Shown piece by piece: positions 1 to 64,000 of a stretch of DNA of 64,000 nt. The position numbers were made by a program, and so were the translations under genes. A model generated the notes under the pieces. That model searched no databases and was not told the DNA's origin. It was given only the letters and a program-made list of their open reading frames with translations. How positions within the stretch are numbered: position 1 is the first letter of the stretch; every line of letters begins with the position of its first letter. Source of the DNA: a virus. Taxonomy: Duplodnaviria; Caudoviricetes. The stretch is taken from IMG/VR virus record IMGVR_UViG_3300029305_005724, positions 32,001 to 96,000 of that record; one strand, given 5' to 3'.

Positions 1-1
1 C

Positions 2-316
2 GTAGAGTCTTGCAAGGAAATCATGGCTACTCTCGCAAATGCCGATGTTTTTGCAAAGCTCAATGTAGGAGCTATGGCAGCAAGATCCCTTGTATCTAAT
101 GATGCAGATGCTAAGGGTACTATGACTGTAGCTGCAATTGAGAAGTATGACGCAGAAACTGAAAATGTCGAGCTTGTCTTCGCTGGCAAGAATCTCGAGG
201 TTGCTGGACTGATCGATGATACGATGGTTATCGTTCCTCGTGTTCGTAGCAATCATAAGACTGGCATCGTTTCGAAGATCTTTGGTTTCGAAATCGTTCC
301 GGCAATGGAAGCCTAA
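2..316 (+). CDS. Hypothetical protein, probably the 3' part of a gene starting before the window
   Basis: The frame is open from base 2 through ATG 23 to TAA 316 and is followed by a hairpin terminator. Confidence 0.6.
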   Translation, partial: VESCKEIMATLANADVFAKLNVGAMAARSLVSNDADAKGTMTVAAIEKYDAETENVELVFAGKNLEVAGLIDDTMVIVPRVRSNHKTGIVSKIFGFEIVPAMEA

Positions 317-330
317 ACGATTATACATAT

Positions 331-372
331 GAATATATGAAGAGTCGTAAAGGCTCTTCATATATTCTTTTT
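331..372 (+). terminator. Intrinsic terminator
   Basis: Stem gaatatatgaagag / ctcttcatatattc followed by a T-run. Confidence 0.75.
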
Positions 373-378
373 GGTGAT

Positions 379-392
379 ATATTATATCTTCG
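379..392 (+). promoter_or_regulatory. Early-type promoter ATATTAT-N6-G (representative copy)
   Basis: The same motif, with fixed spacing to a G, occurs at 3559, 7187, 9603, 12364, 17201, 26671, 49155 (+) and 48545-48558 (-). One-mismatch copies at 14754, 51851, 54125, 62029. All lie just upstream of genes. Confidence 0.75.
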
Positions 393-418
393 AAATAAAG
401 ACAAAGGAGAATGATATT

Positions 419-2785
419 ATGTCTGAAAAAATACTTGAAATGTCGTCAAGCAATCAATTTAAAACTGATTATACACGATATGGAATTTATATTCTCTATA
501 GACGAGTTCTCTCCGATTATAGAGATGGCTTAAAGCCTGTACAACGCAGAATTTTATGGGCTATGTATAAAAATACAAAAGCCGTTACAACAAGAGTTAA
601 ATCTGCAGCAGTTGTTGGTGATGTAATGAAATTATATCATCCTCATGGTGATGCTGCAATTTATGGAACCATGAAGCCGATGGCCAACTGGTTCGAGACC
701 TATGTACCATTAATTGATCCTAATGGAAACTTTGGTACATTCCAAGGAGATCCTATGGCAGCTGCAAGATATACAGAATGTAGATTAAGTAAGTTTGCTA
801 TAGATAATGTACTTGGGGATATTATGGACAGCCCTGAAGCTGTTGATTGGTCTCCCACATATAGTGGTGCAGCTAAAGAGCCTGATTACCTTCCGACTAA
901 GGTTCCACTTCTTCTTATTAATGGAAGTTTTGGAATTGGACTAGGTATGAGGGCTGAAATTCCTACTCACAATCTTGCTGAAGTTATTGATGCAACTCTT
1001 ATGTTGATGGATAATCCGAATGCGGAGGTTGTATTAATTCCTGATCATTGCATGAATTGCGAAATTGTAGAAACAGATTTCGCAAAAATATGTAGAGCTG
1101 GATTTGGTCATTATAAGATTCGTGGAAAAGTTGTCGAAGAAACTTATAAAAACAAAAAGGCCCTAGTCATTAAATCTGTTCCTAATCTTACCTATCTCAA
1201 TAGTATTACAGATAAAATCGAAGATCTTATTAAGAAAAAGAAAATTATCCAAATTGATAATTGTTTCGATGAATCGACAATAAATGAAATGAGATATGTA
1301 GTCGTTCTTAAGCCAGGCTCGGATCCTAACTATGTAAAGGAAGTTCTTTATAAAAATACCGGTCTTGAGCAGACTTTAAGAATTAATTTTGAGACTTTGA
1401 ATGGGTTAAATCCTTTGAGAATGTCTTATAAATCTTATTTGCTGAGCTTTATTGATTTTAGAAAGATGACAAAATTTAGAGTCTATTCAAATAGACTCCA
1501 AGCTATTCAAACTAAGATCCATGAAAGAGAAGCATATATTAAAGCTCTTGAATCTGGAGAGATCGATAATATTATTGCAATTATTAAGGGTCAGAAAACT
1601 GTTGATGATGCATATCTTATCGAGTATCTGGTTAAGAAGCTTAAAATTACAGATCTTCAGGCAAGATATATTATTGATGCCGATTTGAAGAGGCTTTCTA
1701 TTGGTTATTTGAATAAATATAAGATGGAAGCCAAAGAACTTGAATCGGCAAAGAATGAGTTAATGACTCATATTATGGACGATAAAGTTATTGAAAATGA
1801 CATTCGTCAAGAGCTTTTAGATATTAAGGCAAAGTATGGAAAACCTAGAAATTGCACTGTTATCAGTGGCGATGAAATGAATGAAATTCCTAAAGGTGAA
1901 ATGCTTATTGCAGTTACTGAAAAGAATTTCATTCGTAAAGTTCCAGCTAATAGTAATATCGGTTCTTTCAGAAATGACAGTCTTAAATCTCTTATTAAGC
2001 TTGATAATACTGATAGTATTCTAATCTTCGATAAGATTGGAAAGGTTTTCAAGCTACCTGTTCATAAAGTTCCATTTACAGATAAAGCAACAAATGGTAC
2101 TGACATCAGATTCCTTATAAGAACATTGACTTCTGATATTAGTACTATTATTCCGGAAAGTATATTCAAAAATCTCGTGGATAAAGGTCATTATAATAAT
2201 AAGCATTATATTGTAACCCTTACAAATAGTGGTCTTATTAAACGTATGGATCTTGATGATTTTATCAGTGTACCTCCTTCTGGAATTCTTTATGCAAAAC
2301 TCGACCAAGGTGATTTTATTAAAGATATTGTAATTGCGCATAGTAATTTCTCTCTTGTAGTATATAGTGATCGTAAAGCTACTGTAATGAAAGTAAATGA
2401 TGCTCCTTATCTTAAGAGAAACACTAAGGGATCTAAAGCAATTGCTGGAGTTGATCATGTTGATGGTGTATGTGTTATTCATAGTAATTGCACCGATATT
2501 GCAGTAATTACCGAATCTGGTAAGATTAATCGTATTAATATTCTTCAAGGCCTTCCCAATACAGGTAAAGGCAAGAGCGGATTGAACTTGATTAAGCTTG
2601 CTGCAGGTGATACTATTGCCGGTGTTGTTAGTGGAAATGATAACGACACTATCCATATTAAAATGGCTGAGGGTGATGCTTTAGTCAAATTCGCTGATTT
2701 AGCAGTTGGAAGTTCTATTAGTCCCGGAACTAAGGTTCTTACAACTCGTGGAAACAAAATTTTACACTGTTATATCGAACGATAA
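419..2785 (+). CDS. gyrA: Type IIA topoisomerase subunit A (GyrA/ParC-like)
   Basis: Motifs DGLKPVQRRIL, YHPHGD, GNFG, catalytic AAARYTE and IPTHNL, plus C-terminal beta-pinwheel-like repeats. Start moved to ATG 419 (RBS aaggag). Confidence 0.92.
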   Translation: MSEKILEMSSSNQFKTDYTRYGIYILYRRVLSDYRDGLKPVQRRILWAMYKNTKAVTTRVKSAAVVGDVMKLYHPHGDAAIYGTMKPMANWFETYVPLIDPNGNFGTFQGDPMAAARYTECRLSKFAIDNVLGDIMDSPEAVDWSPTYSGAAKEPDYLPTKVPLLLINGSFGIGLGMRAEIPTHNLAEVIDATLMLMDNPNAEVVLIPDHCMNCEIVETDFAKICRAGFGHYKIRGKVVEETYKNKKALVIKSVPNLTYLNSITDKIEDLIKKKKIIQIDNCFDESTINEMRYVVVLKPGSDPNYVKEVLYKNTGLEQTLRINFETLNGLNPLRMSYKSYLLSFIDFRKMTKFRVYSNRLQAIQTKIHEREAYIKALESGEIDNIIAIIKGQKTVDDAYLIEYLVKKLKITDLQARYIIDADLKRLSIGYLNKYKMEAKELESAKNELMTHIMDDKVIENDIRQELLDIKAKYGKPRNCTVISGDEMNEIPKGEMLIAVTEKNFIRKVPANSNIGSFRNDSLKSLIKLDNTDSILIFDKIGKVFKLPVHKVPFTDKATNGTDIRFLIRTLTSDISTIIPESIFKNLVDKGHYNNKHYIVTLTNSGLIKRMDLDDFISVPPSGILYAKLDQGDFIKDIVIAHSNFSLVVYSDRKATVMKVNDAPYLKRNTKGSKAIAGVDHVDGVCVIHSNCTDIAVITESGKINRINILQGLPNTGKGKSGLNLIKLAAGDTIAGVVSGNDNDTIHIKMAEGDALVKFADLAVGSSISPGTKVLTTRGNKILHCYIER

Positions 2786-2876
2786 ATTAATACTGATTAT
2801 AGACTGGGTGATTTTAAGCCTCGCCCAGTCTATAATTTCCTACATACAATTTATTTTTTAAAGGAGGTGAAATGAA

Positions 2877-3482
2877 ATGGCAGGTGAAAAGAAGGTTTTT
2901 GAAACAAAACAGGAATCTCTAGAGGACTATAAGAAATACATCAAAGAGCATGTTGATGCTGTCATCAAAGCATTTGATTTGTTTGGGGTTAAATTAACCG
3001 AGTATGTTTGCACCCATCGTGATGATGGCAGACATGAGGATTCTACAGTAGTATATAATACTTTATCTAATATTATTTCTACGCATGATCATACAAAATA
3101 TGGTATTGAAGAATTTGAAGCATATAGGGCTAAATGGCATCCTTGTAAAGAAGATTTGGAAAATCCGTTCCAAGTTAGAGAGAATTTTGAAGCTGCATGG
3201 AAACATCATTATTCTCATAATTTCCATCATCCTGAATATTGGGTGGTAAACTCTAATGGTAAAACCATTATTATGAGAATGAGTAAAGTTGCATTTATTG
3301 AAATGCTCTGTGACTGGATTGCTATGTCTATGGTTAGAAATCAGAATGTTGCTGACTGGTGGAATTCTCCTGGCGGTAAGAAAGAAAAATCTGAGATAAT
3401 GGACGACCAAGATGTAAAGCTTATTGATGAAATTCTTCATAGATATAAAAGAGATTTTGATTTTACAAATAAAGAGGCTTAA
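2877..3482 (+). CDS. HD-like metal-dependent hydrolase (DUF5662-like)
   Basis: Pattern HD-x-TK, W-x-HH-x3-N-x-HHPEYW and EMLCDWIAM. Confidence 0.7.
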   Translation: MAGEKKVFETKQESLEDYKKYIKEHVDAVIKAFDLFGVKLTEYVCTHRDDGRHEDSTVVYNTLSNIISTHDHTKYGIEEFEAYRAKWHPCKEDLENPFQVRENFEAAWKHHYSHNFHHPEYWVVNSNGKTIIMRMSKVAFIEMLCDWIAMSMVRNQNVADWWNSPGGKKEKSEIMDDQDVKLIDEILHRYKRDFDFTNKEA

Positions 3483-3626
3483 TATACATATATAAATCCA
3501 ACCAGTTGAACCGCTGGTTGGATTATTTATTTTTGCTATATTATAAAATTTCAGCAATATATTATAATAATGAAATAAGGCCACAAACTTATTTCGACTA
3601 CCATAAAATCTAAGGAGAAAATTATA

Positions 3627-4070
3627 ATGGATAACAGACAAAAATTCGAGAATTTCATGATAATGAGAAACGATGTTCTTGATAATGAAACCATGGATTT
3701 AATTCGATTATTTGCTAACGATGAAAATCTTGAACATGATATGGAACTGGTTGGTGAAGTTCAATCGGCTATAGAAGGAGCTCTTTATAGAAGGAATATT
3801 GGCAAGTGTCATCCATTCTTGTTCGATCCCCTTTGTGGAGGAGATTGCAATGAATGTGCGAACACAGATTGCCAAAATAATCCTGATTGTGAAGGCTTTA
3901 CTGCAAAAGAAGAAGATGACGATGACGATTGGATTCCCTGTATCAATGTTTTAGAGGAGGATTACGATGAGCATTTTGGAACGAATTCCCATGGCTGTAA
4001 TAAGAATAATTGTCCGTATCGTATCATGGAATCAAAGGAAGATAAAAAAGAAAAAGAAGTAGTTATCTGA
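3627..4070 (+). CDS. Hypothetical acidic Cys-rich protein
   Basis: RBS aaggag, early-type promoter upstream, CxxC-rich cluster, terminator at 4126-4153. Confidence 0.75.
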   Translation: MDNRQKFENFMIMRNDVLDNETMDLIRLFANDENLEHDMELVGEVQSAIEGALYRRNIGKCHPFLFDPLCGGDCNECANTDCQNNPDCEGFTAKEEDDDDDWIPCINVLEEDYDEHFGTNSHGCNKNNCPYRIMESKEDKKEKEVVI

Positions 4071-4190
4071 GTACACAAAATGAAGGATGTTCAAATCAAA
4101 GTCCTATTTGTGTGCTTAGATAACAAAGATGGGGCTTCGGCCCCATCTTTTTTGTATTTTTGATTTCTTTTTGTGACAATTATAGATTTC

Positions 4191-4202
4191 AACATCTGAA
4201 TA
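4191..4202 (+). promoter_or_regulatory. Late-type promoter AACA-N6-TA (representative copy)
   Basis: Exact + strand copies at 5807, 7049, 22023, 24838, 26523, 26690, 29505, 49198. Minus-strand copies at 26487-98, 34815-26, 37905-16, 48663-74, 49133-44, 61496-507. AACT/AACG variants at 10606, 17184, 52543, 55629, 61552, 62769, 42888-99(-), 60586-97(-). Matches the AR9 late promoter consensus as I recall it. Confidence 0.75.
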
Positions 4203-4227
4203 ATGATATATGAGAGGAGATGCTAAT

Positions 4228-5415
4228 ATGGCTATTAAATATGAAGCAAATACCTCAGCTATAAAGAAAAAATTATGGCCAATGGTTGAAGAATGTATGG
4301 CAAAGCCAGCTGCTAAATCAGCATATAAGAAACTAGTAAATGACTTTATTTCAAATAGAACAGCAAGTCTTTATGATACATTGCCTTGTGATCGTATTCT
4401 TTGCTCAGAAGCTGAAATGGATAAACTATTTGATGCATTGAAGATTGATAAGAAAGTGGTAAAAAGTATTATAGAAGAGACTTATTATGGAGAGATAGAT
4501 AATTTTAATCCTCTTGCCGCTAAGCATGAATTTACAATTCTCATGCTTTTGATTATAAAATATTTTTCTGAAAATAAAATGAAAAAGGAATGCGAACTTG
4601 CTTTAATTCATTTATCATTTTCTGGAAAGTTTTATCCTTCTTTGCATTATCGCTCTTACCCTACAGTTGTACCAGTAAGGCATGTAATGGAATATGTAGT
4701 AAATAATTGCTTAAGTAAAAAGTATGACTTGACTACTTATGGAAGTGTATTTGGAGCTATAAAATCTGTCGCAACAACATGGGTGGAAACTTATTCTAAT
4801 AAATTCAAGAGCTTAACCGATGAGGATGTTGTATATCTTGTACAACAGCTCCATAGCCGTGTCGGAAGTTTTATTAAAAATATTGCTATAGAATATTATA
4901 AAGCTTATGAGGATAAAGACCTCTATATTGCTTATTCTTCGGATTCTTATGAATCAGATGATTTCCATCTTGCCGATAGCGATACTCTTAAAGTTGCTAA
5001 ATGTACAGAAAAAACTATGAATTCTATAAATGCTATTGGTATAGATTATAGAATTTGCAAGATGTGTTCTAGTACGGACATAACTCCTAATGAATGTAAA
5101 GCTGTTATAGAAAGTATTGTAGGCAATAAGGAAAATATCTATACTATGAAAGAATTAATATCTTTAATGATATCCCTATACTTTGCTACAGGAGAAAGGG
5201 ATGTGTCAAATATTAATTTTATTACATACACCATTTCTCCAAAGCCAAATGCAAAACAAACAGAAATACTTAGAGCTAAAGAAATTATTGAAAACTGGCT
5301 TTGTGAATCTGGAACTGCTTATATGAGGCGTCGTTCTAGAATAGCAACTAAAAATGCTTATGAAAGAGCAGTTAGAATGTATTTTGCTTTAGTTATTCAT
5401 AATAGTAATAGATAA
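4228..5415 (+). CDS. Hypothetical alpha-helical protein (late promoter; possibly virion- or vRNAP-associated)
   Basis: Long ORF with RBS gaggag, late promoter at 4191 and terminator at 5424-5449. Function not recognised. Confidence 0.75.
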   Translation: MAIKYEANTSAIKKKLWPMVEECMAKPAAKSAYKKLVNDFISNRTASLYDTLPCDRILCSEAEMDKLFDALKIDKKVVKSIIEETYYGEIDNFNPLAAKHEFTILMLLIIKYFSENKMKKECELALIHLSFSGKFYPSLHYRSYPTVVPVRHVMEYVVNNCLSKKYDLTTYGSVFGAIKSVATTWVETYSNKFKSLTDEDVVYLVQQLHSRVGSFIKNIAIEYYKAYEDKDLYIAYSSDSYESDDFHLADSDTLKVAKCTEKTMNSINAIGIDYRICKMCSSTDITPNECKAVIESIVGNKENIYTMKELISLMISLYFATGERDVSNINFITYTISPKPNAKQTEILRAKEIIENWLCESGTAYMRRRSRIATKNAYERAVRMYFALVIHNSNR

Positions 5416-5588
5416 AAAGAAAATCCCATGGAGAGAAATCTCCATGGGAATAAATTTTGCAAAAAAAAAGAAAGTGGATTCCACCATCTATCCACCACCC
5501 TTATTCTAAGGTTAGTAAGATTTTATTTTATTACAATCTCTATCTTTTAATTAATTCATAAATAAAATAATAAAGATAATTAATTTAT

Positions 5589-5720
5589 AGAAAGCACGAA
5601 ATATCAGAAAGCACGAAATATCAGAAAGCACGAAATATCAGAAAGCACGAAATATCAGAAAGCACGAAATATCAGAAAGCACGAAATATCAGAAAGCACG
5701 AAATATCAGAAAGCACGAAA
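5589..5720 (+). repeat. Perfect 17-bp tandem repeat AGAAAGCACGAAATATC, 7 copies plus a 13-bp partial (iteron-like)
   Basis: Read directly; no spacers. AT-rich flank on the left and inverted repeat aaagggatct/agatcccttt (5718-5740) on the right. Confidence 0.97.
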
Positions 5721-5817
5721 GGGATCTTTTAGATCCCTTTCTAGTTAATTTATATAAAAATAAAACATTATATAAGATACATTTATTCAACTTTAGACTT
5801 AGTAATAACACTTAAAT

Positions 5818-6255
5818 AAGAGCTTGCTGAATGGTATCATATAATATATTGTCCACCACGATATATCGCAATGTGTACCCCAAAGCATAACAATTGATAC
5901 ACACTTTCCATAAATTTATTAAATTATAGCAAATTCGCTTATCTGAAGCCTGACGTTGTGTCTTATGAGAAGATTATTTATTTAGGGGCTAAATAGTGAT
6001 ATAGCATTTCTATACTAATAAATTTCGAGAGATACGGGTTTAATCTCTCTAATTCGGATACTGATTGGTTTTTCACTTCCCCAAATCAAGTCCTTTAAAT
6101 TGTTATCTATTATACACAAAGCCACACCCCCACTGATGATATTGTTCCCATTTTCACAAAATCCCCAGTGAGCTCTTAAGATCTTTTAAATCCTTCGGCC
6201 GAAGGTAATGCAGATAGAGGTTTATTTCTTTTTCCTCTATCTGCATTTTCTTTTT
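5818..6255 (+). ncRNA. Candidate structured non-coding RNA
   Basis: Late promoter at 5807-5818. 5' taagagct pairs with agctctta (6171-78). Internal stems, no long ORF, and a 14-bp terminator stem at 6207-6247 with T-tract. Confidence 0.45.
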
Positions 6256-6321
6256 ATTTTACCAAATTTATGATTTTCTTATTGGACATAAAAATAAGAA
6301 ATATTCGAAGGAGGTAACAAT

Positions 6322-7047
6322 ATGACACCCCAAAGAGAAAAAGCTGAAAACTTAATTTATCAAGTAATGGATAAACTTGATAAAGATGAATATAATTCTT
6401 CTCATTATAAAAAACTTTTTGCAGGAATGAGTGATGCACAGTTTATGAATTTCTGTAAAAGACATTTACCATTTAGATTTCATACTAAACCATTCGTTGT
6501 AGAACCGAAATTATATGATATTAAAGAAGCATTAAAAGTACTTAGAGTACCGCTTCTTGAAAAAGTGGCTTTGCCTTATCTTTATACTGATAAAGATGGA
6601 AACCCAGTATGGTCAAAAGAAGCAATGGTAGTTTATATTCATATTAAGAAAATGAAACAATTTATTACAAAGAAAAACTCAACACCTTCTGGAATTGATA
6701 CTCGTGATATGAAATCTGGATTGCTTGTATCTTTTGATAAAGGTGGCAAAACTTCTGATAGAGAAATGGAAGCTCTTGCCGTTATGGGATTAGACAAGAC
6801 TATGGCAGAAATGTCTACATGGAGAGCTGACTATATGGATGCAAAATCGGTTGCATACCAGACAATCAGCACAATGGGAAAAATTTCAGAAAAAGAAATT
6901 CCTATTGAAGAAACGGACTCTATTTCAAAGAATACTTTAAACGCATATATGGTATCTGCTTTACTCAATACAAATATTTTGAATAAAGATTATATGCTAC
7001 CCAAAACATTGGCTGGTAAAAAGGCAAAGATTGAAAGAGAATATTGA
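6322..7047 (+). CDS. RNA polymerase beta-subunit extreme C-terminal fragment (probably virion RNAP)
   Basis: YIHIKKMKQ..KKNS, KGGKTSDREMEAL and EMSTWRAD..AK..AYQTI align by eye with the RpoB C-terminus (YMLKLxH..DK, GGQRFGEMEVWAL, EMLTVKSDD). It duplicates the end of 12436..14682, implying a second enzyme. Confidence 0.75.
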   Translation: MTPQREKAENLIYQVMDKLDKDEYNSSHYKKLFAGMSDAQFMNFCKRHLPFRFHTKPFVVEPKLYDIKEALKVLRVPLLEKVALPYLYTDKDGNPVWSKEAMVVYIHIKKMKQFITKKNSTPSGIDTRDMKSGLLVSFDKGGKTSDREMEALAVMGLDKTMAEMSTWRADYMDAKSVAYQTISTMGKISEKEIPIEETDSISKNTLNAYMVSALLNTNILNKDYMLPKTLAGKKAKIEREY

Positions 7048-7059
7048 TAACAATAAAGT

Positions 7060-7180
7060 AAGGTTCTGTTTCATAGCCTAAAAACGCGTTTCATTTCAGA
7101 CTCTATCCTCAAAGAGTCAAAACACCTTCCTTAATTATATAAAATACCGGATAGCGTAAAACGTTATCCGGTATACTTTT
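7060..7180 (+). ncRNA. Candidate small RNA with anti-SD/anti-ATG tracts
   Basis: Late promoter 7049-7060 directly after the upstream stop codon. tttCAT occurs twice, CCTC sits in a hairpin loop, CACCTTCCTT follows, terminator at 7144-7180. Confidence 0.4.
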
Positions 7181-7270
7181 GATTACATATTATATTTATG
7201 AACTTAGAAGTAAATGATAAAAAGTTCGACATTTTTATCTCATTAAAATAAAGGAAAGGAGATTATTAAT

Positions 7271-7429
7271 ATGAGTAAAAATTATGGCGTAATCAATGAG
7301 CAGGGTTTCGTCGCAGGAAATAACCTCGGCTTTAATCCCCTCAGTGAATCCGACAAAAATGCACTTGACCAGAAGCAGAAGGCTACTGATGATAAAGATC
7401 AGAAGTCTAATAAAGAAAACAGCAAGTAA
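7271..7429 (+). CDS. Small hydrophilic protein, 52 aa (MSKNYGVINEQGF...KENSK), missing from the ORF track
   Basis: Strong RBS aaggaaaggag, early promoter at 7187, hairpin at about 7446-7476 after the stop. Confidence 0.75.
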   Translation: MSKNYGVINEQGFVAGNNLGFNPLSESDKNALDQKQKATDDKDQKSNKENSK

Positions 7430-7505
7430 TTCAACTCAAGTAACCCAGACCAGAAGCTACCACAGGCTTCTGGTCTAAAATTTTATTTAAGGAGAAGAAA
7501 AACAA

Positions 7506-8396
7506 ATGAAAACCACAAGAGTACAGAACAAGAAAAAGGCAATTAAAATAACTACAAATTTAATTGCTATCACGCTTTTTGCACTTATCGTTACAGTAAT
7601 AATTCTTTTAGCTTCTTTATTTATTGAGAATAAAGAAATTGAAAGAGATGATAATGATTCGTATATAAAAGCAGAAACAACAAGCTACAATAATTTTCAA
7701 ACAGAGCAAGTAGCAAAACCGGAAGTCAAGGCTCAAACTTATTATGTAAAATCTGGAGATTCCTTTTGGTCCATATCTAATGATTTTTATGGAACTGGAA
7801 TTTACTATACAGCTATTGCATACTATAATGAGCTTTCTACCACTTCTATTCTTCATATTGGAGATAAACTTTTAGTACCTAGTCTTGATGATGAAGCATT
7901 TATTAATCTTTATAATAATATTGTTTCTGGCAATCAGACAAAGGTTGAAGAGTTTAATAATTCTATGAAAGGGCAAACAATCAAAGCAGGAACTAATCAT
8001 AATTATAAATATGGAAAAAGGATGGATCCTGCAGTAGATATAACGGTCCCTTCTGGTAATGATATGAGAAATTATACTAAATCCGTGAATACATCTTCCT
8101 TTACATATCTTGGTAGTTATAAGATTACAGGATATACTCCTTCTTGTGAGCATTGCTGTGAAGCTACTGAAGGCATTGGAGCAAGTGGTGTTCAAATGAT
8201 TTGCGGATATAGTGTAGCCGCTCCTTATAACCTTCCATTCGGTACAACAATCTATATTGAAGGATATGGATTCTATGTTGTAGAAGATAGAGGTTATCTT
8301 GGAGATAGCACAATAGATATTGCTTGCCCTACGCATAATGATTGTTATGCTATTACAGGAAATAATATCAATGTCTATATCGTTCCTAATAATTAA
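7506..8396 (+). CDS. Membrane-anchored LysM + 3D-domain peptidoglycan-binding/lytic protein
   Basis: N-terminal basic stretch plus TM helix. LysM (YYVKSGDSFWSIS...LHIGDKLLVP) and 3D domain (ITGY, VAA...LPFGT.IYIEGYG..VVEDRG...IDI). Confidence 0.88.
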   Translation: MKTTRVQNKKKAIKITTNLIAITLFALIVTVIILLASLFIENKEIERDDNDSYIKAETTSYNNFQTEQVAKPEVKAQTYYVKSGDSFWSISNDFYGTGIYYTAIAYYNELSTTSILHIGDKLLVPSLDDEAFINLYNNIVSGNQTKVEEFNNSMKGQTIKAGTNHNYKYGKRMDPAVDITVPSGNDMRNYTKSVNTSSFTYLGSYKITGYTPSCEHCCEATEGIGASGVQMICGYSVAAPYNLPFGTTIYIEGYGFYVVEDRGYLGDSTIDIACPTHNDCYAITGNNINVYIVPNN

Positions 8397-8410
8397 ATAA
8401 AAATCTCAAT

Positions 8411-8989
8411 ATGGAGGAAATAATAATGGAAAACAAAATTCATCTCTACATCATTCAGACCGGTGTTATCTCTGAAAAGATTTGTACAACTGGAGATCAT
8501 GTATACCTTAGTAGTAGAATTCAGGATAATAATTTTGTCCGTTTCAATTATATGGGAGCGGCAGAATATGAATGGGGAGCATCTGGTAGAAGCTTCAAAA
8601 GAATCATGGATGAATTCGAAAAGTATTAACTGAATAAATCTAGATTCAAAAATGCAAATGATGTTCCTTTTTATATCTGGTGCAAGCCTGAAGATCTTGG
8701 TAAGATCGAAGATGCTATCCAGGATTATCTTGATTACAAAATCATTAATGGTAATCGTTCTTGGAGAGCACCCGATACAAGATTGAAAGAGCCTTGCCAT
8801 TTAAAAGCTCATCTCTTATATGATGAATATAAGAGCGATGTATGGGCTAGACAGCATAATAATTTCTGGTGGGATTTTGTAAATGATTGGATGGGATTCT
8901 TTGGAGCTGAAGACAGGGTCAAAGGATTTAATCTTGTCATGAAAAATGAATACCGTAGATATACAACTATAGATACAGAACACGTATAA
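8411..8989 (+). pseudogene. Single gene interrupted by one in-frame TAA (8627-8629); paralog of 9017..9505
   Basis: ORFs 8411..8629 and 8783..8989 share a frame, the gap between them is open, and the joined product is colinear with the next gene. Confidence 0.8.
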
Positions 8990-9016
8990 AATAAAATACA
9001 AAGGAGAGTACAGCTT

Positions 9017-9505
9017 ATGTATTTTTACACAGTTCAACCTTGTGAGGTAAAAGCAATATCTGCACCTCAGTCTCTTTATAAAAATGATAGTCTTCTCTAC
9101 ATCGAATCAATGGATTCTGATGATTTTGAAGAAGCAATGATCGACAACAGCTTCAATAGAATTTTTAATCATTATCAAGAGTATGTATACCTTCCTCTTG
9201 ATGAGTTTGCAAATGTTGATGGTGATATTCCTTATCTTCTTTGCAAACAAGATGACATTGAGGCAATTAAGAAACGTCTTAGAGACTATCTCAACCATCA
9301 ATACCCCGATAGAACTACCAAAGCTCCTTGTAGATTTCATTCTCATTATTCTAAAGGTGAAGGCGAAATGTATTGGAGGCAAAGAAAAACCACATTCTGG
9401 TGGGATATTGATAAGGACTTCATGCTAATGTTTATGAATTCTGGTGATATGGCTAGATTTGTAGATATTATGATAAAAGAGCATGATAGATTTTTACAAA
9501 AATAA
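9017..9505 (+). CDS. Hypothetical protein (FWWD motif)
   Basis: RBS aaggag; homologous to the preceding interrupted gene. Confidence 0.8.
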   Translation: MYFYTVQPCEVKAISAPQSLYKNDSLLYIESMDSDDFEEAMIDNSFNRIFNHYQEYVYLPLDEFANVDGDIPYLLCKQDDIEAIKKRLRDYLNHQYPDRTTKAPCRFHSHYSKGEGEMYWRQRKTTFWWDIDKDFMLMFMNSGDMARFVDIMIKEHDRFLQK

Positions 9506-9658
9506 TAAAAAACAAACTTTAAAATAATAAAGACTTGAGGATGGATTCGTCTGAGTCCATCCTCAAATTTGTTTAAAATAATTTATTTTTTATTTTAAAT
9601 AGATATTATAATATAGATAAAACAAATCTTTATTATAGAATTAAAGGAGGTAATTATT

Positions 9659-10534
9659 ATGCCTTATCCACTTGAAGATTTCTTTAAACAGGCTGAGCAG
9701 GTTCAGCCTACGAAACCTACACTGATTACAACGAATTTTGATCAGTTGAACAAAAATGTATTTAAAAATAGTATTCCATATATCTCTCAAATGGATGATC
9801 ATAATCTATCAGTATTGATAAAGAATAATATCGATACTATTTCTGCTGATATTTTACAGGAAGATCAAGACTATGCTCCATTGTTTAGAGATCAAAAGTT
9901 TCTATCTTGCTTCATTAGAGCAATAAACTCTATTCCTATTGACTACTCAACCAAATTAGCTTGTAATAAAATCACATATGATTACTTTACTTCTGATAAT
10001 CCTGAAAAGGAAATCAAGCAGCAATGCTTGAATATGAGTAGAATTGTAAACAGAGATGTGATAAATAAGCTTATTGCAATTGGTCTTGATGAAAATACAG
10101 CTTGCAATCTTGCATTAGCTAGATATTCATCTTCTAATGAAAAGACTAATGTAAAAAGATTGAACTTTACAATTTATCATAAAGATCCTGCTGTGATGAA
10201 TGAGCAGATGATTGTTTGGATTTACGAAAAGTTCTTTAATAGAATCTCTGACCTTTTCCAAGCTACAATGTTTGAAGTTTATACACCTCAACAGCAGTTA
10301 GATTTTGGTGAGAATTTTATGGAAGTATATGGAACAGTGAGTTTAGCTATTCTTACTATTCTTAATAATATGACTTCTGAAAATATCAGAAAGGTTCTAA
10401 TGGGTTATTCTATTGAATGGGAGTATATGCATTTCCCTCAAGTTAGATTCAGTCTACATGCATTGAGTGCTGATTATTCAAGAATCAGTCGTGTAGTATC
10501 TTACTTGACGGAAAACGGAACCAATATTCCGTAA
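9659..10534 (+). CDS. Hypothetical protein
   Basis: RBS aaggagg, promoter motifs upstream, terminator at about 10548-10586. Confidence 0.8.
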   Translation: MPYPLEDFFKQAEQVQPTKPTLITTNFDQLNKNVFKNSIPYISQMDDHNLSVLIKNNIDTISADILQEDQDYAPLFRDQKFLSCFIRAINSIPIDYSTKLACNKITYDYFTSDNPEKEIKQQCLNMSRIVNRDVINKLIAIGLDENTACNLALARYSSSNEKTNVKRLNFTIYHKDPAVMNEQMIVWIYEKFFNRISDLFQATMFEVYTPQQQLDFGENFMEVYGTVSLAILTILNNMTSENIRKVLMGYSIEWEYMHFPQVRFSLHALSADYSRISRVVSYLTENGTNIP

Positions 10535-10656
10535 TTGTTGCATATCAAGGCTATCTAGAAGGTTTTCTAGATAGCCTTTCTTTTTTAGTATTTTATACGG
10601 ACATTAACTTTTTAATAACTGAATAACTTGTAATAAGCTTACTGGAGGTACTTATT

Positions 10657-11082
10657 ATGGCAATTATTAAAGTAAAAGATTCTAGAGATTGTCTCCATGA
10701 AGGTGAGAATAGAAGTGATATTACACTTATTCTTACTAGATATGCTAACGAGACCAATTTAAATGAAAAATACGATGAAGTTAATAAGCTATATCGTAGA
10801 ACTTCTGCAAATCATCATGCACTCAATCATCTTACATATACCATGGATATGGCTAAAAAAGATGGTAACACTGAACTCATTGCTCAGACTGTAGTGGCTC
10901 TAATTTCTATTAGGCCTGAATTAGAGGAGCACTTTATCGATATTATTAATGCATTCATTATGCAGACTGATGATATTGAAAATATGAATTTTATTGATGA
11001 AGTTAGACGTATTGGAGCAGAACTAAATGAAGATTTTGGTGACTGTGAATCATGTGCTAATTTTGATGAAGAAAGTAAATAA
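10657..11082 (+). CDS. Hypothetical protein
   Basis: RBS ggagg; AACT-N6-TA at 10606. Confidence 0.75.
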   Translation: MAIIKVKDSRDCLHEGENRSDITLILTRYANETNLNEKYDEVNKLYRRTSANHHALNHLTYTMDMAKKDGNTELIAQTVVALISIRPELEEHFIDIINAFIMQTDDIENMNFIDEVRRIGAELNEDFGDCESCANFDEESK

Positions 11083-11102
11083 ACAATTTGGAGGATAAAA
11101 AG

Positions 11103-12347
11103 ATGGCAGGTATTTTATCTCAGCAGTTTAGAGCAACCGTTTCTAAACATAAAGACTTTCGAATGAAAGATGAATCGGCCGCTGGAGTTGGATACTCTAC
11201 TGGCTTTCTTAATTTTGATTTCATGAATGGAACTGTTGTTCACGTAAAATCAAAAGAAAGAAATTTTAATTATTATTCAGTAGGAATTCAAGATGGATGT
11301 CTTGTAATGCTTATTGGTAGATCTGGATGTGGTAAAACTACATGGGCAGTTCAGACCGCATCTAATATTGTAAGAAATTTTCCGACCGCTTGCGTGTTTC
11401 ATGACGATATTGAAGGTGGTCTTACAGAATATAGAAAAGAACTTCTTAGTGGATTCCATGGAGAAGATCTTCAGCTAAAATACCTATCGAGAAATACTGG
11501 TATTACGGCTGAAAACTTTTATGAGCGTCTTCGTATGATTCATGATCTTAAGATGGAGAATCGTGAAGACTATGAATACGATACGGGTTACTTTGATTCT
11601 CATGGTGAAAGAATTTATAAGCTTGAACCCACTGTATACATTCTAGACTCTGTTGCACTCCTAATGCCTGCACAGTATACTGAAGAGGAAGAACTCTCTG
11701 GTTCTATGAGTGCTACAGCTGCCGCAAAAACAAATTCTATGAGCTTTAAAAGAATCATTCCTATGCTTAAGAGTGCTAATATTATTCTTCTTATGATTAA
11801 TCATATTAATAAGAAAATTGATATTAATCCTATGCAGAGAACAAAAGCTCAGGTATCTTATCTAAAACAGGATGAATCGCTTCCTGGAGGCAATACAATT
11901 ATTTATCTCACAAACGTGCTTCTTCGTTTTGATGATAATTCGAAGATGAAAGAAGATGAAGCATTTGGCATTTCTGGAAACTTGGTAGATGTTACCCTTG
12001 TCAAGTCCAGAAATAATAGAGCTGGTAAAACTTGTACCCTTGTTTTTGATCAGAATAAAGGATTTGATCCGGAACTTTCATTATTTGTGATGCTGAAAAA
12101 TGCAAAGAAAATTAATGGAGCTGGTGCATACCTTTATATTGGAGACAAGTCTGAATATAAATTCTCCCAGAAGAACTTTAAAGAGAAATTAAGAGAAATC
12201 CCTGAACTTCGTAATGCATTTATTGAAGAAGTCATGGTAATGCTTAAGGAAGATCTTGATAAGAACGATTCTGGAGATGAAAACGATAATTTCGATTATT
12301 CGTTGAGCAGCGAAATCTTGTCGAAATTCAATCCGTCTCAAATGTAA
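11103..12347 (+). CDS. uvsX: RecA/UvsX-like recombinase
   Basis: Walker A GRSGCGKT, DIEG, Walker B YILDSVA, INHI, PGG and VKSR motifs. Start at ATG 11103 after ggagg. Confidence 0.85.
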   Translation: MAGILSQQFRATVSKHKDFRMKDESAAGVGYSTGFLNFDFMNGTVVHVKSKERNFNYYSVGIQDGCLVMLIGRSGCGKTTWAVQTASNIVRNFPTACVFHDDIEGGLTEYRKELLSGFHGEDLQLKYLSRNTGITAENFYERLRMIHDLKMENREDYEYDTGYFDSHGERIYKLEPTVYILDSVALLMPAQYTEEEELSGSMSATAAAKTNSMSFKRIIPMLKSANIILLMINHINKKIDINPMQRTKAQVSYLKQDESLPGGNTIIYLTNVLLRFDDNSKMKEDEAFGISGNLVDVTLVKSRNNRAGKTCTLVFDQNKGFDPELSLFVMLKNAKKINGAGAYLYIGDKSEYKFSQKNFKEKLREIPELRNAFIEEVMVMLKEDLDKNDSGDENDNFDYSLSSEILSKFNPSQM

Positions 12348-12435
12348 ATCTCTTCATAGAGATATATTATAGATCTGATGGAGCGAATAAGTTCCATCAG
12401 ATCTTTTAGTACTTACAACAAAGGAGAATGAAATT

Positions 12436-14682
12436 ATGGCAAATTTTAATCAAGTTGAAGATATAAAAAATTTAAATATCGAAAAATCTGATTATATGCT
12501 TGGTAAAGGATTGATGATGCCTTTTAATCCTACCAACTCTGGAAGCCGTAAAATAATGTATGGCTCTCAGGCAGAACAGAGATTAGGTATAACAAAACCG
12601 GACGTTCCTTATGTAGGAACTGGATATGAATCATTATTTGGACAGAACTCTTCGTCTTTCAATAAAGTAGAAGAAGATCTGGAAGTAATTGGTTGTGTAG
12701 CAAAATTTGAATGGTGTCCTATGCATCATTATTTTGTATTTGCAATTAATAGAGATAATGGAGGACTTAGAGTATTTGAAAGAAAAGAATATAAGCATAT
12801 TACTGAGAATTATGGTTATCTTCTTAATAATGATATGCTTGATGCTCTTGTCCCTGGAAATATGATTCCGAAAGGAACCGTTATTCAGAAAAGCAATGCT
12901 TTTGATGAATATGATAATAGAATGGATGGTAAGAATCTTCTCACATTGTATTCTTCTTGTGAAGAAACAATGGAAGATGCTATTGTCATCTCTGAGTCAG
13001 CATCAAAGAAGCTTTCATCTCCATTAATTAAGAAAGTGAGTATTATTGTTAATGATAATGATATTCCTCTTAATCTTTATGGAGATATTGAAAATTATAA
13101 AGTCTTCCCGGATATTGGAGAAGAAAGTGTAAATAGTATTTTATGTGGTTTCCGCAGAGAGAAGAAAGAGGAAGCACTGTTCTCACAATCATATGCAAGA
13201 CTTAGAGAGCTTTCGATCTCTGATGAAAAATACACAGTTGCTGGAAGAGTTGTAGATGTAGACGTATATTGCAACGCTCCTGAAAAGCTTGGAGAATACG
13301 AATACAATACGCAGTTTAAGAAATATTATGATAATAATTTAAGAATGGCTAATCAAATTATAGACATTCTTGATCCTTATATTGCAGAAGGTTGCGAAAT
13401 GGAGTATGATCTTCAAGTTCTATACTATAACTGCAAAGGAATACTTTCTGGAAAGCATTATTTCTCTGAAAGAGAGTTTTCGAATATTGTTATTAATGTA
13501 ACTTTAATTGAAGAAATTCCTGTATTAAGAGGTGATAAGCTTTCTAACCGTTATGGCGGTAAAGGTATTACAGCTAGAGTAAAGCCAGATGAATTAATGC
13601 CTAAAACATTAAGTGGAGAAACTGTTGATATTATTTTGAATATGTGTGGCGTTTATGGACGTGAAAATGCTGGACAGCTTTTTGAAATTACCGTCACATA
13701 TATTTGCATGAAAATAATTGAATTCATCAATCTTCAGGTTTTGGACATTGATCAGTGTATTGAGCTTTATTTAAATCTTCTTCGTATTGTATCACCTTCT
13801 ATGGCTGATTATACAGAAGAACAGTTCACTAAAATGACTGATGATGAATGCATAGCTTATATGGCAGGAATTTGTGCTACAGAAAAATGTATGTATCTTG
13901 CAATTGAGCCTATGAGTGAAGCAATGACACTTGATAAGGTCGAACAGCTTTATCAAGAATTTCCTTGGGCAAAAGCTGAACATATGCTGATGCCTATTAC
14001 AGATTCTGCTGGAGAGATTAAATATATTCCCTCTAGAAGGCCCTTAATTTATGGATACCAATATATCTATAGATTGAAGCAGTATGCAGAGGAGAAGTTT
14101 TCTGTAACTTCATTGTCTGCTACAAATATTCGTAATGAAAATAGTAAGAGCAAGAGTAGCAACAACTATAGAGCTCTATATTCTAGAACACCGATTCGTT
14201 TTGGCGATATGGAAACTGGAAACCTTATACACCTTGGAGCTGAACTTGTTGTTCAAATGCTTATGCTATATTCAACATCTCCTCATGCAAGACGTCTTGC
14301 TCAAGAGATGCTTACTGGCGATGCATTCAATATCGATGTTAAACTGGATGAGGAATCTAAGAATAGAAATGTTGAAATACTAAATGTTTATCTTAAAACA
14401 ATGGGATTAAAATTAGTATTCAGCAGAAAACCTAAACAGTACGAACAACCGATGTTGATTGAACCGATGTACTTCTATGATAATCCTCATAGACTTGTTG
14501 AAGGACTCATTCCGTTAAATAAAGATGAGAAATTTGATATGGAAGCTGAAGTTCTCAGACTTATTAAGGAAAAGAATCATGAACAATGGGCTATGGATAT
14601 CTATCCTATGGAGTTTACAAGAGAGCCTGGAGCTTATGAGAAAGAACTTGCTGCCAAAGAAGCAGCCAAGAAATCTGAATAA
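12436..14682 (+). CDS. RNA polymerase beta subunit, C-terminal half (probably non-virion RNAP)
   Basis: PFNPTNSGSR, EDAIVISES, GDKLSNRYGGKG, VDIILN, YIYRLKQ and RFGDME; early-type promoter. Confidence 0.92.
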   Translation: MANFNQVEDIKNLNIEKSDYMLGKGLMMPFNPTNSGSRKIMYGSQAEQRLGITKPDVPYVGTGYESLFGQNSSSFNKVEEDLEVIGCVAKFEWCPMHHYFVFAINRDNGGLRVFERKEYKHITENYGYLLNNDMLDALVPGNMIPKGTVIQKSNAFDEYDNRMDGKNLLTLYSSCEETMEDAIVISESASKKLSSPLIKKVSIIVNDNDIPLNLYGDIENYKVFPDIGEESVNSILCGFRREKKEEALFSQSYARLRELSISDEKYTVAGRVVDVDVYCNAPEKLGEYEYNTQFKKYYDNNLRMANQIIDILDPYIAEGCEMEYDLQVLYYNCKGILSGKHYFSEREFSNIVINVTLIEEIPVLRGDKLSNRYGGKGITARVKPDELMPKTLSGETVDIILNMCGVYGRENAGQLFEITVTYICMKIIEFINLQVLDIDQCIELYLNLLRIVSPSMADYTEEQFTKMTDDECIAYMAGICATEKCMYLAIEPMSEAMTLDKVEQLYQEFPWAKAEHMLMPITDSAGEIKYIPSRRPLIYGYQYIYRLKQYAEEKFSVTSLSATNIRNENSKSKSSNNYRALYSRTPIRFGDMETGNLIHLGAELVVQMLMLYSTSPHARRLAQEMLTGDAFNIDVKLDEESKNRNVEILNVYLKTMGLKLVFSRKPKQYEQPMLIEPMYFYDNPHRLVEGLIPLNKDEKFDMEAEVLRLIKEKNHEQWAMDIYPMEFTREPGAYEKELAAKEAAKKSE

Positions 14683-14791
14683 TAATGCTCAAAGCAATAA
14701 AGGCATAGTCATATTTGACTATGCCTTTATTTTTTATATTCTTTCTTAGTTATATAATATAATCTTGATAAAAAGAAAGGAGATAATTATT

Positions 14792-17086
14792 ATGTATGAA
14801 ATATTAAACAAAATACTGTCTAGACTATTGTCTGGAGATTTATCTGTATTAAATTCTGAAAATGTTATCATGGTAGCTGATCAGGCTATTGATTTGTTAA
14901 ACAAACCCGTTTGGGATGAGCATGATAAAATGTGTGCTAGTATTATTATTAGCATGAGTCAAATTGTTTATAACAATACTGATTGTTCTGTATTGTTTCT
15001 AGATGATGGAATCTATGATTTACTTCTAGAAAAATACAAAGAATATGATAAAAATTTCATGGTAGGCGCCCCAATAGTGCAATTTAATCAGCAAGGGGAA
15101 GCCGTTGTTGAAAAAGAGTTTATAGAGCCGATGGTTTTTGTTGAAAATCCTGATATTTTTGAGCAAAACTCATTTTATTTTGATGATATTAATAAAAGAC
15201 CTCCGCTGGATATAAACCTTATTAAAGACATTGATAGAAATTCTGGAAAAGTAATTTCTAAGAAAAATGTTAAGGTTCCTCATATGTACCCAAAGCTTGT
15301 AGGCTCTCTTGATAAGTGTAAATTTACACTTAATTGTGAAGCTATAGATAGAGGTGCATTTGAAGATGACAATGTTAAAGTCTTCGAAAGAGACTTTTTA
15401 GCAAAGCATTTGCAAATGGGTCTTATAGATATGACTACTCCATTTGAGCTTGTTGCAGAGCTTAAATACGATGGTGTATCTGTAGAGGCAGATGTCACAA
15501 ATAAAATTCTAAGTGCAAGATCTCGTGGAGACGTAAATGAAGATATAGCAGCGGATATGACAGAAATATTTGGCGGATATCAATTTCCTTATGCTCCTGA
15601 GATTCCTGAAACGGAAGCATTTGGAATGAAATTTGAAGCAATAATTAGCTATATTAACCTCGATAAGCTTGGAAGATTAAAGGGTAAATACTATAAAAAC
15701 AGCAGAAATGGTATTATTGGTCTTTTGGGATCTTCCGATGCTTATGACTATAGAGATTTAATTACACTTATTCCATTAGCAACTTCTATGGAAGATATCG
15801 ATAGAGTTACAGAAATAGAATTCTTAAATAAGTATTATCATTCTGGAGAATATCTAAGATATTCAGTGCTTAAAGGAAACTATACAAGTATTCTTTATCA
15901 AGTAAGAAAATTCGTAGAAGAAGCTGAAACTATGAGAAATATGCTTCCGTTTATGTATGATGGAGTAGTTATTTCTTATAGAGATCCTAAAATAATCAAG
16001 GCACTTGGTAGAGAAAATTCTATAAATAAATATAGTATGGCTATCAAGTTCAATCCTCTTGTTCGAGAAGCTGTATTCACAGGATATACTTACAGCATAG
16101 GACAAGATGGAACAGTAACCCCAATGATCCATTACACCCCAGTAGAATTTTATGGAACAATTCATACAAAATCTAGTGGTCATTCTTATAAAAGATTTAT
16201 AGATTTACAGCTTGCTATTGGGGATATAATTCAGGTAGAATACACGAATGACGTTATGCCATACGTGACAAAACCTGAAATTATGGCCAATTATAGAAAT
16301 GCGAATGAGCCAGAGTTATTTCCCGAGTTCTGTCCTTATTGTGGAACAGCACTTATTGTTAATGAGTCTGGTAAATCTGCAATTTGTCCTAATAAGCAAT
16401 GCCCGGAAAGAGTTATTGCTAAAATGGCAAATATGATGTCTAAGCTCAATCTCAAAGATTTTGGAGAGGAGACATTTAGATTTCTTGGGACTAAGAGCTT
16501 GAGTCAACTTCTTAATTACACTTATGAAGATATTAAAGAACTTGGTCCAGCTACTGCTGAAAAACTTCTTGAAAGAATAAATGAAGTTAAAACGACTCCA
16601 TTATATGATTATAAAATTATGGGATCTATCGGATTTACAGGAATAGCTGTAGAAACGTGGAAGAAGATTCTTAATGTAATTCCTTTAGTAGAAGTGGCAA
16701 CAGATTCAGATGAAGATCTTTATCTAAAGCTTAAATCTATTAAAGGAATTGGAGAAGTAACAGCAAAAATTATTGTTCATGAGAGGCATGATTTGGAGAG
16801 TGATATATCGGAAATTTTAAGACTACCTAGTTTAATGATTTCTTTTGGAGTTAAATCTGGAAAGATGATTAGATACACTGGTTGTCGTCCGACTGATGAA
16901 CTTACAAATTATTTAACCTCTAAAGGTTGTGATGCTAGAGCTGATGCAGGAGTTACAAAAGCTACAGATGTGCTTGTAGTTCCTTATAACGGATTCTCTA
17001 GTTCCAAAACATCAAAAGTTGGAGATAATACTATAATTGTGGATTATGCCGCTTTTAGTGCAGATCCTGATAAGTATATCTCTTGA
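14792..17086 (+). CDS. ligA: NAD-dependent DNA ligase
   Basis: DDGIYD (domain Ia), ELKYDG, SRGD, NSRN, DGVVI, AIKF, OB fold, C4 Zn finger (CPYC..CPNKQC), HhH (IKGIGE) and BRCT-like tail. Confidence 0.93.
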   Translation: MYEILNKILSRLLSGDLSVLNSENVIMVADQAIDLLNKPVWDEHDKMCASIIISMSQIVYNNTDCSVLFLDDGIYDLLLEKYKEYDKNFMVGAPIVQFNQQGEAVVEKEFIEPMVFVENPDIFEQNSFYFDDINKRPPLDINLIKDIDRNSGKVISKKNVKVPHMYPKLVGSLDKCKFTLNCEAIDRGAFEDDNVKVFERDFLAKHLQMGLIDMTTPFELVAELKYDGVSVEADVTNKILSARSRGDVNEDIAADMTEIFGGYQFPYAPEIPETEAFGMKFEAIISYINLDKLGRLKGKYYKNSRNGIIGLLGSSDAYDYRDLITLIPLATSMEDIDRVTEIEFLNKYYHSGEYLRYSVLKGNYTSILYQVRKFVEEAETMRNMLPFMYDGVVISYRDPKIIKALGRENSINKYSMAIKFNPLVREAVFTGYTYSIGQDGTVTPMIHYTPVEFYGTIHTKSSGHSYKRFIDLQLAIGDIIQVEYTNDVMPYVTKPEIMANYRNANEPELFPEFCPYCGTALIVNESGKSAICPNKQCPERVIAKMANMMSKLNLKDFGEETFRFLGTKSLSQLLNYTYEDIKELGPATAEKLLERINEVKTTPLYDYKIMGSIGFTGIAVETWKKILNVIPLVEVATDSDEDLYLKLKSIKGIGEVTAKIIVHERHDLESDISEILRLPSLMISFGVKSGKMIRYTGCRPTDELTNYLTSKGCDARADAGVTKATDVLVVPYNGFSSSKTSKVGDNTIIVDYAAFSADPDKYIS

Positions 17087-17281
17087 TAGATTAAGGGAGC
17101 ACTAATGCTCCCTTTTTCTTTTGCATATATTTGTAATAAAATTACATTTAACAAAAACCGTTGTAAAAAGTTACAAAGACTTAAACTTTTTAGTAATCGT
17201 ATATTATAAATTTGAAGATAAGTCTCTCAGTGGGAATTGAGAGACTTTCTTATATACAAAAATTTTAGGAGGATTTTTACC

Positions 17282-17893
17282 ATGAGCAAAACTTTCGAAT
17301 TCGAGCAGACCAGCATTCCCAGTCAATTTTCTATCAACCTGAAGGATAACTTCGGTATGTTGTGGGTAGACACTAGAAGTGCTGATCTCTATCGCACCCT
17401 GTTTTCTGCAATTGCAGATACTCTTAAGCATAATCAGTCTAAAGAGGCTGGCCGTATCGGAATGATCATGAAAGACGATAAGGGTCATTTCAAACTCGGT
17501 GCTATTCTTACCTATAAGAAGCCTGAGGAAGATTCTGAAGAGGATACCGGTAACTGGTATCTTGAGTTCACGCTCGATCCTGAAGATATGACGGATCTTG
17601 CGCTTGAGATCGATAACCATTCTGACGTATTTATTCGTTGTGCAGCTGAAGAGGCAAACAATATTTGTTATGGCCGTTTCCGCTCCACCGAAATCATGTA
17701 CAATATTTTCAACTGTGCAATTGACACCCTTGTACAGTTCCTCGATGTAAATGCAACTGAAGCAGATGATGTTGATGTAAATCTTCGTGGCATCTTTACA
17801 GCTTCTGTCGCAATCGAAGGCGGTAAGAAAGTGATGTCTATTGTTCCTGGAGAATATATCAAGCAGATTATCAAGAATGATGCTGCTCTCTGA
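17282..17893 (+). CDS. Acidic protein with apparent tandem HU/IHF-like fold
   Basis: C-terminal half helix-VNLRGIF-strand-KKVMSIVPGEYIKQII resembles the HU pattern VxLxGFG...KVPxFxPGKxLK. RBS aggagg and both promoter types upstream. Confidence 0.5.
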   Translation: MSKTFEFEQTSIPSQFSINLKDNFGMLWVDTRSADLYRTLFSAIADTLKHNQSKEAGRIGMIMKDDKGHFKLGAILTYKKPEEDSEEDTGNWYLEFTLDPEDMTDLALEIDNHSDVFIRCAAEEANNICYGRFRSTEIMYNIFNCAIDTLVQFLDVNATEADDVDVNLRGIFTASVAIEGGKKVMSIVPGEYIKQIIKNDAAL

Positions 17894-17979
17894 TAAATAA
17901 TCCAAGATAGAAAACCGGATGGTTTTTGGCCATCCGGTTTATTTTTAAACTATTATTTTATTTTTGGAGGGCGGATATT

Positions 17980-18621
17980 ATGTCATTAGAAAAAGCAAAA
18001 ATCGATGATGCGATTTATGACGTTATAACTATTGATGAATTCAATCAGAACCCTAACGCATATGGCGCATATACTGCTATCAGAGGAAATGATGGCTATG
18101 TTTATCCGATTAGATCGAGATCGGATACAAGACCAGGATTTTATCCTACAGGAGGTCTTGATTTCTTTAAGCCTCCGACATTCGGAGAAGCTCATATCTA
18201 TACTCAGCAAAATATTATCAATTTTAGGGATGCTACAAATCTTAGAGAAATAATTCAAGCACAGCAGAAGCTTGCAAGTGCTGAGAGATCTATTCTTACC
18301 ACTATTGATAATGTATTTGCTCCAGATATTGGAGAAAATGATACGCCTGAGATGAAAGCTCTTAAGCAGGCCATTCTGGATAAGCATATCGACCTAGATA
18401 AGTATGAACCCAGATTTGGTCCTAATTATAATAATGATAAAAGACTTCTTAGGAAGAAGAATATCACATTTGGAAAGCTAAGATCTATTTGTAATGCTCT
18501 TGATATCAAAGCTACTATTACAATTGAAGATGCTGGGCCTGATGTTCCGAATCCTATTGGTCGAACAATCGTTGCTGAATTAACTGGCGGTGGTGCAACT
18601 GTTGATGAAGAGGAGGATTAA
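17980..18621 (+). CDS. Hypothetical protein with C-terminal Cro/XRE-like HTH segment
   Basis: NITFGKLRSICNALDIK resembles the XRE C-terminal helices. Start at ATG 17980 after ggagg. Confidence 0.6.
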   Translation: MSLEKAKIDDAIYDVITIDEFNQNPNAYGAYTAIRGNDGYVYPIRSRSDTRPGFYPTGGLDFFKPPTFGEAHIYTQQNIINFRDATNLREIIQAQQKLASAERSILTTIDNVFAPDIGENDTPEMKALKQAILDKHIDLDKYEPRFGPNYNNDKRLLRKKNITFGKLRSICNALDIKATITIEDAGPDVPNPIGRTIVAELTGGGATVDEEED

Positions 18622-18623
18622 AT

Positions 18624-20402
18624 ATGCTTACTCAGAGAGAACTTGTTGCAAACTTTATCCGAGATAAGAGAGAGCCGTTTAATCCTCTCTTTTTCAAACG
18701 GGATGAAGATGAAATTGTTACTGAATTGATGAATGTTATTTATTCTTGTGAACGTGAGAATCAATACTTCACAATTAAAGTTGATTCGTATCGAGTCGTA
18801 GATAACTATGAAGAGATTAATAATATCCTTTATCATTATTACGAAGATCTTACGAAAAATAAATCAAAATCAAAGAAAAGGGACAATCAATATGCATTCA
18901 TAAATCTTAATGAATCCTGTATCAGACTTTTGATTGTTCGCTATTATATAAAAGATAGGAATGAAGAAGACTATCTCGACGTTCTTATCGCAATTCCAAG
19001 AGTTATTGATAAGTACTATTTCAAAATAAATGGAATTATGCGTTCCACATTATTTCAGATTGTTGATGGTAGTACCTATAACAATGGAACTTCAAATGCG
19101 AAAGTCCCTAGTATTACGCTAAAGATTATATTCATGGCAGTACGTGTTAGCAGATACTATAATACATTAAAGACAACAGAAGGTGAAGAGCTTAGAATGA
19201 CTTATTACCATTCTAGAATCTTTAATAAAGGTATTGCTGCTGCTAAATATATCTTTGCTAAATTCGGGTATTATGGAGGTCTAAATTTCCTTGGTCTTGA
19301 GGGATCTATCTATCTTACTAGAGAAGACCCGCATGATTCAGATATGTACACCTTCAAAGTGCATGAAAATGCATATATAAGCAGTCCTAAGTTTCTTGTA
19401 GATAGAAATGTAATGCTGCAATCTGTAATTGTAACCCTTTATAATAGTATTATTGAAGGAATTCCTTTTGAAACTCTATTTGATAATCTTTATTGGGTTA
19501 GAAATCTCGGTGCTGAATTTAGTGGTGGTGATGAACGACTTGTATCAGTATATGATGAAGAAGATGATACCACCCCTGATACTTTAGACAAAGGATATAG
19601 CATTCTTGACTCGTTTGAGTCCATTTATGATATCAGTACAAAACGTTCTATCAAACTTCCTGAAGAGGATAAAGAAACAACGTATCATGTACTAAGATGG
19701 ATTATGAGAGAATTTAATGCTCTTCGTCTTAAAGATAACCTTGATATTAGATGCAAAAAGATTCGTTTTGCTGAGTATATTGCATCTCTTTATGCATTTA
19801 AGATTGCAAGAGGTATTTATCGTGTTTCTGATATGAATAAGAAAGCTAGTATTCTTAGCATTCGTAAAGCTATTAGAACCGACCCTAATTATCTTCTTGT
19901 GGCAATTACCAAATCCAAAATGGTATCATATAGAAACATGGTTTCTGATCTTGATGCTATGCAGGCTCTTAAGTACACTTACAAAGGTGTATCTGGCCTT
20001 GGAGAAAATTCAAATAATTCTATTCCTGATATCTATCGTTCTATCCATCCTAGTCATATTGGTCGTGTAGATCTTGATGCATCTAGCGATGGAAATCCTG
20101 GTATTACAGGAACTCTTTGCCCCTATGCTCCAGTGTATGATGGATTCTTTGAAGACTATCATGAACCAAATGCATGGGCATCAGAGTTTATGGAAACTAT
20201 GGAAGAATATAAGAAAGCTCAAAATCTTAAAGATGCTTTGATCTTTGAAGAGAGAATTTTGGGTAAAGATAAGACGGAAGAGATAGAAGTGACGTCTGAA
20301 ATCATTGCCTCGATGCAACAAATTATTAAACCAATGATTTTTGCAGATCAAGGCGAAGAAATCAGTATGGAGGACGTGCTCTATGGCTCAAACAAAAATT
20401 AA
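18624..20402 (+). CDS. RNA polymerase beta subunit, N-terminal half
   Basis: IPR....YFKING (RpoB region A). RSIHPSHIGRVDLDASSDGNPGITGTL corresponds to [24 protein letters not shown]. Confidence 0.88.
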   Translation: MLTQRELVANFIRDKREPFNPLFFKRDEDEIVTELMNVIYSCERENQYFTIKVDSYRVVDNYEEINNILYHYYEDLTKNKSKSKKRDNQYAFINLNESCIRLLIVRYYIKDRNEEDYLDVLIAIPRVIDKYYFKINGIMRSTLFQIVDGSTYNNGTSNAKVPSITLKIIFMAVRVSRYYNTLKTTEGEELRMTYYHSRIFNKGIAAAKYIFAKFGYYGGLNFLGLEGSIYLTREDPHDSDMYTFKVHENAYISSPKFLVDRNVMLQSVIVTLYNSIIEGIPFETLFDNLYWVRNLGAEFSGGDERLVSVYDEEDDTTPDTLDKGYSILDSFESIYDISTKRSIKLPEEDKETTYHVLRWIMREFNALRLKDNLDIRCKKIRFAEYIASLYAFKIARGIYRVSDMNKKASILSIRKAIRTDPNYLLVAITKSKMVSYRNMVSDLDAMQALKYTYKGVSGLGENSNNSIPDIYRSIHPSHIGRVDLDASSDGNPGITGTLCPYAPVYDGFFEDYHEPNAWASEFMETMEEYKKAQNLKDALIFEERILGKDKTEEIEVTSEIIASMQQIIKPMIFADQGEEISMEDVLYGSNKN

Positions 20403-20616
20403 ATACTTTATCTATTCTGCAGAACAATTGCAGATGATGCGCTCAGTTGAATCTAGGCTAGGAAAGAAATTTCAGGTTGGACAAGTAATAGTAAATGGTG
20501 TTAAAAAGCCTTTTACAGAATTATCTCTAACTGATAAATCTCGATATAGTGATGCTAAAATTGTAGCGCAAGGCGATCCTGATAAAATGAGCTATACACT
20601 TCCTGGTGGGAGGTAA
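20383..20616 (+). CDS. Small basic hypothetical protein
   Basis: ggagg at 20369 then ATG 20383; overlaps the upstream stop. Confidence 0.7.
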   Translation: MAQTKIKYFIYSAEQLQMMRSVESRLGKKFQVGQVIVNGVKKPFTELSLTDKSRYSDAKIVAQGDPDKMSYTLPGGR

Positions 20617-20618
20617 AT

Positions 20619-20960
20619 ATGCAGATTAAAGAACCGCTGATAGAACCAATGATTTATCACGGTCCAGGTGGCTGCCCAAAGTGCAGCGGACCAATTACTG
20701 TAGCTGATAGCGAACTTACTATCATGGACTTAAACCAAGATGGTGATCCTATTAGTTCAGAAACGACAATCCGCTGCATGGGTTGCTGCATGCACTGTGG
20801 CAACAAAATTCCTATGATGAGATTTAAAGGTTCCTATATTCCATATAGTGAATCTTCGAAAATCATCAGAACCATGGAATTCAAAGATGAAATGGCTCAG
20901 CGAATAGCTGAAATCAATAAAAATTCTAATGGCAAAAATCCATTTGCCATAGAATCGTAG
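20619..20960 (+). CDS. Zn-ribbon protein
   Basis: CPKC...CMHC; N-terminal LIEPMIY motif. Confidence 0.75.
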   Translation: MQIKEPLIEPMIYHGPGGCPKCSGPITVADSELTIMDLNQDGDPISSETTIRCMGCCMHCGNKIPMMRFKGSYIPYSESSKIIRTMEFKDEMAQRIAEINKNSNGKNPFAIES

Positions 20961-20969
20961 GAGGAAAAC

Positions 20970-21605
20970 ATGTTAAATATTTATGGGAAGTTAAAATTCC
21001 ATTACGACAACTTGTTAACACGTCCTGCACCACCTCAGAATACTTTTGATAGCATTAGAACTGTATATGAAGAAGCTTTTGATATTAAAATTCCGAGGTA
21101 TGACGTTTATAGATCCAAAATAGAAGTTGACAACTGTCCAATATCGGACATTGTTACTTTAGTTGGGCCTAAAGAAAAAGATACAAGAAAACTTCCAAGT
21201 GGTGTCATTACTTGCCACAATTCAATTGTATATGTCGATATAATTGATGAAAGATTTCTTGATATTGGCTCTAATGAAGAAGCAGATGAATATATTAAGC
21301 ATGTTTATAACGTGATTAATGAAATAATCTCTTATGATCATATGAGCATGAGTGTAACAAAGGCAGCAAAAAATCCGCATGGAATGCTGTTAAAAATGTT
21401 ACCATTTTATTATACTTTGCATCATGCATGCTCGATTTTTCCAGCTTATGTTAATGAGGAGTTGTTTATAGAAATTCTTCTAAATAATAAGCTAGTCAAA
21501 TCTAAAAATGAAGCCGAAACGGTTATCAATCAGGTCGTTATGAATGCATTTTCTGATATTCCGCCTATTATATATTCGCTTATCAGAATGCATATGAGTG
21601 AGTGA
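20970..21605 (+). CDS. Hypothetical protein
   Basis: RBS ggagg; operonic position. Confidence 0.75.
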   Translation: MLNIYGKLKFHYDNLLTRPAPPQNTFDSIRTVYEEAFDIKIPRYDVYRSKIEVDNCPISDIVTLVGPKEKDTRKLPSGVITCHNSIVYVDIIDERFLDIGSNEEADEYIKHVYNVINEIISYDHMSMSVTKAAKNPHGMLLKMLPFYYTLHHACSIFPAYVNEELFIEILLNNKLVKSKNEAETVINQVVMNAFSDIPPIIYSLIRMHMSE

Positions 21606-21610
21606 TAATT

Positions 21611-21943
21611 ATGGCATTCTCATTTGAACAAGAACCGCGCTCAAATCCGGAAGGGCTTATTGATCCTTTTATAATTACCGAGCGTTATGATATCTGCCCT
21701 AAATGCAGAGCTCAAAGAGTCGAACTTTATAGCTTCAATAATATACCTCAAAATTATAGCGATGCTGTTAATGCATATCTTAGAGGATATGAGGTAAATT
21801 ATAATAAATACGAAATTCATATGATGAAATGTAAATCATGTAATCATGAATTTGTAATAGATTGGACTATGGGGTTTCCAGTTCCATTGAAAAATAGCTA
21901 TAGAACAAATAGATTCTTTTCTGAATTTGTACGAGGGTACTAA
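21611..21943 (+). CDS. Zn-ribbon protein
   Basis: CPKC...CKSC; N-terminal LIDPFII motif; terminator at about 21946-21985. Confidence 0.75.
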   Translation: MAFSFEQEPRSNPEGLIDPFIITERYDICPKCRAQRVELYSFNNIPQNYSDAVNAYLRGYEVNYNKYEIHMMKCKSCNHEFVIDWTMGFPVPLKNSYRTNRFFSEFVRGY

Positions 21944-22066
21944 GAATACTGCTACTTCCTGTAGGAGTAGCAGTATTTATTTTTGTCATAAGAGTTTATT
22001 TTTATACAAATATAGACTCTTCAACAACATAATAAGACAATATCGAATGATATGGAGGTGTTTTTA

Positions 22067-24781
22067 ATGAAATTCGCATCTATATATCTTTCAAATTATA
22101 TAGGAATTTATAATGGTATGGGTTTATATGAAATCCATATCGATATGAGTAAGTGTAAAAATCGTATAACCATTATACGTGGTGATAATGGATCCGGAAA
22201 ATCTACACTATCAAAGGCAATGAGCCTTTTCCCAGATCCTACAGATTCATTTATTCCTGGAATGCCGGCTAGAAAAGAGATAGTTCTTGTTGATGGAACT
22301 ACTCTTTATAAACTTTCTTTTGTTCACGGTGTAACAAAAAATGGTGATAGAGAGCCAACAAAAGCATACATTACCAAAACATTTGGTGATCAAATTATTG
22401 AATTAAATGAGAATGGTAATGTAACCTCATTTAAAGATATTCTTTATTCTGAGCTTGGACTTGATGCTAATTTTGCAGCTCTATCTCAATTAAGTAACGA
22501 TGATAGAGGTTTAGCAGATAAACGTCCTGCTGACAGAAAAAGATTTGTAAATTCTATTATTTCATCTTTAGATGTGTATAATGGTATTTATAAAACTTTA
22601 ACAAAAAGGTCTTCAAATTATAAATCTATGATAAATGCTGTTGTTGGAAAACTTAATGTATTGGGTGACGAAAATTCGCTTAATGCAAATTTAGAAGCTC
22701 TTGAAGAAAAAATAAATGAGTTTCAAAATAGAAAAGATGCTGCAGTTGCTGCTCTTGCAAAAGAGCAATCAACGATACAGCTTCTTGATCCTGATGGCTC
22801 AATTCAAAATGCTAATGCTTTAGTTATTGCGGAGCTTGAATTAGCTGAAAAAGATGCGCGCCAGATTCAGTCTATTATAGATGGACTTGTCATAGATAAT
22901 GGTATTAAAGTATCTGATTATTATAAAGGATATAAAATAACTGTGGATAACAAGAATTCATTAATTATAGAAAACCAAATTGCTAGAAATAGTATCGAGT
23001 CTTTGATGCGGCAAAAAGAGCAAGAAGCTGAAGAGCTCTCTGGAAAGATCCAAAAACTTAATTCTTTACAGAGCGGTTATAAATATGAGACTCTAAAATC
23101 TAAAGTAGATGAGTATGCAAAAGAACTTGGCACTATTGAAGCAACGTTTAGAGAAATTGGAATTCTAGATATGAATTCTATAAATAAAGAAGAGTATATT
23201 CTTGCGCTAGAGACCTTAAAAGATCTAGATATGTATATTTCTTCTTTTAAAGATTCTGTAAGATTAGAAGTATTAGAATCTATTGTAAATGAATATATGC
23301 AAACTGGAATTATTCCAGAAAGAAAGAATCCTGCTATGATTAGTCGCGAAATTAAGAATGCAGAAAATGAAATCGATGGCTGCAATCTTGAAAAAGCGGC
23401 TATTAATTCTAGAATTGGTTTGCTCGATAAATTAAAACTCAGACCTGAAGGATGTGTTGATAATACTTGTCCATTTATAAAAGATGCATTAGAATTTTCT
23501 GCTGGAAATCCTAAAGATCGATTAGATAGTCTTGATGCTCTTATATATTCATTAAAAGGATTTATTAATATAGAGAATGAAAAGCTTACAGATGTAGAAG
23601 AGTATAATAATGCAATAAATCAATTTGCTATTATTGTACGAGAAATTGATAAGAATGGGGCTGTACTGTCCAAGATGCCAGAAGGAGAAATGTTTAAAAA
23701 TAAATCTATCTTCTTTAGTCGACTTATTCAAGGTTATAGTTTTGAGTACATGCGTCATATTTATAAATATATTGATATGGCTAATCTATTCGATACCTAT
23801 AAACAATATAAAACTATTTATGATAGTTATAATGAAGAGCTTAAATCTTATGAAGGAAAAGTTGAAATCATTATTGCATTAAATGAAGATATTGATAATA
23901 TCAATAAAACTATTAACGCTATAATGGACAAGATAGATCCTATAAATAAAGAAATTCTTGAAAGAGAAATAAAGATAGCTCAACTTCAAGAGCTAGAAGG
24001 TGTCTATAATGCTATTATAATTCAATTAGAAAAGAAAGCCCCTATTGAAGCTAAAATAGCGGATTGTCGTTCTAAACTTCTAGATAATAATAGAAAAATG
24101 AATGACATTAATTCTGCATTAGCAAGAGCGGAAACAGCAAAAGAAAGTATTAATCAATGTAACTTTGCTTTAGCTCCTCTCATGAAAGAAAGAGATAAGG
24201 TATCGCATTCTGTACAAATGATGAAAGATTATCTTACTGAAAAAGAAGAACTACAAGCAAATTATGACTTTATAGAAACCATTAAATACTACTCGTCTCC
24301 TACAACAGGAATACAATTGGTATTTATGGAACTTTATATGGGTAAAATCATTGCATTAGCTAATGAACTATTGTCATTACTATTTAATGGGCAATTTAAA
24401 ATTCAGCCGTTTGTTATTAATGAATCCGAATTTAGAATACCTTGTTTAGGAAATGGATATTTAAATGATGATATATCCTCTATGAGTAGTTCTCAGATTG
24501 GTATGATATCTATGATTCTTAGTTTTGCATTATTGCATCATTCTAGTTCTAAATATAATATTATTAAGCTTGATGAGATTGATGGTCCTTTAGACTATAA
24601 CAATCGTATGTATTTTACAGAAGTTCTTAATAGTATAATGGATATTATGGGAACAGAACAATGCATAATGATTTCTCATAACTCAGAACTTCAAATTGAT
24701 AATTCCGATGTAATCCTTCTCAGACATGATGAAAATAATATGGATTATGAAAGAGGAAATGTTATTTGGAGATTTCAGTAA
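22067..24781 (+). CDS. sbcC: SbcC/Rad50-like SMC ATPase
   Basis: Walker A GDNGSGKS, long coiled coils, central CxxxxCPF hook-like motif, signature MSSSQ, Walker B/D-loop IKLDEIDGPLD and ISH. Confidence 0.9.
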   Translation: MKFASIYLSNYIGIYNGMGLYEIHIDMSKCKNRITIIRGDNGSGKSTLSKAMSLFPDPTDSFIPGMPARKEIVLVDGTTLYKLSFVHGVTKNGDREPTKAYITKTFGDQIIELNENGNVTSFKDILYSELGLDANFAALSQLSNDDRGLADKRPADRKRFVNSIISSLDVYNGIYKTLTKRSSNYKSMINAVVGKLNVLGDENSLNANLEALEEKINEFQNRKDAAVAALAKEQSTIQLLDPDGSIQNANALVIAELELAEKDARQIQSIIDGLVIDNGIKVSDYYKGYKITVDNKNSLIIENQIARNSIESLMRQKEQEAEELSGKIQKLNSLQSGYKYETLKSKVDEYAKELGTIEATFREIGILDMNSINKEEYILALETLKDLDMYISSFKDSVRLEVLESIVNEYMQTGIIPERKNPAMISREIKNAENEIDGCNLEKAAINSRIGLLDKLKLRPEGCVDNTCPFIKDALEFSAGNPKDRLDSLDALIYSLKGFINIENEKLTDVEEYNNAINQFAIIVREIDKNGAVLSKMPEGEMFKNKSIFFSRLIQGYSFEYMRHIYKYIDMANLFDTYKQYKTIYDSYNEELKSYEGKVEIIIALNEDIDNINKTINAIMDKIDPINKEILEREIKIAQLQELEGVYNAIIIQLEKKAPIEAKIADCRSKLLDNNRKMNDINSALARAETAKESINQCNFALAPLMKERDKVSHSVQMMKDYLTEKEELQANYDFIETIKYYSSPTTGIQLVFMELYMGKIIALANELLSLLFNGQFKIQPFVINESEFRIPCLGNGYLNDDISSMSSSQIGMISMILSFALLHHSSSKYNIIKLDEIDGPLDYNNRMYFTEVLNSIMDIMGTEQCIMISHNSELQIDNSDVILLRHDENNMDYERGNVIWRFQ

Positions 24782-24848
24782 ATATTAAAGGCATGGATAT
24801 ACTCCATGCCTTTATTTTTTTTACTTATGACAATTATAACAAAATATT

Positions 24849-25252
24849 AATCAGGCTTGCGTATTGGAGTTCGCCGTGGGCGCGCAGTTGGGTTCTTTTT
24901 CATTTTGTTTCCTTTCGGGTGAAAGTTTTCCATATATACCTCTGAAGTGTTTTTACGTTTTTGCCATGCGTTGAAACTCCATTTTTTATATATCCTTTGT
25001 GAAATTTTTGCAAATCATAAAAAACTCCGTTTTTTAATATTTCTCCATACGCATTCTTTTTATCAGCCTGATTACTTACTAAGATAATAGGTCATCTGAG
25101 TCTGTCGATCTTCCTAGTCTTAGTTTGTATAATCCAAAGATCGCCAGGACGCAGCGAACCTTCAATTTTCCATTTGATTGGGGGAGGGGCGTCAATATAT
25201 CATACAAAAAATGGATACAGCAGCATCTAAGAATAGATGCTGCTGTACGCTT
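24849..25252 (+). ncRNA. Candidate structured RNA carrying five tandem antisense RBS+ATG modules
   Basis: Late promoter with +1 at 24849. Closing stems taatcaggct/agcctgatta and tgcgta(t)tggag/ctccatacgca. CAT-N5-11-(CCTTT/CCTC/CTCC) five times. Further hairpins and a terminator at about 25216-25247. Confidence 0.6.
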
Positions 25253-26212
25253 TTAATATTCATTAATCGGAACATTTCCACCTTCCATAACAAGAGGCCA
25301 AACTTGATTGATATTTCTATTTCTGGCAATACCAGCATGAATATCAATAGTAGTATCTTCAAGTAGGAATGCATCAGGCCTCGGATAGTTAGGAATGCTT
25401 GCCCCAGTACTTCTATCAATTACATCGAAATATCTTTGACCCGTGGCCTGGTTGTATTTAACAACAACCTGTATATTAGGATTCGATTCCATCCTCATTC
25501 TATTTTGTTCAGGGGTAAGTGCGGAACCACCTCCAATATTACTAGCAATCATTTCGACAGGAGCCACTCCAGGATTCTGTGAATTTACTCCGATAGTAAT
25601 ATCCTGAATAGAAGGAACGGCAGGGGTATAACTTCCAACAGGAGTGTTGACAAACGATGAATACATATCCATAATACGCATATCATCATTTTCATTTTGC
25701 TTATCAAGTTTAAGAGCTTTCATTCTATTAAGCTCAAGATTATGAGCCTGAGTAATTGTAGAATTAAGCTCTTTAATAGCAGAGATCTTTGTAGTAATAA
25801 GAGAGCTTGCTGATGCTGTAAGATTAGTAAGATACGTGAATTTATTCTTTAGTGTTTTACTAGAACGAACAGAATCAATATCCTGCTTAATTTCTGCATT
25901 AAGTTCATCTGCCTGAGCAATTGCTCCACGAATAAGAGCATTTGTTTCAGCATAAGATTTAGCATAATCAACTTCAACAACAGAAGTTGGTCCTTGAGGA
26001 GCTGGCTCGGAATCAACTCTTCCATCTATATTGAGTTTGGCTTTAACACGAGGATTAGACTTCTTTTTGTCATCTCCAGGCTTATTTCCTGAATCGATTT
26101 TTGAAGCATCATCACTATAGAAGAATCCGAAATCGACTCCTATTCCAGAGTCTTCTTTGTTTGCTGTCGTGTTGGTATCATTCATGATAAAGGGATCAAT
26201 TAATTGTCTCAT
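25253..26212 (-). CDS. Hypothetical protein with central coiled coil
   Basis: Start at MRQLIDPF after ggagg; N-terminal LIDPFIM motif. Confidence 0.8.
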   Translation of the reverse strand: MRQLIDPFIMNDTNTTANKEDSGIGVDFGFFYSDDASKIDSGNKPGDDKKKSNPRVKAKLNIDGRVDSEPAPQGPTSVVEVDYAKSYAETNALIRGAIAQADELNAEIKQDIDSVRSSKTLKNKFTYLTNLTASASSLITTKISAIKELNSTITQAHNLELNRMKALKLDKQNENDDMRIMDMYSSFVNTPVGSYTPAVPSIQDITIGVNSQNPGVAPVEMIASNIGGGSALTPEQNRMRMESNPNIQVVVKYNQATGQRYFDVIDRSTGASIPNYPRPDAFLLEDTTIDIHAGIARNRNINQVWPLVMEGGNVPINEY

Positions 26213-26226
26213 TTTACTTTCCTCCA

Positions 26227-26465
26227 TTACTTTGATTTATTAAATGTGCATAGCATATAAACCCAGTAGCATATGCTTATTGGTAAAAATCCTATATTAG
26301 CAACTATAGCAAAAACCAAGATCCTAGCAAATTAGTACTTCCTTCTTCATATATTATTATAGGATTCAATACTTCACTTGCAGTTACATGCTGTGTTACA
26401 AGAATCCAAAAGAATGAAGTTAGTATATAAAATGCTATTGTAAAAGAAATAAAAACTTCAGCCAT
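26227..26465 (-). pseudogene. Small membrane protein gene with a 1-nt frameshift near 26310
   Basis: MAEVFISF...LLGSWF continues in a shifted frame as AIVANIGFLPISICYWVYMLCTFNKSK*, ending beside the next RBS. The break is at a T5 run. Late promoter at 26487-98. Confidence 0.6.
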
Positions 26466-26533
26466 CTTTTTCCTCCATTTTATATTTATCAAAATGTTCT
26501 AGTAATAAATAATAACGAGATAAACATAAAAAT

Positions 26534-26649
26534 AAATGCACTGATTTGCTCAAAGGGCATTTATATTTTCCTTTTATTTTTGTATGTACTAAGAATGGTA
26601 ACTCCTAAAGACGAGGCATGTACTCTTGTAGTACATGCCTTTGTTTTTT
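26534..26649 (+). ncRNA. Candidate small RNA with one antisense RBS+ATG module
   Basis: Promoter AACA-N6-TA at 26523-34; gggCAT-ttatatttt-CCTTTT; terminator at 26614-26649 with no + strand gene upstream to explain it. Confidence 0.55.
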
Positions 26650-26727
26650 CTCAAATAAAAGGATAAGTGTATATTATAATAGTGCCAAAAACAAAATATT
26701 AATTAAAAAGAATAGGAGGGCAATCCT

Positions 26728-28680
26728 ATGATTAAAGGACGACAACCTGGAGATAATATTACCTTAATGAATACAATGTTCTTTAGGAGAATGGATCCAA
26801 AAGATGAGAAGTTTAAAGAATTCTTAGCTCTTATCTATAAGGATGCTGATACCGGAATAAAGTATATTGAGGAAAAAGTAGATCCTGATTATGAATATTA
26901 TATGATTAATCCTGATAAAAGGGTTGATTATAATAGATTATTTGTTTCGGCTGATGATGTAGAAGCCGTTCAAGTTCCTTATAAAGAACTTGAAAAAGAT
27001 ATTGCAAAACGTGTTGGTTGCCTTGATTATTTTTATGAAAATATTAAAAATGGTAACCGTACAGAAAATAGAAAAATACATCAGCACCCGGATGTATTTA
27101 ATAGTGATATGAATATTGAAGATCACTATAGATTTAGATTCGATAAAATGTATAAAAATGATACAGTTCCGATTACTAAATCTTTCTTCGATATTGAGGT
27201 TGATTCCATTAATATGGTAGGCGATTTCCCAGAGCCTGGAGAATGCCCAGTTAATGCCATCACATTAATACTGCAAGAACAGCAGCAGGTCTATACGTTC
27301 TTGCTTAGAAATAAGGCCAATCCTTTAATTGCAGAATTTGAAAATTCTGTATTAGACGGATCCATCTTTCCCGAACTTGAAGCATTTGTAGTAAATGCTG
27401 TAGGCGGACCGGAGATGGCTGCGAAATATAATATTAATTTCAAATATAACTTTCTTTTTTATGATGAAGACGATGAAATTAATCTCATCAAGGACTTATT
27501 TAATGCCTTAAACAATTTTAAACCAGACTTTGTATTGGCATGGAATATGGGATTCGACGTTCCATACCTTATTGCAAGATGCCAAAAGCTCGGATATGCT
27601 CCTGAAGATATTATGTGTCATCCTGATTTTAAGAATAAAATTGCACAATATTTTGTAGATGAAAGAATGAAAAGTGAATTCGCAGAACGTGGAGACTTTG
27701 CTTTAATCTCATCATATTCCGTATTCCTAGATCAGATGATACAATTCGCTTCTAGACGTAAAGGACAAAGTAGATTTATCTCATTTACACTTGACTTTAT
27801 TGGTGAAGCCGTAGCTAAAGTACGAAAACTTGATTATAAGCATATTACTACAAACATTGCTGAGCTTCCGTATAAAGATTATAAAACATTCGTGTTCTAT
27901 AATATTATCGATACCATTGTTCAGCATTGCATTGAATGTATGACTGGTGATATTGATTATGTATTTGGAAAGTCTCTTCTTAATAATACCAGATATTCTA
28001 AAACTCATAGACAAACTGTCTATTTGACAAATAGAGGTTGTAAAGAATTTAGAAAAGAAGGATTTATAATTGGAAACAATGTCAATAAGTTTAATCCGCC
28101 ACCGACCGAAAAATTCCCAGGTGCTTATGTAGCGGATCCTACTAAATTGGATAATACAAGTAGGCTTACTATATTTGGAAGATTCGTAGATCTGTTTAAT
28201 AATCTAGATGACTTCGACTATGCAAGCCTTTATCCATCTATTCTTCGTCAGTTTAATATAGCAGCTCACACCCAAATTGGAAAGCTCCTGTTGCCCAATA
28301 AGGTTCATGATAAAGAGAATCCTGCGAATAGAGATGACTGGAGTAGAGCTGGAGCATTTATGGAAGATATGCAGTCTCAGGTTTGGCTAGAGGTCGCTTC
28401 TAGATGGTTTAGCCTAGCAGACTATACTAAACTATATTTTGAAGTTATAGAGTTCTTTAGAGAAATGGCTGTAGCTTTAAATGGAGTTCAGAAGTATACT
28501 AAAGATGGATTAATCATTCCAATGATTGATGTAATTGATATAACGAAAAATAGACTATACGAGCCTATGATATTTAATGATAGTCGTAGAGTTATTGATG
28601 AGCGCTATGTAGCGTATGATATTCAAAGATGGGAGGCATGGAGAAATGCTGCAATTACAAATCCAAACCAGCACTACTAA
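26728..28680 (+). CDS. Split family-B DNA polymerase, N-terminal subunit (3'-5' exonuclease + motif A)
   Basis: ExoI FFDIEVD, ExoII AWNMGFDVPY, ExoIII YNIIDT, FPGAYV and motif A DFDYASLYPSI. Lacks motifs B and C. Confidence 0.92.
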   Translation: MIKGRQPGDNITLMNTMFFRRMDPKDEKFKEFLALIYKDADTGIKYIEEKVDPDYEYYMINPDKRVDYNRLFVSADDVEAVQVPYKELEKDIAKRVGCLDYFYENIKNGNRTENRKIHQHPDVFNSDMNIEDHYRFRFDKMYKNDTVPITKSFFDIEVDSINMVGDFPEPGECPVNAITLILQEQQQVYTFLLRNKANPLIAEFENSVLDGSIFPELEAFVVNAVGGPEMAAKYNINFKYNFLFYDEDDEINLIKDLFNALNNFKPDFVLAWNMGFDVPYLIARCQKLGYAPEDIMCHPDFKNKIAQYFVDERMKSEFAERGDFALISSYSVFLDQMIQFASRRKGQSRFISFTLDFIGEAVAKVRKLDYKHITTNIAELPYKDYKTFVFYNIIDTIVQHCIECMTGDIDYVFGKSLLNNTRYSKTHRQTVYLTNRGCKEFRKEGFIIGNNVNKFNPPPTEKFPGAYVADPTKLDNTSRLTIFGRFVDLFNNLDDFDYASLYPSILRQFNIAAHTQIGKLLLPNKVHDKENPANRDDWSRAGAFMEDMQSQVWLEVASRWFSLADYTKLYFEVIEFFREMAVALNGVQKYTKDGLIIPMIDVIDITKNRLYEPMIFNDSRRVIDERYVAYDIQRWEAWRNAAITNPNQHY

Positions 28681-28681
28681 T

Positions 28682-29443
28682 ATGATTCCCATTAAAGATT
28701 TTCAGTATATATGCGATCTAGCAAAATGCAGTAAATGCAATTTATTTGTATTGCTTAAAGCTACAAATAAACTTTATGGAGCTAATGATGATTGCTGTTG
28801 TATACATGAAATCGATGTACCATTCTTGGTAGATACTGATTTAATATTTAGAATGGATGAAGTAGATAAAGAACTATTAGCTTCTTATAAAAATTTCTTT
28901 GTCCCAGACAGATTCAATTGGGTCATTCTACCAGACTATTATTGGGAAATGTACGTTTCTGGAGATCTGGTGACTAAGTATATTGATGAAAGATATTTTA
29001 TCATAGATCGCACAACAGGTCTCCCGATTCAACAAATTCAGATGTTTAGAAGCAATCCTGAATTCGATTTATCCAAAGCTGCTATTTTAAGACAGTTGGA
29101 GGGATATTTGCTAAGAATAAAACAACTATCATATCCAGAGTTCTTTACAAATGTAGAGCAAGATCCTAAGATCAGACAAGCATTTGATAGTAAAGCGGCT
29201 ATGGGAAGATTCCTATGCAACTTTAAAAATGAGAATATTAATGTACTATTCTATTTCTACAAAGGAATGTTTTCGTTGGCTAAAGCAGACACATTAGATC
29301 TTGAAATTCGCACAGATTTATATAATAGAAACTGTTTTATGGCAACATTCAAACCTAAAAAGAAAAAGAACCCATTAACGTTTAATACGTATGGAGTAGC
29401 TTTTCAAGAGAAAATCCATTGTATGTATATTAATATGGCTTAA
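28682..29443 (+). CDS. Hypothetical protein, candidate sliding clamp (PCNA-like pattern)
   Basis: 253 aa, starts 1 nt after the polymerase stop; helix/strand pattern at both ends is reminiscent of PCNA. The gene is solid, the function speculative. Confidence 0.4.
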   Translation: MIPIKDFQYICDLAKCSKCNLFVLLKATNKLYGANDDCCCIHEIDVPFLVDTDLIFRMDEVDKELLASYKNFFVPDRFNWVILPDYYWEMYVSGDLVTKYIDERYFIIDRTTGLPIQQIQMFRSNPEFDLSKAAILRQLEGYLLRIKQLSYPEFFTNVEQDPKIRQAFDSKAAMGRFLCNFKNENINVLFYFYKGMFSLAKADTLDLEIRTDLYNRNCFMATFKPKKKKNPLTFNTYGVAFQEKIHCMYINMA

Positions 29444-29555
29444 TCTAAACCCCTCTAGACCTTATATCTAGAGGGGTTTATTTTTTTTTATACAGCATTA
29501 GCTCAACATCTAAATAAGTTGAAATACGTCAAAATACTATAGCGAGGTGATATTT

Positions 29556-31949
29556 ATGGCAAAAGATAATAAAGCTATAGCTAGAGCTAATCGCAATATT
29601 CAAAACCTTGCTAATGGCATTAATCAAGGTATGGACGATCTCTATAGGAGCACATATCTAACAACGCCACAGCAAGGAAAGGATCTTAGAGATCTCGGTA
29701 GTCGGATTAACTCTAGTATTGATAATATTGTAAATAGAAATATGGATACAATTGGCATGCCAAGCGTATCCAAATTGTATACGCGTATTGCAGCTACTCA
29801 AGGAAGAGGTACAAAGAATAATAGAGTCATTAGTGAGCTTGAAAGCCTATTTGATAATGGTCTTATTAACGATGATATCTATAGCTTGTTTATGAGTAAT
29901 AGATATTTGAAAGAGCTTGATAATGAAATTGATACTGTTTGTAAGTACATGCCCAAACTCGAAGAAGCACTTCTAGTACAAAAGGATTGTGTTCTTTCAG
30001 CAGATCATTTCTCTAAAGATTTTATTAATATCACTAGTGCAGCAGGTTCCACAGAACTTGATGGAAGTACTTTTGCAGAAAGAATATCTGATCTTAAGAA
30101 AAAGTATAAACTTGCTGAATTAGTTGATCATATTTATGAAGAAACTTCTAAATATGGTGAAAAATTTGTATATAGGGTTCCTTATAGTACTGCAATTGCA
30201 AGACTTCTTGCAACTAAAGCAAATACTACTCTTGTGAAAAATGAAAGCACAGGCGAAACAAGAGAATTTGAAATGAATACTTACTTTACTATTCATATGG
30301 ATAATAAATCATTTGCTATCAAAGAAGCTACAATTGGAACTGAGATGGTTAATGAAAGTGCTACTCATATAGTAAAGAAAGAGAATAAGAAGACTGGAAC
30401 GTTTTCTGAAGTAGAGTCTGCAATTCTTGGTGAAAAAGAACAGTTTGATCTTAATATTGAAATTTGTAAGTCTGGTATTATAGAATCTGCTGTTGCAAAT
30501 GTAAAAGCAGCTTTTAAGAAAAAGATGAAATTCTCTGCAGACTCCATGAACAAAATTTATGAGCAAACCATTTTAAGAGAGTCTGGAAATTCAAAGACAC
30601 CAGAAGCGAAAGGAAATCTTGAATTTGACGATAAGAACCCTTTAGATGCAAGGTTGATTGCTAATGATGGATTAGTCACAGGAGAAGCACCATCGCTTCC
30701 TGATGTTAAAGCTCCCGGATGCGTAATCCAGAAGTTGCCTAGAGAAAATACTATTCCCATCTATATAGATGATATGTGTATGGGATACTATTATTTCGAG
30801 GTAAGAACTGTAGATGATTCTGAATCATTCTTTGGATTTAAGAATATTCTTGGTGACCCTCTAACAAATATGCGTGGAGATAAGCGTAATACATTTAATT
30901 CTGTAGATACACAAAGGCAAGATGACGCGATAAAATATGTTGCAGGTCAGCTGTCTGGCTTTATTGATAAGCAATTTGTAAATAATAATCAGGATCTTGC
31001 TAAAGAGATTTATATGATTCTTAAATACAATGATCTTTTCAATACGCCATCGATTGATAGAATTAAAGTTACATTTGTACCTCCGGAAGATATGGTTCAT
31101 TTCTATTTTAGACTTGATCCACAAACTCACAGAGGTATCTCAGATCTTGATAAGTCCCTTATACCTGCAAAGATTTATTCGAGCTTGTATATAACAAACT
31201 CTATTGGAATTCTTACAAGAGGTCAAGACAAGAGAGCATATTATGTAAAACAAACAGTTGATACCAATATTGCTCAAACACTGCTTAATACTATTGCACA
31301 GATTAAGCAAGGTAACTTTGGAATTAGGCAGTTCCAAAATATAAACAATATCCTTAATATTACAGGTCGTTTCAATGACTTTGTAATTCCCACAAATGCT
31401 TCAGGCGATCCTCCTATTAGTGTAGAAGTTATACCTGGGCAAGAGTTTAACACTTATGAAGATTTGCTTGATAAGCTTGAAGAAATGGCTATCAATAGTA
31501 CTGGAATACCGATAGAGATTATTCAGGCGAGACAGTCTGTTGATTATGCTATGCAACTTACAATGTCTTCTAGCAAAGTTCTAAGATTCTGTTATAAGAG
31601 ACAGGAGCTATTTGAAGATGATCTTGCTGAATTGATCGGTCCTCTATATAATTATGAATATAGAGATACCGCAAGTATAGAAGTTAAACTTCCGCCTCCT
31701 AGTTTCATAAATGTAACAAATACAAATCAGCTTGTTGATAATACTAAAACATTTGTAAATTCTATTGTAGAAGTCGAATTGGCTAATGAGGATAATGAGG
31801 CTCTTAAGAATGAGTACACCATGGAATTAATTAAACATTATCTTGGAAGCCATTTGGATATTAAGTCTCATGAAGATATACTCAATAGATGTAGGTTAAA
31901 GGTTGCTGCAAAAGCTGATGAATCCCACACGGATGATGGTGGATTTTAA
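29556..31949 (+). CDS. Portal protein
   Basis: RGQDKRAYYVK and NDFVIP....PPISVEVIPGQ match the T4 gp20-like RAPERRVFYID and EDYWLP...ITTLPGG; late promoter at 29505. Confidence 0.8.
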   Translation: MAKDNKAIARANRNIQNLANGINQGMDDLYRSTYLTTPQQGKDLRDLGSRINSSIDNIVNRNMDTIGMPSVSKLYTRIAATQGRGTKNNRVISELESLFDNGLINDDIYSLFMSNRYLKELDNEIDTVCKYMPKLEEALLVQKDCVLSADHFSKDFINITSAAGSTELDGSTFAERISDLKKKYKLAELVDHIYEETSKYGEKFVYRVPYSTAIARLLATKANTTLVKNESTGETREFEMNTYFTIHMDNKSFAIKEATIGTEMVNESATHIVKKENKKTGTFSEVESAILGEKEQFDLNIEICKSGIIESAVANVKAAFKKKMKFSADSMNKIYEQTILRESGNSKTPEAKGNLEFDDKNPLDARLIANDGLVTGEAPSLPDVKAPGCVIQKLPRENTIPIYIDDMCMGYYYFEVRTVDDSESFFGFKNILGDPLTNMRGDKRNTFNSVDTQRQDDAIKYVAGQLSGFIDKQFVNNNQDLAKEIYMILKYNDLFNTPSIDRIKVTFVPPEDMVHFYFRLDPQTHRGISDLDKSLIPAKIYSSLYITNSIGILTRGQDKRAYYVKQTVDTNIAQTLLNTIAQIKQGNFGIRQFQNINNILNITGRFNDFVIPTNASGDPPISVEVIPGQEFNTYEDLLDKLEEMAINSTGIPIEIIQARQSVDYAMQLTMSSSKVLRFCYKRQELFEDDLAELIGPLYNYEYRDTASIEVKLPPPSFINVTNTNQLVDNTKTFVNSIVEVELANEDNEALKNEYTMELIKHYLGSHLDIKSHEDILNRCRLKVAAKADESHTDDGGF

Positions 31950-31955
31950 AACAAA

Positions 31956-31998
31956 TAAGAGTATGGAGATTTCTCTCCATACTCTTATATTTTTTTCT
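31956..31998. terminator. Bidirectional terminator between convergent portal and tail-tube genes
   Basis: Stem taagagtatggaga / tctccatactctta. Confidence 0.8.
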
Positions 31999-32000
31999 TC

Positions 32001-32846
32001 TTACTTCTTGGTATCAGGAGCAAGCTTGTTCTGAGCAAGACCAGTATTGGTATCATCAACACCAGCATACTTGTAAGTCCAGCTATTACGCTGTACCTGC
32101 TTAGCATTGCTGGAGCTGTTCATCCAGTCAAGGATCTTCTTAGCACGAGCATTTACTGCTGCACCACGAATCGGGAAGCCAGAGAACTCACAAGTGAGCT
32201 CCTGGAAGTTAACTTCGCCCTTAGAACCATTGTAGATCTGAAGCTCAGCAGTCGTAGGCATTGCACCAACGATGTAAGCTGCATTCTCTACGAGCAAACC
32301 GGTATTATCGGTATGCATGTAAAGGAAGCTGAAGCACTCCTTATTTACGCCGGCATCCTGAGGATTAATCTGATCATTATTGAAACCAATAAGACCATTA
32401 TAAGTCTTGAAGCCAGAGCTGGGGTCTCTTACAGATCTGAGGTAAAGCTCATGCATCTTAGTAAGAATAGAACCAGCCTTCTCGTAATATCTCATCGAGA
32501 ACGTAGAACCACCCTGAGCCGTAGTCTTAGTAATGAGGTTAAGGCTCTGGAGACCATTAGTGATATCCTGAGTTTCACCAGTCATGTTCTCAAGACCAGA
32601 ATCAAGTCCACGGAACTCGTACTCGAGAATGTGAATATAGGTATTAAGCAATCCAGCAATCTCTTCGTCACGGTCAGCCATTTTCTTAAGGAAATCAGGA
32701 ACCGAAACTACTACGAGATAGGGATAACCACTCTCATACAGGTCAAACTGCTTGAGCTGAGAAAAGTCCGTAGTACCACGGAACAGCGTATAAGCAGTAA
32801 GATCTCTAGGAGTTTTGAGATCGGTAAACATATTATAAGCGCCCAT
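32001..32846 (-). CDS. Tail tube protein (probable)
   Basis: Immediately downstream of the sheath gene; beta-rich with a GAMPT...ELTCEFSG tube-like ending; high-expression codon usage. Confidence 0.7.
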   Translation of the reverse strand: MGAYNMFTDLKTPRDLTAYTLFRGTTDFSQLKQFDLYESGYPYLVVVSVPDFLKKMADRDEEIAGLLNTYIHILEYEFRGLDSGLENMTGETQDITNGLQSLNLITKTTAQGGSTFSMRYYEKAGSILTKMHELYLRSVRDPSSGFKTYNGLIGFNNDQINPQDAGVNKECFSFLYMHTDNTGLLVENAAYIVGAMPTTAELQIYNGSKGEVNFQELTCEFSGFPIRGAAVNARAKKILDWMNSSSNAKQVQRNSWTYKYAGVDDTNTGLAQNKLAPDTKK

Positions 32847-32870
32847 AAATCAAATTCTCCTTTCTATAAA

Positions 32871-34742
32871 TTACTGCTCGGTTTGAATTGCAGTAACCTT
32901 GAACCACTCTGTCTGAACAAAGTTCTTGTATGCAACATTAAGGATAGCATAGAAGATCTTGTTAGCAGCGTAAGTAGCATTGCTGATATACTCAAGCTCA
33001 AGGGTAGCGAAGTTGCTTCTATAAGCATCGAGAATTTCATCAACATCTGCCTTATAATTCTCAAGATCATCGCCAGTGATGAAGGAATAACGAATAGCAG
33101 GGCACTTGGTACGGATAGCCTTAACGACTTCCTGAATACCCATTACGTTATTGATATAAGACCACTGAGTATACTTCTCCTGAGAGGTATAAAGGGTTTC
33201 GATAACAAGCTGGTTATCAATGTACGAAGCATAGTTAACACGCATGTCATCAAGGATCTCCTTCTGATTCTCCTCAGGGCAAATCGTAGGAGCAAAGGAA
33301 AGAGTTCCATATACAGCATCACCAATAACCATGCCGAACTTCATACCTGCAGAAGGAAGAATCGAACCATTGTTAAGGTGAGCAACAAGTAGTTTAGCCA
33401 AGCTATAACCAACCGTAACGGAGATCTGTCTCTTCGTATAAGGATCGATTACATCATAGGACTGGGGATAGGTTGCGCAGAACATGCTCTTAACTTCGGA
33501 CTCACACTTAGCCTCGATAAGAGAAATAGAGTTCTGGCCAAGACCCTGGTCACGGAAGTACATAAAGTCCTCACGGAATACTGCAAGGGTCTCGATAACA
33601 CGCTTAACAGCATCGGGATAGTTAGCGTCGATAATAGCGCTAATCTTATACTGCTCAACGTTAAAGATAACGGGGTCAAACTTACCGTTGAATGCAGCGG
33701 TAGCCTGCTTAACCCACTCAGTTTCGTTACCAATAGGTCTATTGCCAAACGAACCATTGTCACCGTTAAGGAGAGTAATGCCATATGCATACTGAAGATC
33801 CTCAGATCCCTCAGCAATAACAAAATTATCCATAGCGGTTCCACGATAGTCATAGCCAAAGAGAAGGTCAAGGCCATAGCCCTCACCAGCCTCAAGGCCA
33901 AGAGCATTCTCTACAGCAGCAACAAAGTTATCCATGTCCTCATCAGATGCATAGCAGGAGATCTGAGTAGCATTGGTATCGATCATTGCCTTAAGAGAAA
34001 TATTGATGTTGTACTGAATAGTACTGGGGTTGAGTGCAAACGAGAAGCTCTCAGTCTCACCGCTATCCTCAATAACTGCAAAAGTATAGTAGGTATAGCC
34101 AAGATTCTTAGAAAGCTTGTAATTAGGAACGATCTTGATTCTCTTCTTGCTAGAACCACGACCATTGTCTGCAATCATATAAATAAGGTACTCACCCTCT
34201 GCAAGATTAGCTTTAACTTTCTCATAAGCATCCTTTGCATCGGAAGCACCAACTGCAGACTCAGTGCGATAACTTACCGTGTTAACGGCAACGGACTTCT
34301 CTACCATTACAGGATAAGCGGTAACAGTGGTGACCTCAGTGGTCGTAGCTGCACCCTGCTCATCTACTTCATAGTAGAGGGGCTTTCCATCTGCATCAGT
34401 CTTCTGCTCGGTAACGGTCTTTTCCGTCGTACCCAGTTTTGCGATAATACCGATATTTGCAAGAGTTGCATCGTCAGCAACAAGTCTCTTACAAAGCAAC
34501 TCAGCACCAGCGCTAATGCTGGCAGCAGCCTGAAGCAACGGCTGACCATGGCGACTGAACGAGATAGATTTACCATACATATTAAAGAAGCTCTCACCAG
34601 AAATACGAGTCCATTTCTCAGTACCCTTATCTGATGTAAAGACCGCACAAAACAGCGGTGTATTTCTAACTTCAGTTGTTTCTACGACGACACTGGCAAT
34701 ATTACTCTGGTCCTCGTAATCAACAATAACACCAGGATACAT
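32871..34742 (-). CDS. Contractile tail sheath protein
   Basis: N-terminal MYPGVIV, F..MYG, LLNGDNG, IIDANYP, and C-terminal RVNY...TSQ...SYINNV; late promoter at 34815-26. Confidence 0.88.
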   Translation of the reverse strand: MYPGVIVDYEDQSNIASVVVETTEVRNTPLFCAVFTSDKGTEKWTRISGESFFNMYGKSISFSRHGQPLLQAAASISAGAELLCKRLVADDATLANIGIIAKLGTTEKTVTEQKTDADGKPLYYEVDEQGAATTTEVTTVTAYPVMVEKSVAVNTVSYRTESAVGASDAKDAYEKVKANLAEGEYLIYMIADNGRGSSKKRIKIVPNYKLSKNLGYTYYTFAVIEDSGETESFSFALNPSTIQYNINISLKAMIDTNATQISCYASDEDMDNFVAAVENALGLEAGEGYGLDLLFGYDYRGTAMDNFVIAEGSEDLQYAYGITLLNGDNGSFGNRPIGNETEWVKQATAAFNGKFDPVIFNVEQYKISAIIDANYPDAVKRVIETLAVFREDFMYFRDQGLGQNSISLIEAKCESEVKSMFCATYPQSYDVIDPYTKRQISVTVGYSLAKLLVAHLNNGSILPSAGMKFGMVIGDAVYGTLSFAPTICPEENQKEILDDMRVNYASYIDNQLVIETLYTSQEKYTQWSYINNVMGIQEVVKAIRTKCPAIRYSFITGDDLENYKADVDEILDAYRSNFATLELEYISNATYAANKIFYAILNVAYKNFVQTEWFKVTAIQTEQ

Positions 34743-34838
34743 AACGTTTCCTCCTTTTTATAGTATAATTTGTAAATAGCTCGAATGCTTTTACGAATGG
34801 GCATTAGTAGCTTTTAATTCTATGTTCTTTAAGACCAC

Positions 34839-35579
34839 TCAGTCATGGTTTCCCATCAACAACTTTTCCATAGGAGAATTTGTATCTGTAGGATTCATAA
34901 TTGCACCAATTACGCCCAGATCCCAGTTCTCACTACCAATAGAAGAGCTCGGAGAAATATACTTAGGTAGGTCTTTAATACTAATAGCACGATAAGACAT
35001 TTGATCTTTAAAATTAGTGTGTCTAAATGCTTTAGAAGGATCCTTGGCATCTCTACACATTTCGCTAATAACAACTCCAAACATTTGAAGCGTCATATCA
35101 TAAGAAGATCCATTTAATTCCATAGCATCTACAAAATAATTTTGCAGTTTATCATAAGGAATTGTAGTAGGAAGTTTGCCAGTTAAAAATATTCTATAGA
35201 AATCTTCAACATTAGCAATATTTTGAGGAACTTTAACTGATACTACTACAGCATCGCCCTTTTCAAAAATAAGCAATCTATAGTCCATCGGTTCTGTGGC
35301 CTCTTTTAATTTCAAATTTTTAGCCTTCTCTGTTCTAGAAGGCTTGCACAAGAAGACTGTAGGAAAGTTGAATCGTTTTAATCCTATATTTGTGCCATTT
35401 GGATTATAAATAGTATAATCAAGAATGCCAAGAAGATTAATATATTCTCCTTTAATTTGAGCATCACCTCTATCAAAATACAATTCTGGTACATAAAATA
35501 CGAACTGACCATCTTGATTGAATAGCAATGAGTCTCCATCACGTTTTAAAAATTTAGGCACATTATATGCCATATTCAC
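34839..35579 (-). CDS. RNA polymerase beta' extreme C-terminal fragment (probably virion RNAP)
   Basis: GVVISEMCRDAKD, YRAISI and SPMEKLL are colinear with EVIVSNQLRDPED, YEILSL and SFMDLFF at the end of 46215..48533. Confidence 0.6.
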   Translation of the reverse strand: MNMAYNVPKFLKRDGDSLLFNQDGQFVFYVPELYFDRGDAQIKGEYINLLGILDYTIYNPNGTNIGLKRFNFPTVFLCKPSRTEKAKNLKLKEATEPMDYRLLIFEKGDAVVVSVKVPQNIANVEDFYRIFLTGKLPTTIPYDKLQNYFVDAMELNGSSYDMTLQMFGVVISEMCRDAKDPSKAFRHTNFKDQMSYRAISIKDLPKYISPSSSIGSENWDLGVIGAIMNPTDTNSPMEKLLMGNHD

Positions 35580-35600
35580 ACCTCCTTATTTGATTCAGAA

Positions 35601-36092
35601 TTAGTTATTGATATAAACCGTTCCTGTAATAGGATAAGAAGAAGTGATAGATACTGTAACAGATCCATTAGCGCATGTTGCAGTAGATGCAGTACAAAGA
35701 TCTGCCATAGTAAGATCAGGAATAAATATGGCTTTATCTGATGCAAGAATTCTAGCATCATCGATAGTAATAGATCCACCAGCTTCAATATAAACGTTTA
35801 CGAAAGTAAATCTAGGACGACTACCAAATTGATGCCATGCATTATCTAGATAGATATACATACATCCGCTTTCAAGAATACAATAAATCTTTCCGGGGAT
35901 AGGAGTAAGTAGAGCTGTTCGTGCAGATTCAGTAGCAAGAATAATTGTATCATAACTAATCTGTTTACGTGTTTGCTCATTTACGCTATCTACATAAAAG
36001 TTACCTGTATCCATGCAAAAGTAGATTGCCTCAGCTTCAAATGCTTTACTGGCCAATGAAGCTTCCATAGGCACATCATAAAACTTAAACAT
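35601..36092 (-). CDS. Small fibre-associated virion protein (probable)
   Basis: IYFCMDTGNFY and PGKIYCILESG.MYIY...W modules resemble the N-termini of the adjacent fibre genes. Confidence 0.55.
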   Translation of the reverse strand: MFKFYDVPMEASLASKAFEAEAIYFCMDTGNFYVDSVNEQTRKQISYDTIILATESARTALLTPIPGKIYCILESGCMYIYLDNAWHQFGSRPRFTFVNVYIEAGGSITIDDARILASDKAIFIPDLTMADLCTASTATCANGSVTVSITSSYPITGTVYINN

Positions 36093-36198
36093 AAATGGTA
36101 CCACCTTTCTTAAAATTATTTAATATAATGTGAATAAAAATAAAAACTAAGAAGAGGCCACGAAGGACCTCTTCTCGTTTATTTTTAAGAAACTTCTA

Positions 36199-37839
36199 TT
36201 AGAACGAAGTCTTCCAAGTAAGAGCTGCAACAGTAGCCTTCTCGGAAACAACCTTCTCATCAGAAGCAGCTGCAACAGTAGTAGCCATAGCACCATTTGC
36301 AACAACATTGGTCTTAGCAACAGCATAAGCCTCAGTATATGCAACAACACCAGCCTCGGTTGCAACGGTATTAGCATTGGGAGCAGCGCCAAAAGTAGCA
36401 CCACCGATAGCCTTACCAGAGAGAGAAGCTCCGCCATCAGCAGCAGCAATAAGAATCTGGCCAGCATTGCCAGTAGCAACCTTAGCCATCTTGCCATCAA
36501 TAGAAGTCTGGAGAGCAGATCTAATCTGTTCAACCTCGTTATCGGTTGCATAATCACTAAGAGACTCATTAATAGCAGCGATATCCTCAGCATTCTTATC
36601 AGCCTTGTCCTCTACAGCCCCAACACTTTCAACAACACCATCGATACGCTGGCCAAGAGCCGTATCAGCATTCTCAAGCGTAGTCTTAGCAGCTGCAAGA
36701 GCACCAGCAGCCGTAGCTTCAGCAGCACTCTGAGCAGCAGAAGCCTTCTCTTCAGCATACTTCTTAGCACCATAAATGGTATCTGCAGAAGAAGCATTTC
36801 CGGAAACACCAATTACTGCTGCCTTAGCAGTATCGGTATAGCCCTTAGCCTCAGTAAGCTTATTACCAGCATCGGTCTTGGTCTCATAGGTATTAGCATC
36901 AGTTGCAGCCTGAGCAGCAATCTTAGCTGCAACAGAACCAGCAGTCTCTGCATCGCCATTAAGAGTTGCAAGCGCCTTAGTATTAGCATCTACCTCACCA
37001 ACAAGCTCAGTAAACTCAGAACCATGCTCTGCAGCATAATCGATAAGCTCCTTGTAGGTATTAACAGTTCCATCATCGCTAAGCTTAGTAGCAAAGTCAT
37101 TAAGAGCATCTGCTACCTTCTTATCAACAGAACCTTCAGTAGAAGAATTACCATTAAGGACTGCAATAGCATTGGTGTTAGCACTTACTGCAGCATCATT
37201 GGCAGTCTTATAATCGCCAAGCTCTTCAGAAACAGCCTGAACCTCAGTCTTAAGAGCATGATTGGGAGCATCAGCTTCAAGAGCACCTACACGATTCTGA
37301 AGATCGGAATCATCATAAGTAGCAGCTTCCTGAGCATCTGCAATCATCTGAACAACAGTCTTGCCATCGGTTACGGTACCGATAGAATCGGTAATAGCCT
37401 TATCTGCAGCTTCGCGTGCCGACTTCTCACCAGCAACAGCATTCTCAGCCGCAGTCTTATTAGCAGCAACAGTCTGCTCAAGAGCAGTTACATTAGCCTG
37501 AGCCTTTGCAACTTCAGTAGCAACATAGTCAGCAACGGCCTTACCGGAAACAGGATCAGCACCATCGGCAGTTACTGTAGCTGCAACACCTCTGATAACC
37601 TGAGTCCATCCGGAGGTTCCATAAACATGACCAGCAAGAGTAGACTTGATCACGTAGAGTTTACCATAGGCACCAGTATCGGGCAGGCTATCAACAAGAA
37701 TAACTGCCTCGGTAAACGGAACAGTACCACGATAAATCTCCTTAGTATCACTGATAAATACAAGCATGTCATCCGTTACTTTGCCAGCAGAAACTGCAGC
37801 ATCAAAAACGGATCTTGTGACAAAATACCAGTTAAGCAT
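36199..37839 (-). CDS. Ala-rich coiled-coil fibre-like virion protein
   Basis: Start MLNWYF after aggagg; shares modules with both neighbours; late promoter at 37905-16. Confidence 0.7.
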   Translation of the reverse strand: MLNWYFVTRSVFDAAVSAGKVTDDMLVFISDTKEIYRGTVPFTEAVILVDSLPDTGAYGKLYVIKSTLAGHVYGTSGWTQVIRGVAATVTADGADPVSGKAVADYVATEVAKAQANVTALEQTVAANKTAAENAVAGEKSAREAADKAITDSIGTVTDGKTVVQMIADAQEAATYDDSDLQNRVGALEADAPNHALKTEVQAVSEELGDYKTANDAAVSANTNAIAVLNGNSSTEGSVDKKVADALNDFATKLSDDGTVNTYKELIDYAAEHGSEFTELVGEVDANTKALATLNGDAETAGSVAAKIAAQAATDANTYETKTDAGNKLTEAKGYTDTAKAAVIGVSGNASSADTIYGAKKYAEEKASAAQSAAEATAAGALAAAKTTLENADTALGQRIDGVVESVGAVEDKADKNAEDIAAINESLSDYATDNEVEQIRSALQTSIDGKMAKVATGNAGQILIAAADGGASLSGKAIGGATFGAAPNANTVATEAGVVAYTEAYAVAKTNVVANGAMATTVAAASDEKVVSEKATVAALTWKTSF

Positions 37840-37999
37840 AAGAAAAATTCCTCCTATAAAAATATTTTTATTTAAATTTTGCTTATACAAGATAAGTCAA
37901 ATTTTACTACTATGTTGACTTACCTTAATGAATTTGGGCTTTTGGACTTTAAAAAAGGCTAGAGAACCAAAGTAGCTCTCTAGCCTAAATTAGTTTAAA

Positions 38000-39601
38000 T
38001 TACATCGTGGTCTTCCAAGTAAAGAGTTCCATAATGGTCTTCTCGGAAACAACCTTCTCACCAGAAGCTTCATCAACAGTAGCTGCAAGTCCGGACTGAT
38101 CAGCAACTACATTTGCCTTAGCAACTGCATTGTCATCAGTATATTCCTTTGCAGCTGCTTCAGCAGCCTGCTGAGTTGCCGTAAGCTGAGTATCAAGGCC
38201 AGTAACCTTGGTATAATCAACAGCCGAAACGGATGCTACACCCTCGTCGTTAGTAATGATAGAAGCACCATCGGGCTTAATACCACCAAGCTGGTTAACC
38301 TTAGCAGCCGGAAGCTCATATACTTTAACTTTGTCATTATCTACAGCCACATATCCATTGTCACTAGAAACAACAGACTGAACTGCAGTATCGGCAAGAG
38401 CACCCTGAGCAGCGGTAGCAAACTCTTCAACATTTTTCGATGCAGCCGTACCGAGACCCTCAATTGCTTCTTCAGTAGCATCAAGACGATCAGAAAGATC
38501 CTTTTCAGCAGCAAGAGCACGAGTTTCTTCGGCAGCAACAGCTTCTGCAATATAAGCAATAACAGTAGTAGCAGTTACACCCTCGGGAAGAGCATCGCCA
38601 AGAAGAGTACGAAGAGCACTAATATCAGTCTTGTTCTGCTGGATCTGATTATCCATAGCAATGACATCATCAGAATGCTCATTAGCCCATTCGACAAGCT
38701 CAGTAAGAGAGTCAATAGTCTCTGCTGTACCATCACCTACAAGAGCAGTAAGAATCTTATTTACAGTATGGGTCACAGATCCCTCGGTTTCAGCATTGCC
38801 ATTAAGAACTGCAATATCAGCAGTATTCTTAGCAATCTTTCCATCAAGAGCGGTATCTGCAGCCTTACGCTCAGCAACCTCAGTATCAAGATTTGCTTTA
38901 GCTTCAGCCTTATTATCGGTAACAGCCTTAGCAAGATTATCAACACTGGTCTGAACGCCAGAAACGATCGAAGTAAGTCCTTCAACAGTCGTAGAGGAAG
39001 GCTCATACCAAGCAAGTTCGTAACCATCGCCAGAAGCAGAAGCTACGACCTTAGGCTCAAGACCAGTCTTCCAACCAGTTGTAAGAACATGCTTAGCCTC
39101 AGTATTAGGAGTGAAGCTAGCATCAACAGCAGTCCAAGTAGAACCGCTAAACATATAGTACGTCTCACCAACGAGAGCATACTCTCCAGCATTAACGCCG
39201 GATGTAGGAAGCTCGTCTGCCGTAGCAAACTCACCTTCGATAACTACATCTACGGGGATATATGCATAATACTCTTTACCAAAAGCCTTAAGGCTAAGAA
39301 CGCCATTATCGCCAAGGGTAATAGTCTTATTATCTCCAAGAGTAGCGGAACCAACTTCCTTAAGAGTATTGTCAGTCTGAATGAGGTAGGTAGTGACAAC
39401 ATCATTCTCTACAACATAAAGCTGCTGACCATAGAAATATACAGATTCGGTAGAACCTGCAGGCTTAGCACTCTGAGCAGCAACATGTGCAGCATCATAA
39501 GAACCGAAGTAAACTCTCGCATCAAGCGGGAATGCAGCATCGGGGCTAAGAGCAACAGCATAGCTCAGAATATTAGCAATTTGTTCATAACTGTATGCCA
39601 T
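38000..39601 (-). CDS. Fibre-like virion protein
   Basis: FPLDAR..YGQ N-terminal module, coiled coil, LGTAA and LGGIK fibre motifs; C-terminus shared with 36199. Confidence 0.7.
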   Translation of the reverse strand: MAYSYEQIANILSYAVALSPDAAFPLDARVYFGSYDAAHVAAQSAKPAGSTESVYFYGQQLYVVENDVVTTYLIQTDNTLKEVGSATLGDNKTITLGDNGVLSLKAFGKEYYAYIPVDVVIEGEFATADELPTSGVNAGEYALVGETYYMFSGSTWTAVDASFTPNTEAKHVLTTGWKTGLEPKVVASASGDGYELAWYEPSSTTVEGLTSIVSGVQTSVDNLAKAVTDNKAEAKANLDTEVAERKAADTALDGKIAKNTADIAVLNGNAETEGSVTHTVNKILTALVGDGTAETIDSLTELVEWANEHSDDVIAMDNQIQQNKTDISALRTLLGDALPEGVTATTVIAYIAEAVAAEETRALAAEKDLSDRLDATEEAIEGLGTAASKNVEEFATAAQGALADTAVQSVVSSDNGYVAVDNDKVKVYELPAAKVNQLGGIKPDGASIITNDEGVASVSAVDYTKVTGLDTQLTATQQAAEAAAKEYTDDNAVAKANVVADQSGLAATVDEASGEKVVSEKTIMELFTWKTTM

Positions 39602-39619
39602 TATATTCTACCTCCTTCC

Positions 39620-41593
39620 TTAAATAGTAACCTTATAGGTATTAGCTGCAGTAACGGCTTCAGCCCAATCCTTAACAAATACCTTATAAGCTTTAGCTTC
39701 ATAACCATTTGCACCCTCAACATCAATCTGCATAAGAGTGAAAGCAGTATTAATCTGCGCATCAGACGCATTAGCATCCTTAACAGAAGAGAGCTGATTA
39801 AGAGAAGTTGCATCAGCAGGATATGCGATAACAGCTCTCATACAGCCAACGGGAATAGGCATATTAAATGCGCTTCCAGCAGCCACAGCCTTACCGGTCT
39901 TCGTCAAGCTACGAATAAGAGCAGACGTAAGATCGGTTTTGCTAGTAAATGTACCATAGAAGCAGTTACGATATGCCGTAATAGCAGCAGTAGTCTTAGA
40001 CTTAGATCCAGCAGCAATACCGGCCTTAGAACAAGCTTTCTTAAAGTTTGTTGCAGGGGTATATGCGGATGCATCATAGGAAGCTTCTGCAGTAACCTTG
40101 TAGTTAATACCATCGGTAACCTCGATAGTACCGAAGTCTGCCGTATTGCCATCAGTAAATTCAGTACCCTTAGTATCGGAGATCTTCCAAGACTTAGCAG
40201 CAATGCCAGCCGAAGTAGAAGCTTCGAACTTGCCATCTCCATCGATTCTACCGTACTGATAGGTACCAGCACTAAGTGCAGCAGTTACAGCCACAGCAAC
40301 TTCCGTACCAGCCTCATAAGCCTTGAACTCACTATCGGAGCTACTAGAGAAACTTACAGCAGGCTGAGTAACATCAGGATCAGTATCTTCCTTTGCAGTA
40401 AGCTGATTGAGTGCCGTAGCAATATCAGTACCAGCATTTGCAATAGTAGCCTGACCATTAGTCAGCGTCTGATGAACACCGATTTTGCTAGTGGTAATCC
40501 AATCTGCAGGCAGAATGATCTTGCTAGCATCATAATCGGAATCAAATGCCTTCCACTGTTCACCATCAAACTGATAAACAGTCTTCTGAACCTTCCCGGT
40601 TGTTCCGATAGGCTCAGATACGATAGCCACATCTCCCTTAACAGGAGTATGACCAGTTACGGCCTCTTCCAGAGAAGCGCCTTCATAAACGCTAGTATTA
40701 GGAATGAGGTCTTCAAACTTCTTGCCAGAATCAACAACATTACCTTCAGCATCAAGAATAGCGATATCGCCATCAACAGCATCGGCAACCTTATCCATCT
40801 TGCCAGAAATATCAATAGGAGCTACATAGAGACCATTTTCATCGCAAGTAATCAGGTTTCCAGCAGCAGTCGAAATCTTGATAGAGCCCTTAATAACGCT
40901 TCCTTCAACAGTAAGGCTAAGTGCCTTTCCATCACCCTCAGCAGTATATGTGTCAACAAGATCTCCAACAGGAATGGTTACAGAGTCGGTCTTCTCAGCA
41001 TCGAAATAGAGAACAATGTTCTTATTCTCAGCATCATATTCACCGGCAGTAACGAAACGCTCAAGATCGAGCGAAATAGGATCGCCAATGGCATTTCCAG
41101 AAGCATCAGCAAGCTGAAGTTTGCCAGTAGCAGCCTCATAGGTAAGGGTTACACCAAGACCATCAAATACGATAGTTTCAGTATCTTTATTACCCTTAGT
41201 TACGGTAAGGAGATGCTCAGCACTATCCCAAGACAGCGAGCTTACAACACCATCCGAACCAACAGCTTTAGCAATCTCTGCAGCGACAAAAGCAGCAACT
41301 GCCTTTGCAGATACAGGATTGGTACCATCTGCAGTAACATCATCTACAACGGGCTTAATTACAGTGGTCCACTTAGAACCATCGTAAATACGACCCTCAA
41401 GAGTAGTGGAGTTAATATACAGACGATTTCTTGCAATACTGGTAGTAGGCAGTTCTGTATAAAGAACTACACTCTCAGTAAACGGTTCAGCACCACGGTA
41501 AATCTCACGAGTATCGCTCAAGAAGTACATATGACCATCCTGAGGAGTACCGGCATGATACATAGCCGAGGTGACAATATGCCACATCATCAT
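39620..41593 (-). CDS. Fibre/decoration-like virion protein with Ig-like C-terminus
   Basis: IPVGDLVDTYTA and ENGLYV fibre motifs, beta-rich C-terminus; N-terminus shared with 36199. Confidence 0.7.
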   Translation of the reverse strand: MMMWHIVTSAMYHAGTPQDGHMYFLSDTREIYRGAEPFTESVVLYTELPTTSIARNRLYINSTTLEGRIYDGSKWTTVIKPVVDDVTADGTNPVSAKAVAAFVAAEIAKAVGSDGVVSSLSWDSAEHLLTVTKGNKDTETIVFDGLGVTLTYEAATGKLQLADASGNAIGDPISLDLERFVTAGEYDAENKNIVLYFDAEKTDSVTIPVGDLVDTYTAEGDGKALSLTVEGSVIKGSIKISTAAGNLITCDENGLYVAPIDISGKMDKVADAVDGDIAILDAEGNVVDSGKKFEDLIPNTSVYEGASLEEAVTGHTPVKGDVAIVSEPIGTTGKVQKTVYQFDGEQWKAFDSDYDASKIILPADWITTSKIGVHQTLTNGQATIANAGTDIATALNQLTAKEDTDPDVTQPAVSFSSSSDSEFKAYEAGTEVAVAVTAALSAGTYQYGRIDGDGKFEASTSAGIAAKSWKISDTKGTEFTDGNTADFGTIEVTDGINYKVTAEASYDASAYTPATNFKKACSKAGIAAGSKSKTTAAITAYRNCFYGTFTSKTDLTSALIRSLTKTGKAVAAGSAFNMPIPVGCMRAVIAYPADATSLNQLSSVKDANASDAQINTAFTLMQIDVEGANGYEAKAYKVFVKDWAEAVTAANTYKVTI

Positions 41594-41768
41594 AAGAGTA
41601 TAAATCCTCCTTATTATAAGATTTTAAAGCTAATTACTAGGAACCCAAATCCCTAATATTAAACCTTTACTTAATTTGTTCGATCTGAAAATTCTATCAG
41701 ATCTTATATTTTAGCATTTCACTGATGCAATAAAAGAGGGGCAGAATTATAAATTCTGCCCCAGTATA

Positions 41769-42857
41769 TTACATACCATCCGACCAGGAAGAAGATGCTT
41801 TAAGATCTTCAACATCTTGCTCAAGCACAGTAACAGTCTGATGAATAATTACAGTATCACCATTTTTAGCAAACCATTCTTCCTCAGTACCTTCAAATCC
41901 ATGCTCTAGTGCAAGCTCATATGCACTTTTTCCGTCAGCACCTCTAAGAGAATTTAACCATTCTTGGACAGTGCCCTCAAAGCCATTATCGCAGGCTAGT
42001 TCATAGGCACTTTTTCCATTAGTTCCTCTAAGAGAAGCAAGCCATTCAGCTTCTGTACCTTCAAATCCATGCTCTACGTCAAGTTCATAGGCACTCTTTC
42101 CAGGATTGCCATCTTCTCCAGGTTCACCCTTAAGAGATTCAAGCCATTCCTCTTCAGTACCTTCAAATCCATGATCACAAGCAATCTGGTATGCGCTCTT
42201 ACCATCTTTTCCAGGAGCTCCAGAGCCTCCACCCTCTCCACCTCCATGGAGAGATTCAAGCCACTCTTCTACAGTCCCTTCAAAGCCATAATCGCAAGCA
42301 ATTTCATAAGCACTCTTTCCAGGAGCACCCTTAAGAGATTCAAGCCACTCTTCTTCAGTGCCTTCAAATCCATTATTCACAGCAATCTGATAAGCACTAA
42401 ATCCAGGAGTTCCTTGGCACTCTTTTACCCAATCTTCACGAGTTCCTTCATAACCGCATTCGACGGCGATCTCATAATTATCTTTTCCAGGATAGCCTCT
42501 CATAGACTCTAGCCAATCAGTTACAGTTCCAACAAATCCATGTTGGAGAGCAATCTGATAAGCATCATTTGGTGTCACATCCTTAATATACTGAATCTGA
42601 TGGAAATAGATTCTTTCTTTACGACTAGAATTGTCCTCAGACCAGTCAAACAGTACATAGCTATTATGGGGCATAGCTCTATTTTGTACTACATTAACAA
42701 TCTTACCCGTACGGTTAATGCTCTTACCATTAGAAATGTAGTATATATCATAAATACCATCATCTGTAACAACGAGATTTTCAACCATACCATTTCCAAG
42801 AGTTACACAAATTCTGTAAATCTTTTTATCTACACATTCGGCAGAAATAATAGGCAT
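41769..42857 (-). CDS. Virion protein with eight (GKSAYEIA..GFEGTEEEWLESLKG)-type repeats
   Basis: Repeats visible in protein and DNA, with short Gly-X-Y linkers; a repeat type common in phage fibre proteins. Confidence 0.85.
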   Translation of the reverse strand: MPIISAECVDKKIYRICVTLGNGMVENLVVTDDGIYDIYYISNGKSINRTGKIVNVVQNRAMPHNSYVLFDWSEDNSSRKERIYFHQIQYIKDVTPNDAYQIALQHGFVGTVTDWLESMRGYPGKDNYEIAVECGYEGTREDWVKECQGTPGFSAYQIAVNNGFEGTEEEWLESLKGAPGKSAYEIACDYGFEGTVEEWLESLHGGGEGGGSGAPGKDGKSAYQIACDHGFEGTEEEWLESLKGEPGEDGNPGKSAYELDVEHGFEGTEAEWLASLRGTNGKSAYELACDNGFEGTVQEWLNSLRGADGKSAYELALEHGFEGTEEEWFAKNGDTVIIHQTVTVLEQDVEDLKASSSWSDGM

Positions 42858-42949
42858 ATCTAATCTACCTCCTTAATTTATATCGATTATTAAATAGTTA
42901 CAAAAGGCAAACCCCTATGCCCGAAAGCATAGGGGTTATTTAAGGCATT

Positions 42950-44074
42950 TTATCCAATGCCTAGATAGAACTTGACTAGATCATCAAGTGATAGATCGGT
43001 CTTAGAACCATTAACTACTAGTGATACATTATCGCCATTAATAATAGCTTTAGACCCATCTTCATACTTATATTCAAACTTCTGATTCTTATCGCAGCAT
43101 TCACAGCAATTCGGTTCAGAAGTATCTTCAATAACTCCTTCTCCATTCTCTGAAGGAGAATATACAGTACTGCATCCTCTAATCTGATCAAGCATAATGG
43201 TTTCATATCTACCTTCAAAGGTATCAGAAGTATCCATTACAATTTTCACAGGAGGTGCTGGAGGTTGTTTCATGAAATCATGCTTTGTTGTACAGCAATC
43301 ATCCTCATAACCAGCATATACAGAATTCTTTGCTCCAATATTTTCTCTAACTACGGTAGGACCGTGATGATGAGGAGCATGATCTGGATGAGGGAGCTCA
43401 GTGATTTCAGCAATCTTTGCCCTTACCTCAAATATAGTACCATTTCTAGACATGTATGTAATATCATAAATACCATCTTTTTCAAGATTTACGTATTTAA
43501 CAGCATTCTCAATACTGTCATCGAAGAACTCTAGATGAATAACAATGGCCTTAACCATTGTAGCAGAAATTCCAAGTAACAAAACTTTTGTTCCTCCTTT
43601 TGGTTTTTTATTTTGACCATTGTCACTGAGTATGTAAGATACATCTATCAAATTGGCCAGCGGAATAAAGATAATTTCAGTCTCATTATACTTACTTGTA
43701 TCAGGTGGATTAAGAACACAATTACAAGTAGGCATAGGAGGCTGATTAGTTTTCATGAATAAATGATAATCTTTGCAATTATGCTTTTTATCGCATGAAT
43801 TGCAGTTTGGCTTCTTTTTATCACTATTATGAATTGTCTTTACCTTAATTTGATCTGTAAATACGTCTAATACTAAACCAGTAATAGAACGCCTAGATCC
43901 AGTAGAAGCATCATAAAATGTAAAGTTATATTCCATATTAGTAAATACCTTTACATCTTTCATTTTTGCCCCTAAATCATTAGAAATAGTTACGTTTAAA
44001 TAGGAAAGCAGCTCAGCGTTTGTTAGCCTTGTTTGAATGAAGCTTCTTTCCAGACTGTACGTTTGTCGTCCCAT
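42950..44074 (-). CDS. Cys/His-rich hypothetical protein sharing a domain with 41769..42857
   Basis: DGIYDITY...IVMDTS....ETIMLDQI compared with DGIYDIYY...VLFDWS....ERIYFHQI. Start MGRQ after aaggagg. Confidence 0.7.
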   Translation of the reverse strand: MGRQTYSLERSFIQTRLTNAELLSYLNVTISNDLGAKMKDVKVFTNMEYNFTFYDASTGSRRSITGLVLDVFTDQIKVKTIHNSDKKKPNCNSCDKKHNCKDYHLFMKTNQPPMPTCNCVLNPPDTSKYNETEIIFIPLANLIDVSYILSDNGQNKKPKGGTKVLLLGISATMVKAIVIHLEFFDDSIENAVKYVNLEKDGIYDITYMSRNGTIFEVRAKIAEITELPHPDHAPHHHGPTVVRENIGAKNSVYAGYEDDCCTTKHDFMKQPPAPPVKIVMDTSDTFEGRYETIMLDQIRGCSTVYSPSENGEGVIEDTSEPNCCECCDKNQKFEYKYEDGSKAIINGDNVSLVVNGSKTDLSLDDLVKFYLGIG

Positions 44075-45272
44075 AGAATTCGGCCTCCTTATTACGTATA
44101 AATGCAATCATATCGCAAATATTATTAATAAGTTCAACGCTAAAGTCTGTTTTAGCTTCCTGAGTAAGTCTGAGGACGGCAATATTCTTAACCAGATAAT
44201 ACATATATGCTGCATCGATTACATCATCAGGGTTAAGACCTCTAGTTGTAATAGTAATAAGAATACAGAATTTCTTAATGTCTACTTCTGTAACTTTAAG
44301 ATCTCTAATTTTATTATAAAGATCTACATTTGTTACAAATTCTTCTGCATTCAATACATTAATTGCAGCAGCATCATCAATAAGAATCTTTCTAAGAGCA
44401 ATGGGCATTTCTTTTGCATCTGTCATTTTAAATTGAGATTTAGAGTTGCAATAATTGTAATTATCAAGGCATCTCTTAAACTCGAGCTCATAACGACGAA
44501 CAGCTTTTCTAGTATGACTAGAATTTTCAAAGCATTCCTTAGCATAAGAGAATGTATAAGATCTCTTAAATGCATCACGAACTTTTTCAAGAGTTTCTGC
44601 CTTATCAGGAAATTCATCCTTAATTTTTTCGATCATTGCAGGAATACGAACTTCCATAGTTTCCCTTGTATGCTCGCTATAAAGGTCAGAAATGCTAGGC
44701 ATATTCAGAGCTTCATCAATAGATTTCTGGAAGTCAATAAATGCCTGCTCAACATCTGCATCTTGAACGAATTCATTCATGACAAATCTAGCCACATCTT
44801 CCTTTCTATTTACAGGAATATTGTTTGCGGCCATAAGAGCATCAATATTATCCTGGAAGAATTTAGGCAAATTATCATAAACCTTATACTTACCATCTTT
44901 CATCTTAGTTACAACTTCAAGAATCTGGTACGTATCTTCATCAGAAATATTAAAATCTCCTTTGATTTTATCAACTGCACGATTTCTAACAGCTTCTTCT
45001 ACAGCCTCTTTATTATCAACATCAAAAATGCTTACATCAGCAGCAGGAAAATGATCGATTTCTTGAGCAATAAGATCAATTTCATTTTCTTCATTGAGAG
45101 TTGCATCGACAGTTTCGGCTTCAAGAGGCGCATCGGGATTTACAGTAGTTTCTTCAGCAATTTTGCGAATATCAACTACATCCTTATCTACAGAATCTTC
45201 TGCAGCTTTAGCAAGTTCATCAACCTGCTCATCTGTTAGGGTTGTGTTTTTAATTTCATTTGTGTTTTCCAT
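44013..45272 (-). CDS. Hypothetical protein with acidic N-terminus
   Basis: RBS aaggag; long ORF in an operon. Confidence 0.8.
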   Translation of the reverse strand: MENTNEIKNTTLTDEQVDELAKAAEDSVDKDVVDIRKIAEETTVNPDAPLEAETVDATLNEENEIDLIAQEIDHFPAADVSIFDVDNKEAVEEAVRNRAVDKIKGDFNISDEDTYQILEVVTKMKDGKYKVYDNLPKFFQDNIDALMAANNIPVNRKEDVARFVMNEFVQDADVEQAFIDFQKSIDEALNMPSISDLYSEHTRETMEVRIPAMIEKIKDEFPDKAETLEKVRDAFKRSYTFSYAKECFENSSHTRKAVRRYELEFKRCLDNYNYCNSKSQFKMTDAKEMPIALRKILIDDAAAINVLNAEEFVTNVDLYNKIRDLKVTEVDIKKFCILITITTRGLNPDDVIDAAYMYYLVKNIAVLRLTQEAKTDFSVELINNICDMIAFIRNKEAEFYGTTNVQSGKKLHSNKANKR

Positions 45273-45284
45273 GTCATTTTCTCC

Positions 45285-46112
45285 TTAATTTTCAGAATCT
45301 GAAACTTCAGATGCCTGCATATTAGAATCTACATCAGCTGCTGTTATAGTCTGATCATGATGCATAGCTAGCTCTTGAAGCTTAAATCTAATACTAGTAA
45401 TTACATCAGCTCTGATATCACTATGCAATATACTAATATAAGCTTTTTCAAAGAAATTAGAATTAGCAGAAACAATATTTAGGAAATATCTTTTCATTTC
45501 CGAATTGTTTCCGCAGATTAGAGAAATAATAAGATGGAAAGGCATTTCCATTCCACATACTTCTGTGATAACCTTATCAATATTTGCATTGATAATTGCA
45601 AGCTTAATATCTTTATATACACGCTTGCTATAAATTGTGCTACTATCTTTATTCTTTTTAAGGTCAGTCAACCCAAGAGAATCGTAAAGATAACTACGTT
45701 CACGATAAATAAAATTAGCGAAGAAAGATACCATATTATTGGTAAATTCGCATACCATCAAGTTATAAAGATGGAAAGCTGCAGAATAAAGATCGATATC
45801 AGGATCTATAGTAAAATTCAAATCAAATTCTCTACAAATAATATCAATGATTTCTTTATACGTCTCGTTTCTTACTCTAAGAACTTCATCGCGACTATCT
45901 GCTCCATATCTTGCAATAATAGCCTTAAAGTTCTGCTCCCAAGCTCCTACGACATTTGGTTTTGTAAGTACATGGACTCCAGAAAACCTGCTTTTAAGAG
46001 CTTCATCGACAATAGTAAATACAAATTCTGAATTGTAATGAGACAATACATCTGCAAGTTCATTTTCTGTTGTAATATTAAAAGACTGCAGATTTGCATT
46101 AAAACTACTCAT
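45285..46112 (-). CDS. Hypothetical protein
   Basis: RBS aaggag before MSSF. Confidence 0.8.
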   Translation of the reverse strand: MSSFNANLQSFNITTENELADVLSHYNSEFVFTIVDEALKSRFSGVHVLTKPNVVGAWEQNFKAIIARYGADSRDEVLRVRNETYKEIIDIICREFDLNFTIDPDIDLYSAAFHLYNLMVCEFTNNMVSFFANFIYRERSYLYDSLGLTDLKKNKDSSTIYSKRVYKDIKLAIINANIDKVITEVCGMEMPFHLIISLICGNNSEMKRYFLNIVSANSNFFEKAYISILHSDIRADVITSIRFKLQELAMHHDQTITAADVDSNMQASEVSDSEN

Positions 46113-46214
46113 AAGTATGAAATCTCCTTTCATAAATTCTTATGTTTAAGTTCGCCTAAAAATAAAGATGAAAAAAAAATAAAGAGGAACGATATAATCG
46201 TTCCTCTTTTTAAT

Positions 46215-48467
46215 TTATTCATCATCACAATCATCAGGAATTGAAGCAGAGGCTGTAACCTTATCAGGATCTTCAAAGAAGATCATAGGCTCATAGAATT
46301 CTCCAGGATTTGGCTTGAATTCTTCTTCCTTAGGCGGTTCTATTCCTTGAATTGCATACTGAGGTTTTTCCATAAAGAATAGATCCATAAATGATGAACC
46401 ATTCTTTTTGAAGGTTAGCGGATTATAAAGAAGTTTTCCTACTTTTTGATAGCTCATAGATACCGTGATACTAGGATTGCAAGTCAATGCTCTGTTGAGT
46501 GACAAAATCTCATAATTAGGATCATAGAGAAACCACTTCGGCTTCTTTAAAATATCCTCAGGATCTCTTAATTGATTGGACACAATAACTTCAATATGAG
46601 TTGAAGATATTCCTAAACCACCGTCATTAGCTGTCTCCAGAAGTGCTTGAAGAAGTTGGTGGATATCCATTCCTTTAATCGTACTATTTTTATTCAGTAG
46701 ATTATTCAAGTGATTAAGAGTCTTAGAAAGTTCATTATTCTCGATAGGAACAATAAACAATGTCATTTCTGCAAGTTCAGAAAAGTCTACATGAATACAT
46801 CCATCAATAGGCTCACCTTTCTTTCTAATAACAGAATTAAATTCATTAGAAATATAAAGCTTTGCTCCTTTGTCATTGGATATATGGAATGTTTCTCCAT
46901 TCTGAATTACATCAAATTCTGTAATATATTCATTATAAATAGAAGGTCCATCATCGTCATCTCCCCCGAGATCATCGTCTTCTTCGTTTTCAAGTTCAAT
47001 GAACTCCGGATCAAGAACGAAAGTACAATTCTTAGATTCGGCATCGGAATTAATACGAATCATGTTTCCTTCAACTTCAAAGAGCTCTGCAAATTTATCA
47101 ACCCAAACAAGTTTTTCAACAAATGTTTCAAGAAGATGCTTTGCAGAAAGAAGCTTCTGAGTAAGGCTAGATGACAATGTTTCACTAGCGATACGTCCTA
47201 CATTAACACCAAAATTAATTGCAGCATCATAAACTGTATATGCAAGATCCCCATAGCATTTATAACAAATACCTTGTCCTCTTGCTGCTGATGCACAAGT
47301 AATAGGCGAACGTAATAGAATTTCTTTACCGATAAGATGCTTATCTTTAGGAGTAATAAGCATTTCAACCCCATGAGGATCTAATCTATAATATCTATTA
47401 CGAAGCATTTTTAATGTTTTAGCGTCCTTAATAGTAATTCTGACAAAATTAGGACTGCAGCAATCATAGTTGGGATCAGGATTCAAAAACGAATCCATAT
47501 TATTCAAACCAAGAAGACGTGCAAAGTGTCCAGAAGAACCAACGTTATTATATTTAATAATTTGCGCTGTTCTACCTGTAGATGATTCAATGAAATAATC
47601 AATGGGATTTGCTACACCGCCATTGATAAATGAGTTATAAATCGGAACAGGGAAAATGCCTCCATGACCATCAGGCTTGCTTCCGATATTAATTGTAAAT
47701 TCTTTAAACTGCTTCGGGTTTATTCCTTCAGAAGCTCTACAAGCATCTGCAAGACAATGATCATAACCCAAATATTGTTTTGCATTTTTCATAATATCGA
47801 TTGCTCTGTTAGCGAATTTCATACCTTCTGCTTTAACATCTTCAATCGGTACATTATGAAGATCTGCATGCATACATTCATAGAATTCAGGGCATTTCTG
47901 CATAAGCAAAACATTATCTTCAAGATTAACTGTATTTGCCAAAAAGAGTGCAAATTCATCTATATCATGAATACGATGCAGCGTATCATCAATGATATTA
48001 TTAAGCTCTTTATTAGAGAATTTTTTGCGGCTAGTATCGATAAGAAATTTATCAATATAATCTTTAATTGTATCTTTCTTTATCTCATTTGCAAAGAATA
48101 CATGCTTTGATTCTACAGGAACCCCTGTCTGAATTAGCATATCCCACATAATAAGATTTAACAAATAATCTGGAACCATCAAATCCAAAACTTTCTTATC
48201 ATAAAAATTTACGACAATAAATGATTTTTGAATTAATTCTGTTTCGATTCCATCTCTAAGAAGATTTAAGACAGAATCATAATGACTCTGCCAGTTTGCT
48301 TTTGTAATGTCTTTTGTTTTGACAAAGACTTGCTCACCATTAACTAATGGGGCATAAATACCATAATTTTCTGGGTGGCCTAATGCGGATGAGCCACAAT
48401 CCTGAACGAAATAACCCTGCTCAAGGCGCATTCGTTCAATTTTTTCGTTGATTGTTTGTTTTGCCAT
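46215..48467 (-). CDS. RNA polymerase beta' subunit, C-terminal half (probably non-virion RNAP)
   Basis: Bridge helix YFIESSTGRTAQ...SSGHFARLL, LRSPITC...GICYKCYG, trigger loop GVNVGRIASE.LS..LTQKLLSAKH; early promoter at 48545-58. Exact start codon (48467 or 48473) uncertain. Confidence 0.92.
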   Translation of the reverse strand: MAKQTINEKIERMRLEQGYFVQDCGSSALGHPENYGIYAPLVNGEQVFVKTKDITKANWQSHYDSVLNLLRDGIETELIQKSFIVVNFYDKKVLDLMVPDYLLNLIMWDMLIQTGVPVESKHVFFANEIKKDTIKDYIDKFLIDTSRKKFSNKELNNIIDDTLHRIHDIDEFALFLANTVNLEDNVLLMQKCPEFYECMHADLHNVPIEDVKAEGMKFANRAIDIMKNAKQYLGYDHCLADACRASEGINPKQFKEFTINIGSKPDGHGGIFPVPIYNSFINGGVANPIDYFIESSTGRTAQIIKYNNVGSSGHFARLLGLNNMDSFLNPDPNYDCCSPNFVRITIKDAKTLKMLRNRYYRLDPHGVEMLITPKDKHLIGKEILLRSPITCASAARGQGICYKCYGDLAYTVYDAAINFGVNVGRIASETLSSSLTQKLLSAKHLLETFVEKLVWVDKFAELFEVEGNMIRINSDAESKNCTFVLDPEFIELENEEDDDLGGDDDDGPSIYNEYITEFDVIQNGETFHISNDKGAKLYISNEFNSVIRKKGEPIDGCIHVDFSELAEMTLFIVPIENNELSKTLNHLNNLLNKNSTIKGMDIHQLLQALLETANDGGLGISSTHIEVIVSNQLRDPEDILKKPKWFLYDPNYEILSLNRALTCNPSITVSMSYQKVGKLLYNPLTFKKNGSSFMDLFFMEKPQYAIQGIEPPKEEEFKPNPGEFYEPMIFFEDPDKVTASASIPDDCDDE

Positions 48468-48564
48468 TTTCATTCTCCTTTTATGTGTATTTTGCTTTTC
48501 GTTGTTATTACTTTGTTTTTGAAACATTAACAACTTATTTTTATCATAATTATAATATGTATCT

Positions 48565-48663
48565 AAAAAGAAATATGCGATAGTCCGAAGACTATCGCAT
48601 ACGTACTTTATTACAATGAAAGGAGATAAACAAAATGAACTTCAACCGAAAACATCTTTGTTT
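48565..48663 (-). ncRNA. Candidate small RNA with one antisense RBS+ATG module
   Basis: Minus-strand AACA-N6-TA at 48663-74, right after the upstream stop codon. The RNA contains gaagttCAT-tttgtttat-CTCCTT and ends at a cUUCGg terminator (48574-48601). Confidence 0.55.
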
Positions 48664-48675
48664 ATATAGATGTTA

Positions 48676-49107
48676 TTACTTTCTGAAATATTCAGGAATA
48701 GAAGCTTCAACAAATTCTTTATCGATAGCTTTCATAACAACAGCAGATTTATCGCCATATTTAGCAATGAGATCATTCATTACTCTACGTTCCTGAATAC
48801 GAAGAGATACAAGCTCATCCCAAAGGGGATCATCCTCTTCCTTTGCCATATGGCAAACTGTAGTTCTGAGAAGAGTATTCACATTACCGTCAGCAAGTCT
48901 ATCAATCATATCCTGATTGATAACTCCAGCTTCCATCATAGCTTTGGCTTCATCAGATTTAATAAATTCTTTAATCTTCGCAGAAGGAAGATTGCTCAAA
49001 GTTTCAAAAACAACTGCCTCACGAAACTGATTAGGGTTCTTGAGGGCACTTTCTAACTTGACATCAGCAGATCCAAAGATCTTGCTGTTTACCATTTCCA
49101 TAAACAT
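48676..49107 (-). CDS. Hypothetical protein (late promoter)
   Basis: RBS gagga; promoter at 49133-44. Confidence 0.8.
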   Translation of the reverse strand: MFMEMVNSKIFGSADVKLESALKNPNQFREAVVFETLSNLPSAKIKEFIKSDEAKAMMEAGVINQDMIDRLADGNVNTLLRTTVCHMAKEEDDPLWDELVSLRIQERRVMNDLIAKYGDKSAVVMKAIDKEFVEASIPEYFRK

Positions 49108-49235
49108 ATCATGAGTCCTCCTAATTGATATTTATATAAATGTTGCTTGATTAGATATTATCATTATGAGCATAATATGAACTTTCATAATGCCAAAAAC
49201 AAAATTATAATATATTAAATGGAGGTATATTAGAA

Positions 49236-49685
49236 ATGCGAATTCCAGACACATTAACAAGACAGCAAGCAATGTATTTGCTTGAAAAATATTTATTAGA
49301 CGAAGAATCAACCCCTAATTTATCACTAGACCAGTTAACAAATGGCTATATAAAAGCAGATCTTGTGCAGCAAGTAAACTGTGATAGAGTTCATAGAATT
49401 TTATATAAGCATAGTAAAAAATATAGAAATCAATCGCCTCATAAGTCTGAGCTTTTAAATTATGAACAAGCTATAGGCAAAATAATGGGATATTTGCTTG
49501 GAGACAATTATTATATCGTAGATCCAGTAAATATGGAGCAAGGAAATTCTGTAATTGTACATGACATTTTAAAGCAATATTCTAAGCGTTATAGAAAAGA
49601 GCTTAGAGAAGAGTCTAAAATGGATACTTACTTTAGATTATTTGGCCGTACTATAATAATCAAAAAGAAGGAGAAGCGTAAATGA
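49236..49685 (+). CDS. Hypothetical protein
   Basis: RBS ggagg; ATGA overlap with the polymerase subunit gene. Confidence 0.75.
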   Translation: MRIPDTLTRQQAMYLLEKYLLDEESTPNLSLDQLTNGYIKADLVQQVNCDRVHRILYKHSKKYRNQSPHKSELLNYEQAIGKIMGYLLGDNYYIVDPVNMEQGNSVIVHDILKQYSKRYRKELREESKMDTYFRLFGRTIIIKKKEKRK

Positions 49686-51787
49686 AAGATAATATGCGAA
49701 CTTCATTAGCAAGATATCCAGAAAGTGATATCTTGTATAATTATAAGAAAGTAGCAATGGAAATGCTACATTTTAATTTTCCGTCATTGAGTGAGGTTGA
49801 GTTAGCAGCGGCTGTTGATAACTCTATTTCTAAGCATTTTAAAGATACTGCCGTTCAGATTGATAATAATTATAAAAAGAAAACAATTGATATGACATTA
49901 AGAGGTCTTGCAGATTATATAATCTCAAGAGAACCAATTATAACCTCTTATGGAGTTCTATTTAACAGACACGGTGTATTGCCGAATCCTATATATACAA
50001 TGGTCGATGGATTTATTAATGACCGTAAGAAAATGAAAAAAGAAATGTTTAAGTATCCGAAAGGATCTGAAGATTTCGAGAAATACAATTTGCTTCAGTT
50101 ACTTTTGAAGATAGACAGTAATGGATTCTATGGCGCCACAGGCCAGTATAGTTGTATATATTATAACCTCTATACTGCATCTAGTGTAACAACTCAAGGA
50201 AGATCTTGTAACTCTGCAGCTGCTCTATTCTTTGAAAGCTTCTTAAATAATAATGTTCCTCATGCATCTATGAATGAGCTTATTACATTCATTCATAATG
50301 TGCTTAATGAGAAGCATCATTATAACAGCAATGATATTATTACCAACCATGCAACTCTTGATGAAACATTCTTCCAGTTAATGTCCACTACTGGATTCGG
50401 ATGGGTACCTTCGTATGATGAGATGTATATCGTTTGGGATATTCTTGCTAAATTAAATCAAGATGAATTAGATAGGCTTTTCTACAAGAATAATCTATTC
50501 CACTTTATCGATAATATTCCAGTAAAACAGTCTATTTTGTTTATTCTTCAGCAATTATCTGCTCCCTTCATGGATCCGAATGAGCCGCCAGAGGAAATTC
50601 AAGAAGCACTTGATGAATTTTTGGCAGTTGTTCAAGAGTATGTTTATTATGATAAACAAATTACAGATCGTATTGAGAAGATGGCATCCCTAGTTCGTTC
50701 CGTATCTATTATTCAAGACACAGACTCTGCTATCATTAGCCTTGATGGTTGGTATCAGTATGTAAGACAATTATGTGTCGGTGTGCCGATGAATATTAAG
50801 AATGAAGTTGTTGATGCTCTTGAATTTATTGAAAGCGGAGAAGTTAAAACATCTGAATCTAAACAAAAGATTATGGACTATAGCTTCTTAGACGATGATA
50901 TGATTGAAATGGATAGACTGATAGATCCTATGGTTATCACACCTCAGGATGGACTCAGATACTCTATTATCAATATTCTGGCATACTGTATTGGTAAGCT
51001 TGTCAATGATTATATGGAAAAGTATGCAAGAAATGCTCATAGTGATAATGAACGTCCTTGCCTACTTGTTCTCAAGAACGAATTCCTATTTAAGCGTGTT
51101 CTTATTACAGATGCTAAAAAGCACTATGCATCAAAGATGGAACTTCAGGAAGGAAATATTATTCCTGAAGATAAATCCCTTGATATTAAGGGCATGGATG
51201 CATTTGTTAAATCCAGTACTAATAATGCAATTAAAGAAAGATTGAAAAAGATTCTTTATGATGATATTCTTAATTCAGAATCTATAGATCAGATTAGGGT
51301 TTTAAAGGATATAGCTATCGTTGAAAAAGAAATCTTTGATTCTATCAATAATGGCGAAAAGAGATTCTTTAAACCTGTAAAGGTAAAGTCTCTTTCTTCT
51401 TATGAAAATCCTATGCGTATTCAGGGTATTGTAGCTTCCTATGCATATAATGCATTGCATGAACCTGGAACTGAAGCATTGGATATGAGCATAAGAAATT
51501 CTGTTGATATCGCAAAAGTTGATATTAATATGAAAAATATCGATCGTATTAGAGAGTCATTTCCTTATGTATATGAGAAGGCTATACAACTTATGAAGAC
51601 AAAGGAATTTTCTACAGGAATATCTTCTATAGCTATTCCTTCTAACGAGCCTGTTCCTGGATGGATTCTGCCATTTATTGAATACGCTCCCATTATTAAG
51701 GACAATGTATCAGGATTCCCGATTGAGTCTATAGGGCTATTTAGAGGTCCAGATACAAATAATTCTACTAATATAATTAAATTTTAA
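49682..51787 (+). CDS. Split family-B DNA polymerase, C-terminal subunit (fingers/palm/thumb)
   Basis: Motif B Q...KIDSNGFYG, SVTTQGR, motif C IQDTDS, LKNE, KKHY and DIKG. Confidence 0.92.
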   Translation: MKDNMRTSLARYPESDILYNYKKVAMEMLHFNFPSLSEVELAAAVDNSISKHFKDTAVQIDNNYKKKTIDMTLRGLADYIISREPIITSYGVLFNRHGVLPNPIYTMVDGFINDRKKMKKEMFKYPKGSEDFEKYNLLQLLLKIDSNGFYGATGQYSCIYYNLYTASSVTTQGRSCNSAAALFFESFLNNNVPHASMNELITFIHNVLNEKHHYNSNDIITNHATLDETFFQLMSTTGFGWVPSYDEMYIVWDILAKLNQDELDRLFYKNNLFHFIDNIPVKQSILFILQQLSAPFMDPNEPPEEIQEALDEFLAVVQEYVYYDKQITDRIEKMASLVRSVSIIQDTDSAIISLDGWYQYVRQLCVGVPMNIKNEVVDALEFIESGEVKTSESKQKIMDYSFLDDDMIEMDRLIDPMVITPQDGLRYSIINILAYCIGKLVNDYMEKYARNAHSDNERPCLLVLKNEFLFKRVLITDAKKHYASKMELQEGNIIPEDKSLDIKGMDAFVKSSTNNAIKERLKKILYDDILNSESIDQIRVLKDIAIVEKEIFDSINNGEKRFFKPVKVKSLSSYENPMRIQGIVASYAYNALHEPGTEALDMSIRNSVDIAKVDINMKNIDRIRESFPYVYEKAIQLMKTKEFSTGISSIAIPSNEPVPGWILPFIEYAPIIKDNVSGFPIESIGLFRGPDTNNSTNIIKF

Positions 51788-51863
51788 GAAAATGGAGGGT
51801 AGTAATACCCTCCATTCTTTTTTTTTGTAATTTAAAGGTTTTTTAATTGTATATCATTACAAT

Positions 51864-52124
51864 GAGAAAGAGAAGCATTAGAATCTCTTAATCCTTTTAT
51901 TCGTAGACATCTGATCTGCGCGCAATTGGATGTCGATTCGAAGCTACTTATTCTCATATAATATGCAGGAGGTGGTGAATTCAACCATTCTCCTTATTCA
52001 AAGCCTCCTGTGGTCATGTGGGACCCGGGATCATTCTGCTACTAGCACTAGCAGTCTGACCGTTATTAACCTCGAAAGAGTTTAATATATAAAACAAAAA
52101 TTTTACGCAAAGGAGAATGGTAAA
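51864..52124 (+). promoter_or_regulatory. Long structured 5' leader with mutually exclusive anti-SD pairings (riboswitch-like)
   Basis: accattctcctt (51984-95) is the exact complement of the downstream RBS region aaggagaatggt (52110-21); alternative pairing partners are present. Confidence 0.55.
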
Positions 52125-52457
52125 ATGGCACACGACAATACCGGCAGCAATTTTGCAGCAGAAGAGGATCTTATGAATAAAGAGTTCAGAAAGAATAACC
52201 TCAACAACATCAACAAAAAAGAGTTTGAAAAGGATATCAATCCGGAAAATCCTGCAAGCGAAATCAATAAGAAAAATGAAGAGCTTATTGATCCCATGGC
52301 TTGCGAAGCAAGTCCTGAAGAGCTCGAAGCTAAAAAGAAGAAATGGATGGACATCTTCCAAAGATGCCCTGATTTCGCAAATTGGATTCTTGAAATCTAT
52401 GAAGGAGTCGGATCTGCCGGCCTTGATGATATCATGAATGCATATTTCCATAACTAA
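52125..52457 (+). CDS. Small acidic hypothetical protein
   Basis: RBS aaggag; LIDPM motif; terminator at about 52475-52509. Confidence 0.75.
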   Translation: MAHDNTGSNFAAEEDLMNKEFRKNNLNNINKKEFEKDINPENPASEINKKNEELIDPMACEASPEELEAKKKKWMDIFQRCPDFANWILEIYEGVGSAGLDDIMNAYFHN

Positions 52458-52568
52458 TTTAAATTAGTTATGGAAAAGAAAGAGCTTTATAAAGCTCTTT
52501 CTTTTTTTTAATTACCTCATGTTAGCTTTATATAGAATCTAGAACGAAATATTAAGGGGTGATGAATT

Positions 52569-54104
52569 ATGAATAAAATCGTTGTTTATCGAACTCATAT
52601 AGAAATAAACAATTATAGAAGAGGGGATTGCCCTCAATTAGAAAAAACATTCTCTGTTTATGATAGACTTTATCATAGACGATTTCCGAAAGGAATGATA
52701 TATGATGAAGAGAGAGGAGTACTCATGCTCCCTAGAGGTATTGATATCGGATATGTAGAAAGGCTTCTACAGTCCGAACCTGTTGTTGATGGAACTATAG
52801 ATCCAATAGGAGATGTGGGTCCAATTATGCTTAAATATAAACCTAGAGATACTACACAACAAGAAGCTATAAGATTTATGCTTAGTATGGATAAATATAA
52901 AAGAAATGAAAATAGCACAATGCTGTCAGTAAACTTAAATACTGGTAAAGGTAAAACATATTGTGCTATTGCAACTGCTGCATATCTGGGATATAGATCT
53001 ATAGTTATCACAGATAATATTGGTTGGTTAGAGCAGTGGAAAAATTTCTTTATTGAATACACAGATATTACAGCTGACGAGATCTATATGATTTCAGGAG
53101 CTCCTTCATTAATGAAGCTCTTTAATAGAGACATTTCAAAATATAAAGTTATTCTTTCAACTCATTCTACTATTAAGAGTATTGGAGATAAGCAAGGATG
53201 GGATAAGATTAGATCATTCTTCACTCATTGTCAGATAGGAATCAAATACTATGATGAGGCTCATTTGAATTTTGACAATATGTTTCAGATTGATTGTTAT
53301 TCAAATACATTTTTGACTTATTATTTAACAGCTACTCCTGGTAGAAGCGATGCCGGGGAAGATGCAATATTTAGTTTATATTTCAAAAATGTGCCGTCAA
53401 TCAATCTATTCAATATCGAATCAGATCCGCATACGAAATATGCTGCAATTAGATTCAATTCTAATCCGACCCCAGTTAATGCAGCTAGCTGTAAAAATAA
53501 ATATGGATTAAACAGAATTGCATATACCGATTATCTAGTTAGAAATGATAATTTTCAGCAATTACTAATTATTTTGGTCAATATGGCAATTCGAAAACCT
53601 GGAAAACATTTGTTCTATATCGGAACTAATGAAGCAATTCTTTATGTAAGAGACTTAATATATCAGAATTTTCCAGAATTGATAGGACAGATAGGAATTT
53701 ATACAAGTATAATTCCTCCTGATAAAAAGCCTAGAGAACTTGAAAAGAAGATAATATTAAGTACGACTAAAAGTGCTGGAGCCGCAATGGATATAAAAGG
53801 TCTTGTAGAAACAGTTAATCTTGCAGAGCCTTTTAAATCCAAAGTTTTGGCTCAGCAAACTCTTGGTAGAACTAGAGCAGCAAATACACTATATAAAGAT
53901 ATTGTAGACACAGGATTCTATTATACAAAGAAATTCTATGATTTTAAGAAGCCTGTATTTAAAAAATATGCATCTGAATGCGTAGAAATTAATATGAATA
54001 AAGATGATATTGATAAACGAGTTCTGGGTATAATGGATAATAGAAGCAAAATGATTCAACCAATGGAATTTGCTGATAATCCATTTAAATCCGAAGAATC
54101 GTAA
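52569..54104 (+). CDS. Superfamily 2 helicase (UvsW-like)
   Basis: PRDTTQ, NTGKGKT, YYDEAH, LTATPGRSD and QTLGRTR. Confidence 0.9.
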   Translation: MNKIVVYRTHIEINNYRRGDCPQLEKTFSVYDRLYHRRFPKGMIYDEERGVLMLPRGIDIGYVERLLQSEPVVDGTIDPIGDVGPIMLKYKPRDTTQQEAIRFMLSMDKYKRNENSTMLSVNLNTGKGKTYCAIATAAYLGYRSIVITDNIGWLEQWKNFFIEYTDITADEIYMISGAPSLMKLFNRDISKYKVILSTHSTIKSIGDKQGWDKIRSFFTHCQIGIKYYDEAHLNFDNMFQIDCYSNTFLTYYLTATPGRSDAGEDAIFSLYFKNVPSINLFNIESDPHTKYAAIRFNSNPTPVNAASCKNKYGLNRIAYTDYLVRNDNFQQLLIILVNMAIRKPGKHLFYIGTNEAILYVRDLIYQNFPELIGQIGIYTSIIPPDKKPRELEKKIILSTTKSAGAAMDIKGLVETVNLAEPFKSKVLAQQTLGRTRAANTLYKDIVDTGFYYTKKFYDFKKPVFKKYASECVEINMNKDDIDKRVLGIMDNRSKMIQPMEFADNPFKSEES

Positions 54105-54193
54105 ATAAAGGATTCTTTAACGATATACTATAAAAGTGAATGAGAGAAGGAATAAATCCTTCTCTCATAATTTTTATAAGGAGGTACAGAATA

Positions 54194-55564
54194 ATGAAAG
54201 GAAAGGCAATTTTTAATCCTTTAGTTACGATGTACAAGTACGGAGCAGATAAAACAGCTCCACTCGCGAAAGACCGTGTAGCCGGTATTATCAATGATAA
54301 TGAGAGTGAAACCACTCGTAAAGATAATACAGCTACAACCACCACCAAAGTTGACGAAACTGTCAACGCAACAGATGTAGGAGAAGCAGCAAAGACTGCT
54401 GGCTCCGAATCCGCAGGATCTGATGGAGTCCTTGACTTTAGCATGTTTGGTGTCAAAATTGATACCGATGCAATGTCTGGAGCAGTCAGATTTGAATCGC
54501 AGGAAGAAGAGAAAGCCTGTGCAAGACGTATGGTAGACGATGCCATTCGTCGAAACGGCATCAATACAAATCCTGCGGCAAATCCCATTTTTGGTAATCA
54601 GCCTATGAACAAAGGAGCTCCTATGCAGGGTGCAAGTCAGCAGCCTGTTGTTGGAAGAGGTAGACATAAGGTTGATAACCCGACTCAGCAGAAGCCCAAG
54701 CCTCCTAAGGCAGAAGCGGATAATGTTGAGTTTACTCCCGGCGTTCTCAATATTGAAGTAGAGCCACCTAAGCCTCCTAAGACTTGGCCTGATCCTACGA
54801 ACAATGTTCTTGAGAATGCAGAGCCCATTCCCGAAACTGCTCAGTCCTTTGATAATTCTGCAGTGATTGCTCAGTTCAATCAATGTGCAGGACTTTTGAG
54901 GGATATTGAGAAGATTGCATCTGAGGTCGGAGTCCATGTCCAGATGATTTCGAAGCCCGGAAGCAATGGCCAGCCCAGTGGTTTGATCGAATGCTATGTG
55001 TATACAGGTCAGCCTACTCCGAATCCTTTCAAGGGATTCACAATCGACACCGGTGCTATCATCGATCGTCGAGTAAAGATCTTCCCTGCAATTGTTGAAG
55101 CAGGTTATGAGGATCTTCCCGCATATCCTGTAATGATTTCCAGAGATGGAAAGGAAGAATCTGACAATAAGAAGAAGGTTGTCGATGCTAAGTTGATTAA
55201 AACTCTTCTTGTCGGAGGTGCACAAATGCTTACTCCTAGCTCTATGTACACAAAAGATTATATGGAGCTTAATAAGCATGTAGCAATCATTACTATGCCT
55301 ACAAGTCACATGAATTCTGAGACTCGTAAGGCCGTTCGAGATCGCCTGCTCAATGCAATGAGATCTGGTCTCTTCGAAGAAGCAGCGAAAATCGATCAGT
55401 TCGCAAGATTCCGCTTTGTACCTAAGTCGTACAATAAGCAGACCCTTGAGTTCGAACTCTCTAGCCAGGGTGTTCCTTACAGATTCTGTGGTCCTTGCAT
55501 GAGCAAGAAAAATATCACAATCAAGTTTGGAAAAGATGGCAAGGCAACAATGTCTCATGAATAA
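54194..55564 (+). CDS. Hypothetical early protein with low-complexity Pro/Thr-rich N-half
   Basis: RBS aggagg before MKGK; early-type promoter at 54125; high-expression codons. Confidence 0.8.
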   Translation: MKGKAIFNPLVTMYKYGADKTAPLAKDRVAGIINDNESETTRKDNTATTTTKVDETVNATDVGEAAKTAGSESAGSDGVLDFSMFGVKIDTDAMSGAVRFESQEEEKACARRMVDDAIRRNGINTNPAANPIFGNQPMNKGAPMQGASQQPVVGRGRHKVDNPTQQKPKPPKAEADNVEFTPGVLNIEVEPPKPPKTWPDPTNNVLENAEPIPETAQSFDNSAVIAQFNQCAGLLRDIEKIASEVGVHVQMISKPGSNGQPSGLIECYVYTGQPTPNPFKGFTIDTGAIIDRRVKIFPAIVEAGYEDLPAYPVMISRDGKEESDNKKKVVDAKLIKTLLVGGAQMLTPSSMYTKDYMELNKHVAIITMPTSHMNSETRKAVRDRLLNAMRSGLFEEAAKIDQFARFRFVPKSYNKQTLEFELSSQGVPYRFCGPCMSKKNITIKFGKDGKATMSHE

Positions 55565-55655
55565 TCATTGGGCATTTGCCGATCCCAGGTACCTTTTGGT
55601 ACCTGGGATTATTTTTTAATGCTTCGGCAACTTTTAAGTAACAGTTTTAAGGAGA

Positions 55656-56450
55656 ATGAAAATCATGCCGAATGAATTAATAGAACCAATGGAGTTCTTT
55701 AAAATAGATAAAGTTTCAGATGATGTTTATGCTATTGGTCCTAATGTCATTCTGAAGTTTAATGTATCTCTATCCAAAATGTCAAATGGAAAGAGATTTC
55801 ATTTTCATAAAGAATATGAATATCCGTCGAGAGGCGTTCCGGGCCTTTCGACTCTTGTAACTATAAAAAGAAGTTTTGACTATTATCTTTCGATAGAAAA
55901 TATGACAAAAGATAATAGTGGAAATAAATTATTTATAAGAATTGGTCCTCAAGAATATATGATATTTAAAAGAGGACTTGAAGAAGCTATTTCCTGGTTT
56001 ACTGATAATAAATATGCAAAACTATTTGCAAGAGATAGAGGTAAACTAATTCTGATGCCTCCAGTACCAGAATTTGTAATGCAAAATCTTCCAATGCAAA
56101 AGTATATACACATTCAGCCAATTATTATTGATAGAGGTATGGCCAATGATGATAAAGAACCCGGTATTAGATTAACACTGGGTGATAATTCGAATGTAAT
56201 TGACATTAATCTTGATAGATTGATGGGATTATACTATACAATTTCTTGCTTTAATATGTATCAAGCAGCTTTGATCATGGTCAACTATATTCAAAGACCT
56301 GAATTTGGTACAAATCGCTTTGTGATGGAGCCTTCACATCTAATGGGTCAAGAATCTGGCGTAAGGTATGGCTCATCTGGAATAGAAGGAAGATTTGTAA
56401 CTCCTCAAGGAAGTCCAGACAATATAAAAACCTTGGAAGGAGGACAATAA
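55656..56450 (+). CDS. Hypothetical protein, possible PC4/PUR-like ssDNA-binding fold
   Basis: Two strand-strand-helix units (YLSIEN..LFIRIGPQEYMIFKRGL and GIRLTL..VIDINLDRLMGL); N-terminal LIEPMEF. Confidence 0.55.
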   Translation: MKIMPNELIEPMEFFKIDKVSDDVYAIGPNVILKFNVSLSKMSNGKRFHFHKEYEYPSRGVPGLSTLVTIKRSFDYYLSIENMTKDNSGNKLFIRIGPQEYMIFKRGLEEAISWFTDNKYAKLFARDRGKLILMPPVPEFVMQNLPMQKYIHIQPIIIDRGMANDDKEPGIRLTLGDNSNVIDINLDRLMGLYYTISCFNMYQAALIMVNYIQRPEFGTNRFVMEPSHLMGQESGVRYGSSGIEGRFVTPQGSPDNIKTLEGGQ

Positions 56451-56452
56451 CA

Positions 56453-57088
56453 ATGTTTAATCCAAATATGCATTTATTTTTCGATAAAGATGAAAGAGAG
56501 CCTGCTCTTAGATATCTTGTTATGAAATTCTTCAACGGAATGGAAAATAAAATGGATACAAGAGCATTGGCTGCTATGATTGATATGATGTATGGTGTAA
56601 ATACAGTAAAGATGGCAAATTATCTGGCTGTAGAAACCACTATAGTTGAAAAATATGAAAAAGCAATATTAGAATATTGCTCATTCGTAGATATTGATGC
56701 TGAGATTATGTCATATAATCCAGGACAATTTGTTGTTAAGTCAATAGTCAATCAGGCTTTAAAAGGTCCAGAATCTTTTGCACCATTAATGTACTGGGAT
56801 CCTGGTAGAGAGTGGAATTTTAATAATGTGCCAAAAGAAGGAGCTTTAATGAATCCTTTAAATCATTACGTTCATTCTTCTCTTACTTTAAAGAATGTAG
56901 AATACCAAAAACTTCGCAATTTTGCTGTAAAAGCTTTACGTGAAGATTTTAAACTACTTAATAAAGCTTTTAATGATTTAGATAAGCAGAATACGAATAA
57001 AACTGCTACTCTAACAATTGAGCTTTTACCATGTGATACTTATAAAAATATAATAAATATCACAGATACATTACATTTGTATTTTTAA
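56453..57088 (+). CDS. Hypothetical protein
   Basis: RBS ggagg; operonic. Confidence 0.78.
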   Translation: MFNPNMHLFFDKDEREPALRYLVMKFFNGMENKMDTRALAAMIDMMYGVNTVKMANYLAVETTIVEKYEKAILEYCSFVDIDAEIMSYNPGQFVVKSIVNQALKGPESFAPLMYWDPGREWNFNNVPKEGALMNPLNHYVHSSLTLKNVEYQKLRNFAVKALREDFKLLNKAFNDLDKQNTNKTATLTIELLPCDTYKNIINITDTLHLYF

Positions 57089-57102
57089 GGAGGAGAAAAA
57101 AA

Positions 57103-57465
57103 ATGGATTACTTGATAGAGCATTTTATAAGAGTTCTAGATTCTTATAAGACCTTGAGAAAGGAATATACAAGAAATAGTGATGGTAGCTATACCATTGA
57201 TATTTATGATATCCCTCCAGAACTAGATCTAGAGCTTTCTAGACTTAGCTACGATGAGGTTATAGGACAGAAAGAGACTAAAGATAAACATGGACGTGTT
57301 ATTGGAGTAGAAAAGATTACTCAAACTACAATGTGTTTTGTTGGTATCGGAGAAGGACTTAATCTTAGGCTTGTTCTCGATAAAGATACATATGCTAAAA
57401 AGATGAATCTAATAGATCCAATTCTTAGGAGATATTTTGCAGCACATCGAAACCTCGGCTTTTAA
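57103..57465 (+). CDS. Hypothetical protein
   Basis: RBS aaggagg; bidirectional terminator at about 57466-57509. Confidence 0.78.
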   Translation: MDYLIEHFIRVLDSYKTLRKEYTRNSDGSYTIDIYDIPPELDLELSRLSYDEVIGQKETKDKHGRVIGVEKITQTTMCFVGIGEGLNLRLVLDKDTYAKKMNLIDPILRRYFAAHRNLGF

Positions 57466-57508
57466 AAATGATAAGGATAGAACGAAAATCGTTCTATCCT
57501 TATCATTT

Positions 57509-58276
57509 TTATACAGTAAAGATAAGAGGCTGATGCGCATTAGCAGCAGAAACATGAGCATCATCTAGTCTTTCTATAATCTCATCTCTCTTAGAAGCCT
57601 TACTCTCAAGATCCCCAATCTTAATATCGATATTTGCAAATACAGTTTCTAATCCTTCATAATACTTTAAATTTTCATACAAGAATTTAGCTACATCTGC
57701 TTCAGCCAATTCTTCAAAAATTTCCATCATAGAAGGGGGAATAGTCATAAGATTAGGAGCATGTTTAATAAATATTTCTAATGGAAAAGAATTCATTCCT
57801 CTCGTAATGTCTGCTCCAGTAACAGTTGAAATCTTAACCATATTAGGAGGTCTATATTCTACAAAGATCTGGTTGTTGAATAGCGACATATGGTCAGCTC
57901 TCATTTGTAGGAGAGCAATATCATCTAAACCATAATTATTTGTCATAAAATCATAAGTTCCATATCCTTGTGCTTCTTGCAGCCTTAAACTATCTCTTGA
58001 AAATAGAGACCAGTCTATATCTCTTACTCCTATAACTTCAACACCCTCTGGTACATATTCATCGATAAGGTAATAGCCATCTCTTCTTCTTTGAGCTAGG
58101 CTAATTTGTATATGCATAGAATTTGGAAAATATCTACTAAAAGTATCAAGTGTTTCGTTAGCTATAACTTCTTCGGCCCAAACAGATTTGCATATATCTT
58201 CAGGAAGATTTAGCTGTTTAGTGCCAAGACGACGCTCTATTTTATTCAATAAGGCGTTCATTTTATTCATTGGCAT
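57509..58276 (-). CDS. Neck/head-completion protein (T4 gp13-like, tentative)
   Basis: LLNKIERRLG ... ETLDTFSRYFP N-terminus; adjacent to terminase. Confidence 0.5.
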   Translation of the reverse strand: MPMNKMNALLNKIERRLGTKQLNLPEDICKSVWAEEVIANETLDTFSRYFPNSMHIQISLAQRRRDGYYLIDEYVPEGVEVIGVRDIDWSLFSRDSLRLQEAQGYGTYDFMTNNYGLDDIALLQMRADHMSLFNNQIFVEYRPPNMVKISTVTGADITRGMNSFPLEIFIKHAPNLMTIPPSMMEIFEELAEADVAKFLYENLKYYEGLETVFANIDIKIGDLESKASKRDEIIERLDDAHVSAANAHQPLIFTV

Positions 58277-58362
58277 AATGATAACACCTCCATATAAACT
58301 TTATTTATTATAAATGTTAAACGATTAAGAGGAGCATGAACAACATGCTCCTCCAATCTATA

Positions 58363-60540
58363 TTACCAATATTTACTTAAATTACCGACATTAATAGTAT
58401 CCTTCATATACTCTTCTTCAGGATCGCTGTTAAAGTTTAAAAATACATCTGTTGGGATAGTTTGCACAGTAGTCTGTGCCTGAGGAACTACAACATGATA
58501 CCTATCAGCCAAAGTCTTCTGAACTAGTTTATCATTTAATAGTCTATCCATAGCAGCTTGATCTCTTGCTGTTTCAGACTTCATCCAATCTTCATATAAT
58601 TGACGACCAGGAGCATTTTCCAACTCTTCGAGCTGTTCATTAATCTCCTCATTATCAGAAATATCAAGAGTTTGAGTCATATCAGACTGGGGTTCACGAA
58701 TATCGGTTACGGCTTCTTCCAGATCTGCATCTGTTCTAAGCACACGTCTTGTGATACCCCAGTTGTTCATTAAGTCTCCACCTTTATAATATACATAAAG
58801 CGCCCATAGCCATGAAAATACTTGGTCGTCGTGAGTATTGGAACTGTGTTCGACTTTACCATTCTTTTTAACTTCCATGCCGCAGAGTTCTTCATATATT
58901 GTAGGTGAAATAATTTTATCTTTATGGTATTCTACACGATCTCTTAATATCTCAACGAGTTCTTCACGCTCTGCTTTTGTAGAATCAGATCCGTAAACTT
59001 TAGTTTTCTGTGTTCTCTTATGAATAGCAGATCCCATTATTCTTTCTTCAACAACCTTATCCTTAATTGTATAGAATAGATTTTTCTTGATTGAAGTTTG
59101 TAATAGGCGTGCTATAACACTAGATCCAAAACCGCCGTTACGTTCTATATTTACTACAGCATTGGGCAACCATTGAGAAACGATGTGGTGAATAACCATT
59201 GCTAATTCTGGTGTAGAAATAAAGTTGCTATTGAGTTCTGCAACTACTCTTGTACTATAAGAGTCTACTACCGTAATAGCAGATGAGTCTCTTTGATATC
59301 CTCCAGATACGTCAACACCAATAATCGGAGGATATTGAATATTGAATCTTTCAAATATCTTTAATTCATACTTGTTGAATAGAAGTATTGTATTAATCGG
59401 CTGTCTCAATAGACCTTTAATAGTATCAAGATCTTCAGCTCTAAAGGGAGAATTTTCAGAAGAATTCGACCATTCGAGAAGAACCTCGCGGCGGATATCA
59501 TCCCACTTCTTATTCATCGCCATGCAAAGCTGCTTGAACCACTGTTCAGTCTTACCAAGCTGCTGATATGTATACTTAATATATACGAATGTAGAATTCG
59601 TATTTGTCTCAATAATATTTTGAATTTGTTCCTTGCTAAGATCATACCATCTTTCGCTAAACGGAGTTGCAGCCTCTTTAAGGTTGAATGCCTCAATACC
59701 CTCATCTGTTGTAAGCATACCAGGAGTTGTTGTAATTAGCATACCATAAGGAGTTCCATTACGTCTAGCATTATTAGATGCAGTATTAAATGCAGGGACC
59801 ATGTTTGTATAAATAATCGTATTATACTGAATAAAGCCATACTCGTCTATATAAATTAAAGGCGTTGTACGACCACGCATTAGGCTGGCTGCTGCAACTT
59901 TGTTTCTTGCAGATGCTACTGTTCTAATACGGTTATTATTAACTGGGTGCTGCATAGTCTCTACGTTATTCTTTCCTCTAACCTTTACACCATCCGGTCC
60001 AAAGGCCTGGTCCATAACAAGATAACTTGGTAGCAGTTCACGTATATCTTTAATACGCTGCAAGTTTAATTTAGAGTCTTCAAATTTCTTATTTAAGAAT
60101 GTCATTTCAGCATTTGCCGTTCCAAAATTAAACAAATACAAATACCATGCAAGACTCGAAATAGTTTTACCTGTCTGACGAGGCTGCTCTAAGAAAATAT
60201 TCAAATTCATCATCAGACAGAAAAGAAGAGCTAAATTTCCACGGGTTAATTCGAATTTAACACCAGTCTTTTGACCAGAGTCTGGAATACGAACAACTTC
60301 TCTGAAAAAGTACCATGGATTATATATACATTCTCGTAAAACTTTTTGTTTCATGATCGAATTTAAATTAGGATCATGAGGATCAATTCTGGCCAAATCA
60401 GGATCTAGCAATACGAGCATAAATCTATAGTTTCCTATACCAGTTTCTTTCAAATAATTTGAAACTTCCAGGAAACTTTTATTAGTCGTACTCATATGAT
60501 AGTAGATTGTGGTCTGTGTTTTACCATACATTACGGCCAT
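58363..60540 (-). CDS. terL: Terminase large subunit
   Basis: PRQTGKT, IYIDEYGF, TTTPG, nuclease motif GVDVSGG..RDSS, IERNG and HDDQV. Confidence 0.93.
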   Translation of the reverse strand: MAVMYGKTQTTIYYHMSTTNKSFLEVSNYLKETGIGNYRFMLVLLDPDLARIDPHDPNLNSIMKQKVLRECIYNPWYFFREVVRIPDSGQKTGVKFELTRGNLALLFCLMMNLNIFLEQPRQTGKTISSLAWYLYLFNFGTANAEMTFLNKKFEDSKLNLQRIKDIRELLPSYLVMDQAFGPDGVKVRGKNNVETMQHPVNNNRIRTVASARNKVAAASLMRGRTTPLIYIDEYGFIQYNTIIYTNMVPAFNTASNNARRNGTPYGMLITTTPGMLTTDEGIEAFNLKEAATPFSERWYDLSKEQIQNIIETNTNSTFVYIKYTYQQLGKTEQWFKQLCMAMNKKWDDIRREVLLEWSNSSENSPFRAEDLDTIKGLLRQPINTILLFNKYELKIFERFNIQYPPIIGVDVSGGYQRDSSAITVVDSYSTRVVAELNSNFISTPELAMVIHHIVSQWLPNAVVNIERNGGFGSSVIARLLQTSIKKNLFYTIKDKVVEERIMGSAIHKRTQKTKVYGSDSTKAEREELVEILRDRVEYHKDKIISPTIYEELCGMEVKKNGKVEHSSNTHDDQVFSWLWALYVYYKGGDLMNNWGITRRVLRTDADLEEAVTDIREPQSDMTQTLDISDNEEINEQLEELENAPGRQLYEDWMKSETARDQAAMDRLLNDKLVQKTLADRYHVVVPQAQTTVQTIPTDVFLNFNSDPEEEYMKDTINVGNLSKYW

Positions 60541-60648
60541 AAGATTAGCCTCCTTTCTTATAAAATGAAAAGAGAAATTTTATATTAATTATAAGTTGGC
60601 TGCTAAAGAAAATATGAGGAGTCCGAAGACTCCTCATATCGTGTGTGT

Positions 60649-61470
60649 TTAGACCTTCTTTTTCAGACAATAATTCTGAATCTCATTTGCAATATGATTT
60701 TCGAGATTTACTATAAAAATATCTCCAGTTTTAGCTACAAGCCTAACCTGACTGCCATTATTAATAACAGTTGCAGACTCGTACAAGAAATCAATCTGAT
60801 TGATCAAAGATCTGATATTAGCAGATTCATTCTTAATATAGCTAAGCACGCTAGCATTTGTAATAGGAATAAGCAGTCCATTTTTATTCATAGATTCGAT
60901 AGGCTTATTAGCAAATCCTGCAGATTCTGTTACAAGCTTCGTAGTATATGCATGAGGATGAGAAGGATAGATAACTCTATCCCAAGTAATAACTTTAAGA
61001 TTTTGAACGACATTACGACCCTTAATAGTTTCAAGAGATCCAAGAGCTCTCAAAGACCAGCTAGGAAGAACTCCTTCTCTAAGATCCTGGTCAAATTCTT
61101 CACCAAGAGCATTATTTGTACCCTTAAAATGAGCCATAACATTATTTCCATCCATCCAAATCTTAAGGAAACGAGCTACGGTATTATTGGGATCAATAGT
61201 CTGCTGACGAATCATAGCACTATCCATAGGATGACCATTCTCGGACAGCATATTTCCCGTACTAAGCAATTCTTTTGTTCTTGCGCAATTTATTTCACGA
61301 AGAAGATCGTTATGAAGATAGCAGCGGCCATTTCTATTTTCTTCTTCTGCAGTTTGAATAATTCCTTCTCCAATTACTCTTTTGCCATTCTCAGAAATAA
61401 CCTTTGCTTCCTGAGCTTCCAAAGGAGCACTTTCGAGGATTACATATCCAATCGTTTTATTCATAGGCAT
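60649..61470 (-). CDS. Prohead core protease (T4 gp21-like)
   Basis: NRNGRCY, ENGHP, SWSLRALGS and ITWDRV..PS; late promoter at 61496-507. Confidence 0.88.
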   Translation of the reverse strand: MPMNKTIGYVILESAPLEAQEAKVISENGKRVIGEGIIQTAEEENRNGRCYLHNDLLREINCARTKELLSTGNMLSENGHPMDSAMIRQQTIDPNNTVARFLKIWMDGNNVMAHFKGTNNALGEEFDQDLREGVLPSWSLRALGSLETIKGRNVVQNLKVITWDRVIYPSHPHAYTTKLVTESAGFANKPIESMNKNGLLIPITNASVLSYIKNESANIRSLINQIDFLYESATVINNGSQVRLVAKTGDIFIVNLENHIANEIQNYCLKKKV

Positions 61471-61562
61471 TGTATACGCACCTCCTAGTTTCATTTATCG
61501 ATATGTTGGCAGTTTAAGACTTTTTAGGCATTAAAAAGATATTACAAAGCCAACGATATAAT

Positions 61563-61915
61563 GAGAGATTATTTCGATTACGGGTATGTAAGCGTGTGGA
61601 TACAGGTGATCGATACTTTTATCAAAATGTATTTTGCATTTGATAAGAGGACATCTCTTATATAAGTTTATTAAGAACTCGAGAGCTTAATAAACTTTGG
61701 GAGGATATGAAAGCTGAAGAAGTATATTTCGTAAATATATAGACCCTAAACTATATATTTGCTATAGCGATATATACGTCTTTTCTAGATTTGGAGGTGA
61801 TGGCCCAAATCTAGAGAAAATAATGAGATGACTAATGAATGAAATGTATGTAAGGTCCCTTTATACAGGGCCCGGCCTATAGGCTGAGTCTAAGCAGCCT
61901 ATAGGTTTTACTTTT
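61563..61915 (+). ncRNA. Candidate highly structured non-coding RNA
   Basis: AACG-N6-TG at 61552-63, then a run of long hairpins (61664-97, 61781-820, 61876-905 plus T-tract); no long ORF. Confidence 0.55.
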
Positions 61916-61933
61916 TAAAAATAACATATATTT

Positions 61934-62015
61934 GAAGCTCGTGAGATTTTTTCTTTTCTGGTTTTATTCCTTTCACCCGTGTACTCAGTCCTAGAGTGCA
62001 CGGGGCTTTTATTTT
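61934..62015 (+). ncRNA. Candidate ~80-nt small RNA with U-rich anti-SD tract
   Basis: AACA-N6-TG at 61923-34; ttattCCTTTc; terminator cccgtgtactc/gagtgcacggg plus T-run. Confidence 0.4.
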
Positions 62016-62093
62016 ATATAATAGCTATATATTATAAAAATAAGAAGTACGAAACTTCTTAATAAAAAAAAATAAATTTTGGAGGACTACGAA

Positions 62094-62684
62094 ATGGAAC
62101 ACATTGTAAGTTTTAAGAACAACAAGAAGCATGAATGTGATTGTGGCGAAAACTGTTCTTGTAATAAAAATACAGCTGTTGCTGCAAAAATCACATATCA
62201 AGAAGTAGCTATGGGCAAGATCAATCAGCTCATGGACTATGAGCAGACTCTATTCGAAGGAGTTCTTCCTAGAATGGAAGAAGCTCAGTTTAGAATTAGT
62301 GATGAAGGATATTTTGTAAGACCTAAGAATTGCGAAGCTCCGCAGCTTGCGGCTTATTTTCCTGCAATGGCTCTTCATGGTGTTAGCCACGAACCTCATA
62401 GTTGCGCAATGACTATGATTGCTGCTACGGATAAAGGTCTTAGGTATGCACTTCCTGAAGAAGATGGTAAGATTGCAGATGGTGGGCTTGTTTGTACACC
62501 TTGTATGATTGGAAATGCTCAGAGACCTAGTGCTCTTCTTATTCCTCTTGCTCATCCTGATATTGTTAGAGATGGCGTTGAGATTGCTATGCAGATTCAT
62601 AATAATATGCTGGATCAGATTGACGCTATGAAAAATGGATTGAGCGATAATGCGGAGCATATTGCTGTAAACATTCCTGATTAA
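62094..62684 (+). CDS. Hypothetical early protein with Cys-rich N-terminus
   Basis: ggagg then ATG 62094; terminator at about 62696-62737. Confidence 0.78.
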   Translation: MEHIVSFKNNKKHECDCGENCSCNKNTAVAAKITYQEVAMGKINQLMDYEQTLFEGVLPRMEEAQFRISDEGYFVRPKNCEAPQLAAYFPAMALHGVSHEPHSCAMTMIAATDKGLRYALPEEDGKIADGGLVCTPCMIGNAQRPSALLIPLAHPDIVRDGVEIAMQIHNNMLDQIDAMKNGLSDNAEHIAVNIPD

Positions 62685-62809
62685 GCTTTTATCATAAAGG
62701 CAGAAGTAGAAAAGGCTTCTGCCTTTATTTTTTTTTCTAAAGTCATTGAATTACTTTACTTGACGTCTAACTTATAAATAATCAAAAATAGAGGGAGGCG
62801 GCAACTAGC

Positions 62810-64000
62810 ATGAAACAAGCACAAGTTAAAGATATTAATAATAGATTGCATTGTCTTACCAAAATCAATAATGCTCAGTCACAGAATAAGAATCGTTCTT
62901 TTCTAGAAGGAGCACAATTTGTTTTGAAACAAAACAGACCAGGAGATATTAAGCGGCACATTGAGGCGGCCGCTTATTCAAATCGTGAAGTTCCATTTTA
63001 TGCAGTAATGGAACTATTCGATGCTTTAGCTATAAATGGGACTCCTAGCGATATTTCTAAAATGGCAAGCATTATTGCAGAAAATATTGTTCCTAAAACC
63101 AGAAATGCTAAAGAGATGCAAACTTTGATGAAACGCAAAAATACTTCTATTGCTCATAAAGTATATGCTAATTATGATCGTAAAGATGGCCATACAAGCG
63201 GAGGAATAAATTCTTCTAAAGCCGTAGCTGATCAGAAAAAAGCAGAACAAAATACTGCTGCTATCAAAGAAGGGTATCAAACCATTCTTGATGAAATCAA
63301 TATTTGTATTGCTTGCGATAGAGTTCTAGAAAACTATAATAGGATTTCGAAAAGATTTAATCTTGAGTATCTTATTAATGAAAATACAAAGCATAATGGT
63401 GTTAAAGACACCATAGTCGAATTATGCACAAGAATTGATACATATGAAATGCCAAATGCTGTAAAATTTAATACAGTTATTGAAACAGCGCTATATGGAT
63501 TCAGTCAGAATAATATTGAATTCAATAAATCTGATATTATAGAAACTGCATTGAATTACTTTGCGTTCAAGCCAAATGGTTTAAAAGAATGCGGAGAAGT
63601 TATGGATGCTACTATTTTCTATGATAAGGAATCTGATAGCAATGATAATATTAAAATGCTAATGGAAGATCAACCGGAAGATGATAGAAACGATATTCAA
63701 GAGCAGATTTCTGCATTTTATGCTGGAACAATTTCTGAATCTGTTGAATTCTCAGAATTATTCAATAAATTTAAGAAAGAAGAAGCATCTAAAGATGAAA
63801 AAACTCTTATGACTCGTTTTAAGTCATTAATTTCTAAGCTTTATGCTAGAAACGTAAATAGCGTTGTAGAAGACACCCCTGATCTTTTACAGTGGATTAG
63901 ATCTTTCTTTATTATTGGATCTGCTGCAATTCCGATCGTTGGCCCTATTTGTATGATTATAGGGTTTATTGCAGATAGATTTATTTCTATTCATATGAAT
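62810..64000 (+). CDS. Large hypothetical protein, truncated by the window end (absent from the ORF track)
   Basis: RBS gggagg, ATG 62810, frame open in the stretches read including the last bases; AACT-N6-TA at 62769 suggests a late/virion protein. Confidence 0.8.
   Translation, partial: MKQAQVKDINNRLHCLTKINNAQSQNKNRSFLEGAQFVLKQNRPGDIKRHIEAAAYSNREVPFYAVMELFDALAINGTPSDISKMASIIAENIVPKTRNAKEMQTLMKRKNTSIAHKVYANYDRKDGHTSGGINSSKAVADQKKAEQNTAAIKEGYQTILDEINICIACDRVLENYNRISKRFNLEYLINENTKHNGVKDTIVELCTRIDTYEMPNAVKFNTVIETALYGFSQNNIEFNKSDIIETALNYFAFKPNGLKECGEVMDATIFYDKESDSNDNIKMLMEDQPEDDRNDIQEQISAFYAGTISESVEFSELFNKFKKEEASKDEKTLMTRFKSLISKLYARNVNSVVEDTPDLLQWIRSFFIIGSAAIPIVGPICMIIGFIADRFISIHMN

Follow-up and report, generated by a model that had tools for sequence, protein, structure and literature searches.

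Small late-promoter RNA genes predicted to mirror ribosome-binding sites in an AR9/PBS1-like gut jumbo phage

Introduction

In lytic jumbo phages the timing of gene expression is attributed to phage-encoded RNA polymerases, and occlusion of the Shine-Dalgarno (SD) site by a pyrimidine-rich seed is a well-known mechanism. The virus record IMGVR_UViG_3300029305_005724 (223,865 bases, a 224-kb genome) raises the question of what is encoded in five of its intergenic stretches, where a late promoter and a terminator enclose the complement of translation-initiation regions. We analysed a window of 64,000 nucleotides (positions 32001-96000 of the record; coordinates below refer to this window unless a genome position is given). 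A first-pass annotation had read the five units as small RNAs that are antisense copies of translation-initiation regions, and had proposed a programmable set of guides silencing host mRNAs or early phage genes.

The source phage and its set of late units

Judged by its gene content, the source is an AR9/PBS1-like gut jumbo phage, because its SbcC-like protein shares about 26% identity with those of AR9, PBS1 and LPJP1 and because it encodes several beta-type subunits of a phage multisubunit RNA polymerase. Near-identical DNA was found in cattle and animal gut sequencing runs, with long and close pieces in all four of four runs (four studies). A Bacillota host is suggested by the strong use of SD sites and by one protein family, and the Atlas entry did not go beyond "Bacillota".

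Of 153 confident genes, 40 are preceded in the sense direction by AACA-N6-T(A/G), the consensus of AR9 late promoters (PMC7598289), versus 5 in antisense. We then scanned the genome for gene-free stretches bounded by this promoter and a downstream terminator, and excluded as artefacts those cases in which the motif overlapped real minus-strand gene starts. The scan recovered the five window units (A to E, Table 1) and two outside the window, F (genome 101253-101387) and G (genome 195412-195238). The window units had an AR9-type late promoter, a body of 50-370 nt without a conserved ORF, and an intrinsic terminator formed in all five by a strong hairpin and a U-rich tail. All five were present where the first-pass annotation had placed them. 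We call the complement of an SD site together with that of a start codon a module. Among the two cases it had rated as weaker, both units exist; the one at 7060-7180 carries a single weak module, and the one at 61934-62012 an anti-SD tract without an anti-AUG module. Genes flanking the units were unrelated or belonged to no family, and no Rfam covariance model, including RsaE/RoxS, csRNA and C4, matched in the window at gathering score. An eighth short late unit, H, was observed at genome 17655-17728, outside the window; it is syntenic in G001 (92757-92848) and had no conserved target.

Table 1. Features of units A to E and of the candidate target of unit B. Late-promoter motifs start at 7049, 24838, 26523 and 61923 on the plus strand and at 48674 on the minus strand.
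Feature	Position in window	Strand	Description
Unit D	7049..7180	+	promoter 7049-7060, RNA 7060-7180, terminator 7144-7174; one weak module, without an established target
Candidate target gene 17282	17200..17893 (CDS 17282-17893)	+	conserved, 203 aa; early-type motif at 17200
Predicted unit B target	17253..17290	+	start of gene 17282 (leader, SD, first codons); duplex -33.8 kcal/mol
Unit A late promoter	24838..24849	+	AACA-N6-TA, +1 at 24849; matching promoter at this site in most close relatives
Unit A RNA	24849..25252	+	~400 nt, predicted structured; five anti-SD/anti-AUG modules; no target established
Unit B late promoter	26523..26534	+	columns invariant in 11 orthologues (mean column identity 41%)
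Unit B RNA	26534..26646	+	~110 nt; 5' hairpin, anti-target blocks, terminator 26613-26641
Unit C	48568..48674	-	promoter 48674-48663, ~95-nt RNA, terminator ~48601-48574
Unit E	61923..62012	+	promoter 61923-61934, ~80-nt RNA, terminator 61976-62004

The modules were more frequent than expected from base composition. The seven units of the genome contained 9 antisense SD+ATG modules and none in sense, compared to 1.9 in dinucleotide shuffles; unit A alone contained 5, versus 1.0 in shuffles (p=0.002), and again none in sense. This confirms the five modules that the first-pass annotation counted in unit A. Taken singly, the short units did not reach significance (p 0.06-0.24).

Conservation and strand bias in related phages

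Orthologous units were collected from four long genomes and, in about 20 relatives, from the surroundings of the gene that separates A from B, and were selected by synteny, not by motif. Syntenic units are kept in about ten related lineages, in which the bodies diverge and the promoters are invariant, and conservation is highest in the anti-SD core. At around 44% identity, most lineages are without these units.

In 39 units we counted 55 anti-SD motifs on the RNA strand versus 7 on the opposite strand (18 expected), and 39 anti-SD+AUG modules versus 4 (12 expected). The relatives alone gave 43 anti-SD motifs versus 6 in sense (14.4 expected) and 30 versus 4 anti-SD+AUG modules (10.6 expected), and the complement of AUG followed 18 of 40 anti-SD sites compared to a background of 24% (p=0.0025); the bias was present in every unit family, and close relatives within these counts are not independent of each other. 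The central proposal of the first-pass annotation, small late-promoter RNAs antisense to translation-initiation regions, gains support from synteny, conserved promoters and this strand bias.

Could the modules be chance occurrences or decayed gene starts in AT-rich spacers, with no RNA function? The promoter motif is short, with 219 matches genome-wide, single units were not significant, and two relatives are without some of the units. Against this, the bias is strong in units that were picked by synteny, and invariant promoters together with position-conserved anti-SD tracts reach across many lineages at 57-70% protein identity. We consider chance very unlikely. More improbable still is that the opposite strand is the functional one and is translated into micro-ORFs. 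Read on that strand each module is indeed an SD followed by an ATG and 3-50 codons, but promoter and terminator face the other way, the encoded peptides are not conserved across lineages, and in unit A, for which no opposite-strand promoter was found, the bidirectional terminator would shut such transcription off and other strains carry one-base indels. Even taken jointly, micro-ORFs and chance retain little probability. The phage and its relatives carry at least seven small non-coding genes on late promoters whose predicted RNAs mirror ribosome-binding sites.

Candidate targets of units B and C among the phage's own genes

Units A to E are intergenic and do not overlap a target on the opposite strand, the two predicted targets being 9 kb and 32 kb distant; cis-antisense RNA was ruled out. 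Ungapped matching did not reveal targets: neither exact 14-mer nor ATG-anchored searches against the phage's own gene starts gave anything above a chimeric null, so that short-word matching, which the first-pass annotation had put forward as a check, identified no own gene. A 15-nt match between unit A and thyX was considered and was not significant. Duplex energy was then used to rank all start regions within a genome, and ranks of orthologues were pooled; the energies take no account of accessibility, and some gene starts of relatives are called wrongly. With all units taken together, pairing within the own genome was at its best no stronger than pairing with a sister genome (Wilcoxon p=0.53), and units A, D, E and F had no conserved own-genome target in the combined ranking. 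Two units, B and C, were predicted to pair with one conserved gene start each.

Almost every relative with more than about 60% protein identity has a unit B, as does the distant genome G004. In three genomes the start of gene 17282 ranked 2 of 199, 1 of 194 and 8 of 157 as its partner (p=0.004 versus permuted orthology, 83 orthologue sets). In the predicted duplex the first codons are covered by block 26545-52, the SD by 26566-73 and the leader by 26576-86, and a second anti-SD block (26595-609) could also pair with the SD and start codon of this gene. The statement that the window holds no matching gene starts thus stands for ungapped matches and fails for pairing with bulges. The literal antisense ATG previously read in unit B differs from the register of the predicted duplex, and with a predicted pairing that is bulged and partial, the description as antisense copies lacks support.

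In a six-by-six matrix of unit B RNAs and target leaders, three of the six rows being discovery genomes, the cognate assignment was the best of 720 permutations. In L038 the second codon of the 17282 orthologue is changed and the block in the unit B RNA is changed to match. Further loci gave weaker results: the target fell at the 4th, 11th, 45th and 80th percentile in the four non-discovery loci (Fisher p=0.12), in two of which a neighbouring gene fits unit B better than the 17282 orthologue does, and adding G004 gave p=0.037.

Unit C occurs in two genomes, and its predicted target is the start of thyX (PF02511; genome 112312, outside the window), which ranked 1 of 199 and 1 of 157 (p=0.009). 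Cognate energies were -35.7 and -31.4 kcal/mol versus -22.3 and -13.3 for swapped pairs, a cost of 13-18 kcal/mol. In G001 and G004, which are without unit C, thyX was the top match of another late RNA, an observation made post hoc. Because eight units were tested, corrected p values are about 0.03 for unit B and about 0.07 for unit C. Of the two options in the first-pass annotation, silencing of phage genes late in infection is the one for which positive target evidence was obtained, namely the bulged pairing of B with 17282 and of C with thyX; support from the four further loci is weak.

Gene 17282 encodes a protein of 203 aa with no homologue among solved structures or GenBank phages. A low-confidence structural model (pLDDT 61) gave a weak match to single-chain IHF (Z 5.1), a faint hint of a tandem HU/IHF-like fold. 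The early-type AT-rich motif at 17200 is kept in three of four genomes and is a variant in the fourth; this type of motif is only twofold enriched (27 versus 14), and the gene carries a late motif as well. A strong hairpin in the leader (17221-17246), directly upstream of the predicted pairing stretch, is kept with different sequence in four genomes.

The remaining short units

Predicted folds of C and E consist of a 5' hairpin, an unpaired anti-SD tract and the terminator, and those of B and D are similar. The anti-AUG part of unit C would be hidden in its 5' hairpin with the anti-SD unpaired. In unit E the anti-AUG is absent in this genome, and at its site three relatives have anti-SD units. 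C and D were found in G002, where D has a syntenic unit with an anti-SD; E, F and G occur in two or three further genomes. Unit G leans to a polymerase-subunit gene at window 18624 (p=0.027, four genomes). Just before unit E lies a region (61500-61910) that is similar at its 3' end (61846-61878) to the terminal part of a late RNA unit of 256 nt in G002 and whose upstream part is occupied by a short plus-strand ORF; it is possibly a disrupted or replaced RNA gene.

Unit A and the host as a possible target

The RNA of unit A is predicted to be closed by a stem that begins at +1 (24849-24869 with 25043-25073; fold z -4.1) and encloses all five modules, with CAT at 24901, 24931, 24965, 24980 and 25016; a bidirectional terminator follows at 25216-25247. 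Apart from L022, all close relatives have a unit A, often with a closing stem from +1, and the bodies are unrelated in sequence. Tandem promoter-terminator pairs were observed at the unit A site of some relatives (L013:3946-4755, L015:3955-4834, L025:3916-4760), the upstream unit apparently with an early-type motif.

The label "programmable" could not be upheld because neither repeats nor swapping of modules nor a recognisable RNA-binding partner protein was found. No 9-mer is repeated within unit A in three genomes, and there is no regular period. Among the few strains available (L042 and four sequencing runs) the modules are kept, with just point changes and one-base indels (25018, 25030, 25057 and 25206), and neither spacer gain or exchange nor swapped modules were found; relatives close to the phage drift by point changes and small indels. 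A domain search of the phage genome found no Hfq or ProQ.

The main role of the units, above all of unit A, might be silencing of host mRNAs, each module fitting one host gene start. Unit A carries five initiation-region-like modules without a conserved phage target, its sequence turns over completely between lineages as would be expected if their hosts differ, and an intergenic sRNA of phage phiR1-37, misc_4, has been proposed to target host mRNAs (PMC4848604). On the other hand, own genes explain B and C better, late timing would be poorly suited to host defence, and exact searches were negative. GTDB (185,579 species genomes) contained no exact match to a 23-mer from module 2 of unit A or to a 20-mer from a module in G002, and JGI metagenomes none to a gapped conserved pattern of unit F, results that exclude only perfect copies in the genomes searched; in viral contigs the unit F pattern matched nothing but the orthologous RNA gene. 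When phages and plasmids were searched with unit A by BLASTn, all matches were at chance level (best E 0.02), and the unit A of a relative had no match in E. coli. The guess that one module of a relative corresponds to a gammaproteobacterial serS start found no support. We regard host silencing as the main role as unlikely. Still less likely is a further-reaching reading in which, beyond self-regulation, unit A would act as a multi-guide RNA: every one of the five modules inside the closing stem would block its own host mRNA, and each phage lineage would have adapted the modules anew to its host. If this were true, it would be an arrayed, protein-free silencing system in a lytic phage.

Proposed mode of action

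Translation brakes made by the phage against itself are the most likely reading, and not programmable host guides, because two units track one own-gene start across lineages. We consider it somewhat better than an even chance that the units encode trans-acting sRNAs that brake the phage's own mRNAs and turn down earlier proteins late in infection, with at least two of them co-evolving with their targets (B with 17282, C with thyX). As suggested by the promoter motif, the units would be transcribed by the non-virion RNA polymerase. In the predicted folds an unpaired, pyrimidine-rich anti-SD toehold is exposed, often beside a 5' hairpin that hides the anti-AUG. The toehold would pair with the SD site, strand invasion would carry a bulged duplex across the start codon into the first codons, and the 30S subunit would be excluded, by analogy to known Firmicute sRNAs such as RoxS on ppnKB and to c4 on ant mRNA. 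The likely purpose would be to lower early or DNA-metabolism products late, e.g. a DNA-binding protein and thymidylate synthase. Unit A RNA probably does likewise to several mRNAs.

The anti-SD core could instead pair loosely with many strong-SD messages of phage and host and act as a broad sponge that tunes ribosome allocation, specific targets being minor. This would fit the core being the best conserved element, the absence of a general own-genome advantage, and the preference of unit B in some lineages for neighbouring genes of the same region. However, B and C each have anti-AUG and anti-coding blocks that covary with a single gene, and the late genes of the phage have strong SDs and would be hit too. 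This reading appears quite improbable to us. Should the braking of own mRNAs be real, the battery of late RNAs against ribosome sites would represent a post-transcriptional off-switch for earlier phage genes that is absent from the papers found, and the two covarying pairs offer concrete RNA-target cases that can be tested without culturing the phage.

Relation to known systems

The closest bacterial counterparts are the C-rich trans-acting sRNAs of Firmicutes, RoxS/RsaE, FsrA and CsfG, of which RoxS acts on ppnKB (PMC8216469). Like these, the phage units are stand-alone RNA genes with predicted unpaired pyrimidine-rich seeds and imperfect SD pairing; some of the Firmicute RNAs also have several seeds, and the phage genome is without Hfq. 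The Firmicute RNAs, however, are bacterial, conserved in sequence and have experimentally shown metabolic targets, whereas the units described here are encoded by a phage on a phage late promoter, diverge rapidly and have no Rfam match. Among phages, the c4 antisense RNA of P1/P7 acts on ant mRNA (reviewed in PMC12197685) and is likewise a phage RNA that works in trans on the ribosome-binding region of an own mRNA via exposed complementary stretches, as predicted here. It is one processed RNA of a temperate phage that serves immunity through one target operon; here there are at least seven separate RNA genes in a lytic jumbo phage, without a match to the Rfam C4 model.

That intergenic sRNAs are made in jumbo phages is known from phiR1-37 (misc_4, PMC4848604) and 201phi2-1 (PMC11512511). 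They too are small non-coding RNAs in jumbo phages that encode RNA polymerases, the present ones being proposed from sequence alone; compared by their descriptions, neither an anti-SD design nor a family nor a validated target has been described for them. Unit A resembles CRISPR and VIPR arrays (10.64898/2026.04.26.720920) in stringing several variable modules in one RNA, and differs in having no repeats, regular period, recognisable adjacent effector gene or spacer exchange between strains. In the literature searched, no lytic phage was described as having late anti-SD RNAs as a genome-wide set. New here are the whole-genome set of units, the strand statistics for orthologues chosen by synteny, and two cognate pairs that can be tested.

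Other features of the genome

The AR9 late promoter requires uracils in the template. The present AR9-like phage encodes ThyX (L007:312-1712, genome 112312-113712), as do five relatives, which hints at thymine DNA.

Several further regions attracted attention. Outside the window, a 304-aa ORF without Pfam match precedes a non-coding stretch of about 680 nt that is GC-richer and arranged in loose pentamers (L004:5862-7521), and this region looks VIPR-like (10.64898/2026.04.26.720920). A reverse transcriptase gene (PF00078) adjoins an AAC-rich repeat with tail-fibre-like genes near (L008:17630-19117 and around L009:1500; genome 147630-149600), an arrangement as in a diversity-generating retroelement. 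The polymerase genes contain two group I intron-like inserts (L012:5997-6081 and genome ~199800-200700), one with a tRNA-Leu and the other with an HNH-like ORF. Within the window, a 17-bp unit is repeated eight times in tandem at 5589-5720 in a gene-free region of 900 bp, which might represent an origin or packaging site.

Follow-up and report, generated by a model that had tools for sequence, protein, structure and literature searches.

A peptide tag on non-virion proteins of an AR9-like jumbo phage is respelled in concert among its relatives

We found that about 20 non-virion proteins of an uncultured, AR9-like jumbo phage carry a selected, protein-level tag of seven residues, of the form LIEPMxF, on flexible, lineage-specific extensions, and that its spelling shifts together in all tagged proteins of any one phage. 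The peptide most likely serves as a private address, directed at one viral partner, and all copies are very probably read by a single phage-encoded binding site. The window, that is, the whole stretch of DNA analysed, spans 64 kb (G000:32001-96000) of the 224-kb source genome (G000, ~90% complete); genome-wide, the tag totals 23 copies in 20 proteins. The phage has the split divergent PolB, divergent DnaB, and virion plus non-virion multisubunit RNA polymerases (RNAPs) of the AR9/phiKZ-like phages (group 1). Its closest named relatives are Bacillus phage AR9/PBS1, with which it shares the gene order around PolB-N and portal, a five-subunit non-virion RNAP, and PolB halves at 28-33% identity.

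All 14 copies listed in a preliminary description of the window translate as claimed, in frame and on the coding strand, and are located in 12 window proteins (Table 1). Enrichment over a shuffled background, the check proposed there, is borne out: a strict pattern finds 16 copies in open reading frames (ORFs), as against a mean of 0.066 and a maximum of 2 in 500 per-protein shuffles, and 0 in reversed proteins. Across all six frames of the genome it matches only 17 times, and the 17th match is a genuine 60-codon ORF conserved in relatives. An unbiased word count of the proteome ranks I.PM.F first (10 proteins versus 0.26 expected). With a position weight matrix, the 22 training sites score at least 17 (leave-one-out 9.7-24.9) and stand well apart from the rest, and shuffled proteins yield about three sites above 9; the two next-best sites score 10.1, lie internally and do no better than shuffles, and were rejected as tags. 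Same-codon pairs at shared residues number 302 of 880, below the 371 of 880 predicted from codon usage, so, in line with the preliminary description, the copies are not a DNA repeat. An origin by chance, DNA-level repeat or gene conversion is already refuted by these in-frame-only matches (16 versus 0.07 by shuffle) and unshared synonymous codons, and we give it practically no credence, even though one DnaB tail (P0318) bears a longer stretch resembling the beta-C tail, so that tail copying can occur.

Table 1. Tag copies and the candidate reader in the window (positions are those of the window)
Feature	Position	Strand	Remarks
Non-virion RNAP beta-C tail, copy 1	14455..14475	+	residues 674-680; gene 12436-14682
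beta-C tail, middle copy, degenerate	14494..14514	+	P replaced by G; full copy in G001
beta-C tail, copy 3	14596..14616	+	residues 721-727
NAD-dependent DNA ligase	15119..15139	+	internal, residue 119, upstream of adenylation domain; gene 14765-17086
Non-virion RNAP beta-N tail, marginal	20322..20342	+	gene 18624-20402
Zn-ribbon protein 1 (113 aa)	20637..20657	+	N-terminal; gene 20619-20960
Zn-ribbon protein 2 (113 aa)	21656..21676	+	N-terminal; gene 21602-21943
324-aa unknown protein	26183..26203	-	N-terminal; gene 25253-26227
PolB N-subunit, first tag	28510..28530	+	C-terminal tail, absent in AR9; gene 26728-28680
PolB N-subunit, second tag	28555..28575	+	C-terminal tail; gene 26728-28680
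Clamp-fold protein (265 aa, predicted)	28646..29443	+	untagged, candidate reader; start overlaps PolB-N end
Non-virion RNAP beta'-C	46278..46298	-	C-terminal tail; gene 46215-48533
PolB C-subunit	50918..50938	+	internal, residue 413; gene 49682-51787
110-aa low-complexity protein	52284..52304	+	gene 52125-52457
SF2 helicase	54051..54071	+	C-terminal, tail absent in AR9; gene 52569-54104
264-aa protein	55677..55697	+	N-terminal; gene 55656-56450; weak Whirly-like lead; client

The consensus has a central proline, and copies occur at N-termini, at C-termini or in loops, with 17 of the 22 lying no more than 45 residues from a protein end (8.4 expected), in agreement with the claimed siting in terminal extensions or insertions. 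Most sit in tails without a counterpart in AR9, whose orthologues stop before them: the match of beta-C to AR9 7s00_C ends at residue 658, ahead of the tagged tail, and that of beta'-C to 7s00_D at residue 718 of 772. No enriched tag was found in the AR9 proteome.

Carriers include four of the five non-virion RNAP subunits (the sigma-like one among them), both PolB halves, DnaB, the SF2 helicase, ligase, an HNH nuclease and small proteins, some of only 60-110 aa; one 198-aa carrier, for which an atlas search gave no match, holds two tags. By functional class, 10 of 25 genes are tagged versus 0 of 24 virion or virion-RNAP genes (Fisher p = 6e-4), all virion-RNAP paralogues being untagged, and the absence from virion proteins and topoisomerase claimed in the preliminary description holds. 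Also untagged, though acting on DNA, are RecA, topoisomerase II, SbcC, RNase H, Dda helicase and beta'-N, as is thymidylate synthase. The tag marks genes of unknown function as members of the DNA machinery.

In relatives, to which the preliminary description had pointed, the copies are respelled together in G002, G004 and L048. In G002, 14 of 18 sites have isoleucine after the proline (binomial 3e-11 against an M-to-I background of 10%), and in G004, 9 of 11 have valine, often with tryptophan at position 2 (1e-8); in L048 the proline becomes glycine at four sites, and also in a DnaB assigned to L048 by equal length only. The dialects are M in G000, I in G002, V/W in G004 and G in L048. The ligase tag switches in both G002 and G004, and the PolB C-subunit copy in G004 and not in G002. 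At the beta-N site, most relatives have a fixed variant and G004 has an additional true tag just downstream; the copy translates as described but is only marginal as a tag in this phage. Just 4 of 10 homologues examined of the 324-aa protein have the tag, which has hence been gained or lost repeatedly. Partial matches put forward earlier in RecA, SbcC and the small beta' fragment do not change with dialect, and for that reason we rejected them as tags. Taken together, the enrichment, class split, added tails and concerted respelling strongly support the proposed phage-specific docking or address code on non-virion proteins of replication and transcription.

Because the respelling is concerted, we infer one shared, probably phage-encoded reader: as its site drifted, every client would be pulled toward the new optimum spelling. 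Some 20 unrelated genes tracking one site over a short evolutionary span would be a rare natural experiment in motif-receptor co-evolution. A host reader (beta clamp or protease adaptor), with spelling tracking the host, is very improbable: the consensus is unlike QL[SD]LF, and spelling differs among phages whose core proteins are 65-80% identical, presumably faster than conserved host pockets change. In its favour, Mu is reported to exploit the host beta clamp in late transcription (PMC12867686). Nor do we expect that tags pair mutually as short beta-strand stickers, driving co-assembly or condensation without a dedicated receptor. The peptide is hydrophobic and strand-like, and the beta-C model places two-residue strands at copies 1 and 3 (at pLDDT only ~50-60, with no strand partner identified), but a genome-wide switch at one position is hard to obtain without a single reader and the near-invariant proline disfavours regular strand pairing. 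Scarcely more probable is a phage folding or turnover adaptor, either a GroEL-like chaperonin or a protein passing early and middle proteins on to a protease. One mostly terminal copy per chain, the GroEL-like gene of the tagged phage and the respelling, compatible with any single phage reader, would suit it; carriers, however, are almost exclusively nucleic-acid-acting and not generally the large or early proteins, with thymidylate synthase, topoisomerase and RecA untagged, proteins as tiny as 60-110 aa are tagged, and AR9 has a chaperonin but no tags.

The preliminary description named two genes as possible hubs, one of which (55656-56450) is itself tagged and hence a client. The other has a predicted sliding-clamp fold, with its start at 28646 (265 aa) and not at 28682. 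Its AlphaFold2 model (pLDDT 92.7) retrieves clamps in all of the top 39 VIA rows and clamps or clamp-derived factors in all listed Foldseek PDB rows, with T4/RB69 gp45 as the best match (6drt_A; Z 9.1, rmsd 4.1, 188 residues), and we are confident of the fold on these structural grounds. The gene occupies the same position in L047-L052, in every contig examined overlaps the end of PolB-N that encodes the tagged tail, and of the genes shared with G004 has diverged the most (25% versus 44-62% for core enzymes). Pfam and PHROGs searches with the protein gave no match, and a profile comparison of the family with AR9 gp128 was not significant; AR9 has a syntenic 238-aa gene and lacks tags. The model seems to be without three strands of domain 2, including interface strands, on our reading of the DSSP string of a monomer model, and the protein is probably monomeric. 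For an AAA+ clamp loader of the gp44/62 or RFC type, PF00004 gave only weak P-loop matches, in the Dda helicase and RecA genes of this ~90% complete genome.

Given one phage-encoded reader, the clamp-fold protein is somewhat the favoured identity; that it reads the tag falls, overall, a little short of an even chance. Predicting its complex with beta-C residues 666-697 scored 0.09 against a mark of 0.32, which is evidence neither way, and in 19 paired genomes (14 joined by equal sequence length only) no clamp column tracks dialect better than RNAP-core columns (best 16/19 in both), a comparison of low power. If the clamp-fold protein is the reader, its place would be behind the split polymerase on double-stranded DNA, probably in monomeric form, as with Rhc or herpes UL42, and not as a loaded ring. 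Its outer face would grip the tag, bound there as a short extended strand, and this would bring polymerase, helicases, ligase, nucleases and late RNA polymerase together on replicating DNA. Late transcription would in that way be coupled to replication as it is in T4, where gp45 acts via the tails of gp43, ligase, gp33 and gp55. By analogy, this reading is favoured by a client set mirroring that of gp45 (polymerase, ligase, sigma-like late subunit) and by the RNase H-clamp Rhc (PhiKZ gp155, Goslar gp190; preprints, October 2026), whose clamp-derived domain is required in Goslar for replication and late transcription (10.64898/2026.10.01.755736). The PhiKZ Rhc clamp domain, on the other hand, which is without ring-forming elements, binds polymerase by a broad surface (~1,800 Å2) and not a peptide (10.64898/2026.09.30.755723), which by the same analogy would argue against a clamp reader. 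A monomer would also be a poor tool-belt for tails bearing two to five copies, and separate tags on subunits of one complex (four RNAP subunits, both PolB halves) would suit a per-chain address at least equally.

The main rival of the clamp reader is a compartment scaffold or gate, in which the tag addresses proteins chain by chain to an oligomeric scaffold, nucleoid protein or gate of a non-chimallin replication and transcription compartment, and its lineage-private spelling would also exclude proteins of co-infecting relatives. We regard this as unlikely, and as less likely still a nuclear-localisation-like address to a non-chimallin compartment, with the spelling as a self/non-self password that mobile homing endonucleases must adopt too. 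Every subunit of a complex having its own copy, the tandem arrays (of two or three copies in this phage and about five in G008) suited to a multivalent scaffold, the tags on mobile HNH nucleases and a 60-aa peptide, and several fast-evolving, untagged, conserved unknown genes as candidates, among them window 54140-55564 and G000 182871-184991, 24582-26003 and 102974-103798, all speak for a compartment; the DNA-acting proteins without tags speak against it. Chimallin, PicA and PhuZ gave no match in G000 with phrog_4795, phrog_3141 and PF00091, which very distant homologues could escape; phrog_4795 is also absent from G002 and G006 and was detected in phiKZ as positive control. With none of these genes detected, a PicA-gated nucleus of the chimallin type is not supported. 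Import into the chimallin nucleus by PicA/Imp1, moreover, has a comparable cargo list (helicase, ligase, non-virion RNAP subunits) but recognises folded surfaces, not terminal signals (PMC13282480).

AR9/phiKZ-like phages were long thought to be without a clamp; through a genome-wide peptide code, the organisation of their replication and its coupling to late transcription can be probed directly, using short synthetic peptides and exchanges among the natural dialects (M, I, V/W, G). In the literature on jumbo-phage short linear motifs and clamp-binding or docking motifs we found no account of this tag, and a word search of the Goslar paper gave no mention of a motif or PIP box (10.64898/2026.10.01.755736). 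The chimalliviruses with Rhc belong to the same broad phage group and share a split PolB and two multisubunit RNAPs. The clamp-fold model resembles the C-terminal, clamp-derived domain of Rhc, and its viral matches include the Noxifer and RP12 RNase H proteins (TMq 0.42 and 0.38, E ~0.005-0.01). Clamp and RNase H are separate genes here, however: phrog_3265 (RNase HI) matches only positions 85-187 of a separate 252-aa RNase H gene, no clamp relatives longer than 290 aa were found, and a profile-sequence comparison of the family with PhiKZ Rhc was not significant.

The T4/RB69 clamp gp45, with binding motifs on gp43, ligase, gp33 and gp55, is alike in that its polymerase, ligase and late-transcription clients carry, on flexible linkers, one short hydrophobic peptide with an aromatic end (PMC7892883), and here too the phage encodes a predicted DNA-clamp-fold protein, with polymerase, ligase and a sigma-like late subunit among the tagged proteins. 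The tag differs in its consensus, with a central proline, and in lying at N-termini, C-termini and loops instead of the extreme C-terminus as in T4; some 20 proteins would be its clients, among them helicases and RNAP subunits of the phage itself, and its spelling switches between close relatives, with no loader found and formation of a closed homotrimeric ring doubtful from the model. The PCNA PIP box and the bacterial beta-clamp motif are likewise short linear motifs in disordered segments, common to polymerase, ligase and nucleases, but they are stable across whole domains of life, whereas the present tag is lineage-private and fast-changing.

All 14 copies of the seven-residue, LIEPMxF-like tag listed in the preliminary description were found in frame where it had placed them, and its expected enrichment was borne out, with 16 occurrences of the strict pattern across the proteome versus 0.066 in shuffles and none in reversed proteins. 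An unbiased word count across the proteome also ranked the tag word first, and the full tally came to 23 copies in 20 proteins, including one small ORF that was initially missed. Synonymous codons differ between copies, so the signal resides in the protein and is not a DNA repeat, as had been proposed. Carriers beyond the window are DnaB, an HNH/NUMOD4 nuclease, an XRE-type HTH protein, an LPD28 protein, unknown proteins of 198 aa (two copies), 273 aa and 60 aa, and a 161-aa ORF that is exon 1 of a sigma-like fifth subunit of the non-virion RNA polymerase (AR9 gp226-like). The gene for this subunit is interrupted by a group I intron in the studied phage, with canonical R and S elements recognized by eye and a tRNA gene nested within it; the related genome G006 has no intron at this site.

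Comparing spellings across five related genomes and several contigs, we found that tag sites are kept while the spelling is fixed per genome. The residue after the proline is M in the studied phage, G001 and G006, but I at 14 of 18 sites in G002 (background M-to-I 10%; binomial 3e-11) and V at 9 of 11 sites in G004, frequently together with W at position 2 (1e-8). On a related contig, L048, the proline itself is replaced by G at four sites, and likewise in a DnaB tentatively paired with it. Each genome is enriched for its own dialect (22 versus 2.6 in G002; 13 versus 0.5 in G004), and a loose form of the pattern occurs in 61 of 74 distinct DnaB tails despite variable flanks. Single proteins gain and lose the tag among relatives, and the more distant G008 carries a different word, in about five copies in its beta-C tail. 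Joint change of a single position in twenty unrelated genes is what one common binding site predicts, and the comparison shows the tag to be selected and co-evolving. We infer that one phage-encoded reader very probably recognizes all copies; an adaptor for folding or turnover in that role is unlikely, tags acting as stickers for one another are slightly less likely still, and a reader supplied by the host is the most improbable.

The proposed restriction to replication and transcription enzymes held in part of that class: using classes that we assigned from PHROGs and AR9 annotation, the tag is present in 10 of 25 non-virion nucleic-acid proteins and absent from all 24 virion, packaging or virion-RNAP genes (Fisher p = 6e-4). 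The paralogous virion RNAP subunits, none of which is tagged, are an internal control for this distribution. RecA, both topoisomerase II subunits, SbcC, RNase H, Dda helicase, RusA and beta'-N also lack the tag, which is thus confined to a subset of non-virion proteins. Partial matches in RecA, SbcC and the small beta' fragment were rejected as tags, their spelling being independent of dialect. Terminal placement was likewise upheld (17 of 22 copies within 45 residues of a protein end, versus 8.4 expected); since, in addition, the AR9 orthologues of beta-C, beta-N, beta'-C, PolB-N and the SF2 helicase end short of the tagged tails, and the beta-C tail has low confidence in the full-length structure model, most copies are add-ons rather than core. 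Internal copies occur in the ligase and PolB-C.

Several neighboring observations were made on these proteins. The C-terminus of the DnaB homologue P0318 has the tag followed by a helix, much like the beta-C tail module, and this likeness suggests a longer strand-plus-helix binding element or a tail copied between genes. The PolB genes are uninterrupted here; in G001, G002 and G004 they are several ORFs with HNH genes between. The C-terminal piece of virion RNAP beta, only 241 aa long, matches the C-terminal part of a 423-aa AR9 protein, so its split point appears to differ from that of AR9.

A split family-B polymerase, a divergent DnaB and two multisubunit RNA polymerases group the phage with AR9/phiKZ-like jumbo phages. 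Among named phages, those nearest to it are AR9/PBS1 of Bacillus and jumbo phages of Staphylococcus, at ~28-33% identity. The window spans bases 32001-96000 of its contig, G000. Relatives with the record names XIEF21 and LIUQ22 point to samples from the ruminant gut. The contig ends are formed by an inverted repeat spanning the start of a 507-aa gene, and a gene on the opposite strand starts similarly; an invertible segment or an assembly artefact is possible.

Coordinates of features in the window, in other loci of the phage contig (L001, L003, L005, L010) and in an AR9 locus (L076)
Feature	Location	Remarks
Virion RNAP beta, C-terminal piece	window 6322-7047	241 aa
PolB genes	window 26728-28680, 49682-51787	
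Clamp-fold gene	window 28646-29443	265 aa; overlaps PolB-N end
Candidate nucleic-acid-binding protein	window 55656-56450	weak Whirly-like lead from features and structure; may bind single-strand nucleic acid in the manner of ChmC
End repeat	L001:26-152; final 127 bases of L010	127 bases, inverted
Gene with similar start	L001:4192-5724	opposite strand
GroEL-like chaperonin gene	L003:10550-12289	untagged
495-aa ORF	L005:17630-19117 (-) (G000 147630-149117)	start may resemble the reverse transcriptase of a diversity-generating retroelement; adjoined by 174-aa and 491-aa ORFs
Group I intron	L010:617-1265 (G000 about 209617-210265)	
tRNA gene in intron	L010:862-943	Rfam 58 bits
RNase H and 238-aa genes	L076:16727-18394	AR9, between PolB-N and portal

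If a single phage-encoded reader exists, the clamp-fold protein is somewhat favored to be it. Its predicted structure (pLDDT 92.7) matched DNA clamps or clamp-derived factors in all of the top 39 hits, the best being T4 gp45 (Z 9.1, rmsd 4.1, 188 residues); beyond these hits Z falls to 3.3. The gene, which carries no tag, sits at the same place in all contigs read and has diverged more than any other gene common to the studied phage and G004. Like T4 gp45, its product would bring polymerase, helicases, ligase, nucleases and late RNAP together on DNA that is being replicated. Against this reading, the modeled protein is probably not a ring, no AAA+ clamp loader was seen in the 223,865-base contig (~90% complete), control columns followed the dialect at least as well as any column of the clamp, and Rhc, the RNase H-clamp of chimalliviruses, works through a surface and not a peptide. 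Furthermore, a separate tag on each subunit of a single complex suits a per-chain address, as would fit the main rival, a reader that forms the scaffold or gate of a compartment built without chimallin, which we consider possible but doubtful; searches for chimallin, PicA and tubulin gave no hits.

In chimalliviruses, a clamp-derived domain is fused to RNase H as Rhc (10.64898/2026.09.30.755723, 10.64898/2026.10.01.755736). According to these October 2026 preprints, Rhc is monomeric, holds polymerase via a broad surface and DNA via a concave face, and stimulates the polymerase; late transcription of Goslar requires it (10.64898/2026.10.01.755736). The clamp-fold model matches the Noxifer and RP12 RNase H proteins by fold, but in the studied phage RNase H has a gene of its own and, lacking the fusion, the clamp-fold protein is not Rhc. 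The AR9 slot between PolB-N and portal holds a gene for RNase H alongside one for an unknown 238-aa protein, possibly two unfused Rhc halves; no similarity in sequence to the clamp family was found. Given the preprints, the fold matches and this slot, a clamp-like protein in the AR9/phiKZ-like group is no longer surprising. In T4, gp45 gathers replication and late-transcription clients on DNA (PMC7892883), and the tag system would work similarly; it differs in that its consensus is not that of T4 and that a ring and loader are doubtful for the clamp-fold protein. Our literature search found no publication describing the tag. The tag system is a real feature, and the surprise is a peptide code on possible clamp clients.

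Follow-up and report, generated by a model that had tools for sequence, protein, structure and literature searches.

Judged from its sequence, an uncultured jumbo phage appears to make a late, stem-closed non-coding RNA that carries five mirror images of gene starts. The predicted RNA gene lies in a window of 64,000 nucleotides, the whole stretch of DNA that was analyzed (positions 32,001 to 96,000 of IMG/VR record IMGVR_UViG_3300029305_005724); coordinates are those of the window unless a genome position or another locus is named. The window is part of a virus record of 223,865 bases with 34.6% G+C and about 90% completeness. A 592-amino-acid open reading frame (ORF) at 18624 is 25–28% identical to RNA polymerase beta subunits of AR9, PBS1 and Staphylococcus jumbo phages, and by this likeness the source genome is that of an uncultured AR9/PBS1-like jumbo phage. 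Strong Shine–Dalgarno (SD) sites at the gene starts of the phage suggest a host from the Firmicutes; no host was found in scans of species genomes.

Genomic setting and predicted transcript

The array site is a 471-base gap on which an SbcC-like gene and a gene for a 319-amino-acid protein converge, with a terminator at either end. The features of the gap and its flanks are as follows.

22052..24781, + strand: upstream neighbor, SbcC/SMC-like, about 904–909 amino acids (Pfam SMC_N, E 8.8e-11), kept in close relatives
24786..24814, no strand assigned: predicted terminator hairpin that ends the sbcC transcript and would insulate the RNA gene
24838..24849, + strand: AR9-type late promoter AACA-N6-TA, the last A (24849) being the predicted +1 (motif enrichment; sole AAC(A/T)-N6-T(A/G) in the gap)
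24849..24869, + strand: 5′ arm of the closing stem, outer and inner helix (pair probabilities)
24901..24915, + strand: module 1, anti-AUG CAT 24901 and anti-SD CCUUU 24911
24931..24942, + strand: module 2, anti-AUG CAT 24931 and CCUC 24939, the anti-SD predicted to be 98% unpaired
24965..24980, + strand: module 3, anti-AUG CAT 24965 (in a loop, predicted to be 96% unpaired) and CUCC 24977; overlaps module 4
24980..24998, + strand: module 4, anti-AUG CAT 24980 and CCUUU 24994 (sequence and fold prediction)
25016..25028, + strand: module 5, anti-AUG CAT 25016 and CUCC 25025, its UCC lying in an A6C/GU6 hairpin loop
25043..25074, + strand: 3′ arm of the closing stem, interrupted by a U-rich bulge of 11 nt (pair probabilities)
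25076..25215, + strand: 3′ domain of the predicted transcript, with two helices and a junction motif, GGACGCAG, that recurs in one related phage species (comparison with relatives; no Rfam match)
25216..25256, no strand assigned: bidirectional terminator that ends the RNA (+) and the 319-amino-acid gene (−)
25253..26212, − strand: downstream convergent neighbor, the conserved 319-amino-acid protein (315 homologues)

The 319-amino-acid protein has no match in Pfam, PHROG or NCBIfam and is of no known family. The sbcC allele of strain L055 is 2–5% divergent over its last 600 bases and 18–30% divergent farther upstream, an unevenness that suggests shaping by recombination.

The AR9 late promoter reads AACA-(6N)-TA/G, with the last base as the start site (PMC5312081). 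AACA-N6-TA was found 15–60 nt upstream of 40 of 204 genes, compared to one in the antisense control. The gap has a single copy of the late promoter motif, which lies on the + strand and ends at 24849, so that the +1 proposed in the preliminary description does fall on the 5′ arm of the stem. Both marks of an AR9-type late unit, the AACA-N6-TA/G promoter and an AR9-like non-virion RNA polymerase, are present. No late promoter was found on the minus strand of the gap, and an early-promoter matrix trained on three genomes gave best scores in the gap of 0.2 on any strand and −2.2 on the minus strand, compared to a training median of 24. The hairpin at 25216–47 was likewise recovered as a terminator and scores on both strands. 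Because the sole late promoter in the gap faces +, the predicted unit is probably the + strand from 24849 to this hairpin, about 405 nt. In strain L056 (2984–2987; window 25230–33), the bidirectional terminator has a loop that is reverse-complementary to the one in the window, as expected from hairpin inversion.

The long-range stem that had been described was confirmed by complementarity and by pair probabilities. Its outer helix joins 24848–57 to an exact reverse complement at 25065–74, and its inner helix joins 24858–69 to 25043–53 with one bulge. The closing-helix pairs have probabilities of 0.8–1.0, except for about 0.5 each at the bulged U pair 24864/65, and the first closing pair falls to 0.37 in the full transcript. 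Folding z-scores are −2.8 on the + strand and −2.9 on the − strand, near-equal values by which energy cannot decide which strand is used. Rfam searches of this locus and 14 related loci returned nothing close to the gathering score, and we know of no ribozyme consensus motif that fits the 3′ domain by eye. A scan for the 3′-domain motif gave 118 matches, chance-like as a set. Pairing of this motif with an 800-amino-acid virion gene (14–15-nt complementarity in two relatives, weak in this genome) was set aside, being at about chance level by a rough estimate once wobble is permitted.

Five anti-start modules

All ten motif coordinates first reported, five CAT and five anti-SD cores, were verified within 24901–25028. 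With a module defined as an SD core 4–12 nt upstream of an ATG, read on the minus strand, the five modules compare to 0.47 expected in dinucleotide shuffles (n = 3000); 0 of 3000 shuffles reached five, and the opposite strand has 0. This shuffle test was post hoc and was repeated on 35 independent units (see below). The seeds of the five-module RNA are UCCU, CUCC and CCUC. Its anti-SD motifs are 60–98% unpaired according to predicted pair probabilities, and the anti-AUG motifs of modules 1 and 2 are mostly paired in the predicted fold. A sixth CAT with an adjoining CUCC (25043–48) is buried within the inner helix. Repeats within the element were seen neither by reading nor by BLAST against its own genome. 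The minus-strand ORFs that begin in the modules have 18 (MKKN), 28 (MENF), 4 (MAKT), 9 (MEFQ) and 10 (MICK) codons, as noted at the outset.

Conservation among strains and at the same locus in relatives

Four other strains show 0 substitutions over the roughly 225–227 nt of the element; the only differences are one-base homopolymer changes, as in the module 5 hairpin, whose homopolymer lengths differ by one. In the same strain comparison, 29 of 320 third positions of the neighboring gene are variable, and set against this the zero points to purifying selection on the element. The next intergenic region is also near-invariant (2–3 changes in 515 nt), so strain conservation is not peculiar to the element. 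The modules are identical in all four strains with no sign of turnover, a result that lends no support to their capture or exchange in the manner of spacers.

No exact DNA homologue of the element was found in viral contigs, and BLAST against four related genomes gave short chance matches only. Relatives that are about 62–73% identical in the neighboring protein have at least one non-coding unit in the gap, with late promoters in the same direction, and more distant relatives mostly have just a terminator or small genes there. The late promoter in the gap faces + in every relative having one. Six sequence-unrelated units at the locus, this one included, can form 9–14 Watson–Crick pairs starting at +1 to +3, compared to late mRNA 5′ ends, of which 1 in 71 reaches 9 pairs. 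Several other units at the locus fold with a bulged closing stem that is non-significant by this helix-at-+1 test. The one alignable species pair has a single compensatory change in the stem, from U-A to C-G.

Anti-SD motifs outnumber SD motifs in all seven units tallied at the locus, and the same-locus RNAs of relatives have 0–3 modules each. By these counts, the five-module array is a species-specific feature and no conserved family trait, and the conserved job of the scaffold may be something else. The expectation of a conserved stem around a variable interior thus held for the architecture, the position being kept while sequence and interior changed wholly, but not for the modules.

A dispersed set of predicted late anti-start RNAs

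Siblings of the five-module unit, itself excluded, were sought in four genomes with a rule-based filter for a late promoter followed by non-coding sequence and a terminator. Together, the 35 orphan late-promoter units so obtained contain 24 anti-start modules, compared to 6.4 ± 2.7 in 500 shuffles, of which the highest reached 15, and to 10 modules on the sense strand. This excess shows statistically that late anti-start small RNAs (sRNAs) form a dispersed set in this clade, of which the five-module RNA is the multi-module member. In a typical sibling, a 5′ hairpin is followed by an open CAU-spacer-CCUCC tract and then by a terminator; some siblings have two or three modules. The promoter-based search gave the following candidates in the window.

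26534..26640, + strand: sibling single-module late sRNA candidate, with units at the matching position in three relatives
48565..48663, − strand: sibling single-module late sRNA candidate
7060..7180, + strand: sibling late sRNA candidate with one module
61934..62015, + strand: sibling late sRNA candidate with an anti-SD tract and no anti-AUG

One sibling pair, L071:253–400 (+; genome 101253) and G002 119437 (−), conserves only the module of about 28 nt between two species; the 5′ part and the antisense frame (17 versus 125 codons) are not conserved. Conservation of the module where the rest differs argues for selection on pairing, not on peptides, in this pair. Its module is our best lead toward a specific conserved host target, and searches of phage, plasmid and viral collections gave no informative match for it.

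Candidate targets

Targets were assessed by exact match, anchored scoring and duplex energy against a null composed of reverse complements of real gene starts. The search per module proposed earlier yielded nothing above this null in the phage's own genome, about 90% complete, where the best z of the five modules is −3.0 to −3.7. For about 40 modules from four genomes, own-genome z equals the null, with one clear exception that overlaps its own gene in cis; one unit is borderline with an own-genome z near −5. No consistent preference of the modules for early over late genes was found. Of the scaffold presenting variable guides envisaged in the preliminary description, the evidence supports a stem-closed, + strand non-coding RNA with a late promoter and a module excess; none of its modules has an own-genome target above the null that would mark it as a guide for a particular mRNA.

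Module 1 matches the gene at genome 112312 exactly for 15 nt across its start, a candidate that was rejected with a score at the upper quartile of the null; for the sibling at 48565–48663, the same gene is outside the top five by duplex energy. The complement of module 1 is also an exact 23-nt real gene start in unrelated records, namely Streptococcus satellite phages (E 0.03–0.1) and one viral contig. We took these matches as a typical start site instead of targets; in its sequence, they show, module 1 mimics a common gene start. Matches of the modules to foreign DNA, in collections that lack the host genome, were only short and non-significant.

Discussion

On balance, we lean toward a trans-acting antisense RNA of the csRNA/LhrC type that silences translation of non-self mRNAs late. 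The non-virion RNA polymerase of the phage would start at 24849 and stop at the hairpin at 25216–47, and the 5′ end would pair with 25043–74, in keeping with the strong fold and with the recurrence of this architecture in relatives. The closing stem would probably shield the RNA end from exonucleases and hold the loosely folded, U-rich interior. By analogy with csRNAs, each module, with its anti-AUG, spacer and mostly unpaired anti-SD, could pair with a ribosome-binding site and start codon and so keep 30S subunits from loading. Because the modules are U-rich, G:U wobble may let each cover a class of start sites, the five would jointly sample A-rich, U-rich and mixed spacers, and several messages would be blocked at once. 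Host or other non-self mRNAs are the most likely targets, as no own gene of the phage fits better than chance in the 90% complete genome. A more specific version, in which a stem-closed scaffold at a fixed locus was loaded over evolution with anti-start guides, each for a specific host gene (for example, in defense or stress), seems to us rather unlikely; if true, one RNA would silence a chosen panel of host mRNAs and be re-targeted as the host changes.

A structured late RNA could instead have a main job other than mRNA pairing, as a protein-binding scaffold or decoy or as a structural RNA, with the modules a by-product or a minor species-specific add-on. The conserved features of the locus are the promoter and the closing stem, joined in some species by the GACGCAG junction motif; several relatives are without any module there, and other loci carry highly structured RNAs without modules. 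Against this stand the five one-strand modules, seen in 0 of 3000 shuffles, and the recurrence of the excess in 35 other units, and we regard another main job as unlikely, if a real contender. Antisense control of the phage's own mRNAs, with early genes shut off late, would fit the late timing and the 15-nt match of module 1 at genome 112312, and about 10% of the genome may be missing. The rank of that match at only the upper quartile of the null, the lack of a consistent early-gene preference of any module and the null-like z of the roughly 40 modules, whose clear exception is a cis overlap, make self-targeting distinctly unlikely.

An RNA carrying an anti-SD sequence cannot itself bind the anti-SD tail of the ribosome, so that a ribosome decoy would need the minus strand, which has no promoter. 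The cluster of minus-strand ribosome-loading sites offered as an alternative in the preliminary description is unsupported for the same reason, and a terminator lies between it and the supposed read-through. A functional minus-strand RNA, whether a CsrA-type sponge, a ribosome decoy or a cluster of peptide genes, could draw on folding as good as that of the plus strand and on six ANGGA motifs (1.5 expected), with one GGA in a hairpin loop, as for sponges of the CsrB/RsmZ type. However, a promoter for the GGA-bearing strand is absent, both late and early (best early score −2.2 versus the training median of 24), read-through is blocked by the terminator and the promoter of every relative having one faces +. 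ANGGA simply mirrors the anti-SD motifs and shows no enrichment in relatives, antisense peptides from matching positions are unlike in both length and sequence, and neither csrA nor hfq was found in the phage genome. There is little support for a ribosome decoy or for peptides, and a functional minus strand as a whole is very improbable. Short motifs, a first test that was post hoc and a sequence not alignable to other species could also speak for a chance pattern in AT-rich intergenic DNA or for decayed remnants of gene starts; the promoter enrichment, module excess, strain conservation, +1 stems and 35-unit excess each depart from chance or neutral decay, to which we give hardly any credence.

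C/U-rich anti-SD sRNAs of bacteria include RsaE/RoxS and RNAIII. LhrC of Listeria monocytogenes has several C/U-rich anti-SD seeds in one RNA (PMC4132741). The phage RNA is like the LhrC/RsaE type in its multiple single-stranded C/U-rich anti-SD seeds, some in hairpin loops; that type repeats one seed (UCCC), whereas the phage-made RNA would give each seed its own anti-AUG and its own spacer, and both the UCCC seed and a match to the family covariance model are absent from it. The csRNA1–5 of Streptococcus pneumoniae are cia-dependent trans-acting sRNAs complementary to the ribosome-binding site and AUG (PMC4507080). The phage RNA shares with them SD and AUG complementarity in an open region and a sibling set, and its single-module siblings have the same order of 5′ hairpin, open middle and terminator. 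Unlike the csRNAs, which are host-encoded, CiaR-controlled, 87–151 nt long and highly similar to one another (PMC4507080), the phage RNA has a phage late promoter, a predicted length of about 225–405 nt, five different modules inside a long-range stem and dissimilar siblings. It gave no sequence or Rfam match to csRNA models, and a phage late promoter stands in place of a CiaR-dependent host promoter. With no Rfam match and a phage promoter, the RNA is outside the csRNA and LhrC families.

Among phages, virulent PAK_P3 makes late intergenic sRNA1 and sRNA2, for which translational silencing was proposed (PMC4933390), and the jumbo phages 201phi2-1, phiKZ and phiR1-37 encode sRNAs (PMC11512511 and PMC12197685). 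Those sRNAs are similarly intergenic and phage-encoded, and late in PAK_P3; they belong to other phage groups and hosts, and the accessible parts of these reports describe no anti-SD/anti-AUG arrays and no known targets. CRISPR-type arrays also have several different short complementary segments per transcript, unlike which the phage RNA has no repeats, no signs of acquisition or turnover, no exact protospacer-like match and no confirmed effector protein. A literature search, largely of openly accessible papers, gave no precedent for a multi-module anti-start phage RNA in a stem.

Among the sRNAs of lytic phages, few have an established function (PMC4933390 and PMC12197685), and host mRNA levels are lowered by AR9-like jumbo phages (PMC5312081) by means that these papers leave unsettled. 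Recurrent late RNAs that mirror translation starts are a concrete, testable candidate for RNA-based silencing of host translation; with its five modules, the present RNA would amount to a naturally occurring multiplex antisense design. The orphan-late-promoter rule is directly applicable to cultured relatives such as AR9 and PBS1.

Other RNAs in the window and in related phages

At 5818–6200 (+), the window has a further RNA behind a late promoter, about 380 nt long, for which a 5′–3′ closing stem is predicted and which has C-rich tracts and no anti-AUG module; just upstream of its promoter, at 5590–5720, a 17-base unit is repeated eight times in tandem. L070:1860–3522 (−; genome 5860–7521) comprises a 304-amino-acid ORF, without a PHROG or NCBIfam match or a relative in species genomes, and behind it a purine-rich non-coding stretch of about 680 nt. 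In L026:1000–2440 (−), a late stem-closed unit comes after three non-coding units in tandem, each with an early promoter and its own terminator; two of the three are near-duplicates. In the late RNA of L048, L050 and L068, a 24-nt stretch with a GUGGUA loop does not vary between species, against a divergence of about 20% elsewhere; this stretch is no anti-start module. At the same locus as the five-module RNA, a related species (L013:2845–3200 (−), also L059–L067) has an RNA of about 350 nt behind an early promoter, in which 18 of 85 predicted pairs show compensatory changes and CUCUUC/GAAGAG may form a pseudoknot; with no Rfam match, it looks like an undescribed structured RNA.
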